DNA from: a virus
DNA: 64,000 nucleotides
Direction: 5' to 3' (one strand)
IMG/VR virus record: IMGVR_UViG_3300024262_000017
Coordinates: 1 to 64,000 of that record
The translations under genes and the position numbers were made by a program. Within the stretch, counting starts at the first letter, position 1. Each line of letters opens with the position of its first letter. The notes under the pieces were generated by a model that saw only the letters and a program-made list of their open reading frames with translations, did no database searches and had not been told where the DNA came from. Positions 1 through 64,000 of the stretch are shown in pieces.

Positions 1-2
1 CA

Positions 3-185
3 GCAATCGGAGGGACTTCTCGTGGGTTGAGCCAGCCGCATGTTGTGTTTCCGTTTTCGTATAAGACAGTGAAGGAACTGTTCAGCTCGTACGGCCTGGA
101 GATTCGCGTGTTCCTTGAAGATGACATTGTGTACGGTGGAGAATTCGCCACGGCGACTTTCTACTGCACGTCAAAGGACGAATGA
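3..185 (+). CDS. hypothetical protein, 5'-truncated by the window edge
   Basis: Frame is open from nt 3 to TGA at 183-185, overlapping the next ATG (ATGATG coupling). Confidence 0.55.
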   Translation, partial: AIGGTSRGLSQPHVVFPFSYKTVKELFSSYGLEIRVFLEDDIVYGGEFATATFYCTSKDE

Positions 186-367
186 TGAAAGTCGATGCGA
201 TAATGGAGGTTGTTGAGGAATCGTTCCCGGACATACCGGAAGGTGAGCGTCACGAATTTGCCGACCAGATCAAAGAGTGCGTCTATCGGTATGGAGAAGC
301 GCGAACTATGAGCATCGGAGCAGCAGTAGAACTGATTCGAATGAAGAGAGAGGCCGGAAATGGATGA
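182..367 (+). CDS. small hypothetical protein
   Basis: 61-aa ORF translationally coupled to the ORFs on both sides. Confidence 0.65.
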   Translation: MMKVDAIMEVVEESFPDIPEGERHEFADQIKECVYRYGEARTMSIGAAVELIRMKREAGNG

Positions 368-860
368 CGTTCGCCTGGTGTTCACGGCTTCGCAGTCATG
401 GTTTGGCCGATTGATTCGGTGGTTTACGAAGAGCAAGACGAGTCATGTGTTCATCGAGTTCCCTGTGTGGGACCGAAGGATGGTCGTGGAGTCCACAGTT
501 GGCGGGACACGCATGGTGTTAGCAACTAAAGCACGACACGGGGTTGTGGCAGAGTACAAGCTGAACGTAGAGACCAAGCCGTCCTTAATTAAGCTGATGC
601 CATATCTCGGAACACCGTATGATTACTCTGGCCTTTTGCTGCTTGCTTGGGCAAGGATTGCACTATCTTGGGCAAAGGCTAAAGTGAAACAACCCCTCTG
701 GGGCACGAAGGCGGTGAAATGCTCAGAGCTGGTTGCTGTGTTCATTAATGAGCTGGGACTCTTACAGGAAGACTGGGTGTTTGAATTCATTTCTCCGGAG
801 GATATTCGAACATACGTTTCGAAGCATGAAGATAAATTCGAGCGCGTGTTGAACGCATGA
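360..860 (+). CDS. permuted papain-like (NlpC/P60, YiiX/YaeF-type) amidase
   Basis: Permuted catalytic order: SHV (His) near the N-terminus, then G.PYDY, then CSELVA (Cys) near the C-terminus; SD GAGGCCGGA. Confidence 0.85.
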   Translation: MDDVRLVFTASQSWFGRLIRWFTKSKTSHVFIEFPVWDRRMVVESTVGGTRMVLATKARHGVVAEYKLNVETKPSLIKLMPYLGTPYDYSGLLLLAWARIALSWAKAKVKQPLWGTKAVKCSELVAVFINELGLLQEDWVFEFISPEDIRTYVSKHEDKFERVLNA

Positions 861-873
861 AACATGGAAGCGA

Positions 874-1380
874 ATGCTGATAGAGCGTCCAAATCCCGAC
901 CAGGTGGTACTGCAAGCTGCAGCCTATCAACTGGATGGTACCGTGAAAACTACGCTGACGTCTGCCGTAGTTCGCGTTTACCATGTAAATTCCGCAGGGG
1001 TAGAGGTTGAAGACCTATCTCCTGTTGCAATGATACAAGTAGGAACGACGAATTTTTGGAGGTATAAATGGGAGCCGGCATCCCTAGTGGTTGGGCAGTA
1101 TTTTGCGGAGTATACTCTTGTGGACCCGGACGGTGCGACGTTTGTCGGCTCCGAGGATGTAGCTATTCAAGATTTCTCGGTCCAAAGCGACTTACTCTTA
1201 GTCAAGGCCGACATGGAATTGGTACGAAAAGTGGAGACAGGACGTTGGCGAATCGACAGGACACTGGACCAAATGATATTCTACGACGACGACAATACGA
1301 CTCCTCTGTTGACCTTCGACTTGAAGAACATCGACAGTCTTCCGGACCATGTCAACATTTTCGAGCGGGATCCTGCGTGA
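874..1380 (+). CDS. hypothetical beta-rich protein, possibly virion-associated
   Basis: 168-aa ORF in the operon, with an Ig-like beta-strand pattern. Confidence 0.6.
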   Translation: MLIERPNPDQVVLQAAAYQLDGTVKTTLTSAVVRVYHVNSAGVEVEDLSPVAMIQVGTTNFWRYKWEPASLVVGQYFAEYTLVDPDGATFVGSEDVAIQDFSVQSDLLLVKADMELVRKVETGRWRIDRTLDQMIFYDDDNTTPLLTFDLKNIDSLPDHVNIFERDPA

Positions 1381-1390
1381 GGTGACAAAG

Positions 1391-1831
1391 ATGCTACGTG
1401 AAGCATTCAAAAGAGGTTTAGAGGCTGCGTGGGCTGATGCTGGTTTGGAGAAGGAGGCTGGTTTACTAAGCAAAGTGCTTACACACCCAGCAACTGTTGG
1501 TGGTGTGCTCGGTTCTGGCGGTTCTGTTATTTCTGACTTGGTGAGTGGTAACACTCCTAGTTGGAAGAAGGCACTGGGTGCAGGTGCTGCAGGTGCTACA
1601 GTGGGAGCCGGAGTGCGTCATGGGGCTCCACTGTTACATCGCTTGGCTAAGAAATTCCCGAGTGTTGGAAAAAGTATGTTGACTTCGTCTGGGCAATTGG
1701 CGCCAGGCATTGCTGACATTGGGTGGTTGGCGCCTTCGTTGTTGGCTGCTCCGGCAATGATGGCAGCTGCTGGTGGAGAGGGTAACAATGCATCCGGGAA
1801 GTCACACTTTCGCTTCAGAGGTAAACGGTAG
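1391..1831 (+). CDS. leader-family Gly-rich protein (MLREAFKRGLEAAWADAGLEKEAG...)
   Basis: Start moved to ATG 1391 (SD GAGGTG); shared leader followed by glycine-zipper-like segments. Confidence 0.75.
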   Translation: MLREAFKRGLEAAWADAGLEKEAGLLSKVLTHPATVGGVLGSGGSVISDLVSGNTPSWKKALGAGAAGATVGAGVRHGAPLLHRLAKKFPSVGKSMLTSSGQLAPGIADIGWLAPSLLAAPAMMAAAGGEGNNASGKSHFRFRGKR

Positions 1832-1839
1832 GAGATGAT

Positions 1840-2478
1840 GTGCCGACAATTATCACAAGAGGTCTTGGGTATGACGAACCGACGATTATTTATCGTCGTA
1901 TCGGAGATCATATTGTTGCTCACATCATTGTCACAGATACGGTTGTTGGTACGGTTGTCCTTGATGACATGCCTGCAGCAAGTGTCGTATCAATTCCATA
2001 CCCTATTCAAGCGTCCATTGTGTTGGCTGACGAAATCGGTGCTGTCCTGGTTGTGTCTCAACAGATTTACGGTACTGTCGTAGAGGAGGGTCCTTGCATG
2101 GCCAATGAAGATTATCAAGTTAGGATGTACAAAGGCGATGATAGAACATTGGAAGTAACATTGTCGTGGCCTAGTGGTGACCCTGTTGATTTGACGGACT
2201 CAGAAATTCGATTCACTGTCAAAGAGAAGACAAGCATTTCGCAAGCGAATGCTTCTATCAAAAAAGCTAATTCAAAAGCAGGTGGTAGTGACCTTCAGAT
2301 TAAGGTTATCAGTGCTGTTGGTGGACGTTGTGATATCTATTTGGTCCAAGGAGATACTGAAACCATGAACCCAGGTACTTATTACTGGGATATCGAATTG
2401 GTCTTGTCTACAGGGAAAAAGGTTACAGCTATTCGTTCACGCATTACACTGAAAGATGACGTAACTACAACAACCTGA
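1840..2478 (+). CDS. virion protein with a BppU-N-like (baseplate upper/adaptor) domain
   Basis: C-terminal half YKGDDRTL..GDPVDLT..IRFTVK..GTYYWDIEL resembles BppU N-terminal domains. Confidence 0.55.
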   Translation: MPTIITRGLGYDEPTIIYRRIGDHIVAHIIVTDTVVGTVVLDDMPAASVVSIPYPIQASIVLADEIGAVLVVSQQIYGTVVEEGPCMANEDYQVRMYKGDDRTLEVTLSWPSGDPVDLTDSEIRFTVKEKTSISQANASIKKANSKAGGSDLQIKVISAVGGRCDIYLVQGDTETMNPGTYYWDIELVLSTGKKVTAIRSRITLKDDVTTTT

Positions 2479-2497
2479 TGCGGAGTAGTGGTGTGAT

Positions 2498-2926
2498 ATG
2501 TGTGATGAGAAAAAAGCCCGGGTGTTGTTGGTGGAAGACGATGTAACCATCCGTGCTATGTATGCTGCAGTATTACGCAAAGCAGGTTTTATCGTTGAAG
2601 AAGAAGACTCAGCAATAGAGGCGTTAGAGTTACTTGCTTCTGGGGAAAAATACGACACAGTCATTACAGACGTTATGATGGCACGTATGGATGGTTGGGA
2701 ATTCCTAAAAGCTATTCGGGCTGGGTTGAAGTTGGACAGTGTAGCTCTTCCAGTCATTGTGATGAGTGCACATTTTTCTAGTGATACTTTGCGAGTAGAG
2801 GCTTTTCAAAAGGGGGCAAGTGCAACATATACCAAAGCAGAACCGTTATCCAAACTCCTAAATGAGGTTCGGATTCACACGGGACGCCAAAGGAGCAGGT
2901 TCGATGACACCACCATCCCCGACTGA
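2498..2926 (+). CDS. stand-alone CheY-like response-regulator receiver protein
   Basis: VLLVEDD acidic pocket, phosphoacceptor D in TDVMMARMDG, switch S in MSA, conserved K in YTK. Confidence 0.9.
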   Translation: MCDEKKARVLLVEDDVTIRAMYAAVLRKAGFIVEEEDSAIEALELLASGEKYDTVITDVMMARMDGWEFLKAIRAGLKLDSVALPVIVMSAHFSSDTLRVEAFQKGASATYTKAEPLSKLLNEVRIHTGRQRSRFDDTTIPD

Positions 2927-3329
2927 CATTGTGAACATCCCTTGGGAAATTATTCTCCCCACTGCAACAGCTGTATTGGGTGCATTTGGTGTAACAATCC
3001 GCTTATTATATAAGGCTTTTCAGAAGCAATTGGATGAAAAAACAGAACATAATCATGAACTCGTGGTACAATTAAGTGAGCGTGTGGACAAGTACTATAG
3101 TGCACATGAAAGGTTACGAGATAAGTGGGATGAGTTTTTGCGGGAGTACTTGAAGATTGATAGTACACGAGGTCAGAAAGTGGAAGCGCTATTCAGAGTT
3201 GTTGACCTAATGCAAAAAGCGGTAGATGGGATTCCTCGTAATCTCAATAGCAAGGTTGAAGAGGCTTTTACTCACTCTCTTAGCGAGTTAAAACTTTACG
3301 TGCGCGAACTGGTTTCGAAAGGACACTAA
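2904..3329 (+). CDS. single-TM coiled-coil membrane protein (holin-like candidate)
   Basis: Start at ATG 2904 with SD AAGGAG; N-terminal hydrophobic helix then a helical tail; close to the endolysin. Confidence 0.5.
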   Translation: MTPPSPTDIVNIPWEIILPTATAVLGAFGVTIRLLYKAFQKQLDEKTEHNHELVVQLSERVDKYYSAHERLRDKWDEFLREYLKIDSTRGQKVEALFRVVDLMQKAVDGIPRNLNSKVEEAFTHSLSELKLYVRELVSKGH

Positions 3330-3330
3330 G

Positions 3331-3546
3331 ATGTCTAATATCGAACAGGTACGTGGAATTTGTGATGAAGTTGAAATGACACCAGCTCAGTGCAATGACA
3401 TCATAGAGGATAAACTCTTACACTTACTTCCATTAATGAAACAGGCACTGGGTACATTTCAGCGTGTAGAACACGCATTAGCCAACGGAGGTTTTAGTTG
3501 GCGTAAAGCATTTGAAAATGCAAAGAAAAAGACATCAAGCGAGTAG
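3331..3546 (+). CDS. small hypothetical protein
   Basis: SD AAGGA; coupled to the upstream ORF. Confidence 0.6.
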   Translation: MSNIEQVRGICDEVEMTPAQCNDIIEDKLLHLLPLMKQALGTFQRVEHALANGGFSWRKAFENAKKKTSSE

Positions 3547-4347
3547 ATCTTCTGCCTCACTATTAAACAAAGCAACTACATTTTTAGCCATGACGGTGGG
3601 TTCAAGGGAGTCGAAGCCTTTGATGGGTTTCCAGCTGAACACCAGTCTGTTTAGATTCGCCAAAGGCCAAAGAGGACCACAGTCTTTTTTACGTGTAGGG
3701 TCTACCATTTCGTGGTCTACGAAATTCTTTTGCAGTAATGTGGGAAGTGCACAGATGAGCAATCGCTTGAGTGCGATGTTGTTAACGACTTGAGTGGAGA
3801 GGTAGGGCTCCCATAATTCTCCGTAGACTTCTTGTACGTGGGGGACTCGGTCTAAAGGGTATGGGTGCTGTTCCATGTAGAGTATCTTGGTACCCGATTT
3901 ACTTAGTAAACCCGCGTTCACGTGTTCAACTCCAATGTGTGTATAGCTGGTTTTCCGAGCATGCCAGGCAACAGACTTGAGTGGGTTTACCACTGTTGCG
4001 ATTACACCGCGACGGCTCATCACATAATGAGAAGAGGATGTAAGAGGGGTGTCACGCTTCTGACTGGAGAACCAACGCAGCGTTCCTCTGGCAGAAACCC
4101 CGGCAGTGTAATGGTCTACCCACCCGATAGGTTTGTCATCGTCCCAGGGCGGTCCCACGCGGTCAGTGGGGAAATATTTTCGATAGAATGAATCCCCTAC
4201 AAGGCGTTTGATATGACCCTCACCTTCGGTTGCCAGGTCAGACACAGCCTTTATTGCATCGGCTTCACTTAGTTTTTCTCCTCCCAGGAGAGCAGAGAAT
4301 GTTTCACGAAGTGATTCATTTTCTATCCAAGTAAACCAATCAGACAT
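3535..4347 (-). CDS. N-acetylmuramoyl-L-alanine amidase (Amidase_2), probable endolysin
   Basis: Zn-amidase motifs VDHYTAG, SSHY, AWHA, IGVEHVN, VDHEMVDPTRKKDCG; SD AGGAG. Confidence 0.88.
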   Translation of the reverse strand: MSDWFTWIENESLRETFSALLGGEKLSEADAIKAVSDLATEGEGHIKRLVGDSFYRKYFPTDRVGPPWDDDKPIGWVDHYTAGVSARGTLRWFSSQKRDTPLTSSSHYVMSRRGVIATVVNPLKSVAWHARKTSYTHIGVEHVNAGLLSKSGTKILYMEQHPYPLDRVPHVQEVYGELWEPYLSTQVVNNIALKRLLICALPTLLQKNFVDHEMVDPTRKKDCGPLWPLANLNRLVFSWKPIKGFDSLEPTVMAKNVVALFNSEAEDLLA

Positions 4348-4360
4348 TTTGTTCTCCTAG

Positions 4361-4387
4361 AAAAAAAGCGGTAGCTTTCGCTACCGC
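4361..4387 (-). terminator. Rho-independent terminator
   Basis: Minus strand GCGGTAGC-GAAA-GCTACCGC (8-bp stem, GNRA loop) followed by T7. Confidence 0.85.
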
Positions 4388-4412
4388 CATGTGTGCACCC
4401 GCAACTCAAGGG

Positions 4413-4604
4413 TTAGATGTTTTTCTGTTCCAAAGAAGCAGCTTGCAACCGAGCCGGGATGCTATTCCCGACGTAATAACCAGTTTCCTTCGTACCACCA
4501 CGGGTTGCGCGCGTATACTTCCACAAGGCCTGGTCTCGGGTCTTGGCGAATTTCTTTGCAGCTGCATACTCATTTCGTTCGAACCAACTTTTCGGTCTGG
4601 CCAT
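4413..4604 (-). CDS. small basic hypothetical protein
   Basis: SD AAGGAG; immediately followed by the terminator. Confidence 0.65.
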   Translation of the reverse strand: MARPKSWFERNEYAAAKKFAKTRDQALWKYTRATRGGTKETGYYVGNSIPARLQAASLEQKNI

Positions 4605-4628
4605 AACATTCTCCTTCGTGTGCTTTCG

Positions 4629-4934
4629 TTAGTGTTGTTCTGCTTGTGCAAAAACAGATTGCGGAGCACGAAAATGGTTATAGCTTTGTAACCGTGCAAT
4701 TGTCAAGTGAAGTTCTTCACTGTGAGTGAAGGAATTTTCTAACAATGTTTGCCTGCGTTCTATTGCGATGAGAACTTGTTCATATTTGATTAATGCAGTT
4801 GAGACAGCGTGGACAGTGTGTTGTGTATGTTGTTCAACTATGGAAAAACGTTCTTGTGTCTTGATGAGAATGACTACTGACGTAATCAGACTGACGATTC
4901 CAATGAGACACAGAGTGATAGAGAACTTACGCAA
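4629..4934 (-). CDS. N-terminally membrane-anchored coiled-coil protein (spanin-like candidate)
   Basis: Hydrophobic N-terminal helix plus helical C-terminus, near the lysis genes; the function is a guess. Confidence 0.45.
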   Translation of the reverse strand: MRKFSITLCLIGIVSLITSVVILIKTQERFSIVEQHTQHTVHAVSTALIKYEQVLIAIERRQTLLENSFTHSEELHLTIARLQSYNHFRAPQSVFAQAEQH

Positions 4935-5142
4935 CAGGAGATACCTTATTTTCAGTAAGTTCTAGAAGGCCACTGTGCAGTTGTTCTAAACAGTTGGCGC
5001 AAATATGCAAAGGGTTCCCACTGAAAACACTTTGCAGAACGACGACTGCGGATACTCGATTCCGGCAGTGGTGGCAGAACGGTGTGTGACTAAAGCTCTT
5101 TACCTGGTAAACAGGGGTAACTTTTTCTGGTTCGGAGTCCAC
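4927..5142 (-). CDS. small Zn-finger protein
   Basis: CHHC ... CANC. Confidence 0.55.
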   Translation of the reverse strand: MDSEPEKVTPVYQVKSFSHTPFCHHCRNRVSAVVVLQSVFSGNPLHICANCLEQLHSGLLELTENKVSPVA

Positions 5143-5286
5143 TTAGTTCGTACCTTTACGTATGTAGTTTTCGGCTTCAGTTGTTAGCATACCACGATTT
5201 TTGAGCGTGGCAATCATCTTCTCCTTTCGGTAGGTGTCTTCATTGGATAAAGAAACGGTTTTGATTGTCGGGACTGTTGTTGCCAT
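5143..5286 (-). CDS. 47-aa hypothetical protein (absent from the ORF track)
   Basis: SD GAGGTG + ATG; MATTVPTIKT...YIRKGTN*; fills the gap and abuts the next start. Confidence 0.55.
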   Translation of the reverse strand: MATTVPTIKTVSLSNEDTYRKEKMIATLKNRGMLTTEAENYIRKGTN

Positions 5287-5294
5287 AAGTCACC

Positions 5295-7037
5295 TCACGA
5301 GCATTCAGTGCTGTTATTTTCTTCGGCCGCAGGTTCTAAATCAGGCCCAAGAGATGTGAGGACGTCCTCAGTATCTGAGGTAGTCCCTGTTGTTAGATTT
5401 TCAAGTAAAGAAATTTGCCGTTCTATTTCGTCTACTGCGGTTCCAATACTCTCAGCTGCCTGGGCATAAGCTGTAGATATTACCTGGGTGTTTGTACCAA
5501 CTAGCATGTCCATGAGCGTGATGAATGCCTCTAATTTGCCTACCGTTGCAGACCCTGCATACAGAACGAAACCGGTAAGTACTTCGTCTCCACGATCGAA
5601 TGGTGGTCTGTTTGGGTCATTTGAGTCATTGAGGGCGTTACCTACGATACTGATGAGCTTGCTATTACCACCCTTGTCTGCGAATGGGTAGACTCCAATG
5701 TAGACATCAGGGAAATCGAGCAGGTCTATAATGTTTTGTATGGTGTCTAAAACGTTTTCTGCGAGTTTTACGTATCGATTGATTTCTGTGGTGAGTGCTG
5801 CTAAGAACTTCGTGTATTTGTCAGAGGCACTGTCAAGGCGTTCTTCCAAAGTATCTAAGAATGTATTAACGGAGTTAACTACTTCAACCAAGTCAGGAAT
5901 CATTGCAAGTGGGTTGGGAAACAGCATCCAATCTGGTGGTACGCCTGACCGGGGAAGTAGATTAATCTCATTTGGAATTGCAATGGTTGTAACAGCATCT
6001 GCAGCAGCGTCGTACGTAAGCTTATTTCGTAGGACGTAGGTATCGTCTGATTGGAGGGTCTCGGCTTTAGCCTCGATTTCATACCCAACACCATAAGTGT
6101 AAGTGCGATTTAGTTCGATGGTGTCGTCATAAAAGCTGCTGAGTAAACCATCGAATTCGAAGGATTGTAATGCATACAGCTTTGCAAGACCCGTAGGATT
6201 TGCGTAAGTGGAGAAGGTGTCTGGTTTTTCTGCACGAAAGATATGTACCTTTTGGATTGTGAATGTGTAACGAATATAACCTTTGACGACAACTTGAATG
6301 CGTTCAGGGAGTTCCCAAGTAAGCTTTACACCATAAGGGTGAGTGGACCCTCCCCCGGATTTTCGATTTTGAATTCGTTGAAGTTGCCCCACAACAGAGG
6401 GCACAATCTCGGCCTTGAGTTGCTTTGTTTTTGGGATAGAAAAACCATCGGTGCTACCTATCCCCTCACCCGCCCCGGACTTCTTTTTTCCTGAGAGTAG
6501 ACGCTTCAATTTTTCAATGAGAGGAAGGATATCCAAAAAAGAATCTGCGCCGGCCACGACGACCATGCCGGCAATGTGGGCATCGTCATCAAACTCTGGC
6601 TTCAGTATGTCTCCAGAATCGTGGAGAGACCCAATGAGGTCACTAAGAAAGCCGTAGTTTCCACCTCCACCTCCGCCAACGGGCGGAAGGAATACACTAC
6701 CCCCAGCCGCAGGCTCTGAGCCACCGGGTGTGGGGTCATAAATAAGGTCGCCAGAGGCAATGACATTCTTGAAGTGAACAGGGATTGGTAGGAAGTAGCA
6801 ACCAGCATCCCCTACCAGGTCTTTTAGAATTGCTCGGACGGTTTCAATGGCTGCTTTGATGACTGAGGCTTCGAGGTCAGGTACGTCCACGAGTATGGCG
6901 GAAACAACTTCCATGATTGCTTTGACAGAGGAGAGAATGCTCTCCATGGTGGACATGATAGGCGCTATAGCACTGCCAACCTCGTTTAAGGCTCGGATTG
7001 CGGCAGCGTTTTCGGGTTTCCAGTTTGCCCATGCCAT
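5295..7037 (-). CDS. putative baseplate/tail structural protein
   Basis: 580 aa, downstream of the spike gene; helical ends with a central FN3-like segment (VKLTW...YTYGV). Confidence 0.5.
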   Translation of the reverse strand: MAWANWKPENAAAIRALNEVGSAIAPIMSTMESILSSVKAIMEVVSAILVDVPDLEASVIKAAIETVRAILKDLVGDAGCYFLPIPVHFKNVIASGDLIYDPTPGGSEPAAGGSVFLPPVGGGGGGNYGFLSDLIGSLHDSGDILKPEFDDDAHIAGMVVVAGADSFLDILPLIEKLKRLLSGKKKSGAGEGIGSTDGFSIPKTKQLKAEIVPSVVGQLQRIQNRKSGGGSTHPYGVKLTWELPERIQVVVKGYIRYTFTIQKVHIFRAEKPDTFSTYANPTGLAKLYALQSFEFDGLLSSFYDDTIELNRTYTYGVGYEIEAKAETLQSDDTYVLRNKLTYDAAADAVTTIAIPNEINLLPRSGVPPDWMLFPNPLAMIPDLVEVVNSVNTFLDTLEERLDSASDKYTKFLAALTTEINRYVKLAENVLDTIQNIIDLLDFPDVYIGVYPFADKGGNSKLISIVGNALNDSNDPNRPPFDRGDEVLTGFVLYAGSATVGKLEAFITLMDMLVGTNTQVISTAYAQAAESIGTAVDEIERQISLLENLTTGTTSDTEDVLTSLGPDLEPAAEENNSTECS

Positions 7038-7207
7038 TGCTTTTTCCTCTCAGCTTCACGGTCTTTGTCTGCAGTCAGCATACGCACTTGAAGTGTAGTG
7101 CGAGCGGAGAGTTGGTGTGCCTTGAGCTCAGTTAGTGCTCTGTATAGGCGTGCAAGGTGGGGTAGCAGCCTGGCCGCAGGTGTGTTTTTGGTACGCACCC
7201 AGCTCAT
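6986..7207 (-). CDS. small hypothetical protein
   Basis: ATG directly follows the spike stop codon (TAAATG). Confidence 0.5.
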   Translation of the reverse strand: MSWVRTKNTPAARLLPHLARLYRALTELKAHQLSARTTLQVRMLTADKDREAERKKQWHGQTGNPKTLPQSEP

Positions 7208-8686
7208 TTAGCCCCCAATCATTACTTTCTGAGACTTACATGGAACTAAAAGTGGTTCCAAGACAGCCTGAGCAGGGAATGGAACCACTGCTGGTGCCGA
7301 AGGACCAATTCCCGTTGGGTGAATGTGTGTAGTGGCCCACAAAAAAAGTTGCTTCAAGAGTATTTCTAAGGGTTCCCACATGACTGCGTGGGTTATGGCT
7401 ACGCCACCAACAGACCCGAGCAGAACGCTGTCAGGGATAAGGGTGTCGAGAACTATTTTGTCTGCTTTTGAACTGAACAGTATCTTACCACCTGCGTTGT
7501 AGGTGTTGAATTCAATATGGCTTTGAGCTTGACCAGTGTCTGTTCCTGGGTAACCGACATCAACAACCCAGGATCCATTGGAGACCATCCAGTCAGCAGC
7601 CTTTGTGAGCGGAGTTGCAGCTGGGTCGCCACTGACTTTCAGGTTATGGATTCTCCCTACTTGCATTACCCAGTCACGACTGATGACATCGGCACGGTCA
7701 TTCAAGATATTGCAGGATTTATTTTGGCTGACAATGGTATCTTGGGAACCTGCAAAGTTCTCTATTCGGTTGCTTCCAACGGTAAGCAGGTCAGCCCCGC
7801 CTACTTCACAGCTACGGTCGCCTTTGTAGGTGAACCCCATATTACCATTGTATTCTTGCTGTTGGTCACCACTAGACATACTGAGAATAGACCCATCAGC
7901 TTTCCACACAGTTTTTGCAACAGCTTCACCGTCGCGGTTATTGATTCGAAAATCTACAAGGCCTTCAGCTTCACCTCCGACCCTGGCTTGCACAGTCCAA
8001 TTATCACGCCCGTACCCAGTTTCGAGTGTCTGGTCTGTCCCACCCTCGAACACCATCCCACTTTTACCTGAGTCGTCGAAGAAACGAATGTTGCCAAAAC
8101 CTGTGACGATATTCAGATTACGCCCCACAACGAAGGTAGTGTCATCTTGTTGGGAACAAGACATCTGGCTCCAAGGAGCGGCGAACAGTGCTGCAATTCC
8201 ACCATCAAGCAGAGCTAAATGCTGGCCCTGGTTTCCCAGCCACATCCAATCCCCAGGAAGCATAGTGGTGGGTAGGCGCCCGACATAGCTGGCTGGGGCA
8301 GAGGGTGAAAAAGCTCCAGAGTTGTTCAGGGATTGAATTGCAGCTCGGTGCATTGAAGCCGAGCCACCCAGGTTGGAATTGATATCTGAGGAACCAGGGA
8401 GGACTTGCGTGATGAAAGGAACACCTATTCCTTGCTGCAGAATGACCTGTTGGCCCGCCCGAGGGACGTAAATTCGCCCCCCACACCCCTCAGAATCCTG
8501 GACTAAATAGGGGAATGGCACTCCACTGAAGCGTCCTTGGGTCTCAGTTTCTACGCTGCAGGTAAGGGTTGGGGGATTGACTGCAACAATGTTTCCACGT
8601 TCAACCCACTGGTTACGAAGATTGGTATCTTCGAAAGGTTCACCAAAAGAGAGTGCGCGCCTAGTGGGTGTTTGGGGGCTGGTCAT
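7208..8686 (-). CDS. baseplate central spike (gp5/gpV/VgrG-like)
   Basis: N-terminal OB-fold-like segment (..YVPRAGQQVIL), beta-helix-like repeats, C-terminal THIHPTG metal-binding apex. Confidence 0.75.
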   Translation of the reverse strand: MTSPQTPTRRALSFGEPFEDTNLRNQWVERGNIVAVNPPTLTCSVETETQGRFSGVPFPYLVQDSEGCGGRIYVPRAGQQVILQQGIGVPFITQVLPGSSDINSNLGGSASMHRAAIQSLNNSGAFSPSAPASYVGRLPTTMLPGDWMWLGNQGQHLALLDGGIAALFAAPWSQMSCSQQDDTTFVVGRNLNIVTGFGNIRFFDDSGKSGMVFEGGTDQTLETGYGRDNWTVQARVGGEAEGLVDFRINNRDGEAVAKTVWKADGSILSMSSGDQQQEYNGNMGFTYKGDRSCEVGGADLLTVGSNRIENFAGSQDTIVSQNKSCNILNDRADVISRDWVMQVGRIHNLKVSGDPAATPLTKAADWMVSNGSWVVDVGYPGTDTGQAQSHIEFNTYNAGGKILFSSKADKIVLDTLIPDSVLLGSVGGVAITHAVMWEPLEILLKQLFLWATTHIHPTGIGPSAPAVVPFPAQAVLEPLLVPCKSQKVMIGG

Positions 8687-8695
8687 GTCTTAGAA

Positions 8696-8703
8696 ATTAT
8701 AGG
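8696..8703 (-). promoter_or_regulatory. CC-TATAAT -10 element upstream of the spike gene
   Basis: Matches the CC-TAYYAT family; 9 nt from the ATG; no clear -35 at 17 bp. Confidence 0.45.
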
Positions 8704-8776
8704 TGATTCAAGCGACAAGACCTAGAAGTTTCTGTGTAGGGCTTTTAGGCTGTGAGGGAAATACAAATCTTCCAGC

Positions 8777-9565
8777 TTAGGAGTCGAGGTCGTGGTCTAA
8801 AACTGTGTCGAGACCTTCACCCGGGTTGACTGTAACACCGGAGTCCTTGAAGATTGCCTGGAAAATGGGGGAGTCACCAGGACTCATGGGGTTGTAGTTG
8901 ACCAAGTTCTCTTCTTCAGGTTTACCAGAACCGTGGGTAGAGATAGGCATCAGACGGTCAAAGAACAAGGACACATTTTCCATGACCATATTTTGACCGG
9001 CGCTGACACCAATAGCCCATGAATTGATTTGGCACAATTCCATATAGAAGGCACCAATCTCATCATGGAGCTTATCTCGGAAGAACACAGCCATACCAAA
9101 GGGAATCAGGAAAAGTTCTGAATCCAAGTTGGCGTAAAACTTTGATTCCTTGTTGTGCCAAGTTGCGGGTTCATCAAACTTGGTTGCATCAATACCACTT
9201 CGAATTGCGTTGGTCTGCAAGGCTCGAAGAAGGTTGCGACCATTGACGAACAAGCGTTGGATGTTGGCCTGACCCTGAGCTTTGCCACTGATGTAAAACC
9301 CACGACCAGACCCAACGGCTTGCATAGGCGTTGTGGGTTTTTGCTGAGAAACTTGCATGCTTTGGATCATGCCAATGGGCAGAAGCTGGTCGAAAATGGC
9401 TTGGGGTTTTTGATTTACCATCCGGGGAGGACCAGCAAGAATCAAAGTATCGTCTGGGTGTGCTGAACTCAGAGCCGAGTGATCCATCAAACGTTCGACG
9501 TATGATTGCTGAAATTTCCAGCTGCTGGTGTCGACGACTGCGGACGGGGTTACTTGAGTGGCCAT
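8777..9565 (-). CDS. tail tube protein (putative)
   Basis: Lies between sheath and spike; beta-rich pattern (IGMIQSMQVSQQ..VGS..; YMELCQINSW..MENVSL) typical of myophage tubes. Confidence 0.6.
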   Translation of the reverse strand: MATQVTPSAVVDTSSWKFQQSYVERLMDHSALSSAHPDDTLILAGPPRMVNQKPQAIFDQLLPIGMIQSMQVSQQKPTTPMQAVGSGRGFYISGKAQGQANIQRLFVNGRNLLRALQTNAIRSGIDATKFDEPATWHNKESKFYANLDSELFLIPFGMAVFFRDKLHDEIGAFYMELCQINSWAIGVSAGQNMVMENVSLFFDRLMPISTHGSGKPEEENLVNYNPMSPGDSPIFQAIFKDSGVTVNPGEGLDTVLDHDLDS

Positions 9566-9601
9566 TCATCATCTCCTTAAAGGACAGAGGTATCGCCTAT
9601 T

Positions 9602-10207
9602 TCAAAACTGTATTGGTGGACGCAAACCTGCCAACACCTTTGTTTGGTATCTAGGTGATACACTGCGAACCTTGTTGATAAGATAGTCAGGGGGTAACGT
9701 TTCTATTTTTCTCGCTGTATCCCGGACATCTTCTGTGAGATCCTTGACAGCGTTTGCTTTGAGCCTCATTGCCAGAGCGGCTAAGACACCAGCACCAGCA
9801 CTCCCTACGAGTCGTCCAAGTGGTCCAGCCTTAGGGGTGATTCCACCCAACGCAGCACTGCCCATTGCACCGCCGAGTAGCCCTGCGATACCGCCATAAG
9901 CAGCACCTTCACGCTCACGTCCTTCGGGCGCCAAGGCAAAACCAATTCCTGCTGGCGCAATAACACTCCCGAGGCCACTCAAGATACTTGCGGTTTTTTG
10001 GTACGATTCATCCATGCCGGCTTCCTTCAAAGCGTGTAGTCTACCCAAGTCAGACGCCAATGCCAAACAGGCAGTCTTCTTGTTTGGGAGCTCTTTGAAT
10101 GGCGTCTTTGTTTCCTTGGCCCACTGCTTAGCCTTTCCTTTTGGAAGCTCACCTTTGTTTTCCATGGCGAAGAATTTTCCCCATTGTTTTTTACTCTTGA
10201 ACGGCAT
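9602..10207 (-). CDS. Gly-rich protein with an MPFKS-type basic N-terminus and a degenerate internal leader
   Basis: MPFKSKKQW..., LGRLHALKEAG, QKTAS, then glycine-zipper hydrophobic segments. Confidence 0.7.
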   Translation of the reverse strand: MPFKSKKQWGKFFAMENKGELPKGKAKQWAKETKTPFKELPNKKTACLALASDLGRLHALKEAGMDESYQKTASILSGLGSVIAPAGIGFALAPEGREREGAAYGGIAGLLGGAMGSAALGGITPKAGPLGRLVGSAGAGVLAALAMRLKANAVKDLTEDVRDTARKIETLPPDYLINKVRSVSPRYQTKVLAGLRPPIQF

Positions 10208-10629
10208 CAGTCGCTACTCCCAAATACACTTGAGAAGCGAGAGGCATCAGCGTTGGGGAACAGTGATTTCAATCCTTTGTAACCACCATAACCAGCGCCA
10301 GCAACACCTGTGGCAATGCCAGCTCCTTGGAGCCAGGGTGTGGCTTGTTCAAGTAGGGTTTTCTCTAGCAAAGGAATGTTCTTACCTGCTAACCTTTCTG
10401 GTACGGTTCCAGGGAGCCCTTCTAGAAATTTGTGTCCAAGTCCGCCTTCTGCTTTAGCTGAGTGAAGTTTGCTTGCGGTTTCTCGCATGCCACGACCTAT
10501 GTTTTTGGCACCACGTTTGGTGGCTTTCCACAGGGTAGTGGCAACTTCTTTGGCGGTGCTACCCTCTTTTACGAGGCCAGCATCTACATAGGCTGCGAGA
10601 GCACCAATTTCGTAGGCTGTTTTTAACAC
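10207..10629 (-). CDS. leader-family Gly-rich protein (MLKTAYEIGALAAYVDAGLVKEG...)
   Basis: GTG start with SD GAGGT; shared leader; C-terminal GAGIATGVAGAGYGG segment. Confidence 0.8.
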   Translation of the reverse strand: MLKTAYEIGALAAYVDAGLVKEGSTAKEVATTLWKATKRGAKNIGRGMRETASKLHSAKAEGGLGHKFLEGLPGTVPERLAGKNIPLLEKTLLEQATPWLQGAGIATGVAGAGYGGYKGLKSLFPNADASRFSSVFGSSD

Positions 10630-10637
10630 GTGTTACC

Positions 10638-13574
10638 TCACGCCAGCAAGTGAAGGCCAATCTGGTTTAATACTGAAGGCATTTTGACTTCCATGTAAAT
10701 TTCTAATCGGTCAGCCTCAGTTTGTTCGATGAGTCCGATGGTGGCTGATTGCAAGGGCACACCAATTTTTGGGAATCGTCGTAGTTGCAAGTACCGTGCA
10801 CCTGCGTTCAACGAGCTCGTAATTGCCGTGATGGTTTCAGGGATGATATTCCATTTCCCGAGGAAACTCTGAGCTATCTCTTTGAAGTAGGTTGAGATGT
10901 AATCGAAGTTTTTGACATTCATGAATTCGCCAAAAGCGTAAGCACTCACGTCAGTCGTAACTTCATGGATGGTATAGGGCAGGCTTGTTTCACTGTCTTG
11001 TACAAAAACATACCAACCCTTGTCTCGAAGTTCGGTCAGTTGGTCATCAGTGAAATAGTCGTTCGAGTTGAATATCTGCTCGATGCCGCCGCCACCGATG
11101 TAAGTGAATCCCTGGTGAGAGGGTAAGCCGGCTACCATGCCACCTACCATACAAGCCAGGTACTGACCTGTTTGTTTGTTTTGCTGGTCGGTCAGTTCAT
11201 TTTTCAAGCTGGCGACGTAGCATTCGTTCGGCCACACCATCAAGCAACGGTAGTAGCTCAAACTGGTGGTGATGGTTCCTAACTCGTCAACCTGAGATGC
11301 TTTGTCGAGAGCTATTGAAATGCGGTAAGGCATGTCGTCTGTGTAGGGTGCTTTGAAAGCTTTGGGGGCCAGTTCTTCAAGGTCGTCCAAAGCCGCATCC
11401 AAAACTTCATCGCTGACGACGGTGTCAATCAACCACGAGGTTACAGTGGTGTCCCATTTCAATGGGTCGATGTCGTCCGGGTAGGGGATTTCGATGCTCT
11501 CACCTGCGAGGACGGTGGTCAGAAAGCTGGCTGTGTCGTCACGCAAGCGGGTATACCGCGGACGGCAGGTGGCTGCAGCAACACCACGACTGGCCTTTGT
11601 GTGGTAGATGGCTACGTTGATAATGGCGCTACTCGGGTCGATGAGTTTGTAGGTTGCATCGACGGCGACTTGGAGCGTGTCTGCTGTTACGCCGGTAACC
11701 ACAAACATGCCACGGTTGGTGGTTGTGTTGTCACTGTTGACCAGGAAGACAGCCAAGTCTCCAACTGCAGCGCCTGTGAAAGCGCCGACCTTGGTAACAG
11801 TGTGGTCGTCGGTGAACGCACAGTCGTTGGCACTCAGAATCGGACGGTAGACTTCGACAGTGATGCTACCTGTGCTGGTATCAATGGCGTAGGGCATTTC
11901 GATGTCGATGCTATCAGCCGTTTTGGCAATGACTAAGAACCCATCATTGTGAGCCGCAGTATTGGCTCCGGTCACTTTGGCGATGTCACCGACTTGCACA
12001 TTGGCAAAGGCACCCGAAGCTGGCTTGGAGATTTGCACAACGGTGTTGTCGTCCCAGTTGCAATTGTCGACGTCGGCAATCGGGGTTCCACCTTCAGCAT
12101 CAAGGATGGCTTCTCGAACGATGTAATCAGCACGCTCATCCAAGGCTGCGTGTGTCGAGGCAGGCCCCCAAGCAGTACCAACACGAAGACGTTTGCCACC
12201 AATGACACCCAGGACATCTTTGGCGCCACCGTAGCCGTCAGTGAAGATGGTTTCACCGTTGGCAACGGTCAGAATGCTGGGGGTTCCGTCGGCGTGTGTC
12301 ACATCCAGCAAATCTTGGGCAGTGATGCCAGCAGTAAGGAAGTTCGTTGCCGCATGAGGGTCGACGAACACATCGACATCAGCATCTCCAACGAATTCAG
12401 TCCCACCATAGGGACTTGGGGGAGCCGAGCTTTTTTCTGTGGGCAGTTCGTCGTAGGAACCGATGACCACGCGGAATTTGGATTTGGACGGGTCAGCAAA
12501 GTCATAGGTGTGTTGCTTCCACATGGCGATGACACTGATCCACAAAGCTCCACCCATACTGTCGGTCATGGGAACGATGGCATAGATGTCTGACCTGGTG
12601 GTGATTCCATCTCGGGCTGATTGATGCCCTGCAAGGTCATCACTGCCGACACCGTAAACTTGGATACCAGTTCCAGTGTTGGACATGGCAACTTGAGCGC
12701 CACCAGCAAGAGGGTTTCGTTCGTCAATGCGTCCAACGGCGGCTACGATACCTGCAGCGCTACTGATTTCTTGAACCTTCTGAAGGTCGGTGCGGAGTTC
12801 TCGGTAGCCCAAATACACTTGGCCATAGTTGGCGGCCCAGGTAAGGCTTTCGTAGGACAAACGCAGGCCTGTCGGGCCAGTCTTGACGATGACTTCGTTA
12901 CCCAAGATTGTGTAATAAGCAGAGTCCACAACTTGGTCGTCAAGCTGATGTTCTACACGCCACAGGACATTCGGGGTTGCGCCGGCAGCGTTGAGGAGAG
13001 CAATCTCAGCTGCTTTGAATGTCGTGGTTGTGCGTAAGGTGGTGGCATCGACTACTTCCTTGACCACCTTGATGACTGTGTAGTCCGCGTCTCCAGGGTT
13101 GGCGCTGTCCGTCATAATTAGACGGTCGCCAGGAGCTACCTTTTTGTCTTCAAAATCCCCTGTTGCGGAGATGAAAACATTTTCCCCTGCAACGATGGCC
13201 CCTGAGGGGGAGGTACCATTTCCTGCACCGTCTGCGCCATGGTTTAGGTCGAGGTAGACGTCATCCAAAACAACTTGGACACTATCTTCGTCGAGAATGC
13301 CACCAGCGACATGATTGGGTGGCGTAACGATGTCCAGGATGTCGCTGCCAGGGTCAGGTTGCCCAGCGCTGGAGCCATCAGCTAAGCAGCCCGCATCTGC
13401 GGTTTCTCCGGTTTTCACGAAGTCACCGGCGTAGATGTCGGTTTTGTCAGTTGAATAGTCCTGGATGTGATAGGCAGGCCCCACGAGAATCACGTTGAGA
13501 TCGGGGGCTCCAGGAGCAACAACGACGTCCTGGAAAGTCTGGTATACAAAGACGATTGGTCGGATGAACGCCAT
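10638..13574 (-). CDS. contractile tail sheath protein with large inserted domains
   Basis: N-terminal MAFIRPIVFVYQ resembles the sheath RPGVY motif; sheath-like C-terminus (LAC.VGG.VAG, HEVTT, FLGKWNI, IYMEVKMPSVLNQI); 978 aa. Confidence 0.8.
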   Translation of the reverse strand: MAFIRPIVFVYQTFQDVVVAPGAPDLNVILVGPAYHIQDYSTDKTDIYAGDFVKTGETADAGCLADGSSAGQPDPGSDILDIVTPPNHVAGGILDEDSVQVVLDDVYLDLNHGADGAGNGTSPSGAIVAGENVFISATGDFEDKKVAPGDRLIMTDSANPGDADYTVIKVVKEVVDATTLRTTTTFKAAEIALLNAAGATPNVLWRVEHQLDDQVVDSAYYTILGNEVIVKTGPTGLRLSYESLTWAANYGQVYLGYRELRTDLQKVQEISSAAGIVAAVGRIDERNPLAGGAQVAMSNTGTGIQVYGVGSDDLAGHQSARDGITTRSDIYAIVPMTDSMGGALWISVIAMWKQHTYDFADPSKSKFRVVIGSYDELPTEKSSAPPSPYGGTEFVGDADVDVFVDPHAATNFLTAGITAQDLLDVTHADGTPSILTVANGETIFTDGYGGAKDVLGVIGGKRLRVGTAWGPASTHAALDERADYIVREAILDAEGGTPIADVDNCNWDDNTVVQISKPASGAFANVQVGDIAKVTGANTAAHNDGFLVIAKTADSIDIEMPYAIDTSTGSITVEVYRPILSANDCAFTDDHTVTKVGAFTGAAVGDLAVFLVNSDNTTTNRGMFVVTGVTADTLQVAVDATYKLIDPSSAIINVAIYHTKASRGVAAATCRPRYTRLRDDTASFLTTVLAGESIEIPYPDDIDPLKWDTTVTSWLIDTVVSDEVLDAALDDLEELAPKAFKAPYTDDMPYRISIALDKASQVDELGTITTSLSYYRCLMVWPNECYVASLKNELTDQQNKQTGQYLACMVGGMVAGLPSHQGFTYIGGGGIEQIFNSNDYFTDDQLTELRDKGWYVFVQDSETSLPYTIHEVTTDVSAYAFGEFMNVKNFDYISTYFKEIAQSFLGKWNIIPETITAITSSLNAGARYLQLRRFPKIGVPLQSATIGLIEQTEADRLEIYMEVKMPSVLNQIGLHLLA

Positions 13575-13608
13575 TTTAGCTTCTCCTTACGAGTGTCATT
13601 CGTTCATA

Positions 13609-13637
13609 ATAGTAGGCCATATCCTGTGGTTTCACAA
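13609..13637 (-). promoter_or_regulatory. putative promoter of the sheath operon
   Basis: TTGTGA-17 bp (ending CC)-TACTAT. Confidence 0.7.
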
Positions 13638-13641
13638 CCAG

Positions 13642-14313
13642 TTAGTCGAGCGGATAGGGCTTACGCAGAACGATTTCTAAGAAAAAAGTTTCAGGGTTTT
13701 CTAAGTCTTTGAGTTTTACTCCAATTTCGTTGAGCACGTTGGCTATCGGTAGTGATGCCCATCGTGCTTCGTATGTTGCTCTAAATTGTACTGGTGTTGA
13801 CCAGAGTTTGTCATCTTTTTCAAAGGGTGTTGTTTGATTCATTACTACAGGAGACATGTCATGGAAGCCAAAGTAGGCCTGGATGTAGTTAGATGACATG
13901 TGCAAAAAGTCTTGTACGACGCTTCCAATGATAGCACTCTCAGCAGGTTTTGTAGAAGTGCAGTCGATAATGATGTCCACATCACCTTTGCAGTAAAATT
14001 GTTCTAACCGTACACCCATGGAAACGGGCATTTGGTCTTGGTCGCCCAGCGCTATTTTTCCATAGACATTTTGTTGGCGGTCTACCCAGACACCGGGGCG
14101 AACATTGCGTGCTTCTAAGTTGTCGTTCCAACCGCTTTCAACAAATATCTTTGTGGTGTTGGGGTCGTTTTCCCATGTCCAAGGTAGTACAGGGTCAATA
14201 GAGTTACCATCGGTGAATCGTTCTCGCAATACTTGGACGAATACGCCGAGCGCCGTCATGGGCGTTGATACACGAAATACTCCAGGTGCTCCAGGTGTTG
14301 GTGCTGGTATCAT
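13642..14313 (-). CDS. putative tail terminator/completion protein
   Basis: Position between the neck and sheath genes; size and alpha/beta pattern fit. Confidence 0.5.
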   Translation of the reverse strand: MIPAPTPGAPGVFRVSTPMTALGVFVQVLRERFTDGNSIDPVLPWTWENDPNTTKIFVESGWNDNLEARNVRPGVWVDRQQNVYGKIALGDQDQMPVSMGVRLEQFYCKGDVDIIIDCTSTKPAESAIIGSVVQDFLHMSSNYIQAYFGFHDMSPVVMNQTTPFEKDDKLWSTPVQFRATYEARWASLPIANVLNEIGVKLKDLENPETFFLEIVLRKPYPLD

Positions 14314-14831
14314 CAGTAGGCGCTTCCGCCATCGCCATAATCGTAGTTGTTGTCATAGCTGTCGTTCGGGTAACCCTGGGACATGGCCTGTTGGTACAGC
14401 TGTTCAGCATAGGGGTCATAGTCACCATAGCCTTGAGGCAACGCGCCAAAACCGCCTTCGTCTGCTCCCATGGGAATTCCCATCGAACCTCCGATAGTGC
14501 GGGTTGCTGAAGGGGGAGAAGCTTCAGCTTGGGGAGAGGTAGTTTTTCCAAAAGCACGAGGTAGCTGACTCCCGAGTAGACCCCCTGCTCCGGCGCCTAG
14601 TAGGCCACCGATACCACCACCTACAGCGCCTGCTTGGCCTTCGTCATACCCAAAAGTATCTCCGATATATGACCCGAGTTGTTTACCCAGTAAACCACCA
14701 CCAGCTGCACCCGCAAGTCCGCCACCCACACCACCAGCGAGCTGTGCGGCCTGCATCTGTGCTGGAGACATTTCAGCTTCTTTGATGGCTTCTTGGTAGC
14801 CGAGAGAGAAAGCGTGTTTGAGCATAGACAT
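14313..14831 (-). CDS. leader-family glycine-zipper protein with a Tyr-rich acidic tail
   Basis: Start moved to ATG 14831 (SD AAGGAG): MSMLKHAFSLGYQEAIKEA; two GxxxG zippers. Confidence 0.8.
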   Translation of the reverse strand: MSMLKHAFSLGYQEAIKEAEMSPAQMQAAQLAGGVGGGLAGAAGGGLLGKQLGSYIGDTFGYDEGQAGAVGGGIGGLLGAGAGGLLGSQLPRAFGKTTSPQAEASPPSATRTIGGSMGIPMGADEGGFGALPQGYGDYDPYAEQLYQQAMSQGYPNDSYDNNYDYGDGGSAY

Positions 14832-14841
14832 TTCATACTCC

Positions 14842-15744
14842 TTACAAGTCAACGCTGATTGCGTATTCCTTGGCTTGTCGTTCTAGTTCAGATACAGACA
14901 CTGTTTGATGAACTGGTATTGTTTTCAGCGTGGTGAAGTACCTTTGTTTTACAAGGAATCGCCGGTTACGTGCTTTCTCTACCAGCAAGTCTCCCTCGTC
15001 AATTCGAGGCCAACTCTGCAATTGAATGCGGGTCATGTCAACGTCGTCTTTGGTTTGCGGGGTTAAGTCTGTTTGTACCTGGCTTGCCAGTCGTCTACCC
15101 AGCATTGCAACTGGGTTGAAGAATCCTTCTTCCCAGCTGGTTCCATGACAAGTGTCACAATGCGACAGTGTGACCTTTCTCGTAGTAGGGTCATAGCATT
15201 CTGGGCAGCGTGTACCAAAGTGGCGTCGCTTGAGTAACAAGTATTCAATACCGTTGAACTTGCTTAGCAAGAGATATTGTTCCCGTAATATCTTTCTACG
15301 CAATAACCTTAGACGTTTATCAAGTGCGCTTTCATCCTTGGGACGCTCAGTTAGATTTGTTCGTGGTCCTACCTCAAACTGAGCTTGGTCAGTTACGCGA
15401 TACCCAATAGCTGGTTGAGAATCAAGGAGGGTTACTTCAGCTTGCCCTTCGAGGTTCACAATAGGAGAGTCGACTTGGTTTAGAACTCCACTAGGAGGAA
15501 TCAGTCGGATTTGGTAATAAAGGTCTCGTGACAATGCAAGGATGTTAGCGCCTTCAATATCAAGGTCGTCGTAGCCTATATGAACATCGACATAGTCTTG
15601 TATCTTAGTCCAAGGGCCACCCGGTGACCCAGACCGGTACACTTCGAAAACGAATGAACCGCTTTCGTCAATCTCCTCAAGGTCCCATTGAAGACGAACT
15701 TGATTGGGTTTCCAAGGGAGGACTTCTGTGATGAACACTTTCAC
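14842..15744 (-). CDS. putative neck/head-closure protein with FN3-like and Zn-finger domains
   Basis: VRLQW..FEVYRS..W FN3-like N-terminus; CPEC...CDTCHGT Zn motif; EGDLLVE..RF.V closure-like barrel. Confidence 0.6.
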   Translation of the reverse strand: MKVFITEVLPWKPNQVRLQWDLEEIDESGSFVFEVYRSGSPGGPWTKIQDYVDVHIGYDDLDIEGANILALSRDLYYQIRLIPPSGVLNQVDSPIVNLEGQAEVTLLDSQPAIGYRVTDQAQFEVGPRTNLTERPKDESALDKRLRLLRRKILREQYLLLSKFNGIEYLLLKRRHFGTRCPECYDPTTRKVTLSHCDTCHGTSWEEGFFNPVAMLGRRLASQVQTDLTPQTKDDVDMTRIQLQSWPRIDEGDLLVEKARNRRFLVKQRYFTTLKTIPVHQTVSVSELERQAKEYAISVDL

Positions 15745-16040
15745 TAATCGTCCTCTTCCTCATCCTCATCATCTTCATCGTCTTCGGCATCGGACTCTAC
15801 CCCAGCCGTGTCGCCCTCTTCGTCGCTTTCAGACTTGATGGTAATGATGGGCACTTCTTCGTCGTAAGCCCGCTTCATCATTGCATCCCGGACAGCAGCA
15901 CTGGCGTTCTTCCAAAATTCAAGAAACAATACCCCCTCCTTCGTATTGGGTACATCAAAGGTATTGGGGTAACCAGTTTTCAACATCATGCCATCACGTA
16001 AACGAGGCGGGATACTGAGGCGTGCGAGTACCTTAGACAT
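15744..16040 (-). CDS. hypothetical protein with an acidic tail
   Basis: SD AGGAG; D/E-rich C-terminus. Confidence 0.65.
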   Translation of the reverse strand: MSKVLARLSIPPRLRDGMMLKTGYPNTFDVPNTKEGVLFLEFWKNASAAVRDAMMKRAYDEEVPIITIKSESDEEGDTAGVESDAEDDEDDEDEEEDD

Positions 16041-16041
16041 T

Positions 16042-16236
16042 TTACACTCCTACCTTTGGAAGCTTTGGTGCAAGGTTAGGGGCACCAGGTGTTTTTGTAT
16101 CTGCCGACATAGACCCTAAATCATTCTGAGCCAGGGATGCTGTTGGGTTGGGAGTTGGTTTCGGTGATACTTGCTCTGCGCTGTGTTTACGAAGCACCTC
16201 AGCGAACTCTCGTAATTTGTGGGACACAGGTTTCAT
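16042..16236 (-). CDS. small hypothetical protein
   Basis: Likely start ATG 16236, just after the upstream stop. Confidence 0.55.
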   Translation of the reverse strand: MKPVSHKLREFAEVLRKHSAEQVSPKPTPNPTASLAQNDLGSMSADTKTPGAPNLAPKLPKVGV

Positions 16237-16240
16237 TTGT

Positions 16241-17314
16241 TTAGTACCCCGCGGCATATCGAGCTTGTGGTGTCATTGCAAATGCCCCACGCGCCATCAT
16301 GGATTCCGGTGACGTGGCAGACTGTGTTCGGTTCATGAGTTGGTTTGCACCTTCTTCAGTTCCAAGCGAAGTGCCCAGGGCTGCTCCTACTGTCGGAACA
16401 GCGAGGCCGGCCTTGAGGCCCATGTCTTTGGCCGTGGAACCAAGACCACTCAGCACACTTTGTCCTGCTCCACCAGTGGGACGGTTTTTCCACAGTTGCT
16501 TAAAGGATTTTCCACCAGTGGTGTCCCAGGCTTTCTGACCCCAGAACGAAGGCCCTTTTACACCTATCCCAGAAACATTCTTGGCCCGGTCTGCAAGGCC
16601 TGCCAGGCGTCCGCCTGGTAGAGCAGCTTTGGAACCAAGCAGCTTACCTATGCCACCTTTGGCCAACCGACCGCCTGCAGCCCAACCGAGACCACCAGCA
16701 GCACCACCTAAGAAACCTTTTCCTGCACCAGACCAAGACCAACCTTCTCCTGGTTTCCCACCTGTAAGACCGCCAATCCCACCAGAAATGGTACCGTACT
16801 GAAGCATCTGAGAGGGTACGTTTCGACCCCCGAAGGTAAGGGCCTTGTAAGCTTTGGACATATTTTTACCGCTGTTGCCCATACCACCACCAACAAGATT
16901 TTTACCAAAACGACCTAGTTCTGGAAGTAAGCCTTTAGCACCTTGGAGCATTTCACCCTTAGGTGCCATACCCATGAAGCCTCGAACTCCCTTTGCTACT
17001 GCATCGGCAGCGGGCGCGGCCCGGGTTGCGGGGGTATAAAGAGCACGGCCTATTCCTGGAAGTCGAGATTGAACTCCTCGACTACCAGCACCTGCCATAG
17101 CTTTAACACCACGCCCACCTGCCCGGGCAATGGCTGAACCTGCATTTAGGGTCTGGCGTCCAAGCATTTTCCCTGCAGCTCCAAGCATTTTAGTAAGGAA
17201 GGCTTCTTTGATGAGGTCTGCATCAAAGCCCAATTCATGGGAGTGCTCTTCAAGGGCTTGGTCTAAGCCTCGCAGGTAAGCAATCTTCAGCATGGTTGAA
17301 GTTGGATCCATCAA
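16241..17314 (-). CDS. leader-family long Gly/Ala/Lys-rich protein
   Basis: MLKIAYLRGLDQALEE...IKEA, then about 310 aa of cationic Gly-rich sequence with glycine zippers. Confidence 0.8.
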   Translation of the reverse strand: MMDPTSTMLKIAYLRGLDQALEEHSHELGFDADLIKEAFLTKMLGAAGKMLGRQTLNAGSAIARAGGRGVKAMAGAGSRGVQSRLPGIGRALYTPATRAAPAADAVAKGVRGFMGMAPKGEMLQGAKGLLPELGRFGKNLVGGGMGNSGKNMSKAYKALTFGGRNVPSQMLQYGTISGGIGGLTGGKPGEGWSWSGAGKGFLGGAAGGLGWAAGGRLAKGGIGKLLGSKAALPGGRLAGLADRAKNVSGIGVKGPSFWGQKAWDTTGGKSFKQLWKNRPTGGAGQSVLSGLGSTAKDMGLKAGLAVPTVGAALGTSLGTEEGANQLMNRTQSATSPESMMARGAFAMTPQARYAAGY

Positions 17315-17757
17315 CTACTCCTGAAACCAGGATACAGGAATCGGTACCCAGAAGAAAGGCTGTTGTAGGCAGATTCCATGTTGATTTGTTGCTTGATTTT
17401 CTGGGCTGCGTCTTTCCAGTCTGCCTTGAGTTGCTGGGCAAGCTGGTTGTAGAAAGTAAACTTATCATCGACTCCGATATTTTGGATGTCACCATCTTGA
17501 TAAGTTGCTTGGTTACGCAGCTGCAGGAAGGATTCGCTGCGCATCAAGTGTGCTGCGATTCCCATGAGAAGTACCCAGTCGTTCGGGAAGCTATCCTCGT
17601 CAACCGTAGAAACTGGGGTTATCGAATTGTATTCTGCGATGGCAAACTTTGTTGCATCGTTGATGTCCTCTTCTTCGAATTGGACATTATCGATAAGAAT
17701 ATTGTTTTGGGCGTAGTCGCGCAGAAAACGTTGTACGTGCCCAGGATTTATAGACAT
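17311..17757 (-). CDS. putative head-tail adaptor (neck) protein
   Basis: Helical 148-aa protein downstream of the capsid gene (VQRFLRD..., LLMG.AAHL) with an adaptor-like pattern. Confidence 0.55.
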   Translation of the reverse strand: MSINPGHVQRFLRDYAQNNILIDNVQFEEEDINDATKFAIAEYNSITPVSTVDEDSFPNDWVLLMGIAAHLMRSESFLQLRNQATYQDGDIQNIGVDDKFTFYNQLAQQLKADWKDAAQKIKQQINMESAYNSLSSGYRFLYPGFRSS

Positions 17758-17881
17758 GTGGTACTCCCCGGGAACAGACGCGTTGTAAGAAAGCGCACTA
17801 AGTGTAAATGGTTAACGGTCAGCTTGGCGATATTACTTTTATGTAGATGTTGTGCCATGCTGACCGCACCACCATTAACTC

Positions 17882-18325
<444 letters not shown>

Positions 18326-18337
18326 GGCTCATCTCCC

Positions 18338-19240
18338 TTAGGACATGGTCATGCGGGTGATCGCTTTGGTGTTCCCGATACCGATGCCAGGCGCGCTGTA
18401 CGACCAGAACTCGATGATGTCCGCTTCCTGCTTGATGAACAGGGTGGCGTCCTGAAGCAGATAGAAATTGCCCAGGTAGTTTTCCGTCGAGAACAACCAT
18501 ACCACGTTGTCCGGGATCAGTTCGTTCTTGATGGTCGTCACGACCGGGATACCGAACAACTTCTCTTCCTCTTCGACACCACCAGTGTAGTGAGCCGATG
18601 CAATCTGGTCACCTACGCTGGTTGCGGGTTGCCGCAGGATGTCGTAGTAGGTCTGTTTCGCCATCAGCAATTTGCCGATGGGTTGCTTGCGCGCGATGTG
18701 GGCTTTCAGCATGTCGGAAATGATTCCGGCATCCAGAGTGGCTGCACCGGTCAAGTCCTGGTCAGGCTTGCCCGTCACCGAAGCGATGGCTGTTTCGATG
18801 AACTTGCCATCTTCGATGTCCGACATGTCCTTCACCGAGTTGTCGGAGAGGATTTTGCGGATGTCGTTCTGGTAGGTCATCAGTTCGAACTTCGACTTCG
18901 TGAACCGCTGACTCTCGATCTTGCCGAAGTAAATCGCGTAGCGAGGACCACTGAACCACGTACGGTCTCCGGTACCCTTGAAGGTAACGAAAGTCGCGGT
19001 GGAATCAGGCTCTTTCTCTACGATCTTCTTCGGAAGATCCGTGTTTTCATCGCGATCGATCTCGTCGTCCGCCAACACGATAGGGGTGAGAATTTCGCGC
19101 GCAAAAGAGGACTGACGAAGCTTGGAACGAATGAAGGCAGAACCTTCATCCTGAGCCTGCTTGGTTTGCCCTGATTCCAACTTGCGGACGAAGCTCGAAT
19201 TGATGAACTGGGCCGATACGTTCGTGCTTTCGGTTCTCAT
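18338..19240 (-). CDS. major capsid protein (HK97 fold, putative)
   Basis: 300 aa, downstream of the decoration genes; strongly C-ending codons; FAREIL.P, SQRFTKSKFEL, LFGIPVVTT.K..LIPDN.V.L pattern. Confidence 0.8.
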   Translation of the reverse strand: MRTESTNVSAQFINSSFVRKLESGQTKQAQDEGSAFIRSKLRQSSFAREILTPIVLADDEIDRDENTDLPKKIVEKEPDSTATFVTFKGTGDRTWFSGPRYAIYFGKIESQRFTKSKFELMTYQNDIRKILSDNSVKDMSDIEDGKFIETAIASVTGKPDQDLTGAATLDAGIISDMLKAHIARKQPIGKLLMAKQTYYDILRQPATSVGDQIASAHYTGGVEEEEKLFGIPVVTTIKNELIPDNVVWLFSTENYLGNFYLLQDATLFIKQEADIIEFWSYSAPGIGIGNTKAITRMTMS

Positions 19241-19292
19241 TGCCTCAATCTCCTTACGAGTAGATACTCAGTTTTTTCCAAGTTCAGTTTGT

Positions 19293-19736
19293 TTACGACT
19301 CAATGATCATGTAACCATCGGTCGAATTGAATTCGATTACTTTGCCCAGGGAATATACGCCTCCACCGGGGTCTACATTGGTCAGCACGCCATTGGCGTC
19401 TGCCCAAACTAATTCCCCAACTACGGGGGTCAGTACGGTGACAACCTTGAAAACCACACCTGTGCGCAATTTGACACAAGTCAGTTTTCCTGTGAATTCA
19501 CCATCATACTGGTCAGCACCCTGCACGACGAGCCAAGGGTGGTCTGGGTTGTTGCCAATCAATAAGGCTGATTCGTGTCGGTCTACGACCGAACGACCAG
19601 CACCATCATCTTCGACGGCTACGACAGTGCCCTCAACGATGTTGGCAATGCCGGCTTTCTGGACGAAGTCCCAAGACAGTGCACTGCCATTGGGCCAACC
19701 GCGTAGAACGTCAAATGCGGAATTGAGATTCGACAT
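19293..19736 (-). CDS. capsid decoration/cement protein, paralog 1
   Basis: MSNLNSAFDVLRGWPNGSAL; C-terminal VGELVWA..G.L...LGKVIE beta-tulip-like pattern. Confidence 0.65.
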   Translation of the reverse strand: MSNLNSAFDVLRGWPNGSALSWDFVQKAGIANIVEGTVVAVEDDGAGRSVVDRHESALLIGNNPDHPWLVVQGADQYDGEFTGKLTCVKLRTGVVFKVVTVLTPVVGELVWADANGVLTNVDPGGGVYSLGKVIEFNSTDGYMIIES

Positions 19737-19751
19737 AGGAACTTTCCTTTC

Positions 19752-20189
19752 TTACGTCGCGATGATGACGTAGCCGCTGGCGCTCGGGGCTTCGATGACT
19801 TGACCAATAGCCTGCTCAGTCCCAGCCACTTTTGCAGGAACGCCGGCATTGGCATAAACCAAGTCACCGACAGCAAAGGCCACAAGAGTTGCTACTTTGA
19901 ACACCAAACCGGATTTCATGGACAAGACTGTAACCTTGTTCGCGAAAGCGGCATCGCTTTGGTCCATACCTTGGATACAGAGCCAAGGAAAGTCAGGGGC
20001 TGAAGCGACAGCAGCAGACGTCATCTTGGAGACTACCGGGACCCCTGCTTCATTCTCGACGGCGACAATCATACCTTCGATGATGATGGGACTTTCCGCG
20101 GCCTTCTGTTTGAAGTTGTTCTCCATGGCACTTCGGCCGTGAGGCGGAAGGCCTGCGAGGACGTCAAACAATGAATTCAGGTTCGACAT
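19752..20189 (-). CDS. capsid decoration/cement protein, paralog 2
   Basis: MSNLNSLFDVLAG; aligns by eye with paralog 1 (EG..VAVE, PWL..QG.DQ.D, VGDLVYA). Confidence 0.65.
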   Translation of the reverse strand: MSNLNSLFDVLAGLPPHGRSAMENNFKQKAAESPIIIEGMIVAVENEAGVPVVSKMTSAAVASAPDFPWLCIQGMDQSDAAFANKVTVLSMKSGLVFKVATLVAFAVGDLVYANAGVPAKVAGTEQAIGQVIEAPSASGYVIIAT

Positions 20190-20199
20190 GTCGTCCTCC

Positions 20200-21315
20200 T
20201 TAGAACGAAGCTACAACGATATAGCCTTCACTGCCGGCAGTACCGTTGGAATAGATGACCAAACCAACGGGCCATTTGTCAGTTCGGGCTTGCAAAACAC
20301 CAGCGGCGGCTTCGACCAATGTTCCGGCCACCAAGGAATCTGCAGAGTCGTGTTGCAGTTTGAAAGCGCAGCCACTGTTCAGTTTCAAACAAGTCACAAC
20401 GCCAGCCATCTGTGCGTCCCATTGGTCGTTGCCTTGGATGACCAACCAAGCGTCATCTTTGGGCGCAGAGGCCAACAATGCACTCGACATTTTGCTGACG
20501 AGGACACTGGCGGTACGCTGCTGGGGAGATAGACTCCAGGCTCCCGCGGGGTGAGTTCCGACGTAGTCGTAGTACTTACCGACATAGAGACTGCCGACAC
20601 CGTTGATAAGGATGCGGTTGCCATTGACTGGGGTTACTGCAGCCCAGGCACCACCGAGAGGCGTCACACCACCGGTATCTACGATACCAACGCCCGTTCC
20701 ACCAGTGATGGCGAGGGCATCAGCGTCAGCGAACACATCAGCGGGGGTGTCAGGATTCACAACCCAAGTGTAGGCTACGTTGTCATAGGACACCAAGGTA
20801 CCTGTGTCTCCGGAACCCGTAGCTACGACAGGCTTGCCAATGTCGCCCACCACACAGTTGGTGTACCCACCAGCAGTGCATACCAGCTGCACTGTTTTGT
20901 CGGTGTAGACCATCACCTTTTCTTCGGCTCCGGCAAAAGCTCCGGCGGCGGAAGCGGCGGCAACGACGACCCTGGTTCCTGTGGGGACTTCAGCTTCTAC
21001 TGAAGCAACGATGACAACCCAGGCTGTTCCGTCCCACTCAACAACATCACCGACGGTGAGGGCAGACCAATCTCCACCTACACCAGCGACGACGTAAGCT
21101 TTTCCAGCATCGGCGAGAGTGAGGGTCGGGGCAGTCGTAAGGGAGCTGTCAACAATCTTCAGAACGCTGGCTGCGTCGAGCTGGCGACCTTCAGTCTTGA
21201 CAACCATACCTTCTACGAGGGCGACCACATTGGGATCTGGAACGAAGCTTTTTTCCAGGGCGCTCCCATTGGGCCAACCACGCAGTGTATCGAAAATTGA
21301 GTTCAAGTTCGACAT
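20200..21315 (-). CDS. capsid decoration protein, paralog 3, with a ~225-aa insertion
   Basis: Same N- and C-terminal halves as paralogs 1 and 2, interrupted by beta-rich domains. Confidence 0.65.
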   Translation of the reverse strand: MSNLNSIFDTLRGWPNGSALEKSFVPDPNVVALVEGMVVKTEGRQLDAASVLKIVDSSLTTAPTLTLADAGKAYVVAGVGGDWSALTVGDVVEWDGTAWVVIVASVEAEVPTGTRVVVAAASAAGAFAGAEEKVMVYTDKTVQLVCTAGGYTNCVVGDIGKPVVATGSGDTGTLVSYDNVAYTWVVNPDTPADVFADADALAITGGTGVGIVDTGGVTPLGGAWAAVTPVNGNRILINGVGSLYVGKYYDYVGTHPAGAWSLSPQQRTASVLVSKMSSALLASAPKDDAWLVIQGNDQWDAQMAGVVTCLKLNSGCAFKLQHDSADSLVAGTLVEAAAGVLQARTDKWPVGLVIYSNGTAGSEGYIVVASF

Positions 21316-21334
21316 TGCGATCTCTCCTTCAGAG

Positions 21335-21691
21335 TCAACCGTTACCGAGAACGAAGTCTAAGAAACGATCGTCCGCAGCTACAGCTGCTTCCTTGTGGTT
21401 CATTGGAGCCATTGAGTCACGCAGTTCACTGGGTGACCCCAGCTCTGCAACTTTGTCACTGGAGACATCAGCAACCTTTTCTAAGATGCTCAAGAGATCG
21501 ACATCAGCATTGGCGAGCTTACGAAGTACGGAATCCGTAATGTCTTCACCTGTGGCCTCGGCATACTTTTCACCGATATCCGCTATCAAAATTTCACGAG
21601 CGGATTGAACCTCTGCTTGCTTTTCACTCTCGACGGCATCCATGTAGGTCGCGGCTGCTTCCAGCACGTCTGCGACTTTTTCCATGTTCAT
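21335..21691 (-). CDS. helical head-assembly (scaffold-like) protein
   Basis: Start moved to ATG 21691 (SD GGAAGG); acidic, with several KVA/KLA/KEA motifs; directly upstream of the capsid genes. Confidence 0.6.
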   Translation of the reverse strand: MNMEKVADVLEAAATYMDAVESEKQAEVQSAREILIADIGEKYAEATGEDITDSVLRKLANADVDLLSILEKVADVSSDKVAELGSPSELRDSMAPMNHKEAAVAADDRFLDFVLGNG

Positions 21692-21693
21692 GG

Positions 21694-21834
21694 TTACCTT
21701 CCTAATTTTTGACGAAGGATGCCCAACCCGAGAGCTGCCTGCGCTACTTGAGCGCATTTGACTACCTTGTTGGTTTTCGTCGTCTTGGCGCGTTCACGTA
21801 AAAGCGCTGCCAATTTTCGGAGTTCATCCTGCAT
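21694..21834 (-). CDS. 46-aa hypothetical protein (absent from the ORF track)
   Basis: SD GAGGTG; MQDELRKLAALLRERAK...KCAQVAQAALGLGILRQKLGR*; fills the gap exactly. Confidence 0.65.
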   Translation of the reverse strand: MQDELRKLAALLRERAKTTKTNKVVKCAQVAQAALGLGILRQKLGR

Positions 21835-22057
21835 GGCCCACCTCATTCAGGAAGTCTTTCACTTCAGCAACAGATACATCAGCGGATTTACTGCGTAAAT
21901 CCTCAGCTGCTTTGAAGAGCAACTTACCAATCTCTGTTTTGGGATTGGGGTGTTGCGAGGCTTCCTTCACGATTTGGTATTGCGCTATTTTGAGAAGACC
22001 GTTTTGTTTTACGGTTTCAACAATCTCCTCAGCTATCTTCCCAATTGATCCGGTCAT
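21824..22057 (-). CDS. small helical KxA-rich protein
   Basis: KIA, KIA, KEA, KAA, KSA in 77 aa; ATGA coupling to the upstream gene. Confidence 0.7.
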   Translation of the reverse strand: MTGSIGKIAEEIVETVKQNGLLKIAQYQIVKEASQHPNPKTEIGKLLFKAAEDLRSKSADVSVAEVKDFLNEVGHAG

Positions 22058-22371
22058 ATTGACGTAAACTCCTCTGTGCCTGGTGTTAGCCCAAATGAAC
22101 CGCCTAATTGCCGCAGTAGATGAGGACCAGCGAGACCTGCTGCCAGGCCTCCACCAAACGCCAGTGCTGGGGAGAATTGTTCCGACTCGCTTTTCTTGCG
22201 TGCGTCTGCAGCACCCATACCTCTACCGACATAATACGCACCACCCAAACCGCCTGCACCTAGCAAGCCGCCTTTGAGCCACGTAGGAATGGCCTCTTTT
22301 ACCAGGCCAACTTCTCGTGAGGCAGAAGCAAGTTTGAATAGTTCAGCATATATGGCACGGGCATCTGACAT
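22054..22371 (-). CDS. small glycine-zipper protein
   Basis: GLVKEA followed by GGLLGAGGLG and GGGLAAGLAG segments; GGSFGLTPG near the C-terminus. Confidence 0.7.
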   Translation of the reverse strand: MSDARAIYAELFKLASASREVGLVKEAIPTWLKGGLLGAGGLGGAYYVGRGMGAADARKKSESEQFSPALAFGGGLAAGLAGPHLLRQLGGSFGLTPGTEEFTSI

Positions 22372-23145
22372 TTAGATAGCTCGCAGCAACCGAATCGTGT
22401 CGTTGTAACCGCGCGAGAAGCAGTCTTCAGCCGTCTTTTCGATTTCAAGCATACCGTCATTGTAGCCCTGACGGATGTGGGCCAACTTCACTTGGCCTTC
22501 ACGCGTTTCGGCCAGCTTGTCGAAAGCGTAGCTCAGGTCGTTGGAATTCTGAGCACTGGCCTGCTTGGTCAGCTCCTCTGAAATCTGGGCCAACTTCACG
22601 CGCCCCGACGCTGTTTTGGACATTGCGTTGATTTCAGCTTCAGCGTCCACATAGCCCTGCTCGAAAGCAACCTTCTTCAGCTCTTCGACCTGCTGCTTGC
22701 CATGGAGGTAACCGAGTTCCATAGCTTGCTTGGTCAGGTCAGGGTTCTCCTGAGCAAACTTTTCAAACTCTTGCTCAGAGGGGACGCCCGTGGCGCTGGC
22801 AACCTTGGTGGTTCCCATACCCTGAGTCGCACCTTCGTACTGCGCGAGACGAGCCATGAAACCATCAGCCACGCCGGCGCCGTAGAGGTGAGCTTCTTTG
22901 ACGAGCAAGTCGTTTTCGCTGCGAGCCAAGGAAGCAGCCATTTTCACGAGCTCGCCTGTTGCCGGTTCACTGGCAGACGCAGTTTTCACGTTCTGAGGGG
23001 TCAGAGCGCTGTCCAGAGCGGCCACGAGTTTATCGCGAGCGGCGGACGTTTTCACAGGGTGTGAGTTACTGGCGGAAGCCGTCTTGGCGATGCCACCATT
23101 ATCCAGTCCCTGAAGGTCAGCAAGGATGTGTTTGATCTCCATCAA
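22372..23145 (-). CDS. putative prohead scaffold/core protein
   Basis: First gene after a promoter; high-expression codon bias; extremely dense KxA motifs and AxxxGY repeats. Confidence 0.6.
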   Translation of the reverse strand: MMEIKHILADLQGLDNGGIAKTASASNSHPVKTSAARDKLVAALDSALTPQNVKTASASEPATGELVKMAASLARSENDLLVKEAHLYGAGVADGFMARLAQYEGATQGMGTTKVASATGVPSEQEFEKFAQENPDLTKQAMELGYLHGKQQVEELKKVAFEQGYVDAEAEINAMSKTASGRVKLAQISEELTKQASAQNSNDLSYAFDKLAETREGQVKLAHIRQGYNDGMLEIEKTAEDCFSRGYNDTIRLLRAI

Positions 23146-23178
23146 AAATCTCCTTTTGTGTTCCTCAATTCACGAGGA

Positions 23179-23207
23179 ATAGTAGGACGTTTTACCGTTG
23201 TAGACAA
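23179..23207 (-). promoter_or_regulatory. putative promoter of the scaffold-capsid operon
   Basis: TTGTCT-17 bp (ending CC)-TACTAT. Confidence 0.7.
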
Positions 23208-23208
23208 C

Positions 23209-24858
23209 CTAATTTGAAGGACAAATCATATTCCCGATCTGAACTGCTGCCTCTTCGAACGAAAGTTCATTCGGAAAGGTCGCAGGCAGTGCCGCAATTT
23301 TGATTGTACGCGCACTTCTTCGATGAGTGAAATCCATAGCCATCCGTATCATTGTGTTGGGTTCGTCCAACTCATCAAAGGAAGATACCTTATATGCAAA
23401 CTCACCCTCACAATTAGGGGGAGAACATTCAAATGGGCGCACGATGAACTCTGCTTCTTTACGCTGTGGTTGTAAGCCATAGACGGCAGACAACAACACT
23501 GCAGCGCCTGCAAGCTTGGGGAGTTGAGAGTCGGGACGACTACGGTAAAACAGTGGGCGTTCATGGACAGGGAGTTGGGCTATATGCCCTGTTTTGCCCA
23601 TGGCCATTCGGTACAAACTATCCCGGTGCTGTGACCTTTTTTCAGCGAGTGGTTTGAACTTATGTGCCAATTCAGGATTCACATTTTTCTCAGAGGTGTC
23701 GATGAAATCAGTGCCATCAACATCATCCATCAATTTGGGATTGTCAGTCAACATGTCAAAGACTTGTTGCTGCGCAGCAACAGCCCGGTCGAGAATGTCT
23801 TCAGAGATGCTTAAGGATGGGTCGATACGCCAGATAAAGTATTTGATGAACTCTGGTGTTGTGAGAAGTATACCCATTGAAGACAAGGTTGAAAGCACTT
23901 CAGCTGGTCGAAAACGAACCATGCTACGGATTGTTTCGTCGTCTAAAGCTGGCATCTTTGCAGCCATAGGCTTAGCCAGGTCAGATACAAAACGGCCTAA
24001 GCGCCCATTCTCATCCTTACTGGCAGAAACAGTCCCACGCAATATTTTGTGGATGAGAGACATTTTTTTCAACCCAGCCACTTTTCGTTCTGCGTTCTGA
24101 ACGTATTCACCAAGAGCGGCAGAACTTCTTATTTCTGGGATTGAGTCGGCTACCTTCTTCATCATGAAACCAAGACGGTCAGCTGGTCGTCGCACCATGG
24201 AAATATCGAAGAACCTGGGTGATGGATTCCAAACGAAAATGCGTTTTCCATTTGGAAGATAATCTCCCAAATGGTATTTTGCATGGTCACAGTAGGCTCG
24301 TCGGTTCGGTGCTTGATTTCCGCAGATGGAACAGACGTCGTACTTGACCTTGCATCCCATACTAACAGCGGGGAATTCGTCGTTTTCAATTCTTTCAATG
24401 ATGTCTTGAGCTTTGTCATTGACCAATGACAACAACAACTCAACTCGGTGCATTGGCCAGTTGTAAAAAGCTTTGAGCACATCACCGATACGCTTTTCAG
24501 GGTCCTTGTTGACATGGTGCTTGAAAATGTTGGCGTCGGTCTCGAAGGACTTGTAGTGCTGTGGCAGTACCTGGTCTTCTGTAATTTTCGTAGAGCCAGC
24601 TTGAAGAGGCCGCTCTGACCAGGAATCTCCATTTCGGTTGGGGCCATAAAACTCACCAGCAGTCATGGCTAAAACCAAAATGGTTGTGCGCCCTTTTTGT
24701 GGCTTGACGTTTTTGATGTAGTCGAGTGCTTCGCTGGCCACCTTCACATGTTCAAGGTGGTTATACTCATAAGGCTTGACCAACTGAATAGTTGGCTCAT
24801 CATACCGTGAAAGGTCATCGAGCTCGATGAGCTTTGAAAATGGGCTGTCAAACATCAT
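23209..24858 (-). CDS. prohead maturation protease (HK97/assemblin-like) with a Zn-finger insertion and C-terminal extension
   Basis: FKHH (His), AVSMGC (catalytic Ser), CSICG..YCDH, FFDISMVRRPAD; start likely at 24858 or 24855. Confidence 0.8.
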   Translation of the reverse strand: MMFDSPFSKLIELDDLSRYDEPTIQLVKPYEYNHLEHVKVASEALDYIKNVKPQKGRTTILVLAMTAGEFYGPNRNGDSWSERPLQAGSTKITEDQVLPQHYKSFETDANIFKHHVNKDPEKRIGDVLKAFYNWPMHRVELLLSLVNDKAQDIIERIENDEFPAVSMGCKVKYDVCSICGNQAPNRRAYCDHAKYHLGDYLPNGKRIFVWNPSPRFFDISMVRRPADRLGFMMKKVADSIPEIRSSAALGEYVQNAERKVAGLKKMSLIHKILRGTVSASKDENGRLGRFVSDLAKPMAAKMPALDDETIRSMVRFRPAEVLSTLSSMGILLTTPEFIKYFIWRIDPSLSISEDILDRAVAAQQQVFDMLTDNPKLMDDVDGTDFIDTSEKNVNPELAHKFKPLAEKRSQHRDSLYRMAMGKTGHIAQLPVHERPLFYRSRPDSQLPKLAGAAVLLSAVYGLQPQRKEAEFIVRPFECSPPNCEGEFAYKVSSFDELDEPNTMIRMAMDFTHRRSARTIKIAALPATFPNELSFEEAAVQIGNMICPSN

Positions 24859-25528
24859 CAGGGTAGAGTCCATGTAAGAGGTGGACACCATAACTGTGAT
24901 TCAGCATACGAATTTCCATGGCTAACTTCTTCGTTTCATCATCGACGTTTTCGGGTAGTGAATCAAGCATACCCTCAATAGTACCGATTGCGGCCAATTT
25001 CTCAAGCGTTTCTTCTACGAAGGCGTTTTCATCTGAACCAAATTTAGGGAGTAGACCCATCAGTCCCCCACCCTGTGATGCTCCTGGTGCTTGGTCTTTT
25101 CCCATAAGCTTGGACAGGCCATACATACCAGCACCGATACCACCAACGCCTAAGGCAGTTTGAAGAACCTTGTTGCGAATGTCAGCAGCTGTGGCTTCAG
25201 TCTGTTCACGTCCTTTTTCAAGCAAGCCACTTCCAACCATATACGTTGGTAAGCCAAGTCCCACACCGGCAGCTGCGCCACCGACTAAACTTTTTTGAGC
25301 CACGCCCGGGAGCCCGGTTCTACTTTTGAAGAACCTTTTTGTAGCTTCCCAGCCTGCCCCTGCTTTTTTGGTCATCTCAAAGATTTCGTTATCCACCCGA
25401 ATCTTGGCTTCCGCGATCTTTTCGATAACCTCGGTGTCGTTTTCATACAACTGTGCGAGTTTCTCAAGGCGTTTAGACGCCAGAACGCTTCGGTGAATCT
25501 CTGCCATCATTGGGTGTATCGGGTACAT
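24848..25528 (-). CDS. putative internal head protein with two glycine zippers
   Basis: KxA-rich helical ends flanking VGGAAAGVGLG and LGVGGIGAG segments. Confidence 0.65.
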   Translation of the reverse strand: MYPIHPMMAEIHRSVLASKRLEKLAQLYENDTEVIEKIAEAKIRVDNEIFEMTKKAGAGWEATKRFFKSRTGLPGVAQKSLVGGAAAGVGLGLPTYMVGSGLLEKGREQTEATAADIRNKVLQTALGVGGIGAGMYGLSKLMGKDQAPGASQGGGLMGLLPKFGSDENAFVEETLEKLAAIGTIEGMLDSLPENVDDETKKLAMEIRMLNHSYGVHLLHGLYPDDV

Positions 25529-25531
25529 GCG

Positions 25532-26005
25532 TCACTCCACTGAGTCGAAGTAGATTTGCCCAGGATTTTCCTTCTGCCAGTTGCCATACTGTTCTTTGAA
25601 TTGTTCTGGAACAGGGGTCAACCACTGGTCAGAACCCAGGTAACGAAACCCTTTGTCTGTAAGATACGACCGAGGGTCAATTTCTTCTCCAGCAGCCTGG
25701 CGTTCTTGCATCTCTTTCATGGCAGCTTGAGTTGCTTCCTGCGAACCACCCACCATGTCTTCTTGCCAGCCGGCAGTTTTAGTCAGCTCATCCAAGGCAA
25801 CAAGACCATTGACGATTTCTTTGAACTCGGCATTCTTGTAATACACATTGGTGCCAAGTGCTTGAACTGCAGAGCGGATGTCTAACTCTGCAGGAATCCG
25901 ATGTCCTTCTGCGCGTAACCGGGCAGCGGCGATTTTGTGTAACCCAAGGTTTCGAAGTCGGTGAGAGGCTTCTTTCCCTAAGAGTTTTTCGAGATTGATT
26001 TTCAT
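25532..26005 (-). CDS. KxA-containing hypothetical protein
   Basis: KEA, KIA, KNA, KTA; ATGA coupling. Confidence 0.65.
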   Translation of the reverse strand: MKINLEKLLGKEASHRLRNLGLHKIAAARLRAEGHRIPAELDIRSAVQALGTNVYYKNAEFKEIVNGLVALDELTKTAGWQEDMVGGSQEATQAAMKEMQERQAAGEEIDPRSYLTDKGFRYLGSDQWLTPVPEQFKEQYGNWQKENPGQIYFDSVE

Positions 26006-26670
26006 CGTTTTTCACTCCCGGAGTAAGGCATGGTTGCCTTGTTAACTGAGACTTCTGCGTCAGCAATCCCCTTGATGGTTTGGAAATTGAGACCGCCTGA
26101 CCCTGCAGTTGCAGCCTCAGTGAGGAACGAGCGCACCGCATTTTTGTCAGTGGATAACGTGGGAGCAATTTTGCTCATGGTGTGGAACGCTTCCAAGAGT
26201 GTTTTATTGTCAGCCATTGCCAAGGTTGGGTCTTCTCTTTTGAGAGCACCGAAAATGGCTTGTCTGGTCGGGCTCATTCCAAAACGGTCTTTGAGTGTTT
26301 GATAACCTTTGCCAGCCATGTCTTTGGCCAGACCCATCAGAGATTTGGCTGAGTCTCCACCAAGAGAAGAAGCAAAAGATGACCCGAACTCTTCATCAGC
26401 TTTGACACGATCGAATAAGCTATTTAGGCTACGGTCAATACGATAACCCATCGTGTCACCGGCACGGGCGCCTTCCATGGCTTTGGAAATACCTGTTGCC
26501 CCGAGGGCTGTGCCGGCAACACCTAAACCGATGCCTGCGGGTATAAGCCATCTTTTGTTTTTAACGCCAAAAGCTCCGAGTGTTGATAAACCACTCATAA
26601 TGGATTGTCCCAAGCCAGCATTCTTTTCAAAATACTCTTCAGGAGAATCAACGTGTCCGTTCATAGCCAT
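26002..26670 (-). CDS. putative internal head protein with a TM-like Gly-rich segment
   Basis: EKNAG, then WLIPAGIGLGVAGTALGATG. Confidence 0.65.
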   Translation of the reverse strand: MAMNGHVDSPEEYFEKNAGLGQSIMSGLSTLGAFGVKNKRWLIPAGIGLGVAGTALGATGISKAMEGARAGDTMGYRIDRSLNSLFDRVKADEEFGSSFASSLGGDSAKSLMGLAKDMAGKGYQTLKDRFGMSPTRQAIFGALKREDPTLAMADNKTLLEAFHTMSKIAPTLSTDKNAVRSFLTEAATAGSGGLNFQTIKGIADAEVSVNKATMPYSGSEKR

Positions 26671-27512
26671 TGCCCGAACTCCTTGCTCACGTATTGCTGA
26701 CCGGCCACTGTTTCGGCATACGACTTGGCTAATTTGATGAGTCGGTCCAAGCTTTGCATGGTTGGGGTGTCGGTGTCGACTACCCGGGCAGACTTTACTA
26801 ATGCACCTTCAGAGAGGGCTGACATTCGGAGACAGCGTCGGATGTCTGACAAGACAGGAATAGCAGCATGGCCACGAGCCGACATGGCATCTTTCTCGAA
26901 GTCGTCTAAACTGGGTCCGTAGAGCTTTGCAAACGTGGTAGCAATTTTGTCCAATTCTTCTTTGTACTCATAGGCACACTGCAGCTTTTTGTCGTTGAGG
27001 TCTTCAGCGACTTTACGAATCTTGATGATGAGCATTTGCTTCTTTTGAGGATTCTCATTGATTGGAGACAGCTCTTCTGTGGGGTCTTCAATTGTAGTAT
27101 CAACGTTTTCCTCAGGGAGACTGCCAGAAGCTTCATTCTTTCCCAGCATGTCTTTGACCTTGTCGAGTAACTCTGACATTCCGCCAAACATGTCCTGTTC
27201 TCGACCCGGGTCTGAGCTACTCACGTCAACCTCCTCGGATTCAGGTTCTTCTTTGTATACGTTTTGGAGTACCGATGTGGGGTCGGCTGGCTCGAACTCG
27301 ATAACCTTGTCACCGTCTGACTTTTGGTCAAACAGTTTCAGGTGTGCCATCATATTGGACAGTTGAACCAAGTTCTTGATTTGATCAGGGTTCAACCCTT
27401 GATCCAGGGCCATTTTGACGACACCTTGTTCTAGTGGCGTGGCGTCATTCAAGTAGCTGGAAACAACGGCCTTCGCCATCTTGTCAAATTGCTCTTCTCG
27501 GAGTTCGCGCAT
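26661..27512 (-). CDS. KxA-rich helical head-associated protein
   Basis: KMA, KMA, KVA, KIA, KDA, KSA, KLA; GLNPDQI..L.Q.SN motif. Confidence 0.65.
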   Translation of the reverse strand: MRELREEQFDKMAKAVVSSYLNDATPLEQGVVKMALDQGLNPDQIKNLVQLSNMMAHLKLFDQKSDGDKVIEFEPADPTSVLQNVYKEEPESEEVDVSSSDPGREQDMFGGMSELLDKVKDMLGKNEASGSLPEENVDTTIEDPTEELSPINENPQKKQMLIIKIRKVAEDLNDKKLQCAYEYKEELDKIATTFAKLYGPSLDDFEKDAMSARGHAAIPVLSDIRRCLRMSALSEGALVKSARVVDTDTPTMQSLDRLIKLAKSYAETVAGQQYVSKEFGQWL

Positions 27513-27526
27513 GGTCTCAAGACCCC

Positions 27527-28222
27527 TTAATGAAGTATTTCGCTTATAGGTATACCACTTTTTTCAGCATTGGTGGTGTCATCACGTGTTTCAAGTGCCA
27601 ACTGAAGCTTTTCGATACTGGACTTATCTGTTTGTTCCTCGTCTGGAACAGCACGCAGGCTAATCTGTGCCCAGCGAAGTGCAGCGTTGGCTAAGCTTGA
27701 GTCTGCACGATTGATTCTTGCCAGCTGTGTCATCATGTATGCAGTTGAGCGCACACCATCGAAAACAAGTCCGGCATCAATAGAGTATGACCCACGAGCT
27801 AAGCGTATCTTCAAGCATTCCTTACCAAGGTCGACAGCATACTGTTTCAGTTCACCACCGAAGGTGTCGTGAGGAATGCTCTTGGCGTAGTCAATGATAT
27901 CGAGGTCATCTTCGAATACATCAGGGTCAAAGAACAGTGCTCGATAAGCTTCAGTAACGCCAGTTGGAATGCGTAAAATCTCTTCAGCCTCAAAGGGCTC
28001 TGCGCCTACGAGCAATAAGGCTTCTATGATTTCTCGTTTGAATTCTCGTGAGAAAATTTCATGAGCGCGCACCACATCAGGGGATACACCCTTCAGGCTT
28101 TTGCCTGAAAGTATGGCATAGAGAGATTTCTCCACGACATTCAAGCCGTCAGGCTTTTCCTTGCTCTCGACCATCGCAATGATGTCGCAGCGTTTATGGT
28201 CAGGCCGCTTCGTCACCTTCAT
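27527..28222 (-). CDS. hypothetical protein
   Basis: 231-aa ORF in the operon with normal codon usage. Confidence 0.65.
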   Translation of the reverse strand: MKVTKRPDHKRCDIIAMVESKEKPDGLNVVEKSLYAILSGKSLKGVSPDVVRAHEIFSREFKREIIEALLLVGAEPFEAEEILRIPTGVTEAYRALFFDPDVFEDDLDIIDYAKSIPHDTFGGELKQYAVDLGKECLKIRLARGSYSIDAGLVFDGVRSTAYMMTQLARINRADSSLANAALRWAQISLRAVPDEEQTDKSSIEKLQLALETRDDTTNAEKSGIPISEILH

Positions 28223-30842
28223 CCTCTTCTGGGGCAGCCATGGCAGTTTGATTAATCCGTAGTATCAAACTACCAAGGTTTGTGAACACTGACTGGAGCC
28301 GTTTTTCAAGGTCATTGAAATCCGTTTCGCCCAATTCTGCTTTCAAGTCGGCTTCTCGCATCCACAGGGTCAAAAGAATCCGACCCAGGTTGTCGAGGGC
28401 TTTTTCCAGGTTGGGAAGATAGTTTGACACTGCCTCACGCAAATCAGCGTCAGTTGCCATAGACCCGATTGCAGTGGCTTCGAAAGCCTCGGGGTCTTCC
28501 AGCATTGCAGCATCTTCCATCATTGGTCCCGCTTGTCCAGCCATCTCTTCTGCAGCCATAGGCTGCTCAACAGGCATCTCACCACCCATACCTGGAGCCA
28601 TACCCTCAGCACCCGGAGGCATTCCACCACCCGGAGGCATTCCACCACCCGGAGGCATTCCACCACCCGGAGGCATTCCACCCATTTCAGGGGGCATACC
28701 CTCAGCACCAGGAGGGGGCATTCCTTCAGCACCAGGAGGGGGCATTCCTTCAGCACCAGGGGGTGGTTCTTGTGGTACTGAACCTGGAGGGCCGGCCATG
28801 GGGCCACCCATTTGTTCCATAGCAATTTGCTCAGCACGTTGTTTCACGGCTGCAATAGCAGACATTTGATTAGCAACGTCACGTTGTTGCTCTGCGATTT
28901 GCTGAGAAAACATGGCAGACTGTTGTGCCAAGTCTGCTTCGACTTCGGATGCAGCCAATTCGACAGGGCTTGGAGGCGGAGGTTCAGGGGGCATCCCACC
29001 CATCATTTCAGGGGGCATCCCACCCATCATTTCAGGCGGCATACCTTCTGCTCCGGGGGGCATACCTTCTGCGCCGGGAGGCATTCCGCCTGCCATCTCA
29101 GGAGGCATTCCACCCGCGCTAGGGTCTCCAGCCATGGGAGCAGGCCCTTGAGCTACCTTCAACCAGGCTGCGAATTTGCTCAACTGTGCCGGCTTTACCA
29201 GGTAAAACGAGTGGTGTCCACGTGCAGCTGTCTTGGTAAGCAGGGCTACTGCTTCCGGACCAGACAACTCTAAGTCTTCCACCAAAGAACGAACCGTAGC
29301 TACTTTGGATTGAGGCTCCAAGCCACCAATAGAAAACATGGAAGCGCCTGCATCCTTCAACTTTATTCGGATGGCGCCTTCCTTCTGCAGAGCTTGAGTG
29401 TAACGCAGGGTATCATCGATTCCCTGCAAGCTGGCGTCGTTTTCATGCTCACCACGAACAAAGCTATAGTTGTCTGGCAGGTACGTGACATTTCCGTCTG
29501 CCGGAGCAACAATTTGTTTGATAGGGCTCTTTGGGTCAGTGACTATGATGCGTCCACTGCTGGTTTTGATACGGCGAATTCCGTCACTACCTGTCGTGAT
29601 GTTCAAGACATCAGTTGGTTGAGTAGCTTGAAATTTACCGCCTCGATTACAGAAGAAGAATCCATAGCCTGTCCCTGAATCTTGGGAGGAATCAACGAGC
29701 TTGGCCAGCTTACCCGTGATTTCTTCAGCAGGGATCCAACGACCCACCGGGGGTTCGGTGGTCGTCATGATTTTCCCATCTTCTGTGTACACCAAGAATT
29801 GCTGAGGATTTTGGTGATGGGAAGGTTCATTGGGTCGACCGTATTCATCGACCATCAACTTAGCCGAAGAACGGCGGTGTTTCTGCCAGTATGCATTAGG
29901 AACAAAACGAAGGTCTGTTCGGTTCCCAGCATACAGAGGTGATACAAAAGGTTGAGGTTCAGAAATAACCAAGCATTTCTTTACCTCACCACCTTGGAAA
30001 TGGATTTCATAAAAACCATTTTCCTGAGCAGTAACTCTCCGTACTGGTTCTTCGGTTTCGATAGCTGCATTCGTTTCTTCACGGTCGTCAGCTACGACGA
30101 AACCAGTCTTTACAGCTTCTTGCCATGCCGAAGCAGCATATTTCCCAAAAGCTTTTTGAAACTGACTTGCAGTGTCATTGGGAGTTAGGACTGCTACTCG
30201 CGCACGAGCGGATGCTGTTTTCTCTACATGGGGTCGCAGGGCATCCATCAGTTGTTTGCGGTCAAAGTTTTCAAAAGCAAACTTTAACACACAGGCATTC
30301 TTTTCTAACACCAGTCGGAAGGCTGTCTTCACACGATTTGGTGCATCTGAGAGAAACTGCGCCAGCTTTTCTCCTGGTTCTGAGAAAGAGGCATACACGT
30401 GCCGCCCAACTGTTGGCGGGATAACCACGTCGCGGATGTCTTGGTCAGGTTCGAGTTCCTTGGGTGGTTCCACACCTTCTCCAAGGTCATCGATAGAATT
30501 TCTCGCAATTTCATCGAGCCATTCTTTATCCAAGGGTAGGAAGATGTTTTTGTCTTTGTAAAATACAACTTCCATAGGCTTGATTTGATTGCCGGCCAGC
30601 ACCGCAGGGACATAAAGTGTAATCCCATTGAGAGAAATGACAAACGCACCGACAGCAGACCCTGTATCCAGGTTCGTATCTAAGACTTTGAACGTTTGGA
30701 CGCTGTCTAATAGCTCTGGGAATTTTCCAGACAACACACCACTTGCCATTTGGCTGAAACCCTCTTCGAATGCACGAGTGGCATCTTCGGGGGTAGAAGG
30801 TGGTTGCATGAATCCTTGTGTTCGTGGAGAAAGTCCGGGCAT
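28200..30842 (-). CDS. large putative internal head protein with Gly-Met-Pro repeats
   Basis: 880 aa; SD AGGAG; KTAS, KTAA and KVA motifs; GGMPP low-complexity tracts. Confidence 0.7.
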   Translation of the reverse strand: MPGLSPRTQGFMQPPSTPEDATRAFEEGFSQMASGVLSGKFPELLDSVQTFKVLDTNLDTGSAVGAFVISLNGITLYVPAVLAGNQIKPMEVVFYKDKNIFLPLDKEWLDEIARNSIDDLGEGVEPPKELEPDQDIRDVVIPPTVGRHVYASFSEPGEKLAQFLSDAPNRVKTAFRLVLEKNACVLKFAFENFDRKQLMDALRPHVEKTASARARVAVLTPNDTASQFQKAFGKYAASAWQEAVKTGFVVADDREETNAAIETEEPVRRVTAQENGFYEIHFQGGEVKKCLVISEPQPFVSPLYAGNRTDLRFVPNAYWQKHRRSSAKLMVDEYGRPNEPSHHQNPQQFLVYTEDGKIMTTTEPPVGRWIPAEEITGKLAKLVDSSQDSGTGYGFFFCNRGGKFQATQPTDVLNITTGSDGIRRIKTSSGRIIVTDPKSPIKQIVAPADGNVTYLPDNYSFVRGEHENDASLQGIDDTLRYTQALQKEGAIRIKLKDAGASMFSIGGLEPQSKVATVRSLVEDLELSGPEAVALLTKTAARGHHSFYLVKPAQLSKFAAWLKVAQGPAPMAGDPSAGGMPPEMAGGMPPGAEGMPPGAEGMPPEMMGGMPPEMMGGMPPEPPPPSPVELAASEVEADLAQQSAMFSQQIAEQQRDVANQMSAIAAVKQRAEQIAMEQMGGPMAGPPGSVPQEPPPGAEGMPPPGAEGMPPPGAEGMPPEMGGMPPGGGMPPGGGMPPGGGMPPGAEGMAPGMGGEMPVEQPMAAEEMAGQAGPMMEDAAMLEDPEAFEATAIGSMATDADLREAVSNYLPNLEKALDNLGRILLTLWMREADLKAELGETDFNDLEKRLQSVFTNLGSLILRINQTAMAAPEEDEGDEAA
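28590..29115. repeat. coding tandem repeats (18-bp CCCGGAGGCATTCCACCA and related 21/24-bp units)
   Basis: Three perfect 18-mers from 28612 plus degenerate units encoding GGMPP/AEGMPP. Confidence 0.85.
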
Positions 30843-30859
30843 CTTTTTGTCCTCTCCTA

Positions 30860-31471
30860 TTATATGAGCTTCCCTGCTTGGTAAACCATGACAGGTTTCA
30901 TAGCGTGCATTGCATGAGTCAAGAATGCTGGAATCAGGGTTTTAACTGCTTGCAATTTGTCTGGCACATTTCGTACTGCTTCTAAAGAGGCGCCCATTTC
31001 TTCAACGAGACCAGGCGCTGCCAGAGCAGCAGAAGCCCCTGATAAAATATTGAGTACTTCTCGTCGGGTGTCTTGGTCACCAATTAGTGTACGAATAGCC
31101 AGCATGGCTGGTAGGGCTGCAACGTTATTTACGTTGGTAACACCCTGAGCAGCTTGAAGTACTCGTCCATATATTTTTGAGTTACGCATATTCCTGGCAT
31201 GACCAAGCTCATGCGCTGCTACAGCAGGGTTTACAACACCCAAGGTAATGAGGTCTTTATTCGGATGATAGCTACCTTGTGCTCCAGGTCGGACTTGTAG
31301 TCGAACACCTTTCAGCCGAGGATCAGCTTTCAAGTAGTTTTGGATGGTTGTAGAAACGTTGGCTGCGCTACCAGGTTCGTTGTAAAACCCAGACACACCT
31401 GCCAAGCGTCGCGTAAGTTCCCTGAGCCCCGGAGTGGTGGTCAGGTCTTGTATCGTTGCGCCGTTTGCCAT
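30860..31471 (-). CDS. zincin-type metallopeptidase (HExxH)
   Basis: AVAAHELGHA plus a downstream EE..AS third-ligand motif; hydrophobic helices. Confidence 0.75.
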   Translation of the reverse strand: MANGATIQDLTTTPGLRELTRRLAGVSGFYNEPGSAANVSTTIQNYLKADPRLKGVRLQVRPGAQGSYHPNKDLITLGVVNPAVAAHELGHARNMRNSKIYGRVLQAAQGVTNVNNVAALPAMLAIRTLIGDQDTRREVLNILSGASAALAAPGLVEEMGASLEAVRNVPDKLQAVKTLIPAFLTHAMHAMKPVMVYQAGKLI

Positions 31472-31491
31472 TTCTTTCCATCACTTCGTCG

Positions 31492-31830
31492 TCACTTTGG
31501 GGCCGACACAACCTTCGGCACGTTCTCCGCGGTAATACCTGTGTCGCTTTTTTGTGCAGCTACTGTCTCGGATAACGTGGGATTTGATCCACCCAAATGT
31601 TTGTCGTACAACCCACGCAATCGTCGATAGTAATCTTCATTTTCCGCCAGAGCACCTAAATGGTTTTCAGGAGAAACACCGAGTTCATTTTGCAGACCTG
31701 CGAGTCCCATTTCGTACTGTGCGTTTTGTCGCATGGTATCGATGGGGTGTGCACTACTTAGCTGTGCTTCTTTGATCTGTTGATCTAAAAGAAGAACGGC
31801 CGTTCCACGAAGTTGTGCTCGCCTATCCAC
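31492..31830 (-). CDS. hypothetical protein
   Basis: 112-aa ORF in the operon, containing IKEA. Confidence 0.55.
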   Translation of the reverse strand: MDRRAQLRGTAVLLLDQQIKEAQLSSAHPIDTMRQNAQYEMGLAGLQNELGVSPENHLGALAENEDYYRRLRGLYDKHLGGSNPTLSETVAAQKSDTGITAENVPKVVSAPK

Positions 31831-31846
31831 GTTTCGTCACTCGTTG

Positions 31847-33091
31847 TTACGCTTGCAAACCACGAAGCCGGGAAAGAAGGTTTCCACGAGCAGCGGAGAC
31901 AGAGGCTTTCTTCTCAGTCTCATCCTTCTTCTCGTCATCTTTCTTCTCGTCCTTCTTCTCGTCCTTCTTCTCGTCCTTCTTTTCCTCGTCGTCCTTGTCA
32001 CCCATGTAGTTCTTCAGGGCCTCAGGAACTTCGGCGGTTTTTTCCATACGATTCACGAGAACTTCACGATCTTGCGGGGGCAAGCTCATGAGGTACTGAA
32101 CCGTGGCGACCTTTTGGTGCTGGTCAAAAAAGAAGGGGAAGCGGTTGGCATACTTGGCGCCAACTTGCTTGAAGCGCTGCATGTACTCGACATCTTCCCC
32201 AACTTTGGTCTCTTGAATGACAGTGTTGGTACCACCCTCACTCTTTTCCTGGTCGGGATGAGCTTTTTCTTCACCGATGCGAGCGCTGGCCGGCACCTTC
32301 ATGTCGGTTTCGCCTACACCAGTCTCACCCTTGTTGGCGTAACTTGCACCACCAGGGCGATTCTTTTCGTCGAGAGTACCTTCACCCGTGACCGCGTCAC
32401 CAGGAACTTCGCCCACACCAACCGTGGTGCTGGCTCGCTTGTTTTGCGTTGCGGCTTTGATGAGATTCCGAATGCTTGCGGATTTCATCCCAACCTGCTC
32501 AGCCGCAGAATTGGTTCCGTCGACGGCGACAGGACCCATCCCAACACCTTCGACTTTTTCTTCATCACCGATTTTGCCCTTGCCGGAATCCTGTTGCAGG
32601 CCGACACCATCTTCGCCAACGTTGGCGTAGTTGTCAGGACGCTGTTGCTGGTCCATCTTGGATTCTGCAGTGGTCGCATTGGCAGTGCTGTTTTCCTGCT
32701 CAACACGGTCACCAGTGATAGTGCTGCCTTCACCCAGCTTGCGAAGGAACCGCGCAGCTGCACGTTTCACAGAAGCAGACTTCGCAGCCTCTTCAGCCAC
32801 TTCTGCGGCCGGAGATTCTTGTGCAGCGCCAGCACCAGCACCAGCTACAGACTCAGCAGCCTGGGCAGCATTGGATGCACTAGCTTGCAGTGTGTTGGAA
32901 AGTTCGACGAGATTGGCAGCCAGGTCAGCAGTTGCTTCAGGGGCGACTGCTTCGACCGGTTCCTCCGGCAAACTTTCGGACGCCTCGTCTGCCAAGGCAG
33001 CGGCGAGTTCCTCATTGGCGACTTTGAGAGCGCCGGTATCGATCAACGCCTTCATGGTGCCGCGTGCGTAGGCTTTTTTGAACATTGCCAT
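31847..33091 (-). CDS. abundant acidic core/scaffold-like protein with the leader motif
   Basis: MFKKAYARGTMKALIDTG.LKVA; first gene after a promoter; internal duplication; KKDE repeats. Confidence 0.65.
   Translation of the reverse strand: MAMFKKAYARGTMKALIDTGALKVANEELAAALADEASESLPEEPVEAVAPEATADLAANLVELSNTLQASASNAAQAAESVAGAGAGAAQESPAAEVAEEAAKSASVKRAAARFLRKLGEGSTITGDRVEQENSTANATTAESKMDQQQRPDNYANVGEDGVGLQQDSGKGKIGDEEKVEGVGMGPVAVDGTNSAAEQVGMKSASIRNLIKAATQNKRASTTVGVGEVPGDAVTGEGTLDEKNRPGGASYANKGETGVGETDMKVPASARIGEEKAHPDQEKSEGGTNTVIQETKVGEDVEYMQRFKQVGAKYANRFPFFFDQHQKVATVQYLMSLPPQDREVLVNRMEKTAEVPEALKNYMGDKDDEEKKDEKKDEKKDEKKDDEKKDETEKKASVSAARGNLLSRLRGLQA
31918..31995. repeat. 12-bp coding repeat (KKDE)n
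   Basis: GTCCTTCTTCTC-type units. Confidence 0.8.
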
Positions 33092-33136
33092 CGGTTTTGC
33101 TCCTTTGTCAGTTCGGTCGAATTCAGATTCGACGTA

Positions 33137-33165
33137 ATAGTAGGTTGAAAGTCTGTATCTTTCAA
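33137..33165 (-). promoter_or_regulatory. putative promoter
   Basis: TTGAAA-17 bp (ending CC)-TACTAT. Confidence 0.7.
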
Positions 33166-33174
33166 GCGTTTTTC

Positions 33175-34968
33175 CTAATACTGACCCTTAGGCCCTCTAC
33201 CGAATTCTGCTCCATAAACAAAACCTGGAACAGGGTGCGAACCATGCAGGTCTGCTTTTTCTCCAAATTGTGCAGCGTCCAACACTGTTTGCTTCAAACG
33301 CCTGTGTCCTAAACGAGCCAACCAGTTCGGATTGAGTAGGGGATTGCTGGTAATGGACTGTGCAATGAAAGACATCTTTGGTGGTTGTTGTGCAATTTGA
33401 ACTTTTGATATTCCATTAGCCGCGAGGTCTTTGGAGACTTCAGGGGTAACCATTGTCCCCGCCGTGTGGTGTAAATATCCTTTACCTAACACCCCACCCT
33501 TTGCCTGTTTCAAGGTTGTGTTCTTTGTATTTTTTCCAAGCTCTTTGAGCATGACATTGTAGTTTACGATTTCACCCGGGTAGAAATTCTCTTCAGGATC
33601 TTCATCAATCTGAACGTGGTTGAGATGCGTTCTTGCCAAGACTTCAAAGTGTCGTTTGTCTAAATCGGCACCTTGAGCCTTGTAGGTATTGTATAACTGG
33701 TCAACCATGTATTTACGCCCAGCGCCAAGACCCTTGTAATGTACAAGCTCATCCGGTTTGGTTATTCCGTTTGTGAGTGTATCTCCTCGTGAAACTGTCT
33801 GACCCTTGCGAACTGTTGGGTCAGTGCCCGGAGGTGCGTATTGAGTTTCTCCACCAACAGTAATGTTGTAGCCACCCTGTGGGGCCTTTTGGATTTTGTT
33901 GACCTTACCATCGGTGTCAGAAAGTATGGCCTTATCTGCAAACGTGCTAGGCATCTCTAAGAATTGCCGGAGACCTTTGAGTCCCTTTATCTTGGCGGCA
34001 TCTGCTCCAGCTTGTCTCACACCGTGACGTGCACTCAATGTAAATTGAGTCAGCGGTTCTGTGATGGCCTGAGCAGAGCGTATTCCGATATTGGTACCGA
34101 TGGAATGGAGACCACCCTTTTCGTTAACACCGAAACACTTCTGACACACACCATCGGTGTGCTCGCACGTCATCGGTGACCGAACAATAGCGGTCTTTGT
34201 TTTTTTATGCAGCTGTGAAAGTACTTGCGGAGTAATTTGGGTGTTGTAACCAAAACCCGCAGTAGGCTTTGCTAAAAAGCGGTCAACCGTATTTGGGTCA
34301 TCTGTCTGCATTGGAATACCGTTGTGTGTTCCGCAATCTGCATCCACAACCAGCTGGTCACCCATATTATTAACAAGAATCTTAGCAAAATCACCTGGCT
34401 CAGACACAGCAAGATTTGCAGCCATCAGGTTATTTCGAGATTCAATGCTCGTTGCCCAGTGTTCACTTGGGCGTAGTCCTTCACTGTAACTGTGATGGAC
34501 GAGCCACGGGTAAGCTTCGCCTTTGGCGTCTCGTGCTGCTACAGGAGCCATGAAAGAGCGCATTAATTGCGTGGGACCTCCACGGGTTCCTGAATTAACC
34601 ATCATTCCTTGTGTACCACCAAACTGAGGCATTACTTTTATCAGCTTAGCTTGAGCGTTCTGAATGAGTTGTAGTCGTTTGGTAGGGTCAGATACATTTT
34701 GCAGACTTTTGAGTGTTGGTTTCAGAGCCGCGTTTCGAGCTTTGTAATCAGGGGTGATGTCATTCAAACTAATAGACGCCCCCTCGCTAGTCGCAATTTC
34801 GTGTCCTAAGCGTCGAACATTTTCCATCGTCTGTGCTGCAGAAGTTGGATCCCTCCGTGCCAGTGTATAAAGACGCTGGTGCAGTCCCTTTTTATTGAGG
34901 GTTGCAGAGGTTTGAAGATCCTTGGGCAACACATCGTTGACCAAAAGCTGTCCGAAGGTTTGGGGCAT
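33175..34968 (-). CDS. rpoC: DNA-directed RNA polymerase beta' subunit, C-terminal half
   Basis: TFGQLLVN, SISLND, MVNSGTRG, SYSEGL, bridge helix (SRNNL..A...SEPG), DCGT/RSPMTC/CQKCFG Zn site, trigger loop GIRSAQAITEPLTQFTLSARH, DKRHFEV. Confidence 0.93.
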   Translation of the reverse strand: MPQTFGQLLVNDVLPKDLQTSATLNKKGLHQRLYTLARRDPTSAAQTMENVRRLGHEIATSEGASISLNDITPDYKARNAALKPTLKSLQNVSDPTKRLQLIQNAQAKLIKVMPQFGGTQGMMVNSGTRGGPTQLMRSFMAPVAARDAKGEAYPWLVHHSYSEGLRPSEHWATSIESRNNLMAANLAVSEPGDFAKILVNNMGDQLVVDADCGTHNGIPMQTDDPNTVDRFLAKPTAGFGYNTQITPQVLSQLHKKTKTAIVRSPMTCEHTDGVCQKCFGVNEKGGLHSIGTNIGIRSAQAITEPLTQFTLSARHGVRQAGADAAKIKGLKGLRQFLEMPSTFADKAILSDTDGKVNKIQKAPQGGYNITVGGETQYAPPGTDPTVRKGQTVSRGDTLTNGITKPDELVHYKGLGAGRKYMVDQLYNTYKAQGADLDKRHFEVLARTHLNHVQIDEDPEENFYPGEIVNYNVMLKELGKNTKNTTLKQAKGGVLGKGYLHHTAGTMVTPEVSKDLAANGISKVQIAQQPPKMSFIAQSITSNPLLNPNWLARLGHRRLKQTVLDAAQFGEKADLHGSHPVPGFVYGAEFGRGPKGQY

Positions 34969-34974
34969 GAGTAG

Positions 34975-35346
34975 TTACACCGCAGTGGCGCCAGCTACAC
35001 CTGTACCTGCCAGCATTTTCTTTTGCAAACCACTCATGTTTTTCCAGGCATTGGCAGCACCACTACCAGCACCCTTAGCTGCTAAGGTGGCACGGTTGGC
35101 AAGACCAAAACCCTTTGTGTTTGTGAGGCCAGATTTTGCACCCGCCACAATACCTGATGCACCAGAGCGTACACCACTACCCAATGCTTTTGCTCCAGAC
35201 ATTAAGCCTTTACCCATGGCTGCCAAGCCAGGCATTCCCAGCTTCGATAAATCGATACCCAGTTCCTGAGCTTCCTTCACAAGCCGGTCGATGTTTTCCT
35301 CTTCCAACGCTTGCTGTTGACCTATTTGATAAGCGAGTTTCAGCAT
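34975..35346 (-). CDS. leader-family Gly/Lys-rich protein
   Basis: MLKLAYQIGQQQALEEE..LVKEA; SD AAGGAG. Confidence 0.8.
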   Translation of the reverse strand: MLKLAYQIGQQQALEEENIDRLVKEAQELGIDLSKLGMPGLAAMGKGLMSGAKALGSGVRSGASGIVAGAKSGLTNTKGFGLANRATLAAKGAGSGAANAWKNMSGLQKKMLAGTGVAGATAV

Positions 35347-35357
35347 GGTTTTTCTCC

Positions 35358-35666
35358 TTAGCCACCGACGGTGGTAACTTCAGGACCACGAATATCGAGC
35401 CCCATGGAATTTTGCAAGTCGTTTGTGATATTGCCAGACCTGTGTTGGCTATACGTACGGCCATCATCTTTGGGAGCACCGATGGGCTCATCAGGTATAT
35501 TCTCAGGGTGTTCTTCAATGTCCGGCTCTGATTGAAGCAGCGCAGCCAACGCTTCGGCGGGATTTTCTGCCTGAGACAGGTCAGGAACTCCTACATCTTC
35601 TGGATGAGCGACACCAGCGTCGAGCATGGCCAATTTTACGCCGAGCGTATAGGCTGCATTGTTCAT
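35358..35666 (-). CDS. leader-family acidic protein
   Basis: MNNAAYTLGVKLAMLDAG; coupled to the upstream stop. Confidence 0.7.
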   Translation of the reverse strand: MNNAAYTLGVKLAMLDAGVAHPEDVGVPDLSQAENPAEALAALLQSEPDIEEHPENIPDEPIGAPKDDGRTYSQHRSGNITNDLQNSMGLDIRGPEVTTVGG

Positions 35667-36214
35667 TAGCTGGCCGGCTCATCGTCCTTCGAACTCAGGA
35701 CGTGTTTGAATACCAATGACCACAACGCCATAGCGCTGGCACTTGCCAAGAAACCATCAATGAGGGTTTTCCACCAAACAATCCCAGAAATCAATTCAAT
35801 TGATACTGTCACAGCACAACCCAAAGCAAGTGTGACATAGGGTAAAGCACTTTTCGGAATCAATTTCCAAAGGAACCTTCGAAGTCCCCAAATCAAAAAC
35901 ATGACAACCAAGCCAATGCCCGCAGCCCAACGCCCCTCTTTGAATGCACTAATAATGGCTTCAATATTTGCAGCAGGGTTTTCGTTGATGTCTTCGGTGG
36001 CATCATCAATTTTCTTTCCAGCATCGGCAACTGGGTCATCTGTTTTCGGGGTAGCTACTGCCGGCACAGCCGCATCAGCCGGTGCAGCTACAGCAGCAGC
36101 TGGTGTAGTAACGGCAGAAGCAGGGGTGACCGAAGTCGTGTCATCAGCTGTCACAGCCAACGGTGAGAGCAATAACAACGCTGCAAGGAACATCAAGGTA
36201 AATTTTCGAGTCAT
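35666..36214 (-). CDS. membrane protein with a Sec signal peptide and 3 TM helices
   Basis: Start moved to ATG 36214 (SD AAGGAG): MTRKFTLMFLAALLLLSPLAVTA, then an Ala/Pro/Thr linker and hydrophobic helices. Confidence 0.75.
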   Translation of the reverse strand: MTRKFTLMFLAALLLLSPLAVTADDTTSVTPASAVTTPAAAVAAPADAAVPAVATPKTDDPVADAGKKIDDATEDINENPAANIEAIISAFKEGRWAAGIGLVVMFLIWGLRRFLWKLIPKSALPYVTLALGCAVTVSIELISGIVWWKTLIDGFLASASAMALWSLVFKHVLSSKDDEPAS

Positions 36215-36239
36215 GCGTTTCTCCTTTGGGATAATTGAA

Positions 36240-36461
36240 CTAGATGCCCCGGGCAAGTGCATGTCGCCCGCGGCCTGTAATTGCGTTGAATCCAGCTTCT
36301 CTTGCTTTCTGTGCAGGGGATAACACTCCCCGTGCACCTTTCCATGCGGAAAAGCCCTTAGAGGGGGCTTTTCCAAATAGTTCTTTAAGCCATGCGTCCT
36401 TTTCAATACCGGCATCACGGAACGCGGCCTCTACACCAAGTTGGTAAGCATATTTAAGCAT
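36240..36461 (-). CDS. leader-family small cationic protein
   Basis: Start moved to ATG 36461 (SD GGAGG): MLKYAYQLGVEAAFRDAGIEKDAW. Confidence 0.75.
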   Translation of the reverse strand: MLKYAYQLGVEAAFRDAGIEKDAWLKELFGKAPSKGFSAWKGARGVLSPAQKAREAGFNAITGRGRHALARGI

Positions 36462-36486
36462 ATAAAACATCCTCCGTGTTTGCAAA

Positions 36487-36515
36487 ATGGTAGGTCAATT
36501 TACCCAGTAATACAA
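36487..36515 (-). promoter_or_regulatory. putative promoter
   Basis: TTGTAT-17 bp (ending CC)-TACCAT. Confidence 0.65.
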
Positions 36516-36540
36516 GCCGTTTTAGTTTATTTGAATTCAG

Positions 36541-39500
36541 CTACCTCTTTTTGATAGTTACGGGAGTACCGAGAGTTATCCTACCAGAGTGGTATGCCGA
36601 CATCGCATCTGCCTTGGTATTGAAAGTTTGGGCTTTCCCTGTAGGCTTTGCCGACGTTGCTTGGTAAATCCCCATGACGGCTTCTTGTTGCGGTGCAGAG
36701 GTAGTCAAACTGGATTTACGTTGGTCGCTGAGCAACATATGAGGAAGGGTCATACCCTTTGCTTCTGCCACAGCGGCAGGTGTAACAGGTGCTGTAATAC
36801 TGACGGCATCACCATCGAAATCACCAGTCATAATTGGCGCCAGGGATTCATGGACTCGGATTGTTTTTCCAGGAACCAATTTCGGATAGGCAGCCAAGAC
36901 ATTGTACCGGTACAATGAAGGTGCACGGTTGATTAGAACTGGACGTGTCTGGAGCTCTCGGTCTAACACATTTTTTGCTGCGGGGTGTCGGTCATCTATC
37001 ATCTTTTTTGCCTCAGTTGCACCGAAGCCTTTTTGTACAAGGCCCTTCATAACAAATGGGGAGTACATAGACCACCCTGCGTCTTCCGGTAACCCCATCT
37101 CATCCATAGCCAAGGATGTATCGGGGGCGATTGTTCCTCGCCCACTGACGTCTTGACGCTTCTTGATTAGCTTCGAATGAAAGAACCCAGTTTTCGGGCC
37201 ACGCCCTGCCCCAGCAATGCGGGCGATGTAACCTTGTACATTCCTGTTTTTCAACTGAGGACTCAAAGGTTCTTGTAGTCCATATAATGCACCCATAGAG
37301 TCATACAAGTGCTTGCGTGCATCACCCTGTACGATATTGGGCAGCCCCTTTGTTTTTGTAAGAAGGTCGCTCGCAATCATGGTGTCACGAAGTAAATAGT
37401 TAGGGTCACTTACTTGGAGGCGGTTACCACTGTTACTCGGAACAATGGGGCGGTAAACAGGGGGCGGCACAGGTATCTTTGAAACAACGTAGGCGTCTTC
37501 AGGGCGCAGGCCCTGTTCTTTGAGGGTACGTAGGTACTTCAATTCCTTGACTGCATTGTTGCGTTGGTCGGACCTAAGTCCTTTTAGTTTTGTAAGTACA
37601 TCTTTTTCTCGCTGGTCTAAATCAATCTTACTCAGACGCTTTTGAATACCCAGCCCACCTTCTTCACGCATTGTTTTTTCAAAGTCAGCCTTCTTCATAT
37701 CCAACAACGTTTTAACCGAGCGCTCAAACACAGGGTTTACCATTGGTTCAGACAATTGAACATGGCTCCACTTCGTACCAGAGTTACCACCCGTCAAGGC
37801 TGGGTCGAAGAAACCGCCCACTTCAGGGTTCAGGTTTTTGGCATTGACGAATAGGGGTTTTCTAATGGCGCCTGAAGACATCTTCCCAACATCTTTGTCG
37901 GTCAACGGACCCAACTGGATTAGATTGTCACGCTTGTCCATCTTGATACCCGCACTCACGAGCTGCACCCCAAACTTGTCGTAAGCAAAGGAACTCTTCA
38001 GAGCCGGCGTAGGGAGACCCAGTTGGTATGCCCGCCAGTAGTCATCATTCTTTTGACTTTTAAGGACGGAAGTTTCTTTTAGAATGTTCCGAGCATCATG
38101 TGCGAGCAGAGCATTGAATTCTAGTCTACCAATACCCTTGGCACCTTTAGGACCACCTGAAGATGGTTGTTGGTTGGCATCATGGTCCTCAACACCGCGA
38201 GCTGAAAAGTTGGTCGAGGTGGTTTTCATAAGCTTCATGGTGTACTGCGGTCCTACGAGAACCCCTTTGATTTTCTTACCAGTCATTGGGTCAGTGATGG
38301 TTTCTGTATCCTTTAATCCATGTTTCTTGAGTTCGTCTTTGACGTATTGCACATTGTCTCTCGGTGCAAAGTTGTCAATGGCAATGGGTTTCCCGGTCTT
38401 TTCTACGACGCGACCCAATGCAGTTTCAAGAATCTGTGCAGGGTTGATGCGCGTAACTACACTCGTAGGAGAGATAGCCATATCAATAGGGTTATCGTTT
38501 TCATCACGAAGCATTTGGTCATCGGGGACAATCGAAGATACGACGCCCTTGTTTCCATAACGCCCTGCTAATTTGTCACCAATTTTTAGAGGCTCCTCTG
38601 TTTTGATAGTGATGCGAATTTTGTTCCCTGTTCGAAACACATCAGAAACAACACCAGGGGTGTCGTGGTCCCACGTGGTACTCGTATCTCGGTAAGGCTT
38701 GATTAAGCTTTTGTGAAGCTGCCCGAGCATTCTTGCCTCAGGTGAAAGCTTAGTTTTTTGTACGGAAGCTATGAGCAAGTCACCAGGGAGTACTCGCATT
38801 CCAGGCTTTATAAGGCCCCCCTTATCCATGCTGTCGTACATTGTTTTCGGGTACTTGTTTCCGTAATAAGTAGAATGTGTGCTGCGCCCAACAATTGTAT
38901 CTGCATCAGCGTCCATAGCTTCTTCATACATATGCTTAGAAGTCAGTTTTTGTGCGCCAGTCTCTGACACAACGACGGCATCATTACTATTCATGCCATG
39001 CATTGAAGTGTAGGCTACACGGAGATTACGCCCTGTAGATATTCGCCCATCCTGTGCAAATGGGGAATTGGCTATCACTTGCCCTGCAGAAACAGTGTCT
39101 CCGGGTTTCACTGTTAGCTTGTCATTCAAGTACGTTTTAGACTTGAGTGGGAAATTTTGAAAGAAGGGTATTCTGACATCTGCTGGTGCAGCTGTTTTCG
39201 AATTGCTGTTTGGGCGAATGTACACAAAACCATTTTTGATTTTCGTTACTTTCCCTGCAACTGGAGAGGTTGGGGAAATCATGTTACCTACTTCTTGTTC
39301 CATTGTCATACCCGGTCGGTACGATGCTACTTGAATAAAGGGAGCTTCTCCTCCTTTTAGTGGCAACGCTTGTGTCATCATCTTCGAGCCCATGGTTGCT
39401 CGATTACCGTCGATGCTATCAAGGAATGGAATCAAGTTAGTTGAAACCCCATACATCGCATGGACATTTGGAATTTTGTAATCAACTTCATTGGATTGAA

Positions 39501-40902
39501 CAGATTGAACAGTGCCACCACGCATCACATCTACACGACCTGTCATTGTTTGATTGGGGAAGGCAATTGTTTTCTCTACCATTTTTTCTACAGGGATGTA
39601 CTTGGCTTTACCCTTCCGGTCATGCAGTACAGTGTAGATTTTCCCATCATCATCTTTGGCAGCGAACATTGTCGTGCGCAAATCAACACCAGCTTTGAAA
39701 GACTCTGGGGTTCGAACAGGGTCTAGTATTCCCATGTGACTACCATGCAAACGCCGTGCTTCATCTGGGATAGCTCGGTCACTGGGGATACCACCTTCAC
39801 CCATGGGTGTAATCTTGGTGGCTGAGTCGATAATCTCCATTGGGTTAATCTGTGCAGGGTTGCCAGACAAAGCCGACGTGGTTAAGAACTTGTGGATACC
39901 CCGTGTGAAGGGAGCGCTGGGAAGGGAACTGTGAATATCCCCTGTTCGGTCAAGCTTCCCCATAACCTTCCTGCGAATATCTCGGGCATCAAGGGAAATT
40001 CGTTCCTTGATGAAATCATCAGGTCCTATGAATTGCTTGAATGACAAACTATCACGCTCGTCGAAATCCTCGTTCGTATTGTAAGCCTTGAGAAGCTTAC
40101 CTGAAGTTCTTAGTAATGCTTCAGGGGTAACTCGATCAAACCCTTTGCCCAATGTTTTTTCAGTGACACGTGGGTCCATGCGCGTAGCTTCAAAGGTACG
40201 TTGAATAGCCTTAATTTTGTCTTCGCCAGGTTCTTGATTGTAGGAACGCACAACTTTGGAATACAATTTGTCCATATGCTTGTCAGGTTTTTTTCCGGCA
40301 AAATCCTTATTTTGTTGAACGAGTTTGGGGTTCCACTCTTTTTCAATTTGACTATCTGAAACTCCAAGTTGTTGAAGCACAGGGTACAAAGGTATTTTGG
40401 ACGTCCCGTATTCGATGTTGAATTGACCCTTTTTTGGATCCATGCTCATACGGAAACCTGAACCACGGCTCAGATTGAACTGAGCTTCAAGTTCTTCATT
40501 TCTCTTTTTACGAGAATAGACCCCAGCTCTCATGCGTATCTGATTGCTGACAGTGTAGGGATTCCCATCAACAATAAACGTATGATGTGCGGTTAGGTGA
40601 GGCAACCGCATCAAGGTGAACTTATCAACCTTCTGTACGACTTTGCCGGTGGTGTTATCCGTCAAGGTCATAGCTCCCTGAATTGGTTCATGGAGCGTCT
40701 GAGCAGAGAGACGTGCCTTCTTGTAATCTTCAGGCCCATAGTCCTTGGGCTTTACATGCACCCCCGTAACATCGAGCGTGTATTTCTTTCCCACCATGGG
40801 GAAAGAATCTTGGATACCCTGGACAGCCTTTTTGCGAACATCTTCTTGTTTAGAAGCGGCTGTCGTAAAAATCGGTTTCAGGCCTGGGGTCTTATTTTCC
40901 AT
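36541..40902 (-). CDS. rpoB: DNA-directed RNA polymerase: beta subunit fused to the N-terminal catalytic half of beta'
   Basis: Beta motifs TFIVDG, DPVRTPE, LIPFL..DGNRA.MG, GDKLAGRYGNKG, QQP; then beta' motifs PVPPPVYRP, KRQDVSGR, PVLINRAPSL, GDFDGD in one ORF. Confidence 0.95.
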   Translation of the reverse strand: MENKTPGLKPIFTTAASKQEDVRKKAVQGIQDSFPMVGKKYTLDVTGVHVKPKDYGPEDYKKARLSAQTLHEPIQGAMTLTDNTTGKVVQKVDKFTLMRLPHLTAHHTFIVDGNPYTVSNQIRMRAGVYSRKKRNEELEAQFNLSRGSGFRMSMDPKKGQFNIEYGTSKIPLYPVLQQLGVSDSQIEKEWNPKLVQQNKDFAGKKPDKHMDKLYSKVVRSYNQEPGEDKIKAIQRTFEATRMDPRVTEKTLGKGFDRVTPEALLRTSGKLLKAYNTNEDFDERDSLSFKQFIGPDDFIKERISLDARDIRRKVMGKLDRTGDIHSSLPSAPFTRGIHKFLTTSALSGNPAQINPMEIIDSATKITPMGEGGIPSDRAIPDEARRLHGSHMGILDPVRTPESFKAGVDLRTTMFAAKDDDGKIYTVLHDRKGKAKYIPVEKMVEKTIAFPNQTMTGRVDVMRGGTVQSVQSNEVDYKIPNVHAMYGVSTNLIPFLDSIDGNRATMGSKMMTQALPLKGGEAPFIQVASYRPGMTMEQEVGNMISPTSPVAGKVTKIKNGFVYIRPNSNSKTAAPADVRIPFFQNFPLKSKTYLNDKLTVKPGDTVSAGQVIANSPFAQDGRISTGRNLRVAYTSMHGMNSNDAVVVSETGAQKLTSKHMYEEAMDADADTIVGRSTHSTYYGNKYPKTMYDSMDKGGLIKPGMRVLPGDLLIASVQKTKLSPEARMLGQLHKSLIKPYRDTSTTWDHDTPGVVSDVFRTGNKIRITIKTEEPLKIGDKLAGRYGNKGVVSSIVPDDQMLRDENDNPIDMAISPTSVVTRINPAQILETALGRVVEKTGKPIAIDNFAPRDNVQYVKDELKKHGLKDTETITDPMTGKKIKGVLVGPQYTMKLMKTTSTNFSARGVEDHDANQQPSSGGPKGAKGIGRLEFNALLAHDARNILKETSVLKSQKNDDYWRAYQLGLPTPALKSSFAYDKFGVQLVSAGIKMDKRDNLIQLGPLTDKDVGKMSSGAIRKPLFVNAKNLNPEVGGFFDPALTGGNSGTKWSHVQLSEPMVNPVFERSVKTLLDMKKADFEKTMREEGGLGIQKRLSKIDLDQREKDVLTKLKGLRSDQRNNAVKELKYLRTLKEQGLRPEDAYVVSKIPVPPPVYRPIVPSNSGNRLQVSDPNYLLRDTMIASDLLTKTKGLPNIVQGDARKHLYDSMGALYGLQEPLSPQLKNRNVQGYIARIAGAGRGPKTGFFHSKLIKKRQDVSGRGTIAPDTSLAMDEMGLPEDAGWSMYSPFVMKGLVQKGFGATEAKKMIDDRHPAAKNVLDRELQTRPVLINRAPSLYRYNVLAAYPKLVPGKTIRVHESLAPIMTGDFDGDAVSITAPVTPAAVAEAKGMTLPHMLLSDQRKSSLTTSAPQQEAVMGIYQATSAKPTGKAQTFNTKADAMSAYHSGRITLGTPVTIKKR

Positions 40903-40909
40903 GCCCGAA

Positions 40910-40917
40910 AGTATAGG
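40910..40917 (-). promoter_or_regulatory. CC-TATACT -10 element; possible leaderless transcript of the RNAP gene
   Basis: 7 nt upstream of ATG 40902; no SD. Confidence 0.45.
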
Positions 40918-41014
40918 ACAAAAGTGGTATAAGAACTAGGAAGAATTAGTTCGCCCAAAGACCTCTCGGTTTTTGGGCTTCTTGCATCCTAACCCTAACC
41001 GGAGGAGGTGTTAC

Positions 41015-41629
41015 ATGGATGTGGGTCGGAAGGTCCAAGACGACTTCCCTCAGATGCTATTGAACAGCGTTCTGAGGGAAAAGATTGGTCGGAGTCAGCA
41101 GGCATACTTGCTTGCTGAATTAACGGCCAAAGTGCCGGCAAGGCTCCCGGAAGGGATGACCATGTCGGACGTCATCGAAGTGTTCAGCCTCGCTCACTGG
41201 TTCAAGCATTATAAAAGAACCCGAGAATTTTGGCTGAAACTTGATGGGGAGGTGCAACGAGTGACTTGCCTGGAAATCAGGCCAGCCGACCGTTGCATGG
41301 TCGTCTTGGACAAAAACAAAACACGGCGAGAAGTCGTCCTCGACTCGCCGGAGGCTATCAGTAATGTAGAGGACGACGACCAACGGCGGTTGAGGAAGCT
41401 CCTCACCGCTGTTGAGCGTCTTGACGCTCGTGTAGAAGTTTTGCACGAACGTCAGGAAAACATCCAGCAACAGCTGGATGTGACGGCCTTCAAATTAATG
41501 AGGGTCGAGAAATCCCGCGACCGTTTGCGCGCGGGCGCCGAAGAGCTGCAACGGCTCTTCGATGAAAAACGCAACGCCTACCGGCGGGCCATCGGCCCGC
41601 TAAAAGGAGGAAACAATGAAGAAAGCTGA
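41015..41629 (+). CDS. hypothetical protein with a C-terminal coiled coil
   Basis: Start moved to ATG 41015 (SD GGAGGAGGTG); TGgTATAAG extended -10-like element near 40925-40933. Confidence 0.7.
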   Translation: MDVGRKVQDDFPQMLLNSVLREKIGRSQQAYLLAELTAKVPARLPEGMTMSDVIEVFSLAHWFKHYKRTREFWLKLDGEVQRVTCLEIRPADRCMVVLDKNKTRREVVLDSPEAISNVEDDDQRRLRKLLTAVERLDARVEVLHERQENIQQQLDVTAFKLMRVEKSRDRLRAGAEELQRLFDEKRNAYRRAIGPLKGGNNEES

Positions 41630-41693
41630 GCAAGTGGTAGGCCTATGGCCCCGACCGTTCCCCACCCCCGATGATGGGGATGAGGACGATTGA
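41616..41693 (+). CDS. 25-aa peptide MKKAEQVVGLWPRPFPTPDDGDEDD
   Basis: Perfect SD AAGGAGG 5 nt upstream; followed by hairpin AACCCGG-AGTCG-CCGGGTT (41699-41717). Confidence 0.5.
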   Translation: MKKAEQVVGLWPRPFPTPDDGDEDD

Positions 41694-41756
41694 AGAGTAA
41701 CCCGGAGTCGCCGGGTTGCTGACTTGCTCGGCGAAAAATGATTGGGACCGACGCTG

Positions 41757-42152
41757 CTATTCCTGGGCGTCGGTCTTCTTTTTATCTTTTGGGCTAACAG
41801 GTTCTAGGTATTTGATAATGGCAAACGTGGTGCCTTCTTTGTCTGTAACCCATTCTTCTCGGGCTAACACCCAGCCATTTCCTTCAAGGCATCGAGTTTG
41901 AATCTCAGCTAGTTCCTCAACCTCTAATTCATCACCGAGGTTGAATCGTCGGTACTGAGCACGTAGTTTTCGTTTAGGCATCGAAAACAAATTGTGGTCA
42001 GGCATACCCGGAAGTGGTTCTTCTTCAGCTAAGTTGACCCACTTCTCCCTTTCTTTAGGGTGTAATGGTGGGAGGTCTCGTGGGCCTTGTCCCCGCTCTG
42101 ATTCTTGATTCATCACATTGGAGAAGTCAGTGGCGATATTGTCGTTTGGCAT
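41757..42152 (-). CDS. hypothetical protein
   Basis: ATG immediately after the portal stop. Confidence 0.65.
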   Translation of the reverse strand: MPNDNIATDFSNVMNQESERGQGPRDLPPLHPKEREKWVNLAEEEPLPGMPDHNLFSMPKRKLRAQYRRFNLGDELEVEELAEIQTRCLEGNGWVLAREEWVTDKEGTTFAIIKYLEPVSPKDKKKTDAQE

Positions 42153-43886
42153 TTACATCCCCCCTTGCTGGTTAGCCATAGCCTTGGCTTCTTGCGTTTG
42201 TGATTGGTCTAGTTGTTTCATAACGAATGCAACTAGGGCATACATGACAACGTCTTCGGTTTGCAACTGATGCATCTGGCTCTGTTTGATGTTTGGCGGA
42301 GCTTGAGACAATTGAGTTGCAATATTCTGAGCCTCGGCCAGCATTTGTTGCTGGTCGTATTGTGGCCCAGGTCCACCCTGAGAAGCCTGTGATTTGGCTT
42401 GCTCAGATAGATTGCTGGAGAGCTCTTCCATTTTAGATTGGAGTTCCATTTGGAATCTCTGTTCATCCAAGGATTCTTGCATACGCTGAGAGCGCTCTTT
42501 TTCTAAATTACGTCCAAACATCTGGGCCATAGAAGTGTTGGAGAAGAGCACACCATTTGCACCCTGGTTAGCTTGCATAAGCATCATCTTTTGCTGAACA
42601 TCATCAACAAGCTTGAAGGGCTCAAGGCTGAGTTTGACTTTCGTCCAACCCATGTAAGTCGCAACCTGGTCAGATATCCACTGAGCTTCGTCGACGAGTT
42701 CACTGGTGTAATTGAGCAACTGGTTTTCCAACATACGCAGCGTAACACCGGAACCAGTAGCTGACAAACCACCATACAAAAATTCACGGGGGATACCCAT
42801 AGATGCAATGATACCGTTTTCTGCTTCAGTGATTTCTCCTGTCACCATCAATGCTCTACCCTGTCCACCCAGTTGTGTAACACCCAAGGGAATCGGGGAG
42901 AACATGAGATGCAGAGGGTCTTTTCTCCAGGCCTTCAAGTTCAACTTCGTTTCATTGGCCCAGTTTGATAGTGAAATAGCTATCGTTGGGTCAGCCGAAG
43001 CAGTACTTTGTTGTGGGTGTAAAACGCGGAATGGCACAACGTGTTCAAGTGCAATGGCTTCGTTGGCCTTTCGCAGAACCGCGACATAAAAGAATTGTTT
43101 AAGTGTCGAAGTCAAACCTGGAAATCCCCAGCGATTATCAATGCCAGCTGGCGCATCGGACTTCATGTGATAGATGCGTTTTTTTCCGAACTTGAAAATG
43201 CGCTGTGCTGCAATACATTCAATGAATGGCAGGGGCATTGTTTCCAACAGATGCCTATCACCTTTACGAATCTTCTGTTGAATGCCATCAGGCACTTGAT
43301 AGTAATAGTCAGCATCTCCAGTGATGGGGTTTTTTTCAATCTCAATCTGTTTCGGATCCCACCGGATGACATTGATACCTGCAGCGTAACGCAACTTCTT
43401 ATCAACGACTTCAGCCTGGACATGAGCTTTGCAATTGGAGCAAGTCATTTGAAAAACAGCATGCTTTTTTCGAATGCGGAACTTGAAGCTTTTGATAAAC
43501 CTAATGTTTTCAAGATTCCCACACTTGGGACATTTGAGAAAACGACGAAAGGGGAAGTACAACGATACAAATGAGTTGCCGTATACGTGTCTGTCGATAC
43601 CAGTCTTGATGAGAATGTTTTTGATTTTCAAAGTCTCTTCGAGAAGCTTACGGTATTTTCCCTTCAGAGTTGGGTTCTCAGTGTGGTAATTGAGGTCTGT
43701 AACTGGGTAGATTGCGAACTTGTTTAACGCTGCAAATACTTGAGGGCTGTTGTAGTACAGGTACTCGCAATACTTGAATAGTGTTTTGAGTTTGCGAGGT
43801 ACGAAAACAGTTAGGAAGTCAAAGAGAGGATTTGGATGTTGAATGCTACGCCCAATCATCTCCACACTTTGGTCAAACGCTGACAT
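42153..43886 (-). CDS. portal protein
   Basis: Start moved to 43886 (SD AAGGAG); VYGNSFV, IYHMK...WGFP, IIASMGIPREFL.GG; Zn-ribbon insertion; Gln-rich tail. Confidence 0.8.
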   Translation of the reverse strand: MSAFDQSVEMIGRSIQHPNPLFDFLTVFVPRKLKTLFKYCEYLYYNSPQVFAALNKFAIYPVTDLNYHTENPTLKGKYRKLLEETLKIKNILIKTGIDRHVYGNSFVSLYFPFRRFLKCPKCGNLENIRFIKSFKFRIRKKHAVFQMTCSNCKAHVQAEVVDKKLRYAAGINVIRWDPKQIEIEKNPITGDADYYYQVPDGIQQKIRKGDRHLLETMPLPFIECIAAQRIFKFGKKRIYHMKSDAPAGIDNRWGFPGLTSTLKQFFYVAVLRKANEAIALEHVVPFRVLHPQQSTASADPTIAISLSNWANETKLNLKAWRKDPLHLMFSPIPLGVTQLGGQGRALMVTGEITEAENGIIASMGIPREFLYGGLSATGSGVTLRMLENQLLNYTSELVDEAQWISDQVATYMGWTKVKLSLEPFKLVDDVQQKMMLMQANQGANGVLFSNTSMAQMFGRNLEKERSQRMQESLDEQRFQMELQSKMEELSSNLSEQAKSQASQGGPGPQYDQQQMLAEAQNIATQLSQAPPNIKQSQMHQLQTEDVVMYALVAFVMKQLDQSQTQEAKAMANQQGGM

Positions 43887-43914
43887 GGAAGCTCCTTGTC
43901 TGAGACTGCTAAAA

Positions 43915-43943
43915 ATAATAGGCTGCCTACTGCTGTCAATCAA
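43915..43943 (-). promoter_or_regulatory. putative promoter of the portal gene
   Basis: TTGATT-17 bp (ending CC)-TATTAT. Confidence 0.7.
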
Positions 43944-43994
43944 GAACTATCTGATGTGGCTCTATTTACTACGTAAACCCTGGAGACGCAAACC

Positions 43995-45872
43995 ATGGTT
44001 GAGACAGAAACACCTTCCCCTGTTGTGTGCGGTTTTTCTCACTTGCACGGAACTCCAGTCTTTGTTGTACCTATGCTTGCACAGAACAACCGTGAGTTGA
44101 CCCGAGTCTTGGGAGGAGTATTTCTCTCAGCACAGGGTGTGTGGCTATTCCCAGGATTTTACCCGTATGCCAAAGACGTCGTGCGAGATTTGAAACTTGT
44201 TCTCCCAGAAATCCAACTCAGCCCAGAAGCTCAGTCACACTTGGAAATCTGTGAAAACACTGAAGCCTTGATAACGCAGCAACCAATACCATCAGAGTTT
44301 CATGAAGGCTTTGAGTTCATAACAAAACCTTATGAGCATCAAATAGAAGCTTTGAAGTTCGCGATACTCATGATTCGTTGTGGGATTTTTTATGACATGG
44401 GTCTGGGTAAAACGAAAATAGTAATCGATTTGATTCGCCATGAACAACAGAAGGCTCTCATCCTCACGCCTGTAGTGGGCATTACTACGTGGTTCAACGA
44501 GGCACACCTCCACTCTGGGGGTGTCTTACGAGTAGAGCGTGTCATAGGTTCCCCAAAGAAGAAACGTCAAGCCATCATGGATTCTCCTGAAGCAGATATT
44601 CTGGTAGTGGGCTATGACACTGCGAAGCGTTACTATGACGAAATCATCAATACCTTTGAATACAATATCATTGTGGCTGACGAGAGCCACAACTTACGAA
44701 CAAGTAAGAGTGCTCGCACCAAAGCTGCTATTGCGTTGTCTGCCCGAGCAAGTCGGCGTGTTTTGATGAGCGGAACCCCAAGCTTGGGAAACCCGCTTCA
44801 TCTTTGGGGGCAACTGTGTTTCTTAGGCAAGTTCATCCCTGCACGAGATTTCTGGACTTTCCGTAAGTTCTACACAATGCAGCACAAGGCTCAACCTCGT
44901 ATCATTGTAGGGTACAAGAATTTGGAGATGCTCAATGACAAGGTAGGGAAGATTTCTATCAGAAAAATGAAAGACGAGTGCCTTGACTTACCTCCGAGGC
45001 AGATAATCGATGTGCCGTTTGATGTAAGCCCTGAACAAAAGAAGGTGTACAATGAATTGGTTGAAGGGGCTTGCACGATGTTGCAAGACGGAACACTGTA
45101 TGAAGCGGCACACGCAGCTGCTGTAATTCAAAAATTATTACAGATACTGAGTGGCTTTTTCATCAAGCCTCTCCCTGACATTTGTTCAGGTTGTACAGAC
45201 TTGCGTGTATGTGTAGCTAACGAAGTAAAACCTTACACAAGTCGTTGCAAAGTTCAACAAACCCCACCTGTGCAGCGGGTAGAAATACTAAAGAGCAACC
45301 CAAAACTGGATGCTTTAGAAGACCTCCTTGATTCCATTTTAGCTGAAGACAGAAACAAGGTTATCATTTGGGGGTACTTCGTTGCTGAGCTCGACATCGT
45401 TGCTCAGTTACTGGAAAAGAAAGACATCCGTTACGTACGGGTTGATGGGACAAACAGTAACAAGGCTCAAGACATTGCAACAAAATTCAATGCGACACCT
45501 AAAATTCGAGTGTACTTGGCAAACATTTCTACTGGAGTAGCTCTAACCCTAACGTCGGCTGCTTACACCATTTACTATGGGCTAACGTATAAGCTTGATG
45601 AATACCTCCAGTCACTCGACCGCAACTACCGCATTGGACAAACAGAAAAGGTTATGGCTTACCGCCTTATTTCAAATGGTACTGTTTTGTCTTACGTTGC
45701 AAAAGCACTTCAAAACAAACTGAACATTGCAAACACGCTGACTGACCGAATCAATTGTGTGGTGTGCCCTAAGAACGTTGTTTGTTTAGATGAGGGTACC
45801 ATACCCTTTTCACCAGGCTGTATCTATCATGACCGCGTGGGGCGAATTATTACGCGCCCACAAAAACTGTGA
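43995..45872 (+). CDS. SNF2-family helicase/ATPase
   Basis: PYEHQ, DMGLGKT, ADESH, MSGTP, QSLDRNYRIGQ. Confidence 0.92.
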   Translation: MVETETPSPVVCGFSHLHGTPVFVVPMLAQNNRELTRVLGGVFLSAQGVWLFPGFYPYAKDVVRDLKLVLPEIQLSPEAQSHLEICENTEALITQQPIPSEFHEGFEFITKPYEHQIEALKFAILMIRCGIFYDMGLGKTKIVIDLIRHEQQKALILTPVVGITTWFNEAHLHSGGVLRVERVIGSPKKKRQAIMDSPEADILVVGYDTAKRYYDEIINTFEYNIIVADESHNLRTSKSARTKAAIALSARASRRVLMSGTPSLGNPLHLWGQLCFLGKFIPARDFWTFRKFYTMQHKAQPRIIVGYKNLEMLNDKVGKISIRKMKDECLDLPPRQIIDVPFDVSPEQKKVYNELVEGACTMLQDGTLYEAAHAAAVIQKLLQILSGFFIKPLPDICSGCTDLRVCVANEVKPYTSRCKVQQTPPVQRVEILKSNPKLDALEDLLDSILAEDRNKVIIWGYFVAELDIVAQLLEKKDIRYVRVDGTNSNKAQDIATKFNATPKIRVYLANISTGVALTLTSAAYTIYYGLTYKLDEYLQSLDRNYRIGQTEKVMAYRLISNGTVLSYVAKALQNKLNIANTLTDRINCVVCPKNVVCLDEGTIPFSPGCIYHDRVGRIITRPQKL

Positions 45873-45901
45873 TCTCGTGGTAAAAGAATGTTGGAGGATT
45901 T

Positions 45902-46390
45902 ATGTCGCAGCATCTCATTTTAACAACAGATGGAAGTGCAAAATTTTATCACATGCGTGGGGGGTTTGTAATTCGTGACGCAGACTCCGGTGTCATCCTG
46001 GAAACTGGAAGCAGACCCTTTGGTAAAGGCACCAGCAATGTTGCTGAGTATTCAGCTCTCATTGCAGGGTGTAAAGCACTACACTGTTATGCTTTCAATA
46101 GTGTAACGGTGTACACTGACAGTCAGTTGATTGTAAGACAGATGAAGGGGGAGTATCGCGTTTCACCTCGTTTACGAAAATTACATGCACAAGCACTCGC
46201 GCAATTACGTCAGCTACGTGCCAAGCTTGTTTGGCATCGTCGTGATGAAGGGGATGGTCCCCTGGCAGATGCGCTCGCCGCTGGAGAACACTTGGAGGTT
46301 ACTGATGGAACTGGAGATCAGTTGGACAAAGGAAGACATCGAGCAGAAATTGAAGAAGGAATTGGAGGACAGCGGCTTTCGGCTGGTTGA
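45902..46390 (+). CDS. rnhA: ribonuclease HI-like protein
   Basis: TDGS, TSNVAEYSAL, YTDSQLIVRQMKGEY, LADALA. Confidence 0.85.
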   Translation: MSQHLILTTDGSAKFYHMRGGFVIRDADSGVILETGSRPFGKGTSNVAEYSALIAGCKALHCYAFNSVTVYTDSQLIVRQMKGEYRVSPRLRKLHAQALAQLRQLRAKLVWHRRDEGDGPLADALAAGEHLEVTDGTGDQLDKGRHRAEIEEGIGGQRLSAG

Positions 46391-46736
46391 AATTGATGAA
46401 TCCCCAGCAGAACGAGCTACAAGTAAAACACGTCGACCACCGTCGGGAGGTTTTCGTTGGTCTGTAAAACCGAATATCGGTGTTCGTGTGCGTGCTGAAC
46501 CAGACCCAGATGCTGTTTTACCTGAGCCTGAAGAATCTTTTCTTCCTCAAGAAACTTTTGATTCTGAGGACGAAGATGACGAGGACATCGACACAAGCAT
46601 GGATATCCCAGAAGGGTCTGGCTTACTTCCTCTTGGAATTGCAACGGCGCTTAACAAGGCCGTCGCTGAAGAAAACAAAGGTAAGAAAGTTCAGCGTCAC
46701 AAGAAGATGAAAGGGGAGACCAGTGAAAGACCTTGA
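46305..46736 (+). CDS. hypothetical acidic protein
   Basis: Start moved to ATG 46305 (SD GGAGG). Confidence 0.6.
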   Translation: MELEISWTKEDIEQKLKKELEDSGFRLVEIDESPAERATSKTRRPPSGGFRWSVKPNIGVRVRAEPDPDAVLPEPEESFLPQETFDSEDEDDEDIDTSMDIPEGSGLLPLGIATALNKAVAEENKGKKVQRHKKMKGETSERP

Positions 46737-47643
46737 AAAGAAAGTTGTATTTTTAGAGGGGGGTGAAGACGTTGATGTGGATGCTGAGTACCAGCATCTC
46801 ATTGAAGAGGTGTCCATTGAAGAGTGTGCTCTTGCTCTTCCCCGCGGCTATTTGAGTGTGTCACAGGTAAATACATACCGACGTTGCCCTCGTCAATATT
46901 ACTTTCGGTACATCAAAGATTTGATTCGTGCCCCGAGCGTCAGTCTTGTTGAAGGAAATGCTGTTCACAAGGGATTAGCAGTTGGACACGAGGCTTCAGT
47001 AAAGAGTGGCACTGCACCGTTAGATATGATGCTAGATGCCTACAACGATTACTGGAAACGAAGCAAAGGAGACATTGACTGGCAAGGTGAAAAGGAGGCA
47101 GACGAAAACTTGGTCGTTCGTCGTGACCATACGTTTTTGAAAGAGTACAATCAAAAGCATATGCCCAATCTAGTCACACGTGTAGACGATGTGGGTGCTT
47201 TTGTTGAGCGGCGATTCTGGGTTACTGTGGGAGAAAAGAACGTCCCATTGCTGGGCTTCATTGACTTGGTAGCTAAGAATAATACCAAGTTTTTCGATAA
47301 CAAAAGCCCTGATGGTAGTGGCGAAGAAGAGGTAATCGACCACAAAACTGCAAACAAGTCAAAAACTCAGGCAGACGTAGATGGGGACTTACAGCTATCC
47401 GTTTATTCTCGTGTAACAGGTTTGACACATGTGCGATTTCAATGCTTCGTTAAAACGAAAACACCTAAAATCAATGCTGTTGCGTCACGGCGGACAATTG
47501 ATTCTTGGCGTTGGGCAGAGTTCGTTATTTCAGAAGTTGCACAGTGTATCTCCAGCGGCGCTTTCCCCCCAGGCAATGATGGGTGGCATTGTACTCCAAA
47601 ATTTTGTGGGTACTGGGATATGTGCAGAGGGAAGAAACGATGA
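46723..47643 (+). CDS. PD-(D/E)XK nuclease (RecB/Cas4-like)
   Basis: LSVSQ...CPRQY, GNAVH, VE, GFIDL, VIDHKT, QLSVY, C...C..W..C. Confidence 0.88.
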   Translation: MKDLEKKVVFLEGGEDVDVDAEYQHLIEEVSIEECALALPRGYLSVSQVNTYRRCPRQYYFRYIKDLIRAPSVSLVEGNAVHKGLAVGHEASVKSGTAPLDMMLDAYNDYWKRSKGDIDWQGEKEADENLVVRRDHTFLKEYNQKHMPNLVTRVDDVGAFVERRFWVTVGEKNVPLLGFIDLVAKNNTKFFDNKSPDGSGEEEVIDHKTANKSKTQADVDGDLQLSVYSRVTGLTHVRFQCFVKTKTPKINAVASRRTIDSWRWAEFVISEVAQCISSGAFPPGNDGWHCTPKFCGYWDMCRGKKR

Positions 47644-48023
47644 CTCGAATGGATGGAGTTCCGAGGCTCCCTTGCATTGCTCTCGAAGAAATTTATGCAC
47701 TTGTTCAAACCATGAAGAGTGATGAGCTTCGAGCAGCTTTCAAAATAAAAGAGAAGGAACGTGGGAGTAAGGTTGCACTCACACGCCTGCGTGTGAAATT
47801 ATCCAAGGTAGCCAAACTGTGCAAACAAGCACGAAAGGAGATCTTGGTTATGCAAAAAAACGATGAAACCGTTATGGAGAAGTATGGTGTAGCTGAAGAT
47901 GAACAGCTATCCAAAACAGGAGGAGACACAGTAGAAATGTGTCCGAGGTGTGGGAAAGAAGTAGAGGTACATGGCGGCACGAGAAAGTGCCCCCTATGTG
48001 GCACTGAACCATTTGAAGGGTAG
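47640..48023 (+). CDS. basic helical protein (Hc1-like) with a C-terminal Zn ribbon
   Basis: Start at ATG 47640; GSKVALTRLRVKLSKVAKLCKQARKEI; CPRCG..CPLCG. Confidence 0.55.
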   Translation: MTRMDGVPRLPCIALEEIYALVQTMKSDELRAAFKIKEKERGSKVALTRLRVKLSKVAKLCKQARKEILVMQKNDETVMEKYGVAEDEQLSKTGGDTVEMCPRCGKEVEVHGGTRKCPLCGTEPFEG

Positions 48024-48031
48024 GAACTCTA

Positions 48032-48391
48032 ATGGGGATTACTCGTGTAGAGAAGGTGCAGCTAGAGATAATCAAAAGATATGACAACATTTCAAATCTC
48101 TATGTTGCTTACATGAACTGTGGAAAACATTCAGATGACTTTGGTAGGGAATTTTTCCATGCAGTGGGAGAAATCCTACAAGGGGCTTCGGTGGCACAAT
48201 TGACTTTGTACCACCTCAACAGGACAGAAATAGAAGACATAGTAGACCACACTGTTTCAAGAGGCGGCATCGCAGGTGAGAAGAAAGGACCACGCTCACC
48301 TGTGCGAACTAAACGTCGTTACAGAAAACCAACCATTAAAAGGACCAAGACCAATGACCGCAAAAAAAGCCGTGACCACCGTACAACCTAA
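48032..48391 (+). CDS. hypothetical protein
   Basis: SD AGGA; basic tail overlapping the ParB start. Confidence 0.55.
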   Translation: MGITRVEKVQLEIIKRYDNISNLYVAYMNCGKHSDDFGREFFHAVGEILQGASVAQLTLYHLNRTEIEDIVDHTVSRGGIAGEKKGPRSPVRTKRRYRKPTIKRTKTNDRKKSRDHRTT

Positions 48392-49226
48392 GTTGATGAT
48401 CAACAAAATCCACATCCCAGAAAACATCAGAGAGGATGGCTGGGAAAAAAACATCAAAGGTTTGGCCGACAGCATTGCTGAGAATGGATTGGAACAACCC
48501 ATCGGGGTATGGCCTTTCCCTGATAAGCAAGCAGGCCCCGAAGGTGAGACCCATGAGTTAGTTTTTGGACACAGGCGCCTGATGGCCTGCAAAACGATTT
48601 TGGAGTGGACAACCATTCCGGTGGTGTTCAAGCCAAAGAAGACCAGTGCCAAAGACAGGTACGTGAGTGCTTTAGTTGAGAATGCTCAGCGTGAAGACCT
48701 GTCACCAACTGAAGAAGCCGCCGCGTTTAAGCGAGGCATTGATGAATTTGGTTTGACGGCCGGCGAGATTGCTAAAAAGAAGGGTGTCAGCAATGCTTAT
48801 GTGTCACAAAGACTGGCCCTGCTCAAAATGCCTGAGCCTATTCAGGAAGCGCTTGCCAATCAAGACATCAGCTTTGCACACGCGCGGGCAATGACAACAT
48901 TGGACGACACAGAGCAAGTGAAGCTTTTGAAACAGGCAGTGAAGATGCCTGTTTCTGAGTTCAAAGAGAAGGTTGCAGCAGTAACTGCTGCACAAGATGT
49001 AAAGGATGGGAAAGAAGGAAAAGCACCCAAGGCAAAACGCGGTCGTCCTGAGAAGACCAACTCAGCCAAGGTCAGAACTGTATCGGAGATCAAGGTGGAA
49101 CTGGGCAAGCTAGACGACAAGAAAAAGGATGCAGTGGAAAAAGGTGACAAGGCTGGAGAGCAATACTACAAAGGGATGATGCGGGGTTTAGGCTGGGCAT
49201 CTGGGATGGCTAAAACTCTGTACTGA
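48354..49226 (+). CDS. parB: ParB/Spo0J family protein
   Basis: LADSI..GL.QPI, GHRRL, ENAQREDL, HTH, KRGRP AT-hook; start moved to 48354. Confidence 0.88.
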   Translation: MTAKKAVTTVQPKLMINKIHIPENIREDGWEKNIKGLADSIAENGLEQPIGVWPFPDKQAGPEGETHELVFGHRRLMACKTILEWTTIPVVFKPKKTSAKDRYVSALVENAQREDLSPTEEAAAFKRGIDEFGLTAGEIAKKKGVSNAYVSQRLALLKMPEPIQEALANQDISFAHARAMTTLDDTEQVKLLKQAVKMPVSEFKEKVAAVTAAQDVKDGKEGKAPKAKRGRPEKTNSAKVRTVSEIKVELGKLDDKKKDAVEKGDKAGEQYYKGMMRGLGWASGMAKTLY

Positions 49227-49231
49227 TTTAC

Positions 49232-50077
49232 TCAGTAAACTTCAATCATCAAATCACCAATTCGTTCAATATTGAGTTCTTTGTCCAGACAACGGCGTAA
49301 CCGTTGTAGGGCATCAACTTTTATTTGACGAACTCGTTCAGACGACACACCTAGAACGGTCGCTATTTGCTTAAGCGACATTGGGTCAGTCACTAACCCG
49401 TAGTACGAGCGCAACACAAACTGTTCCTTGGTACCCAAACCGAGGAGCAGTTTGTGAAGTGCATCTATTGCTTGGCGATTGATGGCACGACTCTCATCTC
49501 TCCCAGGACTTGAACAAGCACGGTCTACTGGTGCGTAGCGGAATTTTTCAATGCGAAGTTTGTCAAGTTGCGAAGGAGTGATGTCTACGTCTATGCATAT
49601 TTTAGTTATTTCATCTTCGTTTGGTGGTGGTAGATTTCGATGACGAGCCTGCTTCACTTTACGAATTGTTTTCGTTCTCCACAGAGGCATTGCAACAAGG
49701 CCTGTATTATGTACCTCGTTGCGAATGTACAACAACGCATAGTAGGTTGCGTATGAAAGGAAGCGGGTATTCCTATCAGGGTCATAACGGTCTAAGGCAA
49801 AGAGGAGTCCTTCGTTTCCTGCAGAGATAAGGTCTTTCAAAATATCTACATTACGGGTGTAGCGGCGTGCGAGTTTGACTACGAAGCGTAAACAATTACC
49901 GATGATTCGGTCACGGGCAGCCAAGTTGTTTTGCTGTTGATATTGGTAAAACAATTTCCGTTCTGTTTCAGCATCAAGTACTTCCATCTGACTAACATCA
50001 CGATAGTAGCGCGCAACGTTTTCATCCACAGAGTGTTTATCTGTGTATTGACGCCGAGACCGTGAGGTGTTATCCAC
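49232..50077 (-). CDS. RNA polymerase sigma70-family factor (regions 1.2-4)
   Basis: YY.D, NLR-like CLRFVVKLARRY, DLISAGNEGL, YDP....RFLSYA, SLKQIA..LGVSSERVRQI; GTG 50077 with SD AGGAG. Confidence 0.92.
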   Translation of the reverse strand: MDNTSRSRRQYTDKHSVDENVARYYRDVSQMEVLDAETERKLFYQYQQQNNLAARDRIIGNCLRFVVKLARRYTRNVDILKDLISAGNEGLLFALDRYDPDRNTRFLSYATYYALLYIRNEVHNTGLVAMPLWRTKTIRKVKQARHRNLPPPNEDEITKICIDVDITPSQLDKLRIEKFRYAPVDRACSSPGRDESRAINRQAIDALHKLLLGLGTKEQFVLRSYYGLVTDPMSLKQIATVLGVSSERVRQIKVDALQRLRRCLDKELNIERIGDLMIEVY

Positions 50078-50222
50078 GCCTTCCACTCCTATAAGTAGTG
50101 TAGTGCAATGTATGGTTACACTATCCCTTGGGGCTTGCAAGGGTTTTGTGTTTCCGCGCAAAGTTAGAAATCGAATTACTCGATTTACCCAAAAAAGCAG
50201 CTAACCTTTTTACAAAAACAGC

Positions 50223-50252
50223 TTGACGAAAACAGGGCAGCCGACTTACGAT
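50223..50252 (+). promoter_or_regulatory. sigma70-like promoter of the SSB/replication operon
   Basis: TTGACG-18 bp-TACGAT. Confidence 0.55.
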
Positions 50253-50283
50253 TCAACTCTTCAACCCTTCAAAGGAGAAAATC

Positions 50284-51192
50284 GTGGCAAAGTCCAAGGA
50301 CACAGATGTCAAAGAAGCCCAAGAAGCCAAAGAAGCCCAAGCCAACGAAGAAAACGAAGAAGCTGTAGTCATGAAAGTAGAAGAGACTGCCCTGACGAAG
50401 ATTGTTTCCGGTTTACCCCCAGAAGTTGCAGAGAAGGTCACTGCGTTACTCGCTTCGATGAACCCCAACAAACCTGGGTTCGAAGAAATGGGTGGCGCTC
50501 GCTGGTCACCGCCCGTTGTGAAAGTGCATCAACCGACCAGTGGAGATATGCCTGGTGCATCCAAACAGGGAGATTTGTACACGGACACAGGAGACCTCCT
50601 GCCGCGTCCACTTGAAATCATTCCGGTGTACATGCACTATTCCCACGTGCGTTTTGAACCGGGAAACAACAATCCTACCTGCCGGTCTGAAGATGGCAAA
50701 CGTTCTATCTATGGTGACATTTGTAAGGATTGTCGTGACCTCCCATTTCGAGACGGGAACAAAACAACCTGCAACAAATCCATGGAGGTGTATGCGTTTG
50801 ATAAAAACTGCACCAAGATTCTGCGGCTGCAGTTTTCGAAAACGTCGTACAAAGCCGGCAGTAAATTATACCGGCAAGCAAGTTCTTCTCCCGTTCCCTG
50901 GGCTCGAATTTATGCCCTGGACACGGAGAAGAAAACTCGGCAAAACGAAACTGGTGTGTACTATGTCTTAACCGTGACACCCACGGGAGAAGACACCAAT
51001 CAACAGTTCTTTCCTTTGATTGAGCATGTCTACTCAGTGGTATCGGAAGTACGCAAACAAGTGCTCTCGCGTATTGAAGACCGCTCATCGGTTGGACAAC
51101 AAGTAGCCGACAACCTCCCGACCGACTTCGGTGGTGTGGTTGATGGTAACGACAAGAAGGGAGGCGGCCAACCAGATTTCTCTGACATGTAG
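50284..51192 (+). CDS. putative single-stranded DNA-binding protein
   Basis: Replication context; Cys cluster (CRS.DG..C..C..C); LQFSKTSY; acidic/aromatic C-terminus; own promoter and terminator. Confidence 0.6.
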   Translation: MAKSKDTDVKEAQEAKEAQANEENEEAVVMKVEETALTKIVSGLPPEVAEKVTALLASMNPNKPGFEEMGGARWSPPVVKVHQPTSGDMPGASKQGDLYTDTGDLLPRPLEIIPVYMHYSHVRFEPGNNNPTCRSEDGKRSIYGDICKDCRDLPFRDGNKTTCNKSMEVYAFDKNCTKILRLQFSKTSYKAGSKLYRQASSSPVPWARIYALDTEKKTRQNETGVYYVLTVTPTGEDTNQQFFPLIEHVYSVVSEVRKQVLSRIEDRSSVGQQVADNLPTDFGGVVDGNDKKGGGQPDFSDM

Positions 51193-51207
51193 AACATAGG
51201 TCAATGG

Positions 51208-51239
51208 GTGCCCGGGGTTCACACTCCGGGCACTTTTTT
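51208..51239 (+). terminator. Rho-independent terminator
   Basis: GTGCCCGG...CCGGGCAC stem followed by T6. Confidence 0.85.
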
Positions 51240-51259
51240 CCCCTCAGCCGGAGGTGCAT

Positions 51260-52114
51260 ATGGCAATTCATTTTTCCCCTGAAGCAGTACTACACGCACC
51301 TTGGTCAATGAGTAAGGCAGAAGCTGCTAAAAATTGTAGCTTTGCATTCAACCTACGGTACGTAAATAGAGTCAAAGGTGTAACCCCACCACAAAGTGCT
51401 GCAAGTAGAATTGGAAAAGCAGCACACAGTATTCTAGAAGGAATTTTGAAAGATAGGTCAGACACACCATTCAAACAAATGAGAAATCTCTTATTCCGCG
51501 CAAGCATAGACCAGCAATTAACAACACCTGAAATAGAAGAACTTGCGGCCTTCACACATTCGATTGCAAACTTCTATCGGCGTATTCAGGTGTACCGTGA
51601 AAAGAAGGGTGTCACCTCGATGTTTGTGGAGCGTCGTTTTGGGTTACGACCTGACTTAGGCCCAACAGACTTTTGGGGAAAAGACATTCCGGGAGCTGGT
51701 GTTGATTTCAAAGGCCGGCCAATACGTGATGTCTTCTTTCGTGGTGTTTGGGATTTGGTCATGTTGGCTTCTGGCTATGCCATTATTATTGACCACAAGT
51801 CAGGCGTTGTTCCAAAAGATGTATCGGATGTAAATGCTCATTATGAGCACCAGTTGAATCTCTATGCAGTTGCAGCTCTCAGTTTGTTTCCTGAAATCAA
51901 AGGTGCTCAGTCTGCCTTGCATTTTCTTCAGAGTGAAGAAATCATCTGGGGTCCAATGGTTACAGCAGACCAAATCAAAGAAAAGCTCATTCCTTGGTAC
52001 GTTGATTACATCAATCGCTCCGCAAGCGCTGTTGCACTGAACACCCCGCAAAAAGGGTGGTACTGTGATTTCTGTGAATACACAGCGCTGTGTCCTTTAC
52101 AAAACTGTACATAG
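51260..52114 (+). CDS. PD-(D/E)XK nuclease (RecB/Cas4-like), second paralog
   Basis: WSMSK...C, GKAAH, VE, GVWDL, IIDHKSG, QLNLY, CDFCEY..C. Confidence 0.85.
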   Translation: MAIHFSPEAVLHAPWSMSKAEAAKNCSFAFNLRYVNRVKGVTPPQSAASRIGKAAHSILEGILKDRSDTPFKQMRNLLFRASIDQQLTTPEIEELAAFTHSIANFYRRIQVYREKKGVTSMFVERRFGLRPDLGPTDFWGKDIPGAGVDFKGRPIRDVFFRGVWDLVMLASGYAIIIDHKSGVVPKDVSDVNAHYEHQLNLYAVAALSLFPEIKGAQSALHFLQSEEIIWGPMVTADQIKEKLIPWYVDYINRSASAVALNTPQKGWYCDFCEYTALCPLQNCT

Positions 52115-52126
52115 AAATAAGAGGGG

Positions 52127-55100
52127 TTGTCTGTGGCAGCGAACGCAAAAGTGGAAAATGTTTCCCCTGAACAGTTGAAGAAACTCTGGTCCAAAATTTC
52201 GGCAGGCGACTGGTTTCAATTACTCAATGAATACAAACCCGGTCATAACTGGGTACAACGTGGCGGGAAAATATCTGGGCGATGTATCTATCACGCAGAA
52301 AAAACTCCATCCTTCCATGTTGACCCCGTAAGTGGTTTTGCTCATTGCTTTGGTGGTAGTTGTCCAACAAAGCACGTTTGGAATCCAGTTAGACTAGCAG
52401 CCGACATCATGGGCATCGGGTACGCCCAGGCAATCCGCCAACTCAAAAGTCGTTTTGGTGTTGTTCTACCTTCTGCGTACGCAAACAATGTTCAGAAAAT
52501 TGAGGAGAATGATGACCTGAAACGAGTCCTGCGTACGGTGATGAATCGCGAGTTGTGTGACGCTTTGGTTGACCCGGAAGACCCAAAGTTTGCATACTTG
52601 GAAGCCACGAAACTCATTGGTTGGTTCCGTGAACGTGGACTCCCAGAAGACGTAATACATCAGTTACCTATTGGGGTCATTCCAACGCATGAGCGCTTGT
52701 ATGATAGGCTCGACGAATTGCCCAATGGAAAGGAGTATCGAGAAGCAGCACATACCTATCTGAGAGATTGTTTTACTACCCCTGGGAATCCCATGAAGTA
52801 CGAAGGCTTCCTAGCATTCTTTTACTACAAGAGCCCGACGGAGATTGGGCGTATTCGTATTCGGAAACCTCGCACACCAAAAGTGTATGCGTTGGACGAC
52901 CCATACGAGCAGCAAGTTGGCTTCTTCGGTTTGAATATGTACCCTGAGTTAATGAACGCGTTGGACAACCACGCGTTACATATCATCGAGGGAGAGTTTG
53001 ACGCCCTTTCTATTATTGCCCACCAGTTAGCCAACGGACGCAGTGATGTTTGTGCAGTTGGAACTGGTGGTACCATGATGGAATCACACGTTGATGAGCT
53101 CTCCACTTTTGGCTTCGTCAAGAAGTACCTCATCCCTGACAATGACCGTCCAGGCATTGAGTGGGCACGTACCATCTTGTCAGAAAACAAAGATGTCAAT
53201 CGCGTCTTTACCTGGGATGATGACCTGGACCAACAAATAAAGGACGTGGACCAAGCAATTCGTGTCTATGGTTTTGATGACTTCTATGACCGTCTTACCG
53301 ATGAAAGCTCTTATCAATTCAACCATGAATGGGCCAATGCTCAAGTCACTAAGAGGATGGCACTTATTCCACCTGGAGATCTTGAAGAGCGCAACAAGCT
53401 GGTAATTGAATTCGGTAAGGCACTATCGAAAGACTCAGAGCGAGAAGCCTTCATTGCTTACGTTACTGAAGAATTTGGTATGTCTAGAGAAGTTATTGTT
53501 CAACACATTGCTCCTGATGACACACCGGAAGGATTCAAGTACCGCGTCGCAAAACGTCTACAGGAAGAGTACTATTTTCTATCGGATGACATCTCTGGTG
53601 GTACGAGCATGCTTGTCATTGCTTGGAGTCGCCGCAAAAGAGTCGTTCGAAAATTTCCCATGGATGCCGAGAAGAAAATTCGTGCAGCCTTACAGTGTGA
53701 CATTGGGTTGCTAGAAGATTACACCAAAAAACACTTTGGGATTCCCGACTTCATTCAATACAAGCTTGGACCTAAGGGACAACTTGTGGAGCGTTCAGAC
53801 ATGGATATTTCTAAGATGCTTACCCACTATTATTCACACGCTTTCACCGTTGCCTCAAAGAATACTGAGCCAGCAGAACGTCTAGTCCAGCTAGGACAGG
53901 GTGTTCATTACATTGACAACCCCGATGAAAATGAACGCGTCATTTACGTAGTAAACGGAACACACTTTTTTCGAGGTGTCTTTAGTCAAGATGGAGAAGA
54001 AGTCACGTATGAAAATATCGACTGTCCCCGGTTCGAAAACTACATTTTCAATCTCAACAATGCGCCGTGGTCAGTGAACATCAAAACAGTCAAAGACCTG
54101 GAAGAAGCAAGTAGCCAGTGTGACCCGGTAGAAGTGTACCAAAAGGTAAAGAAGATTCTTGATATCGGCTGGAAGTTTTACAACCATGAATTGGAGTCCA
54201 TGTTCTTGGCAGCTGATACGATGTACACAACCGTCGCAGATTTATTCAAGACTGTAGTTATGGCTGACGTGACTGGAGTCACACACAGCGGGAAGACCAC
54301 CTTGTTACAAATTATTGGTGGTCATGAATTTCCAGGTTACCGTCTGTGCGAAGCAACTGAAACGCTATCAGACTTCTCTGCTGCTGGTATGAGAAACCTC
54401 ATGTCTGGTCACAAGCTTCGGTTGTTCATTGATGAGTTTGAAGATAATGATTTCGGTGTTGGGCGCCCCAGTCGTAAGTCAGCAGCTGTCCGTGAAATCC
54501 TAGACATCATCAGAAACATGTCTTCAGGTGGCGCAGATAGTGTACGAGGGGATACATCAGGTGGGTTCTTGCGGTTCAAGCTTCAGTTTCCTCTTACTGT
54601 CAGTGGTATTTACACCATGCAAGAAGCACGAGACTTGAATCGTTTTGTTCACATTCGCACCCAACGAATTGATGGGTTCACAAATCCCATCGTCCCCATT
54701 CAGAAAGCTTTTTCCATCAAGGACATGCAAAAGCTCCGACGACAGCTTACCCTGTGTTGGTTTTCACGAATCCCCGAGCTGTTGAAAGCTTTTGAAGAAG
54801 TAAAAAATGACTTCGCTGGTGGGGCTAATCTACCAGCAGGTATGTACAGTCGGATGACTGACAACTTTTTACCGGCAGCAACGATACTGAAACTCGTAGG
54901 AGAAGACCACGTCAAATTTGTTCAAAAGTTTAGTGAGCTGAAGATGCAAGAACTTGTTGAACAAGGTGGCGCTGCCAAAGAGTCTGCTGAAATTTGGAGT
55001 GAAGTACTTCATGCATCTATTGCCTTGCATCAACTTACGCAAGAGGTAGATGAGACAGTTGTTGGGTTAGCAAAACTGCTGTCCGACCCACACAAGCATT

Positions 55101-55498
55101 ACATCTTGGATAAGATTGACCTTGGTGTTTACTTCTTACCAGAAAAAATGTGGCTCATTGTATTTTGGAAAAAAGCTGTTACAGGTGTTCTTCGCAACTC
55201 AACGAAATTTCGTAACGTACAACATCACGGACACCTGAAGGTAATAGCCGATACTGACCCTCGCGTAATACCAAAAGAACAACTTGCTCGTGGTAGCTTT
55301 CTTCAAAAGGAAATATGGCCGAGGGTCAATGCTACAATCGGTTTGAATGAAATAAGTGTTTTCAACCTTGAAGGAACACTTGTAATCAAAGAAGACAGTG
55401 AGCCTGCTTTACGAGACAGTCAACGCCGAGAACGTATGTTGGGTGATATACCACAAGCAACACTCCCCAAAACAAATAAAGGAAACTTCGACGTATGA
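52127..55498 (+). CDS. DNA primase-helicase fusion
   Basis: CHC2 Zn finger (CIYH.EKTPSF..HCFGGSC), TOPRIM (IEGEFDAL, PDND), P-loop GVTHSGKTT and Walker B FIDEFE. Confidence 0.88.
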   Translation: MSVAANAKVENVSPEQLKKLWSKISAGDWFQLLNEYKPGHNWVQRGGKISGRCIYHAEKTPSFHVDPVSGFAHCFGGSCPTKHVWNPVRLAADIMGIGYAQAIRQLKSRFGVVLPSAYANNVQKIEENDDLKRVLRTVMNRELCDALVDPEDPKFAYLEATKLIGWFRERGLPEDVIHQLPIGVIPTHERLYDRLDELPNGKEYREAAHTYLRDCFTTPGNPMKYEGFLAFFYYKSPTEIGRIRIRKPRTPKVYALDDPYEQQVGFFGLNMYPELMNALDNHALHIIEGEFDALSIIAHQLANGRSDVCAVGTGGTMMESHVDELSTFGFVKKYLIPDNDRPGIEWARTILSENKDVNRVFTWDDDLDQQIKDVDQAIRVYGFDDFYDRLTDESSYQFNHEWANAQVTKRMALIPPGDLEERNKLVIEFGKALSKDSEREAFIAYVTEEFGMSREVIVQHIAPDDTPEGFKYRVAKRLQEEYYFLSDDISGGTSMLVIAWSRRKRVVRKFPMDAEKKIRAALQCDIGLLEDYTKKHFGIPDFIQYKLGPKGQLVERSDMDISKMLTHYYSHAFTVASKNTEPAERLVQLGQGVHYIDNPDENERVIYVVNGTHFFRGVFSQDGEEVTYENIDCPRFENYIFNLNNAPWSVNIKTVKDLEEASSQCDPVEVYQKVKKILDIGWKFYNHELESMFLAADTMYTTVADLFKTVVMADVTGVTHSGKTTLLQIIGGHEFPGYRLCEATETLSDFSAAGMRNLMSGHKLRLFIDEFEDNDFGVGRPSRKSAAVREILDIIRNMSSGGADSVRGDTSGGFLRFKLQFPLTVSGIYTMQEARDLNRFVHIRTQRIDGFTNPIVPIQKAFSIKDMQKLRRQLTLCWFSRIPELLKAFEEVKNDFAGGANLPAGMYSRMTDNFLPAATILKLVGEDHVKFVQKFSELKMQELVEQGGAAKESAEIWSEVLHASIALHQLTQEVDETVVGLAKLLSDPHKHYILDKIDLGVYFLPEKMWLIVFWKKAVTGVLRNSTKFRNVQHHGHLKVIADTDPRVIPKEQLARGSFLQKEIWPRVNATIGLNEISVFNLEGTLVIKEDSEPALRDSQRRERMLGDIPQATLPKTNKGNFDV

Positions 55499-58392
55499 AA
55501 GGACTTGAATGTGTAGGGTGCCCAGCGCAGTATGAACCCTGTCTTAACACTGGACATGGCGACAGTCCAGCACACATCATTGTTGTGGGTGGTGCCCCTT
55601 CAGGTTTTTCAATTGGACAACAACAAGCTTTCTATGGTAGGCACGGGCGCTTATTCAAACAACTCTTAGACATCATCCGACGCTATGGTGATAACAAGTA
55701 CGCCGGAATGAAAGTACACTTCACCTATGCAACCATGGTGGGTGCGTACGAACCAACTGCAGAACACATAACCCATTGTCGACCTATAGTCATGCGACAG
55801 ATTCGCAAGGTGCAGGGTTTCAATGGAAAGAATCCCATACTTGTTCCACTCGGGCCAGTTGCAGCGAAAGCAATTGGAATCAATTTCAGAAAAATTGTAG
55901 ATGTTGTTGGCCGGGAATTCACGGTGAATATCCCAGACCCGAGTGGAACGCAGCAGTACACAGCAATCCCCCTGTTGTCTATGAAGCACCTTGAAACAAA
56001 AATTGGTACTGCCAATGTTGTACTGGCAGGGCTACTCAAGGCTGTGTCTTTAGGCTATGGAGAACGGGATTACCGAATACCTTTGGAAGAGCTTACAAAG
56101 GACTACATCTATCCAAAAACGATTCAGGAAGTTTCAGACCTGGTCGACCATGTCATCGAGTACTACGATCCTGAAAATGGAACTGGTCCTGAACAGTGGG
56201 CAATTAGTTTGGACACTGAGACCAACACGGTCAAACCCTTTTCTCACCCAGATCCAAAAGTGCTCATGCTCTCTGTGGGCTGGGATAATCGTAAGGCTGC
56301 GACCATCTTATTAGACCACCCAGAAGTTCCATACGACCCGAAGGAAGCATGGGTACATGTAAAGCGATTATTAGAATGCCCGAAACCTAAGTGTTTCCAG
56401 AACTGGAAATTTGATAAGAAATTTCTGGAGACAGTTTATGGTTACCGCGTTCACCGTGTGACGTGGGATACCATGTTGGGTGAGCATTACATTGACGAAG
56501 ACAAAAAGGGTCATTACGGCTTGAAGCAGTTGACTTCTATCTACTGCCCAGACTACGAAGGCTATGATGACAAGCTCCATGCAGCGTTGCGCAGCAACGA
56601 AGAGCTCGATGATGATGATGAGGATGAGGACGACGTCGTAGGCCGAGCAGAAGTGCTCGTGCTTTCCGACGAGGAAGTACTGAAGTACCATGAGAGTAAT
56701 GGTTGTCCAGAAGATCGCATCAAACCTCTTTGGCCAATTCTTATAGCAGCCATTGAAGAACGTAATGCACTGAAAAAGATTCAAAAGAAAAATCGAACAA
56801 GCCTTGAACAGGGAAACTTTGACTTCCTCAAAAAGTCTATCGATAGCTATCGAAGCCAACTTGAAATTCCCCGTCCAAAAAGGAAAAAGGCTGACACAAC
56901 AGAGAAGGAGAATACTCCACGTGGTGGGGGTTTTAGCGACATCGACTTGGCTACCATCTTACAATACGCTGCAGCTGATGCTGATGTTACACGAATCATT
57001 CTTCGTGCTCAGGTACAAAGATTACAACGGTCAGGAGATTGGGAAGACTGTAAGCGCGTCATGCGTTATCTATACCTGCCAGCTTCAAACACACTGAGCA
57101 ACATGGAATTTCGTGGGTTCCAGCAAAACACAGTCTACCGCGATGACCTTATTGCTGAAGTTAGTGTACGCATGAATGCAGTCCGTGAGTTATTTGCACG
57201 GAAGTTTGACCCCACGTTGAATTTGAATGCCCCACAACAACTTGCAGAGTACATGTCACGATTGAACTTTGCAGCCATTCCAGGTGAAGAGGCTGGTGGC
57301 ACCGGTAAGGATATCCTCGATAAGTATGAAACGATGTACCCCGAGGATGACCCGCGGCACATCTTTGCACAGAAGCTTGTAGAGTACCGTGAAACCAACA
57401 AGACACTTGGCACGTATCTGCGTCCGTATGCAAAGATGGCCCGAGCAGATAACAAGATTCATTGTGTGTTTCATTTGCCGGGAACCTCCACTGGCAGACT
57501 TTCATCTGCAGGTCCCAATCTCCAGAACGTTCCCCTCATCACTGCCAGAAAAATCAAAAAAGGTGATGATGGTGAAAACGTTGTCATTCATCCAGGGTAC
57601 AATATTAAGAAACTATTTGTCCCTTCAAAAGAAGACCACGTCATTGTGAACTGTGACATCAAGGGTGCCGAGCTCCGGGTTGCCACGGCCTATTCAAAAG
57701 ACGAACTGATGATAGAGGCTTTTCGCAGAGGCATTGATATCCATTCATTGGTTACTTCAAAAGTTTACAAGCTAGACTATGACCTCGTGAACTCATTGAA
57801 GAACACAGACCCTGAGATAAAAGAAAAACGTGGTCGGTGTAAGAGCGTTGTCTTTGCTACCTATTATGGTGGCGGACCTTTCAAGATTGCTCAGCAAATC
57901 AATTCAACTAAGGAGGAAGCAGAGCAACTTCAGAATTTCTTGTTTAATGAATTCCCTGGTATCCGAAATTACATCAGTGGTGTAGAACACGAAGTCCGTA
58001 CCTTCCAAGTAGTTAGCACACTCTTTGGTCGAAGACGTAGATTTCGCTTAGCGCATGTCGACTACACGCACATGGCAGAAGCCATTCGTGAAGCTGTGAA
58101 CTTCAAAATTCAAAGCACCAGTGCTGACCTTGTCCTGTCACAGATGTGTGAGATGGACGATAACTTTGGTGACATCGATGCAGAGATGCTCATCACTGTA
58201 CACGATTCTGTCGTGTTTCAAATGCCCCGAGCAAACTTGTACATGTTGCATGATTTCCTTGACCATTGGGTTGTTGACCGTGTGGCTGAAAAGTATGATT
58301 GGTTACCAGTGCCATTCCTCTATGATGTAGAGGTTGGTCCGTCCTATGGAGAAGCGAAACCATTCAGTAGAGAGGATGCAAATGGCAACTAA
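55495..58392 (+). CDS. polA: family A DNA polymerase with an N-terminal UDG-like domain and 3'-5' exonuclease
   Basis: Exo LDTET, N.KFD, YAAADA; Pol TGRLSS..PNLQN, D...AELRV, K...F...YG, VHDS; UDG family 4-like N-terminus. Confidence 0.93.
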   Translation: MKGLECVGCPAQYEPCLNTGHGDSPAHIIVVGGAPSGFSIGQQQAFYGRHGRLFKQLLDIIRRYGDNKYAGMKVHFTYATMVGAYEPTAEHITHCRPIVMRQIRKVQGFNGKNPILVPLGPVAAKAIGINFRKIVDVVGREFTVNIPDPSGTQQYTAIPLLSMKHLETKIGTANVVLAGLLKAVSLGYGERDYRIPLEELTKDYIYPKTIQEVSDLVDHVIEYYDPENGTGPEQWAISLDTETNTVKPFSHPDPKVLMLSVGWDNRKAATILLDHPEVPYDPKEAWVHVKRLLECPKPKCFQNWKFDKKFLETVYGYRVHRVTWDTMLGEHYIDEDKKGHYGLKQLTSIYCPDYEGYDDKLHAALRSNEELDDDDEDEDDVVGRAEVLVLSDEEVLKYHESNGCPEDRIKPLWPILIAAIEERNALKKIQKKNRTSLEQGNFDFLKKSIDSYRSQLEIPRPKRKKADTTEKENTPRGGGFSDIDLATILQYAAADADVTRIILRAQVQRLQRSGDWEDCKRVMRYLYLPASNTLSNMEFRGFQQNTVYRDDLIAEVSVRMNAVRELFARKFDPTLNLNAPQQLAEYMSRLNFAAIPGEEAGGTGKDILDKYETMYPEDDPRHIFAQKLVEYRETNKTLGTYLRPYAKMARADNKIHCVFHLPGTSTGRLSSAGPNLQNVPLITARKIKKGDDGENVVIHPGYNIKKLFVPSKEDHVIVNCDIKGAELRVATAYSKDELMIEAFRRGIDIHSLVTSKVYKLDYDLVNSLKNTDPEIKEKRGRCKSVVFATYYGGGPFKIAQQINSTKEEAEQLQNFLFNEFPGIRNYISGVEHEVRTFQVVSTLFGRRRRFRLAHVDYTHMAEAIREAVNFKIQSTSADLVLSQMCEMDDNFGDIDAEMLITVHDSVVFQMPRANLYMLHDFLDHWVVDRVAEKYDWLPVPFLYDVEVGPSYGEAKPFSREDANGN

Positions 58393-58693
58393 GAAAAAGG
58401 AAACAACTCACCCGGTTTTCAAGATGTATGTTACCCAAGCGGGTATCTACATCGGGGGTGAAGAGGTACAACGTACCGGTGCTGTGTTAGAAGTCAACGA
58501 CCCTGTGTTTGTTACATCCTCAGCAGATGGTACGGGCTATGAGTTCAAACCTGTCCAATTCGTTTCAGCAGGTGAGAGCTTACAGCTCTACACATACGGC
58601 CTGCTTGGGGATGCAGCGATGCCCAGTGGCATGGTTGCGTGGTTCACACAGTACCGGTCACATCGAGCAAAGCAAGCTGAACTGCAACCTTAG
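58382..58693 (+). CDS. hypothetical protein
   Basis: Start moved to ATG 58382 (SD GAGGA). Confidence 0.6.
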   Translation: MATKKKETTHPVFKMYVTQAGIYIGGEEVQRTGAVLEVNDPVFVTSSADGTGYEFKPVQFVSAGESLQLYTYGLLGDAAMPSGMVAWFTQYRSHRAKQAELQP

Positions 58694-59090
58694 CTTTACT
58701 GAGTAAATACACTTGGCATGACAATGCACTGTCAGGGGTGCGGAAACCGCACCTGATGTTTCCCCCGTTGACATCCGGGGAAACAGGAGTCCTCCGGCGA
58801 CCTCGTGCCCACGAACGCAGCTCATGCAGCTCGTCCGTCACAGCTCGATGCCGCGTGCCGATTCGGAATCTTAGCAAGTGTAAGTAGACCAGACGAATTA
58901 GTTTTATTTCGGTTGTTCGGATGGGCTGTGTTACACAGCCCGATTTTTACCGAAACAATCCGGCGCCGAGCGCTCAAATTTCCAACATAACACTGTCCGA
59001 CTTCGTCGGAGCACTCGTGTTTTGTTGGAATTTTGAGCAGCACGGACTTGGATTGTTTCTTTTCCTGCAGTAAAAATTCGTAATTCGTCT
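58694..59090. ncRNA. candidate structured non-coding element (RNA or DNA), two multibranched domains
   Basis: Nested inverted repeats throughout a 400-nt gap between convergent genes; no credible ORF; strand undetermined. Confidence 0.55.
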
Positions 59091-60682
59091 TAGTCCTCTT
59101 TGTCGTAGAACTGCAAATCACCTTGGACTACCTTCATTGCAAGCCACCCAAATATCATAGCGTGGAGTGCATCGTCTGGGCAGTTCGGAGCATGTTTCCA
59201 AATAGTACGGATGGAACCACCCTGACCGGAGTGAGTGCTCTCTTGGTAGAGGTTCATGACATCCTGGATAGGTACAGCAGTCTGGCGAGCATTTGGAAAT
59301 ATGATACCTTGTTTTTTGAGCTGTAACATAAAGGTGTCGATGGACGCAGTACGGTTCACAAGGTATCGAGTTCCTTGCTTGTTCCAACGAATAAGCTGTG
59401 CAAATCCAGAACCACCACCATACTGTGCTTGCCCGACACGATGTTCTCCAAGCCGGTCACGTAAAACAGAGTTTGCAACTGCACCTTCACCAGCATCACC
59501 TATGACATAGCGACACTGGCATGCATCAAATATGCGTGCGACCTCTTCAACATCTTCGATAGAATTTGCCTTGGGGAAAATTCTGAAGTACAGAGTTTTG
59601 AGTTTGTAATCTTCGGTCAAACCCCAAACCCAACATGCTGTTCTAGAGTTCGCACCATGGTCACTGTTGCCAGCCCAGTCAACACCCCCAACTATTGCGC
59701 GTATTCCTTGAAGCGTGGTAGGTGGGATGGGAAGTTCAACATAGTAGTCTTCACAGAGCGTTAGCAATTCTCCTTGAGAAATGAAGCGAGTCCCTGTGTC
59801 GTTTGATACTCCGAGTACCTCATTCTTGAATTGAGTTTCTGGGTAACTAGCCAACTTCTCTAAAATGCGTTCCCAACGAACAGGTATTTCTACGTTTCTA
59901 GGAAGCATAGGTTGAGAAATGTGAAACCCTTTAATCACCGCTTCAGGATTCATGTCGTACCACTGACCGAGTCTTGGGTTCAGGTACTTTCCACATTTCA
60001 AACAAATGATTCCATATCGCCCAATAGACCGTGCATCATCTACGTAGTTCCACTTGTTGCAGCCTTCGCATTTCATAATCCATTCTGCTTGGGTGCTTTT
60101 TTGCCACAGAAACTCGATGGTGTTCTCCATCGACTTTGGTGTTCCACAGTAAGCCATCAAAGCATGGTCAGAGTTAGCCATACACTCTTTGACAACTGGG
60201 ATGACAGCATCGTAAACGATGTCTTGGACTTCATCTATCAATTCCCGGTCAGCAGTAATACCTCGAATTCTGTCAGGGTCATCCCAAGCATAAGAAAGAG
60301 ACAGTTCTGAACCATTAGCCAATATCTGTAGCAACACATTGTTTGGTAAGGAGGAGTCAATAAAGTTGTCTCGAATAAGAGGGCTGTAATGTATCATTTT
60401 TGACAAGCGTGTGTTGCTGAACTTGCTTGTTTGCTCTCGCGTTGGGGAAACATACAGAGTTCGGAAGTGGTCAATTGCAACACTGTCTGTCAGCATGAGG
60501 CAAGAACAAGTTGTGCTCTTACTTACCTGCCTCCCAGTTTTCATTAAGATTTCGCGGGAGTCAGTGTTGTAGACGTCAGCTAAGAATGGGTAGTCGTATA
60601 GGTTGTATGGTTTACCATCTAACCAGAACCAGCTTTGTGCAATATGTGAACGTGTGTGTTTACCTAAATTGATTTTCGCCAT
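59090..60682 (-). CDS. terL: terminase large subunit
   Basis: Walker A KTGRQVSKST, Walker B LIDEVQD, GTP coupling motif, CxxC..CxxC, nuclease GVDW and PDDALHA. Confidence 0.9.
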   Translation of the reverse strand: MAKINLGKHTRSHIAQSWFWLDGKPYNLYDYPFLADVYNTDSREILMKTGRQVSKSTTCSCLMLTDSVAIDHFRTLYVSPTREQTSKFSNTRLSKMIHYSPLIRDNFIDSSLPNNVLLQILANGSELSLSYAWDDPDRIRGITADRELIDEVQDIVYDAVIPVVKECMANSDHALMAYCGTPKSMENTIEFLWQKSTQAEWIMKCEGCNKWNYVDDARSIGRYGIICLKCGKYLNPRLGQWYDMNPEAVIKGFHISQPMLPRNVEIPVRWERILEKLASYPETQFKNEVLGVSNDTGTRFISQGELLTLCEDYYVELPIPPTTLQGIRAIVGGVDWAGNSDHGANSRTACWVWGLTEDYKLKTLYFRIFPKANSIEDVEEVARIFDACQCRYVIGDAGEGAVANSVLRDRLGEHRVGQAQYGGGSGFAQLIRWNKQGTRYLVNRTASIDTFMLQLKKQGIIFPNARQTAVPIQDVMNLYQESTHSGQGGSIRTIWKHAPNCPDDALHAMIFGWLAMKVVQGDLQFYDKED

Positions 60683-60721
60683 AACCCACCTATTATAAGG
60701 AGTGTTTGGATGTCACCACAA
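60669..60721. promoter_or_regulatory. overlapping divergent promoters (terminase / AAA ATPase)
   Basis: Plus strand TTGATT-16-(CC)TATTAT; minus strand TTGTGG-18-TATAAT; the two -10 boxes overlap within a 27-nt gap. Confidence 0.45.
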
Positions 60722-61948
60722 GAACAATCGCAAGGAGACACTTTAGACTTTGCCAAGAATCTTGGTATCCTCACTGCTACACTGCGAACCGCCCGATCAG
60801 TTGTTGAAATGGCTTTCAAAAGTAAGCATGTACCCTGTCTCGTTGGAGAGGCCGGCATAGGTAAGACTGCAATCTATGGACAAATCGCTGCTGACAACGA
60901 CTGGGGTATCCTGTATTACTACCTGGCCCACAGTGAACCTGAAGACATTGTTGGTGTTCCCGTGCCAGACCAAAAAGGTGGAACCTTTCAGTATTACATT
61001 GAAAAACGAATTCACGACATCATTTATTCCAAGCGTCCGACCATCGTAGTTTTCGACGAATGGAATCGTGGAGATAAGCCTGTAACCAATGCGGCATTCC
61101 CTGCAATGGAATCCCGCCGCCTGGGTAGCATTGACTTGCCTGACCACATTTTCATTGGGGCAGCTATGAACCCCAGCGAAGGTACTTACTTCGTAAACGA
61201 GGCTGAAAAGGATCCTGCTTTCCGGAGACGTATGTGTTTCGTTGGGATTCGTGCTGACAAAAATGTGTGGTTGGATTGGGCACGAGGACGTGGAGAAATT
61301 CATCCGACTGTTATTGATTTCATCAATCGACAAGACCATGCTACCTTGCTCGATACCCAATCCAGGGATGCAGGGAAAACTTATGCTTGTCCTGCCAGCT
61401 GGGAAAAGATCAGCGACACCATCAAAATAGTTGAGACCATGGTCGTTGAAGACCACGCTCGTTGGGAAGAACTTTACCCAGTAATGCGTGTGAAGATGGC
61501 TGGGCATATTGGTGATGGTCTTTCCAGTGAGTTCCTGGCATTCCATCAAAACAACCTCGTTCTGGTCAACCCAAACGATGTGCTCACGGCGTACAATGCT
61601 CGGTCGAGAAGCCAGATTCTTGAGTTGGTTAATCAAAATAACCACCCTGCTCTCACTCGGGCAGCCGACGCAGTCAGTACGGCTATTGCGTCTAGCACCT
61701 TTGAACCGGAAGACATTGTTGAAAACATCAGCGACTTTGCAAACGACCTTCCCCATGATATTTCTGGTGCGTTCTTCCGGAAGATTTCACAAGCAATGAA
61801 AGAAGCTGCTGATGAAGACCGTCGTGTTCGTATGACACGAGCCCTGGGAAAGTGTCCTGCGTTCAAGGAATCCTTCTTGACTATTACATCGTCATTCGAA
61901 CGAACTGAGGGTGACCGTGCAAAGGAACAGGAAACCAAAGGAAACTAG
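60710..61948 (+). CDS. MoxR-like AAA+ ATPase
   Basis: GEAGIGKT, EPEDIVGVP, VFDEWNR, AAMNP, DPAFRRR, CPASWE. Confidence 0.88.
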   Translation: MSPQEQSQGDTLDFAKNLGILTATLRTARSVVEMAFKSKHVPCLVGEAGIGKTAIYGQIAADNDWGILYYYLAHSEPEDIVGVPVPDQKGGTFQYYIEKRIHDIIYSKRPTIVVFDEWNRGDKPVTNAAFPAMESRRLGSIDLPDHIFIGAAMNPSEGTYFVNEAEKDPAFRRRMCFVGIRADKNVWLDWARGRGEIHPTVIDFINRQDHATLLDTQSRDAGKTYACPASWEKISDTIKIVETMVVEDHARWEELYPVMRVKMAGHIGDGLSSEFLAFHQNNLVLVNPNDVLTAYNARSRSQILELVNQNNHPALTRAADAVSTAIASSTFEPEDIVENISDFANDLPHDISGAFFRKISQAMKEAADEDRRVRMTRALGKCPAFKESFLTITSSFERTEGDRAKEQETKGN

Positions 61949-62601
61949 GCGAGGGTTGACAATTCATTTTTGAGTTGCCGTGCCATCCTTTCAACATACA
62001 GGTGCACAGCACTCAAGTAACCAATCTGAACATCGAGGGGGGTCTCGGCAAGTTTTAATTCTTTCAGTTTTGACTTGTCGAGCCCTTCCCATCGTTTGCG
62101 AATTTGTTCTTTCAGTTCGATGTTTCCTTGGTTCAACTTATCAAGTTCATCTTGAGCGAAGGAAAGTAACTCCGGGGCAAGCACATAGCCTGTTCGATGC
62201 ATACTGACAGCAGCATAGCGTTCAGGCTCATGGTCAAATTCGCCTGCTTCCTGCAGTTGGCGATTCAACAAAAGCTTAGCCTCAAAGACGGCCCAGGAAA
62301 GTTGTGCAGGTGATGCTTCTTGGATAGCGTCAGTCATAACAGGTAGATCATTGAATGCCATTGCTGTGTTTTCAAACATCGCAGCATCCCAATAGAATCC
62401 ACCTGTTTGAATGAGTGTAGTTGCAGCCATTAGCTTGTCTCGGTTTACAGTGTCCATATTAATTTTGTTATCATCGAGTTCAAGCCAAATAGATTCAGGT
62501 TCCCAAGCAAGGAAAGACGGCCCCAGCAATTGCTTGGCTGCTTCAAAAATCGCTGTAGCAGTGGCATCCTCTTTCGTGAGGATTTCACGCGGCGAGGACA
62601 T
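61945..62601 (-). CDS. hypothetical protein
   Basis: 218-aa ORF coupled to the upstream gene (WEPESI motif). Confidence 0.7.
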   Translation of the reverse strand: MSSPREILTKEDATATAIFEAAKQLLGPSFLAWEPESIWLELDDNKINMDTVNRDKLMAATTLIQTGGFYWDAAMFENTAMAFNDLPVMTDAIQEASPAQLSWAVFEAKLLLNRQLQEAGEFDHEPERYAAVSMHRTGYVLAPELLSFAQDELDKLNQGNIELKEQIRKRWEGLDKSKLKELKLAETPLDVQIGYLSAVHLYVERMARQLKNELSTLA

Positions 62602-62603
62602 TA

Positions 62604-63068
62604 TTAGTAAGACCCCTCGCTATACTGTGGCGGGTACTGCGTTCCGTATTGTTGAGCACCAGGGTAATAGTCTGCTTCAGGGATTCCTTCAGGAGATGGG
62701 GGGAAAGAAGCCATACCTCCATCACCCGGGGTGAGACCAAACCCTCCACCGCCACCCATACCTGACAGACTCTGTGTCAAGCCTGTCATCAGTTCCTGGT
62801 TTCCTAGCAGACCTTTTGCAGTGTCACCCACACGTTGTAGCACGGAAGGATCATCTTCACGTGGATAAGCAGCAAGCCCTGCACCAAGGCCGGCAAGCCC
62901 TACACCACCGCCTAAGAGAGCTTTCTTTGCAGGAGACATATTTTTGAGGCCCGTCCATGCTCGACTTAGAAAACCTGCTTTGCCGCCCGCAGCTTCCTTA
63001 TTCATGTCGGACAACCCAGCTTCTTCAAAAGCCGCTTGAACACCAAGTTGATACGCTACCTTGAGCAT
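62604..63068 (-). CDS. leader-family glycine-zipper protein with a Tyr/Gln-rich tail
   Basis: Start moved to ATG 63068 (SD GGGAG): MLKVAYQLGVQAAFEEAGLSDMNKEAAG. Confidence 0.8.
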   Translation of the reverse strand: MLKVAYQLGVQAAFEEAGLSDMNKEAAGGKAGFLSRAWTGLKNMSPAKKALLGGGVGLAGLGAGLAAYPREDDPSVLQRVGDTAKGLLGNQELMTGLTQSLSGMGGGGGFGLTPGDGGMASFPPSPEGIPEADYYPGAQQYGTQYPPQYSEGSY

Positions 63069-63069
63069 C

Positions 63070-63999
63070 TCAGACTCCCTGCGCCAAGAGCGCTTTTTGC
63101 AAATCAAATGGGATGGTAGGCCAGATAACTTTGAACTGCTCTGGGTCTACTTCTCCATTACCATCCAAGAATTCTGCCGCGAGGTCATCACCTACGAGGT
63201 CTTTGTAGATGTCACCGTCGATGGCCAGGAGCCGGTCCAGGGGTACTTGCTGACCGGCTACCTCCATCATCTCATCGGCCACCTTGTCAGTATTGAAAAC
63301 CGTGCTGAGGGGGTCTAAGAGAGTCCGGTCGTAGTACTTGCCGAGGCCAGCTGCTTCATCCAACTCATGTATCGCAGCAGCAACTTTGATAAGGTCACTA
63401 CGGTCAGAAATAAACCGCGGCAATTGATGAGCCTCTTCGGCTAACTTCGTGTATCCGTAGTGAAGAGCAGGGTCTGTGGTGCGTTCACTGCGAGCCAGCA
63501 CCCAGTCCCGCAAGACCCGAGTGTCACACATGGTCGTACCTGCGAACTTCAAAATCTGAGTAGGTAATTTGACTTCATGTGCAACAGCCTTTTTGACAAG
63601 GTTGAGGCTTGCCTTGGCACGACTGTCAATGTCCATGCTCTTGTAATTTCGCTGGATGGCTTCTGCAGCGTTCGTTACATCAGACGCAGTTTTGACGCGC
63701 AGGCGCCGAATGTCTGGCAACAGATAGTCCTCTGAGTCATCCGCGGCAACCTTCTCAACGGCTGAAAGGTCTAAGGAAATCCCAAACAATTCCAATGCTT
63801 TGTCACAGGTTGCAATGACACTCTGTTCTACACCGGCTTGCTTCTCCATATAGAGACGAGACAACGCAGCATGTCCTGGGGTGTCGATGGGGAATTTTCG
63901 ATTGATGCTGTCTGCGAACTGAGAATCAGCCCGCTTCTCGTTTTCTTCTGGGCTCATCTCAGCAGTCTTGATGTGCTCGACTGCCTGGGGGTACTCGTG
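63070..63999 (-). CDS. KxA-rich putative head protein, 5'-truncated by the window edge
   Basis: Frame stays open to the window end (..EHIKTAEM..); RKFPIDT motif; KQA, KVA, KTA, KLA. Confidence 0.7.
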   Translation of the reverse strand, partial: HEYPQAVEHIKTAEMSPEENEKRADSQFADSINRKFPIDTPGHAALSRLYMEKQAGVEQSVIATCDKALELFGISLDLSAVEKVAADDSEDYLLPDIRRLRVKTASDVTNAAEAIQRNYKSMDIDSRAKASLNLVKKAVAHEVKLPTQILKFAGTTMCDTRVLRDWVLARSERTTDPALHYGYTKLAEEAHQLPRFISDRSDLIKVAAAIHELDEAAGLGKYYDRTLLDPLSTVFNTDKVADEMMEVAGQQVPLDRLLAIDGDIYKDLVGDDLAAEFLDGNGEVDPEQFKVIWPTIPFDLQKALLAQGV

Positions 64000-64000
64000 A

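Follow-up and report, generated by a model that had tools for sequence, protein, structure and literature searches.

What does one and the same N-terminal peptide do on genes scattered across a phage genome? Within the window, the whole 64,000-nucleotide stretch of phage DNA that was analysed, nine genes begin with a common leader, in which the initial annotation saw a portable tag that loads many swappable cargoes into the prohead and is then cut off. We propose, with middling confidence, that the leader is a targeting propeptide resembling the capsid-targeting sequence (CTS) of phage T4, and that it is taken off by a protease.

A common leader on dispersed genes

In its consensus form, M-L-K-x-A-Y-x-x-G-x-x-x-A-x-x-D-A-G-L-x-K-E-A, the leader begins at Met1 and has 23 residues. 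The nine window genes that carry it are listed here with a candidate divergent member and a Gly-rich protein discussed below; E values are those of a leader profile.

1391..1831, + strand: leader gene, 146 aa; MLREAFKRGLEAAWADAGLEKEA followed by a basic body rich in Gly and Ala; E 9e-13
9602..10207, - strand: 201-aa Gly-rich protein; internal ...LHALKEAG..., with K-E-A and K-T-A-S motifs
10207..10629, - strand: leader gene, 140 aa, GTG start; (V)LKTAYEIGALAAYVDAGLVKEG; E 1.3e-11
14313..14825, - strand: leader gene, 170 aa; short leader closing in IKEA, body a glycine zipper with 18 GxxxG; E 5.5e-11; an alternative ATG is possible two codons upstream, at 14831
16241..17293, - strand: leader gene, 350 aa; 8-residue insert in the leader before LIKEA, body Gly-rich and basic (+29); E 1.1e-7
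22054..22371, - strand: candidate divergent member, 105 aa; ...AIYAELFKLASASREVGLVKEA ahead of a glycine zipper; recognized by eye
31847..33085, - strand: leader gene, 412 aa, acidic; MFKKAYARGTMKALIDTGALKVA; E 1.7e-10
34975..35346, - strand: leader gene, 123 aa, between two RNA polymerase genes; body in a cluster of 6 representatives; E 4.8e-11
35358..35666, - strand: leader gene, 102 aa, acidic body; leader without the K-x-A close; E 1.1e-12
36240..36461, - strand: leader gene, 73 aa, immediately downstream of the gene for RNA polymerase beta/beta'N; body basic; E 4.1e-15
62604..63068, - strand: leader gene, 154 aa, adjoining the gene for a 295/330-aa protein rich in K-x-A; E 1.2e-13

All nine N-termini exist as first described, six of them with exactly the starts given (1391+, 10629- with its GTG, 35346-, 35666-, 36461- and 63068-); the other three depart from the description in nothing but the start codon chosen, the leader Met lying at 14825 (claimed 14831), 17293 (17314, TTG) and 33085 (33091). 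The degenerate internal copy claimed within 9602-10207 finds no support in the leader profile, which gives it E = 1 and also misses the candidate at 22054..22371. When a strict regular expression for the leader, [MVL][LFIMN][KRN].A[YF]..G, was run on the six-frame translation of the window, it matched nine times, each match falling on the earliest start codon of its ORF, vs one match in the reversed window and a mean of 0.2 (maximum 2) in 50 triplet-block shuffles.

The phage is a large, uncultivated one, and its record is 122.5 kb long and 69% complete (estimated genome ~180 kb). Across it the leader profile (A1) finds 14 ORFs at E <= 7e-6, 13 of which were its training set, with 117252+ coming from outside that set, and when 786 ATG N-termini were compared blindly with one another, a leader cluster of 10 emerged together with a variant cluster of four (115275, 116328, 117554 and 118081). 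We count at least 14 leader carriers in the record, and probably 17. Mean amino-acid identity among 11 of its leaders (45%) exceeds identity at third codon positions (only 37%), and thus the leader is selected at the protein level. Pfam has no family for the nine window proteins, and the leader proteins match none in PHROG, low-complexity matches aside, so the earlier statement that the leader belongs to no described family is borne out for both databases.

The proteins behind the leader

The genes had been called otherwise non-homologous, and by BLASTP this is correct, no pair among 13 leader-protein bodies falling below E 0.2; in composition, however, the bodies are alike in kind, because 13 of the 18 in the record are 30–51% Gly+Ala with repeated GxxxG. 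The bodies of 114 representatives from the wider search described below average 19% Gly and 15.5% Ala, with GxxxGxxxG in 66 of them. To speak of many swappable cargoes is therefore an overstatement, since most bodies are of one compositional kind, Gly/Ala-rich glycine zippers; the exceptions are the conserved 412-aa acidic protein and a protein encoded outside the window in which the leader accompanies a NUDIX domain (domain E 3.9e-11). Classical transmembrane hydropathy was seen in no body (maximum 19-residue Kyte-Doolittle mean <= 1.55), and the Pfam family Gly-zipper_YMGG matches 116328-117149 at 19.6 bits, below its curated cut-off of 28.9.

Distribution among phages

Among 1.84 billion proteins we found 114 leader clusters. 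The leader starts exactly at residue 1 in 90 of the 114 representatives and no later than residue 11 in 112, and its conservation drops sharply past position 23, at K-x-[AS]; position 22, between K and A, reads E 55, T 11, Q 11, L 8, K 6 and S 6 (n = 114). Leader genes are located within late structural operons, and those downstream of the RNA polymerase gene form arrays of two to at least six.

The leader was found only in relatives of this phage, of which no cultured one was found. A strict DNA pattern of the leader went unmatched in 185,579 cellular genomes (596 Gb); it matched six times in two IMG/VR contigs and 23 times in 14 metagenome stretches, nine of which bear homologues of the phage's other genes. 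Only six of 80 protease neighbourhoods have a leader match. In complete relatives of 180-194 kb whose protease belongs to the same family, the profile gave only one or two marginal matches, and a loose regular expression about five divergent leaders. Given so few leaders in same-protease relatives, the large leader family is an expansion within a sub-clade rather than a fixed partner of the protease. The sole leader carrier conserved across the clade is the 412-aa protein, with orthologues in 31 of 80 protease-centred loci; 28 of the 31 begin, as judged by eye, with FK.A..RG....L...G.

Head genes and the K-x-A motif

The window also contains a head module and RNA polymerase genes:

18338..19240, - strand: major capsid protein, 300 aa, HK97 fold
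21335..21757, - strand: head-core protein, 140 aa; five K-x-A sites vs 0.5 expected
22372..23145, - strand: scaffold-like protein, 257 aa; K[ETQV][AS] 10 vs 1.0 expected, K-T-A-S three times
23209..24891, - strand: prohead maturation protease, 560 aa; residues 62-249 folded like T4 gp21 and herpesvirus assemblin, residues 257-560 helical
28200..30842, - strand: conserved head-module protein, 880 aa, a putative portal from size and position only; K[ETQV][AS] 6 vs 1.6 expected
30860-31471: HExxH zinc-peptidase-like protein, 203 aa, with HELGH, two genes downstream of the 412-aa carrier
33175..34968, - strand: RNA polymerase beta', C-terminal part, 597 aa
36541..40902, - strand: fusion of RNA polymerase beta and the N-terminal part of beta', 1453 aa; leader-gene array behind it

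The protease model (pLDDT 79) matches T4 gp21 (5jbl) with Z 10.5 and rmsd 2.7 over 128 residues, and herpesvirus assemblins with Z 7-9; its His126 and Ser177 do not vary among 46 homologues and, from their order and invariance, are probably catalytic. For the capsid protein, Foldseek returned the HK97 prohead and encapsulins at E 4e-9 (345 matches at E <= 0.001), and a profile search returned 6wkk_A, 'Gp27 major capsid protein', at E 0.0019.

The leader close, A-G-L-V-K-E-A, shares K-x-A with the capsid protein's N-terminal arm, where the motif is conserved throughout the clade: residues 24-29 read G-x-[VTI]-K-[EQT]-A in at least 45 of 65 aligned sequences (K-x-A at 27-29). In this phage K[ETQV][AS] occurs 32 times in head-core genes vs 8.5 expected, and 11 times in baseplate and tail genes vs 11.8. 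The more general K.A occurs 67 times in the head core (21.2 expected) and the reversed A.K 11 times (21.0 expected), with K.A at 19 vs 22.7 expected in control proteins (tail, RNA polymerase, terminase). Across the clade, in counts that come from related, non-independent sequences, K-x-A reaches 336 vs 45 in scaffold-like orthologues and 109 vs 21.5 in orthologues of the 140-aa protein, and only 1.1–1.2 times expectation in neck- and tail-like proteins. The excess in head-core proteins is thus 3–10 times and in one direction only, and tail proteins have none. As a control of the method, the T4-type motif occurs in the T4 gp22 scaffold 8 times vs 1.3 expected and is absent from four tail proteins; gp22 is not enriched for K[ETQV][AS] (2 vs 1.8 expected).

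The form in excess in the head core is K-[TQV]-[AS] (32 vs 5.4 expected); neither K-E-[AS] (3 vs 3.0 expected) nor [LIVMT]-x-E-[ASG] (11 vs 15.5 expected) is enriched there. Every characterised gp21-type protease is described as cleaving after Glu (PMC5694885). With K-[TQV]-[AS] enriched and the two Glu forms not, either the specificity here would have to differ from those known or the sites in leader and core would not be the same.

A proposed targeting propeptide and its alternatives

If the leader is a targeting propeptide, its ~23 N-terminal residues would be laid out as an amphipathic helix with small residues spaced along one face (A5, G9, A13, A17), a D/E-A-G turn and [LIV]-x-K-x-[A/S/G], the helix being the presumed targeting element. 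It would tag proteins for entry into the prohead's scaffolding core, and the gp21-like prohead protease would then cleave it, in the manner of the CTS of T4 internal proteins and Alt, with K-x-A as the candidate site. The proteins so delivered, and hence expected in the virion, would for the most part be small and carry glycine zippers, probably serving as internal or ejection proteins that act on the host envelope; the 412-aa acidic protein and the NUDIX hydrolase would accompany them. Indirect evidence for such cleavage is K-x-A in the capsid arm and its excess in the head core. Against this reading stand the varying residue between K and A where known gp21-type enzymes cut after Glu, the member at 35666 without K-x-A, and the scarcity of leaders in relatives with the same protease family.

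The leader may instead be a helix-turn domain that is never cleaved and is retained throughout one expanded family of glycine-zipper paralogues, its small-residue face serving to oligomerise or to anchor the protein to membrane, portal or DNA, and the proteins perhaps acting outside the capsid in envelope-active ejection, lysis or exclusion. The apparent unrelatedness of the bodies would then come solely from the rapid divergence of low-complexity Gly/Ala sequence, and a paralogous family of this kind explains the 'unrelated cargo' more cheaply. Their Gly/Ala composition and zippers fit such a family, as do the tandem doubling of the leader module in some proteins (e.g. P0003, P0015, P0060), the A5-G9-A13-A17 spacing, which is a helix-packing pattern, the member at 35666 that lacks K-x-A, and the nucleotide identity of 0.91-0.94 within the leader between adjacent copies of one tandem array, which points to plain gene duplication. 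A retained domain is harder to reconcile with the anchoring at residue 1 and the sharp end of conservation at K-x-[AS], with the recurrence of the closing motif in the capsid N-terminal arm and its direction-specific enrichment in scaffold-like proteins, with the two carriers that have no glycine zipper, and with bodies that all stay below transmembrane hydropathy; we consider it rather unlikely.

The K-x-A evidence would serve equally for a leader that the protease removes but that has no targeting role, a propeptide keeping membrane-active glycine-zipper proteins, which could harm the producing cell, inert until they are in the head, with incorporation steered by other protein parts. Yet 17 conserved helical residues precede the site, far beyond what a protease site needs, and the NUDIX and acidic proteins have the leader too, which makes this distinctly unlikely. 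Conserved leaders, hypervariable cores and tandem precursor arrays also recall peptide-natural-product loci, where the leader would be the processing or export signal of another system, recognised for instance by the HExxH protein or by bacteriocin- or RiPP-type maturation and export machinery, and the Gly-rich bodies, instead of being packaged, would be set free as membrane-active peptides. The HELGH protein lies near the 412-aa carrier, has homologues in 18 of 80 loci and matches Zn_peptidase_2 below threshold (E 8e-4, 19.5 bits, cut-off 27). Bodies of 70–410 aa are nonetheless long for such peptides, neither a Peptidase_C39 nor a Radical_SAM domain was found in the 69%-complete record, the genes sit in late structural operons, the leader family is absent from the 185,579 cellular genomes searched, and K-x-A in scaffold-like proteins and the capsid arm indicates head maturation; this origin is very improbable.

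Comparison with known systems

In T4, the CTS of IPI-III and Alt is removed by the gp21 prohead protease (PMC3012670, PMC9958956, PMC5694885), and T-even internal proteins are described as diverse, with only the CTS in common (PMC3012670), a situation that the variable leader arrays resemble. Both systems have a short N-terminal peptide common to otherwise diverse proteins, head-internal in T4 and predicted to be so here, a gp21-fold protease gene beside scaffold and capsid genes, a motif of the protease enriched in scaffold proteins (K-x-A as the candidate here), and one enzyme carrier (NUDIX here, the Alt ADP-ribosyltransferase in T4). The tag had been held to be a different one; its principle would be T4's own, with an unrelated, longer sequence, as the T4 CTS is given as ~10-20 residues (PMC5694885) vs 23 with a conserved helix here. 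The closing motif here is K-x-A and not 'after Glu', 122 kb hold 14–17 carriers, the majority with glycine zippers, and the capsid protein, of HK97 type, is small at 300 aa. Leader profiles run against six-frame ORFs of T4 100,001-150,000 (alt and genes 20-24, the ip genes lying outside) gave a best E of 1.7.

In the giant phages phiKZ, 201phi2-1 and SPN3US, a gp21-like protease is likewise reported to cut many internal head proteins, among which the paralogues gp53/gp54 have an identical 15-residue N-terminus holding cleavage motifs, and RNA polymerase genes likewise lie in the head gene region (PMC5694885, PMC10052503). Their proteases are described as removing their own C-terminus (PMC5694885); here an invariant K-V-A stands at protease residues 246-248, at the domain boundary in a low-confidence linker. 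As described, however, their propeptides are mostly >100 residues with no single shared portable sequence, and their motif is A/S/G-x-E. The present phage has one RNA polymerase set in its 69%-complete record and an estimated genome of ~180 kb.

Encapsulins dock varied cargo inside an HK97-fold shell by a short terminal peptide, usually C-terminal and not removed. They are among the best fold matches of the capsid protein (18338-19240). In phage P1, an N-terminal segment of <=30 residues of DarB is reported to suffice to send a reporter into the capsid, and the Dar proteins, as presented there, have no consensus N-terminus (PMC9024508), whereas here the consensus is the defining feature.

The virus record and its genes

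The virus record is 122,545 bp long, the window being its initial 64 kb, and is 69% complete by CheckV, complete relatives measuring 180–194 kb. Genes for an ATPase, a helicase, a primase and a family-A DNA polymerase lie at various positions, and a gp6-like baseplate wedge and an endolysin are encoded past the window end. A single set of genes for a multisubunit RNA polymerase is present in the record, and a search for tRNA genes found none. Within the window we recognized the following:

59090–60682, large terminase
36541–40902 (−), RNA polymerase beta fused to the N-terminal part of beta'
33175–34968 (−), C-terminal part of RNA polymerase beta'
7208–8686, gp5-like spike

Between the beta/beta'N and beta'C genes (33175–40902, −) sit three leader genes and a gene for a 250-aa protein with hydrophobic segments.

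A leader shared by many proteins

All nine N-termini claimed by the initial annotation are present, most of their genes having a Shine-Dalgarno-like sequence on the 5' side. A strict regular expression for the 23-residue leader matched nine times in the six-frame translation, each match coinciding with the first start codon of its ORF, compared with one match in the reversed window and a mean of 0.2 (maximum 2) in 50 triplet-block shuffles. A blind all-against-all comparison of 786 ATG N-termini recovered a main group of 10, together with a variant leader group (115275+, 116328+, 117554+, 118081+). The profile scan that the annotation had proposed, run on the record, returned 14 ORFs at E ≤ 7e-6, 13 of which belonged to the training set of the profile. 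By this profile, further leader genes lie outside the window:

115275 (+), leader gene
115726 (+), leader gene
117252 (+), leader gene
121442 (−), leader gene
121880 (−), leader gene

One extra candidate, 22054–22371, was picked out by eye only. Seven leader genes stand in tandem at 115.2–119.3 kb, outside the window, and one of them (118081–119250 of the full record, +) encodes a 389-aa protein in which the variant leader is combined with a NUDIX domain (PF00293, E 3.9e-11, above cut-off).

In this record the leaders agree at 45% of amino acids and at 37% of third codon positions, and to judge from their sequences they are old; neighbours inside one array reach 0.91–0.94 nucleotide identity. 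The bodies, that is, the remainder of the carrier proteins, had been described as otherwise non-homologous. This holds for pairwise similarity, no pair among 13 falling below E 0.2 (BLASTP), but not for composition, as 13 of 18 bodies are 30–51% Gly+Ala with many GxxxG motifs.

Distribution beyond the record

A profile of 25 leaders, run against 1,835,955,588 representative proteins, yielded 114 matches at E ≤ 0.001, counting at least four from this record itself and several from relatives used in building the profile. In 90 of these proteins the motif opens the sequence at residue 1, and 112 of the 114 have it beginning at residue 11 or earlier. Their consensus is M-[LIN]-K-x-A-Y-[EQ]-[LAM]-G-V-x-x-A-[LMF]-x-[DE]-A-G-[LIV]-x-K-[ETQ]-[AS], beyond which conservation collapses, and in a few proteins the leader module is doubled. 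The bodies are rich in Gly (19.1%) and Ala (15.5%), with GxxxGxxxG in 66 of the 114 proteins; the 111 bodies of at least 30 aa form 96 unlinked groups (BLASTP, E ≤ 1e-3).

Genome collections were searched with a strict degenerate DNA pattern for the leader, which gave no match in 185,579 cellular species genomes, six in IMG/VR (on two contigs) and 23 in metagenome contigs (on 14 stretches). Other genes of this phage have homologues on nine of these 14 stretches, the remaining five being contigs of ≤ 2 kb. The leader genes of those relatives stand in tandem, two to at least six per array, immediately after the RNA polymerase gene. The leader was not found in cultured GenBank phages: two leader proteins and the decoration-like 371-aa protein returned nothing by tblastn against 50,697 GenBank phage records, and a further query of cultured phages gave only chance-level matches to bodies (E ≥ 1). 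Residues 1–40 of one member matched only itself in a word-based protein search, and the leader proteins have no family in Pfam or PHROGs.

A head module with a gp21-like protease

The genes of the head module used below are as follows:

18338–19240, capsid protein
21335–21757, 140-aa scaffold-like protein
22372–23145, 257-aa scaffold-like protein
23209–24891 (−), protease
28200–30842 (−), 880-aa head protein
30860–31471 (−), 203-aa protein
31847–33085, 412-aa acidic leader carrier

The best-conserved neighbour of the protease gene is 18338–19240 (79 of 80 protease-centred loci, median identity 61%), and its product is modelled with an HK97 fold. With the two scaffold-like proteins encoded between protease and capsid, the arrangement (880-aa protein ... 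protease, scaffold-like, ... capsid) is like that of T4 genes 20-67-68-21-22-23. Searches of PHROGs, Pfam and PDB sequences gave no name for the 880-aa, 978-aa, 257-aa and 300-aa proteins. Two conserved parts of the 880-aa protein are separated, at about residues 570–750, by G-M-P-P-[EG]-type repeats that run for some 180 residues.

Over 800 proteins are homologous to the protease, and some contain inteins; homologues of 870–980 aa from other metagenomes (P0123, P0124, P0137 and others) contain the intein/homing-endonuclease domains PF05203, PF14528 and PF14890. In the AlphaFold model of the protease (pLDDT 79), residues 62–249 align with T4 gp21 at Z 10.5 (rmsd 2.7, 128 residues) and with herpesvirus proteases at Z 7–9, Foldseek alone giving a weak result. 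His126 and Ser177 are invariant, and a helical domain (residues 257–560) follows an invariant K-V-A (246–248) at the boundary. Four further invariant residues, C180, C187, C190 and C201, mark a zinc-ribbon-like insert (180–201) within the protease domain; we know of no such four-cysteine insert in T4 gp21.

The 203-aa protein has a HELGH zincin motif, homologues in 18 of the 80 loci and a Zn_peptidase_2 match below threshold (19.5 bits, cut-off 27), and is a second candidate peptidase.

The closing motif K-x-A

The leader ends in A-G-L-V-K-E-A; for comparison, residues 24–29 of the capsid protein read G-x-[VTI]-K-[EQT]-A in 45 of 45 printed rows of an alignment of 65 sequences. In head-core genes K[ETQV][AS] occurs 32 times (8.5 expected), with 10 in the 257-aa protein (1.0 expected) and five in the 140-aa protein (0.5 expected); baseplate and tail genes have 11 (11.8 expected). 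The bias is directional, as the head core contains 67 K.A (21.2 expected) and 11 of the reversed A.K (21.0 expected), and control proteins contain 19 K.A (22.7 expected). Among clade orthologues it amounts to 7.5-, 5.1- and 4.5-fold in scaffold-like proteins and 1.1–1.2-fold in neck- and tail-like ones, counts that are not independent because the sequences are related. As a control of the method, T4's own cleavage motif in its familiar form occurs eight times in gp22 (1.3 expected) and not once in four tail proteins; in gp22, K[ETQV][AS] is flat.

The enriched form in head-core proteins is K-[TQV]-[AS] (32, 5.4 expected); neither K-E-[AS] (3, 3.0 expected) nor h-x-E-[ASG] (11, 15.5 expected) is enriched there. 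The proteases of T4, phiKZ, 201phi2-1 and SPN3US all cleave after Glu (PMC5694885). Since K-[TQV]-[AS] is enriched and K-E-[AS] is not, either the protease departs from this rule or the leader and core sites differ. K-x-A is a candidate cleavage site.

Origin and spread of the leader

Orthologues of the 412-aa carrier, which has no usable match in the ESM atlas, occur in 31 of the 80 loci, and by eye 28 of the 31 open with a leader akin to it, of the form [LM]-F-K-x-A-[YFA]-x-R-G...L...G......K-E-A. Leader-like N-termini number 7–9 in the closest relative (G006) and about five, of divergent sequence, in a distant, complete genome of 190 kb (G008). The idea that leader and protease invariably go together was rejected in its strong form, because the leader profile matches in only six of the 80 protease-centred loci. 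From these distributions we infer that the leader is ancestral on at least the 412-aa protein and that, in the sub-clade to which the window belongs, many small genes came to carry it. Likenesses seen by eye between the leader core and two other segments, the C-terminal tail of the protease (A-x-x-[LI]-G-x-x-x-C) and the start of the 880-aa protein (F-E-x-G), were dropped, neither having profile support at E ≤ 10.

Possible functions of the leader

We give about even chances to the leader being a propeptide like the capsid-targeting sequence (CTS) of T4, removed at K-x-A by the gp21-like protease. The leader helix would dock the carrier into the scaffolding core, after which the protease would cleave it off; the carriers, mostly glycine-zipper proteins and in one case a NUDIX enzyme, may, once ejected, act on the envelope of the host. 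A rather unlikely alternative is that the leader is the retained helix of a single expanded paralogous family: the composition of the bodies is in keeping with it. If true, we would have an expanded glycine-zipper family with a conserved N-terminal helix, of narrower interest. A propeptide without a targeting role, which would draw on the same K-x-A evidence, seems improbable, and a signal for a different peptidase or export system more improbable still; K-x-A recurs in the head core. Co-folding of protease and leader scored 0.00 against a mark of 0.32, a result that bears neither for nor against binding.

A further reading seems improbable as a whole. In it the leader would be a general docking helix whose small-residue face pairs with like helices on core proteins; the glycine-zipper proteins would form a dedicated internal body, an ejectosome that on infection exits the head and inserts into the host envelope; with this body would travel enzymes, the NUDIX hydrolase for example, and perhaps also the RNA polymerase whose genes surround the leader array; and the gp21-fold protease of the clade would have moved from after-Glu cleavage to a K-x-A specificity akin to the Ala/Ser sites of herpesvirus assemblins.

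The principle already has precedents in the T4 CTS and the varied internal proteins of T-even phages (PMC3012670, PMC9958956), in giant-phage propeptides, including the identical N-termini of the paralogues gp53 and gp54 (PMC5694885, PMC10052503), and in P1 DarB (PMC9024508). Full-text literature searches turned up no description of such a leader outside these systems, which is weak evidence of absence because a sequence motif cannot be searched as text. What is new is the leader sequence, how long it is, its conserved helix, how large its family is and the uncultivated lineage that carries it; an apparent K-x-A motif paired with a gp21-fold protease is new as well. If the propeptide reading is true, only the T-even phages would offer an earlier clear case of a single portable sequence addressing many proteins to a phage head, and the family would be by far the largest of its kind, in uncultivated phages of ~180 kb with hundreds of relatives in metagenomes. 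The rule Met1-leader-K-x-A would then predict their injected or internal proteome from sequence alone, the leader, at 23 residues, would be a ready-made natural tag by which proteins could be loaded into shells of the HK97 type, and gp21-fold proteases would appear capable of specificities other than 'after Glu'.

Other features

Just upstream of the capsid gene, three paralogues (19293–19736, 19752–20189 and 20200–21315, −), present in G006 too, share an N-terminus of their own, MSNLNS.FD.L.GWP..., and similar C-termini. The last, of 371 aa, was initially taken by position for the capsid protein and dropped: it occurs in only 10 of the 80 loci, its DUF2793 and CBM_5_12 matches are below threshold, and its weak atlas leads are to cement or minor-capsid proteins. 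The trio may be decoration proteins. Just beyond the window, at 64137–65888 of the full record (+), is an HNH endonuclease-like gene (583 aa, phrog_1314, E 8e-53). The product of 9602–10207 (−) has a Lys-rich N-terminal segment (MPFKSKKQWGKFFAME...), and its residues 143–168 weakly match PF24182 ('gene 1 ring forming protein'; 14.3 bits, under cut-off). A 147-aa protein (17882–18325, −) contains a long (EP)n / KPEP repeat.
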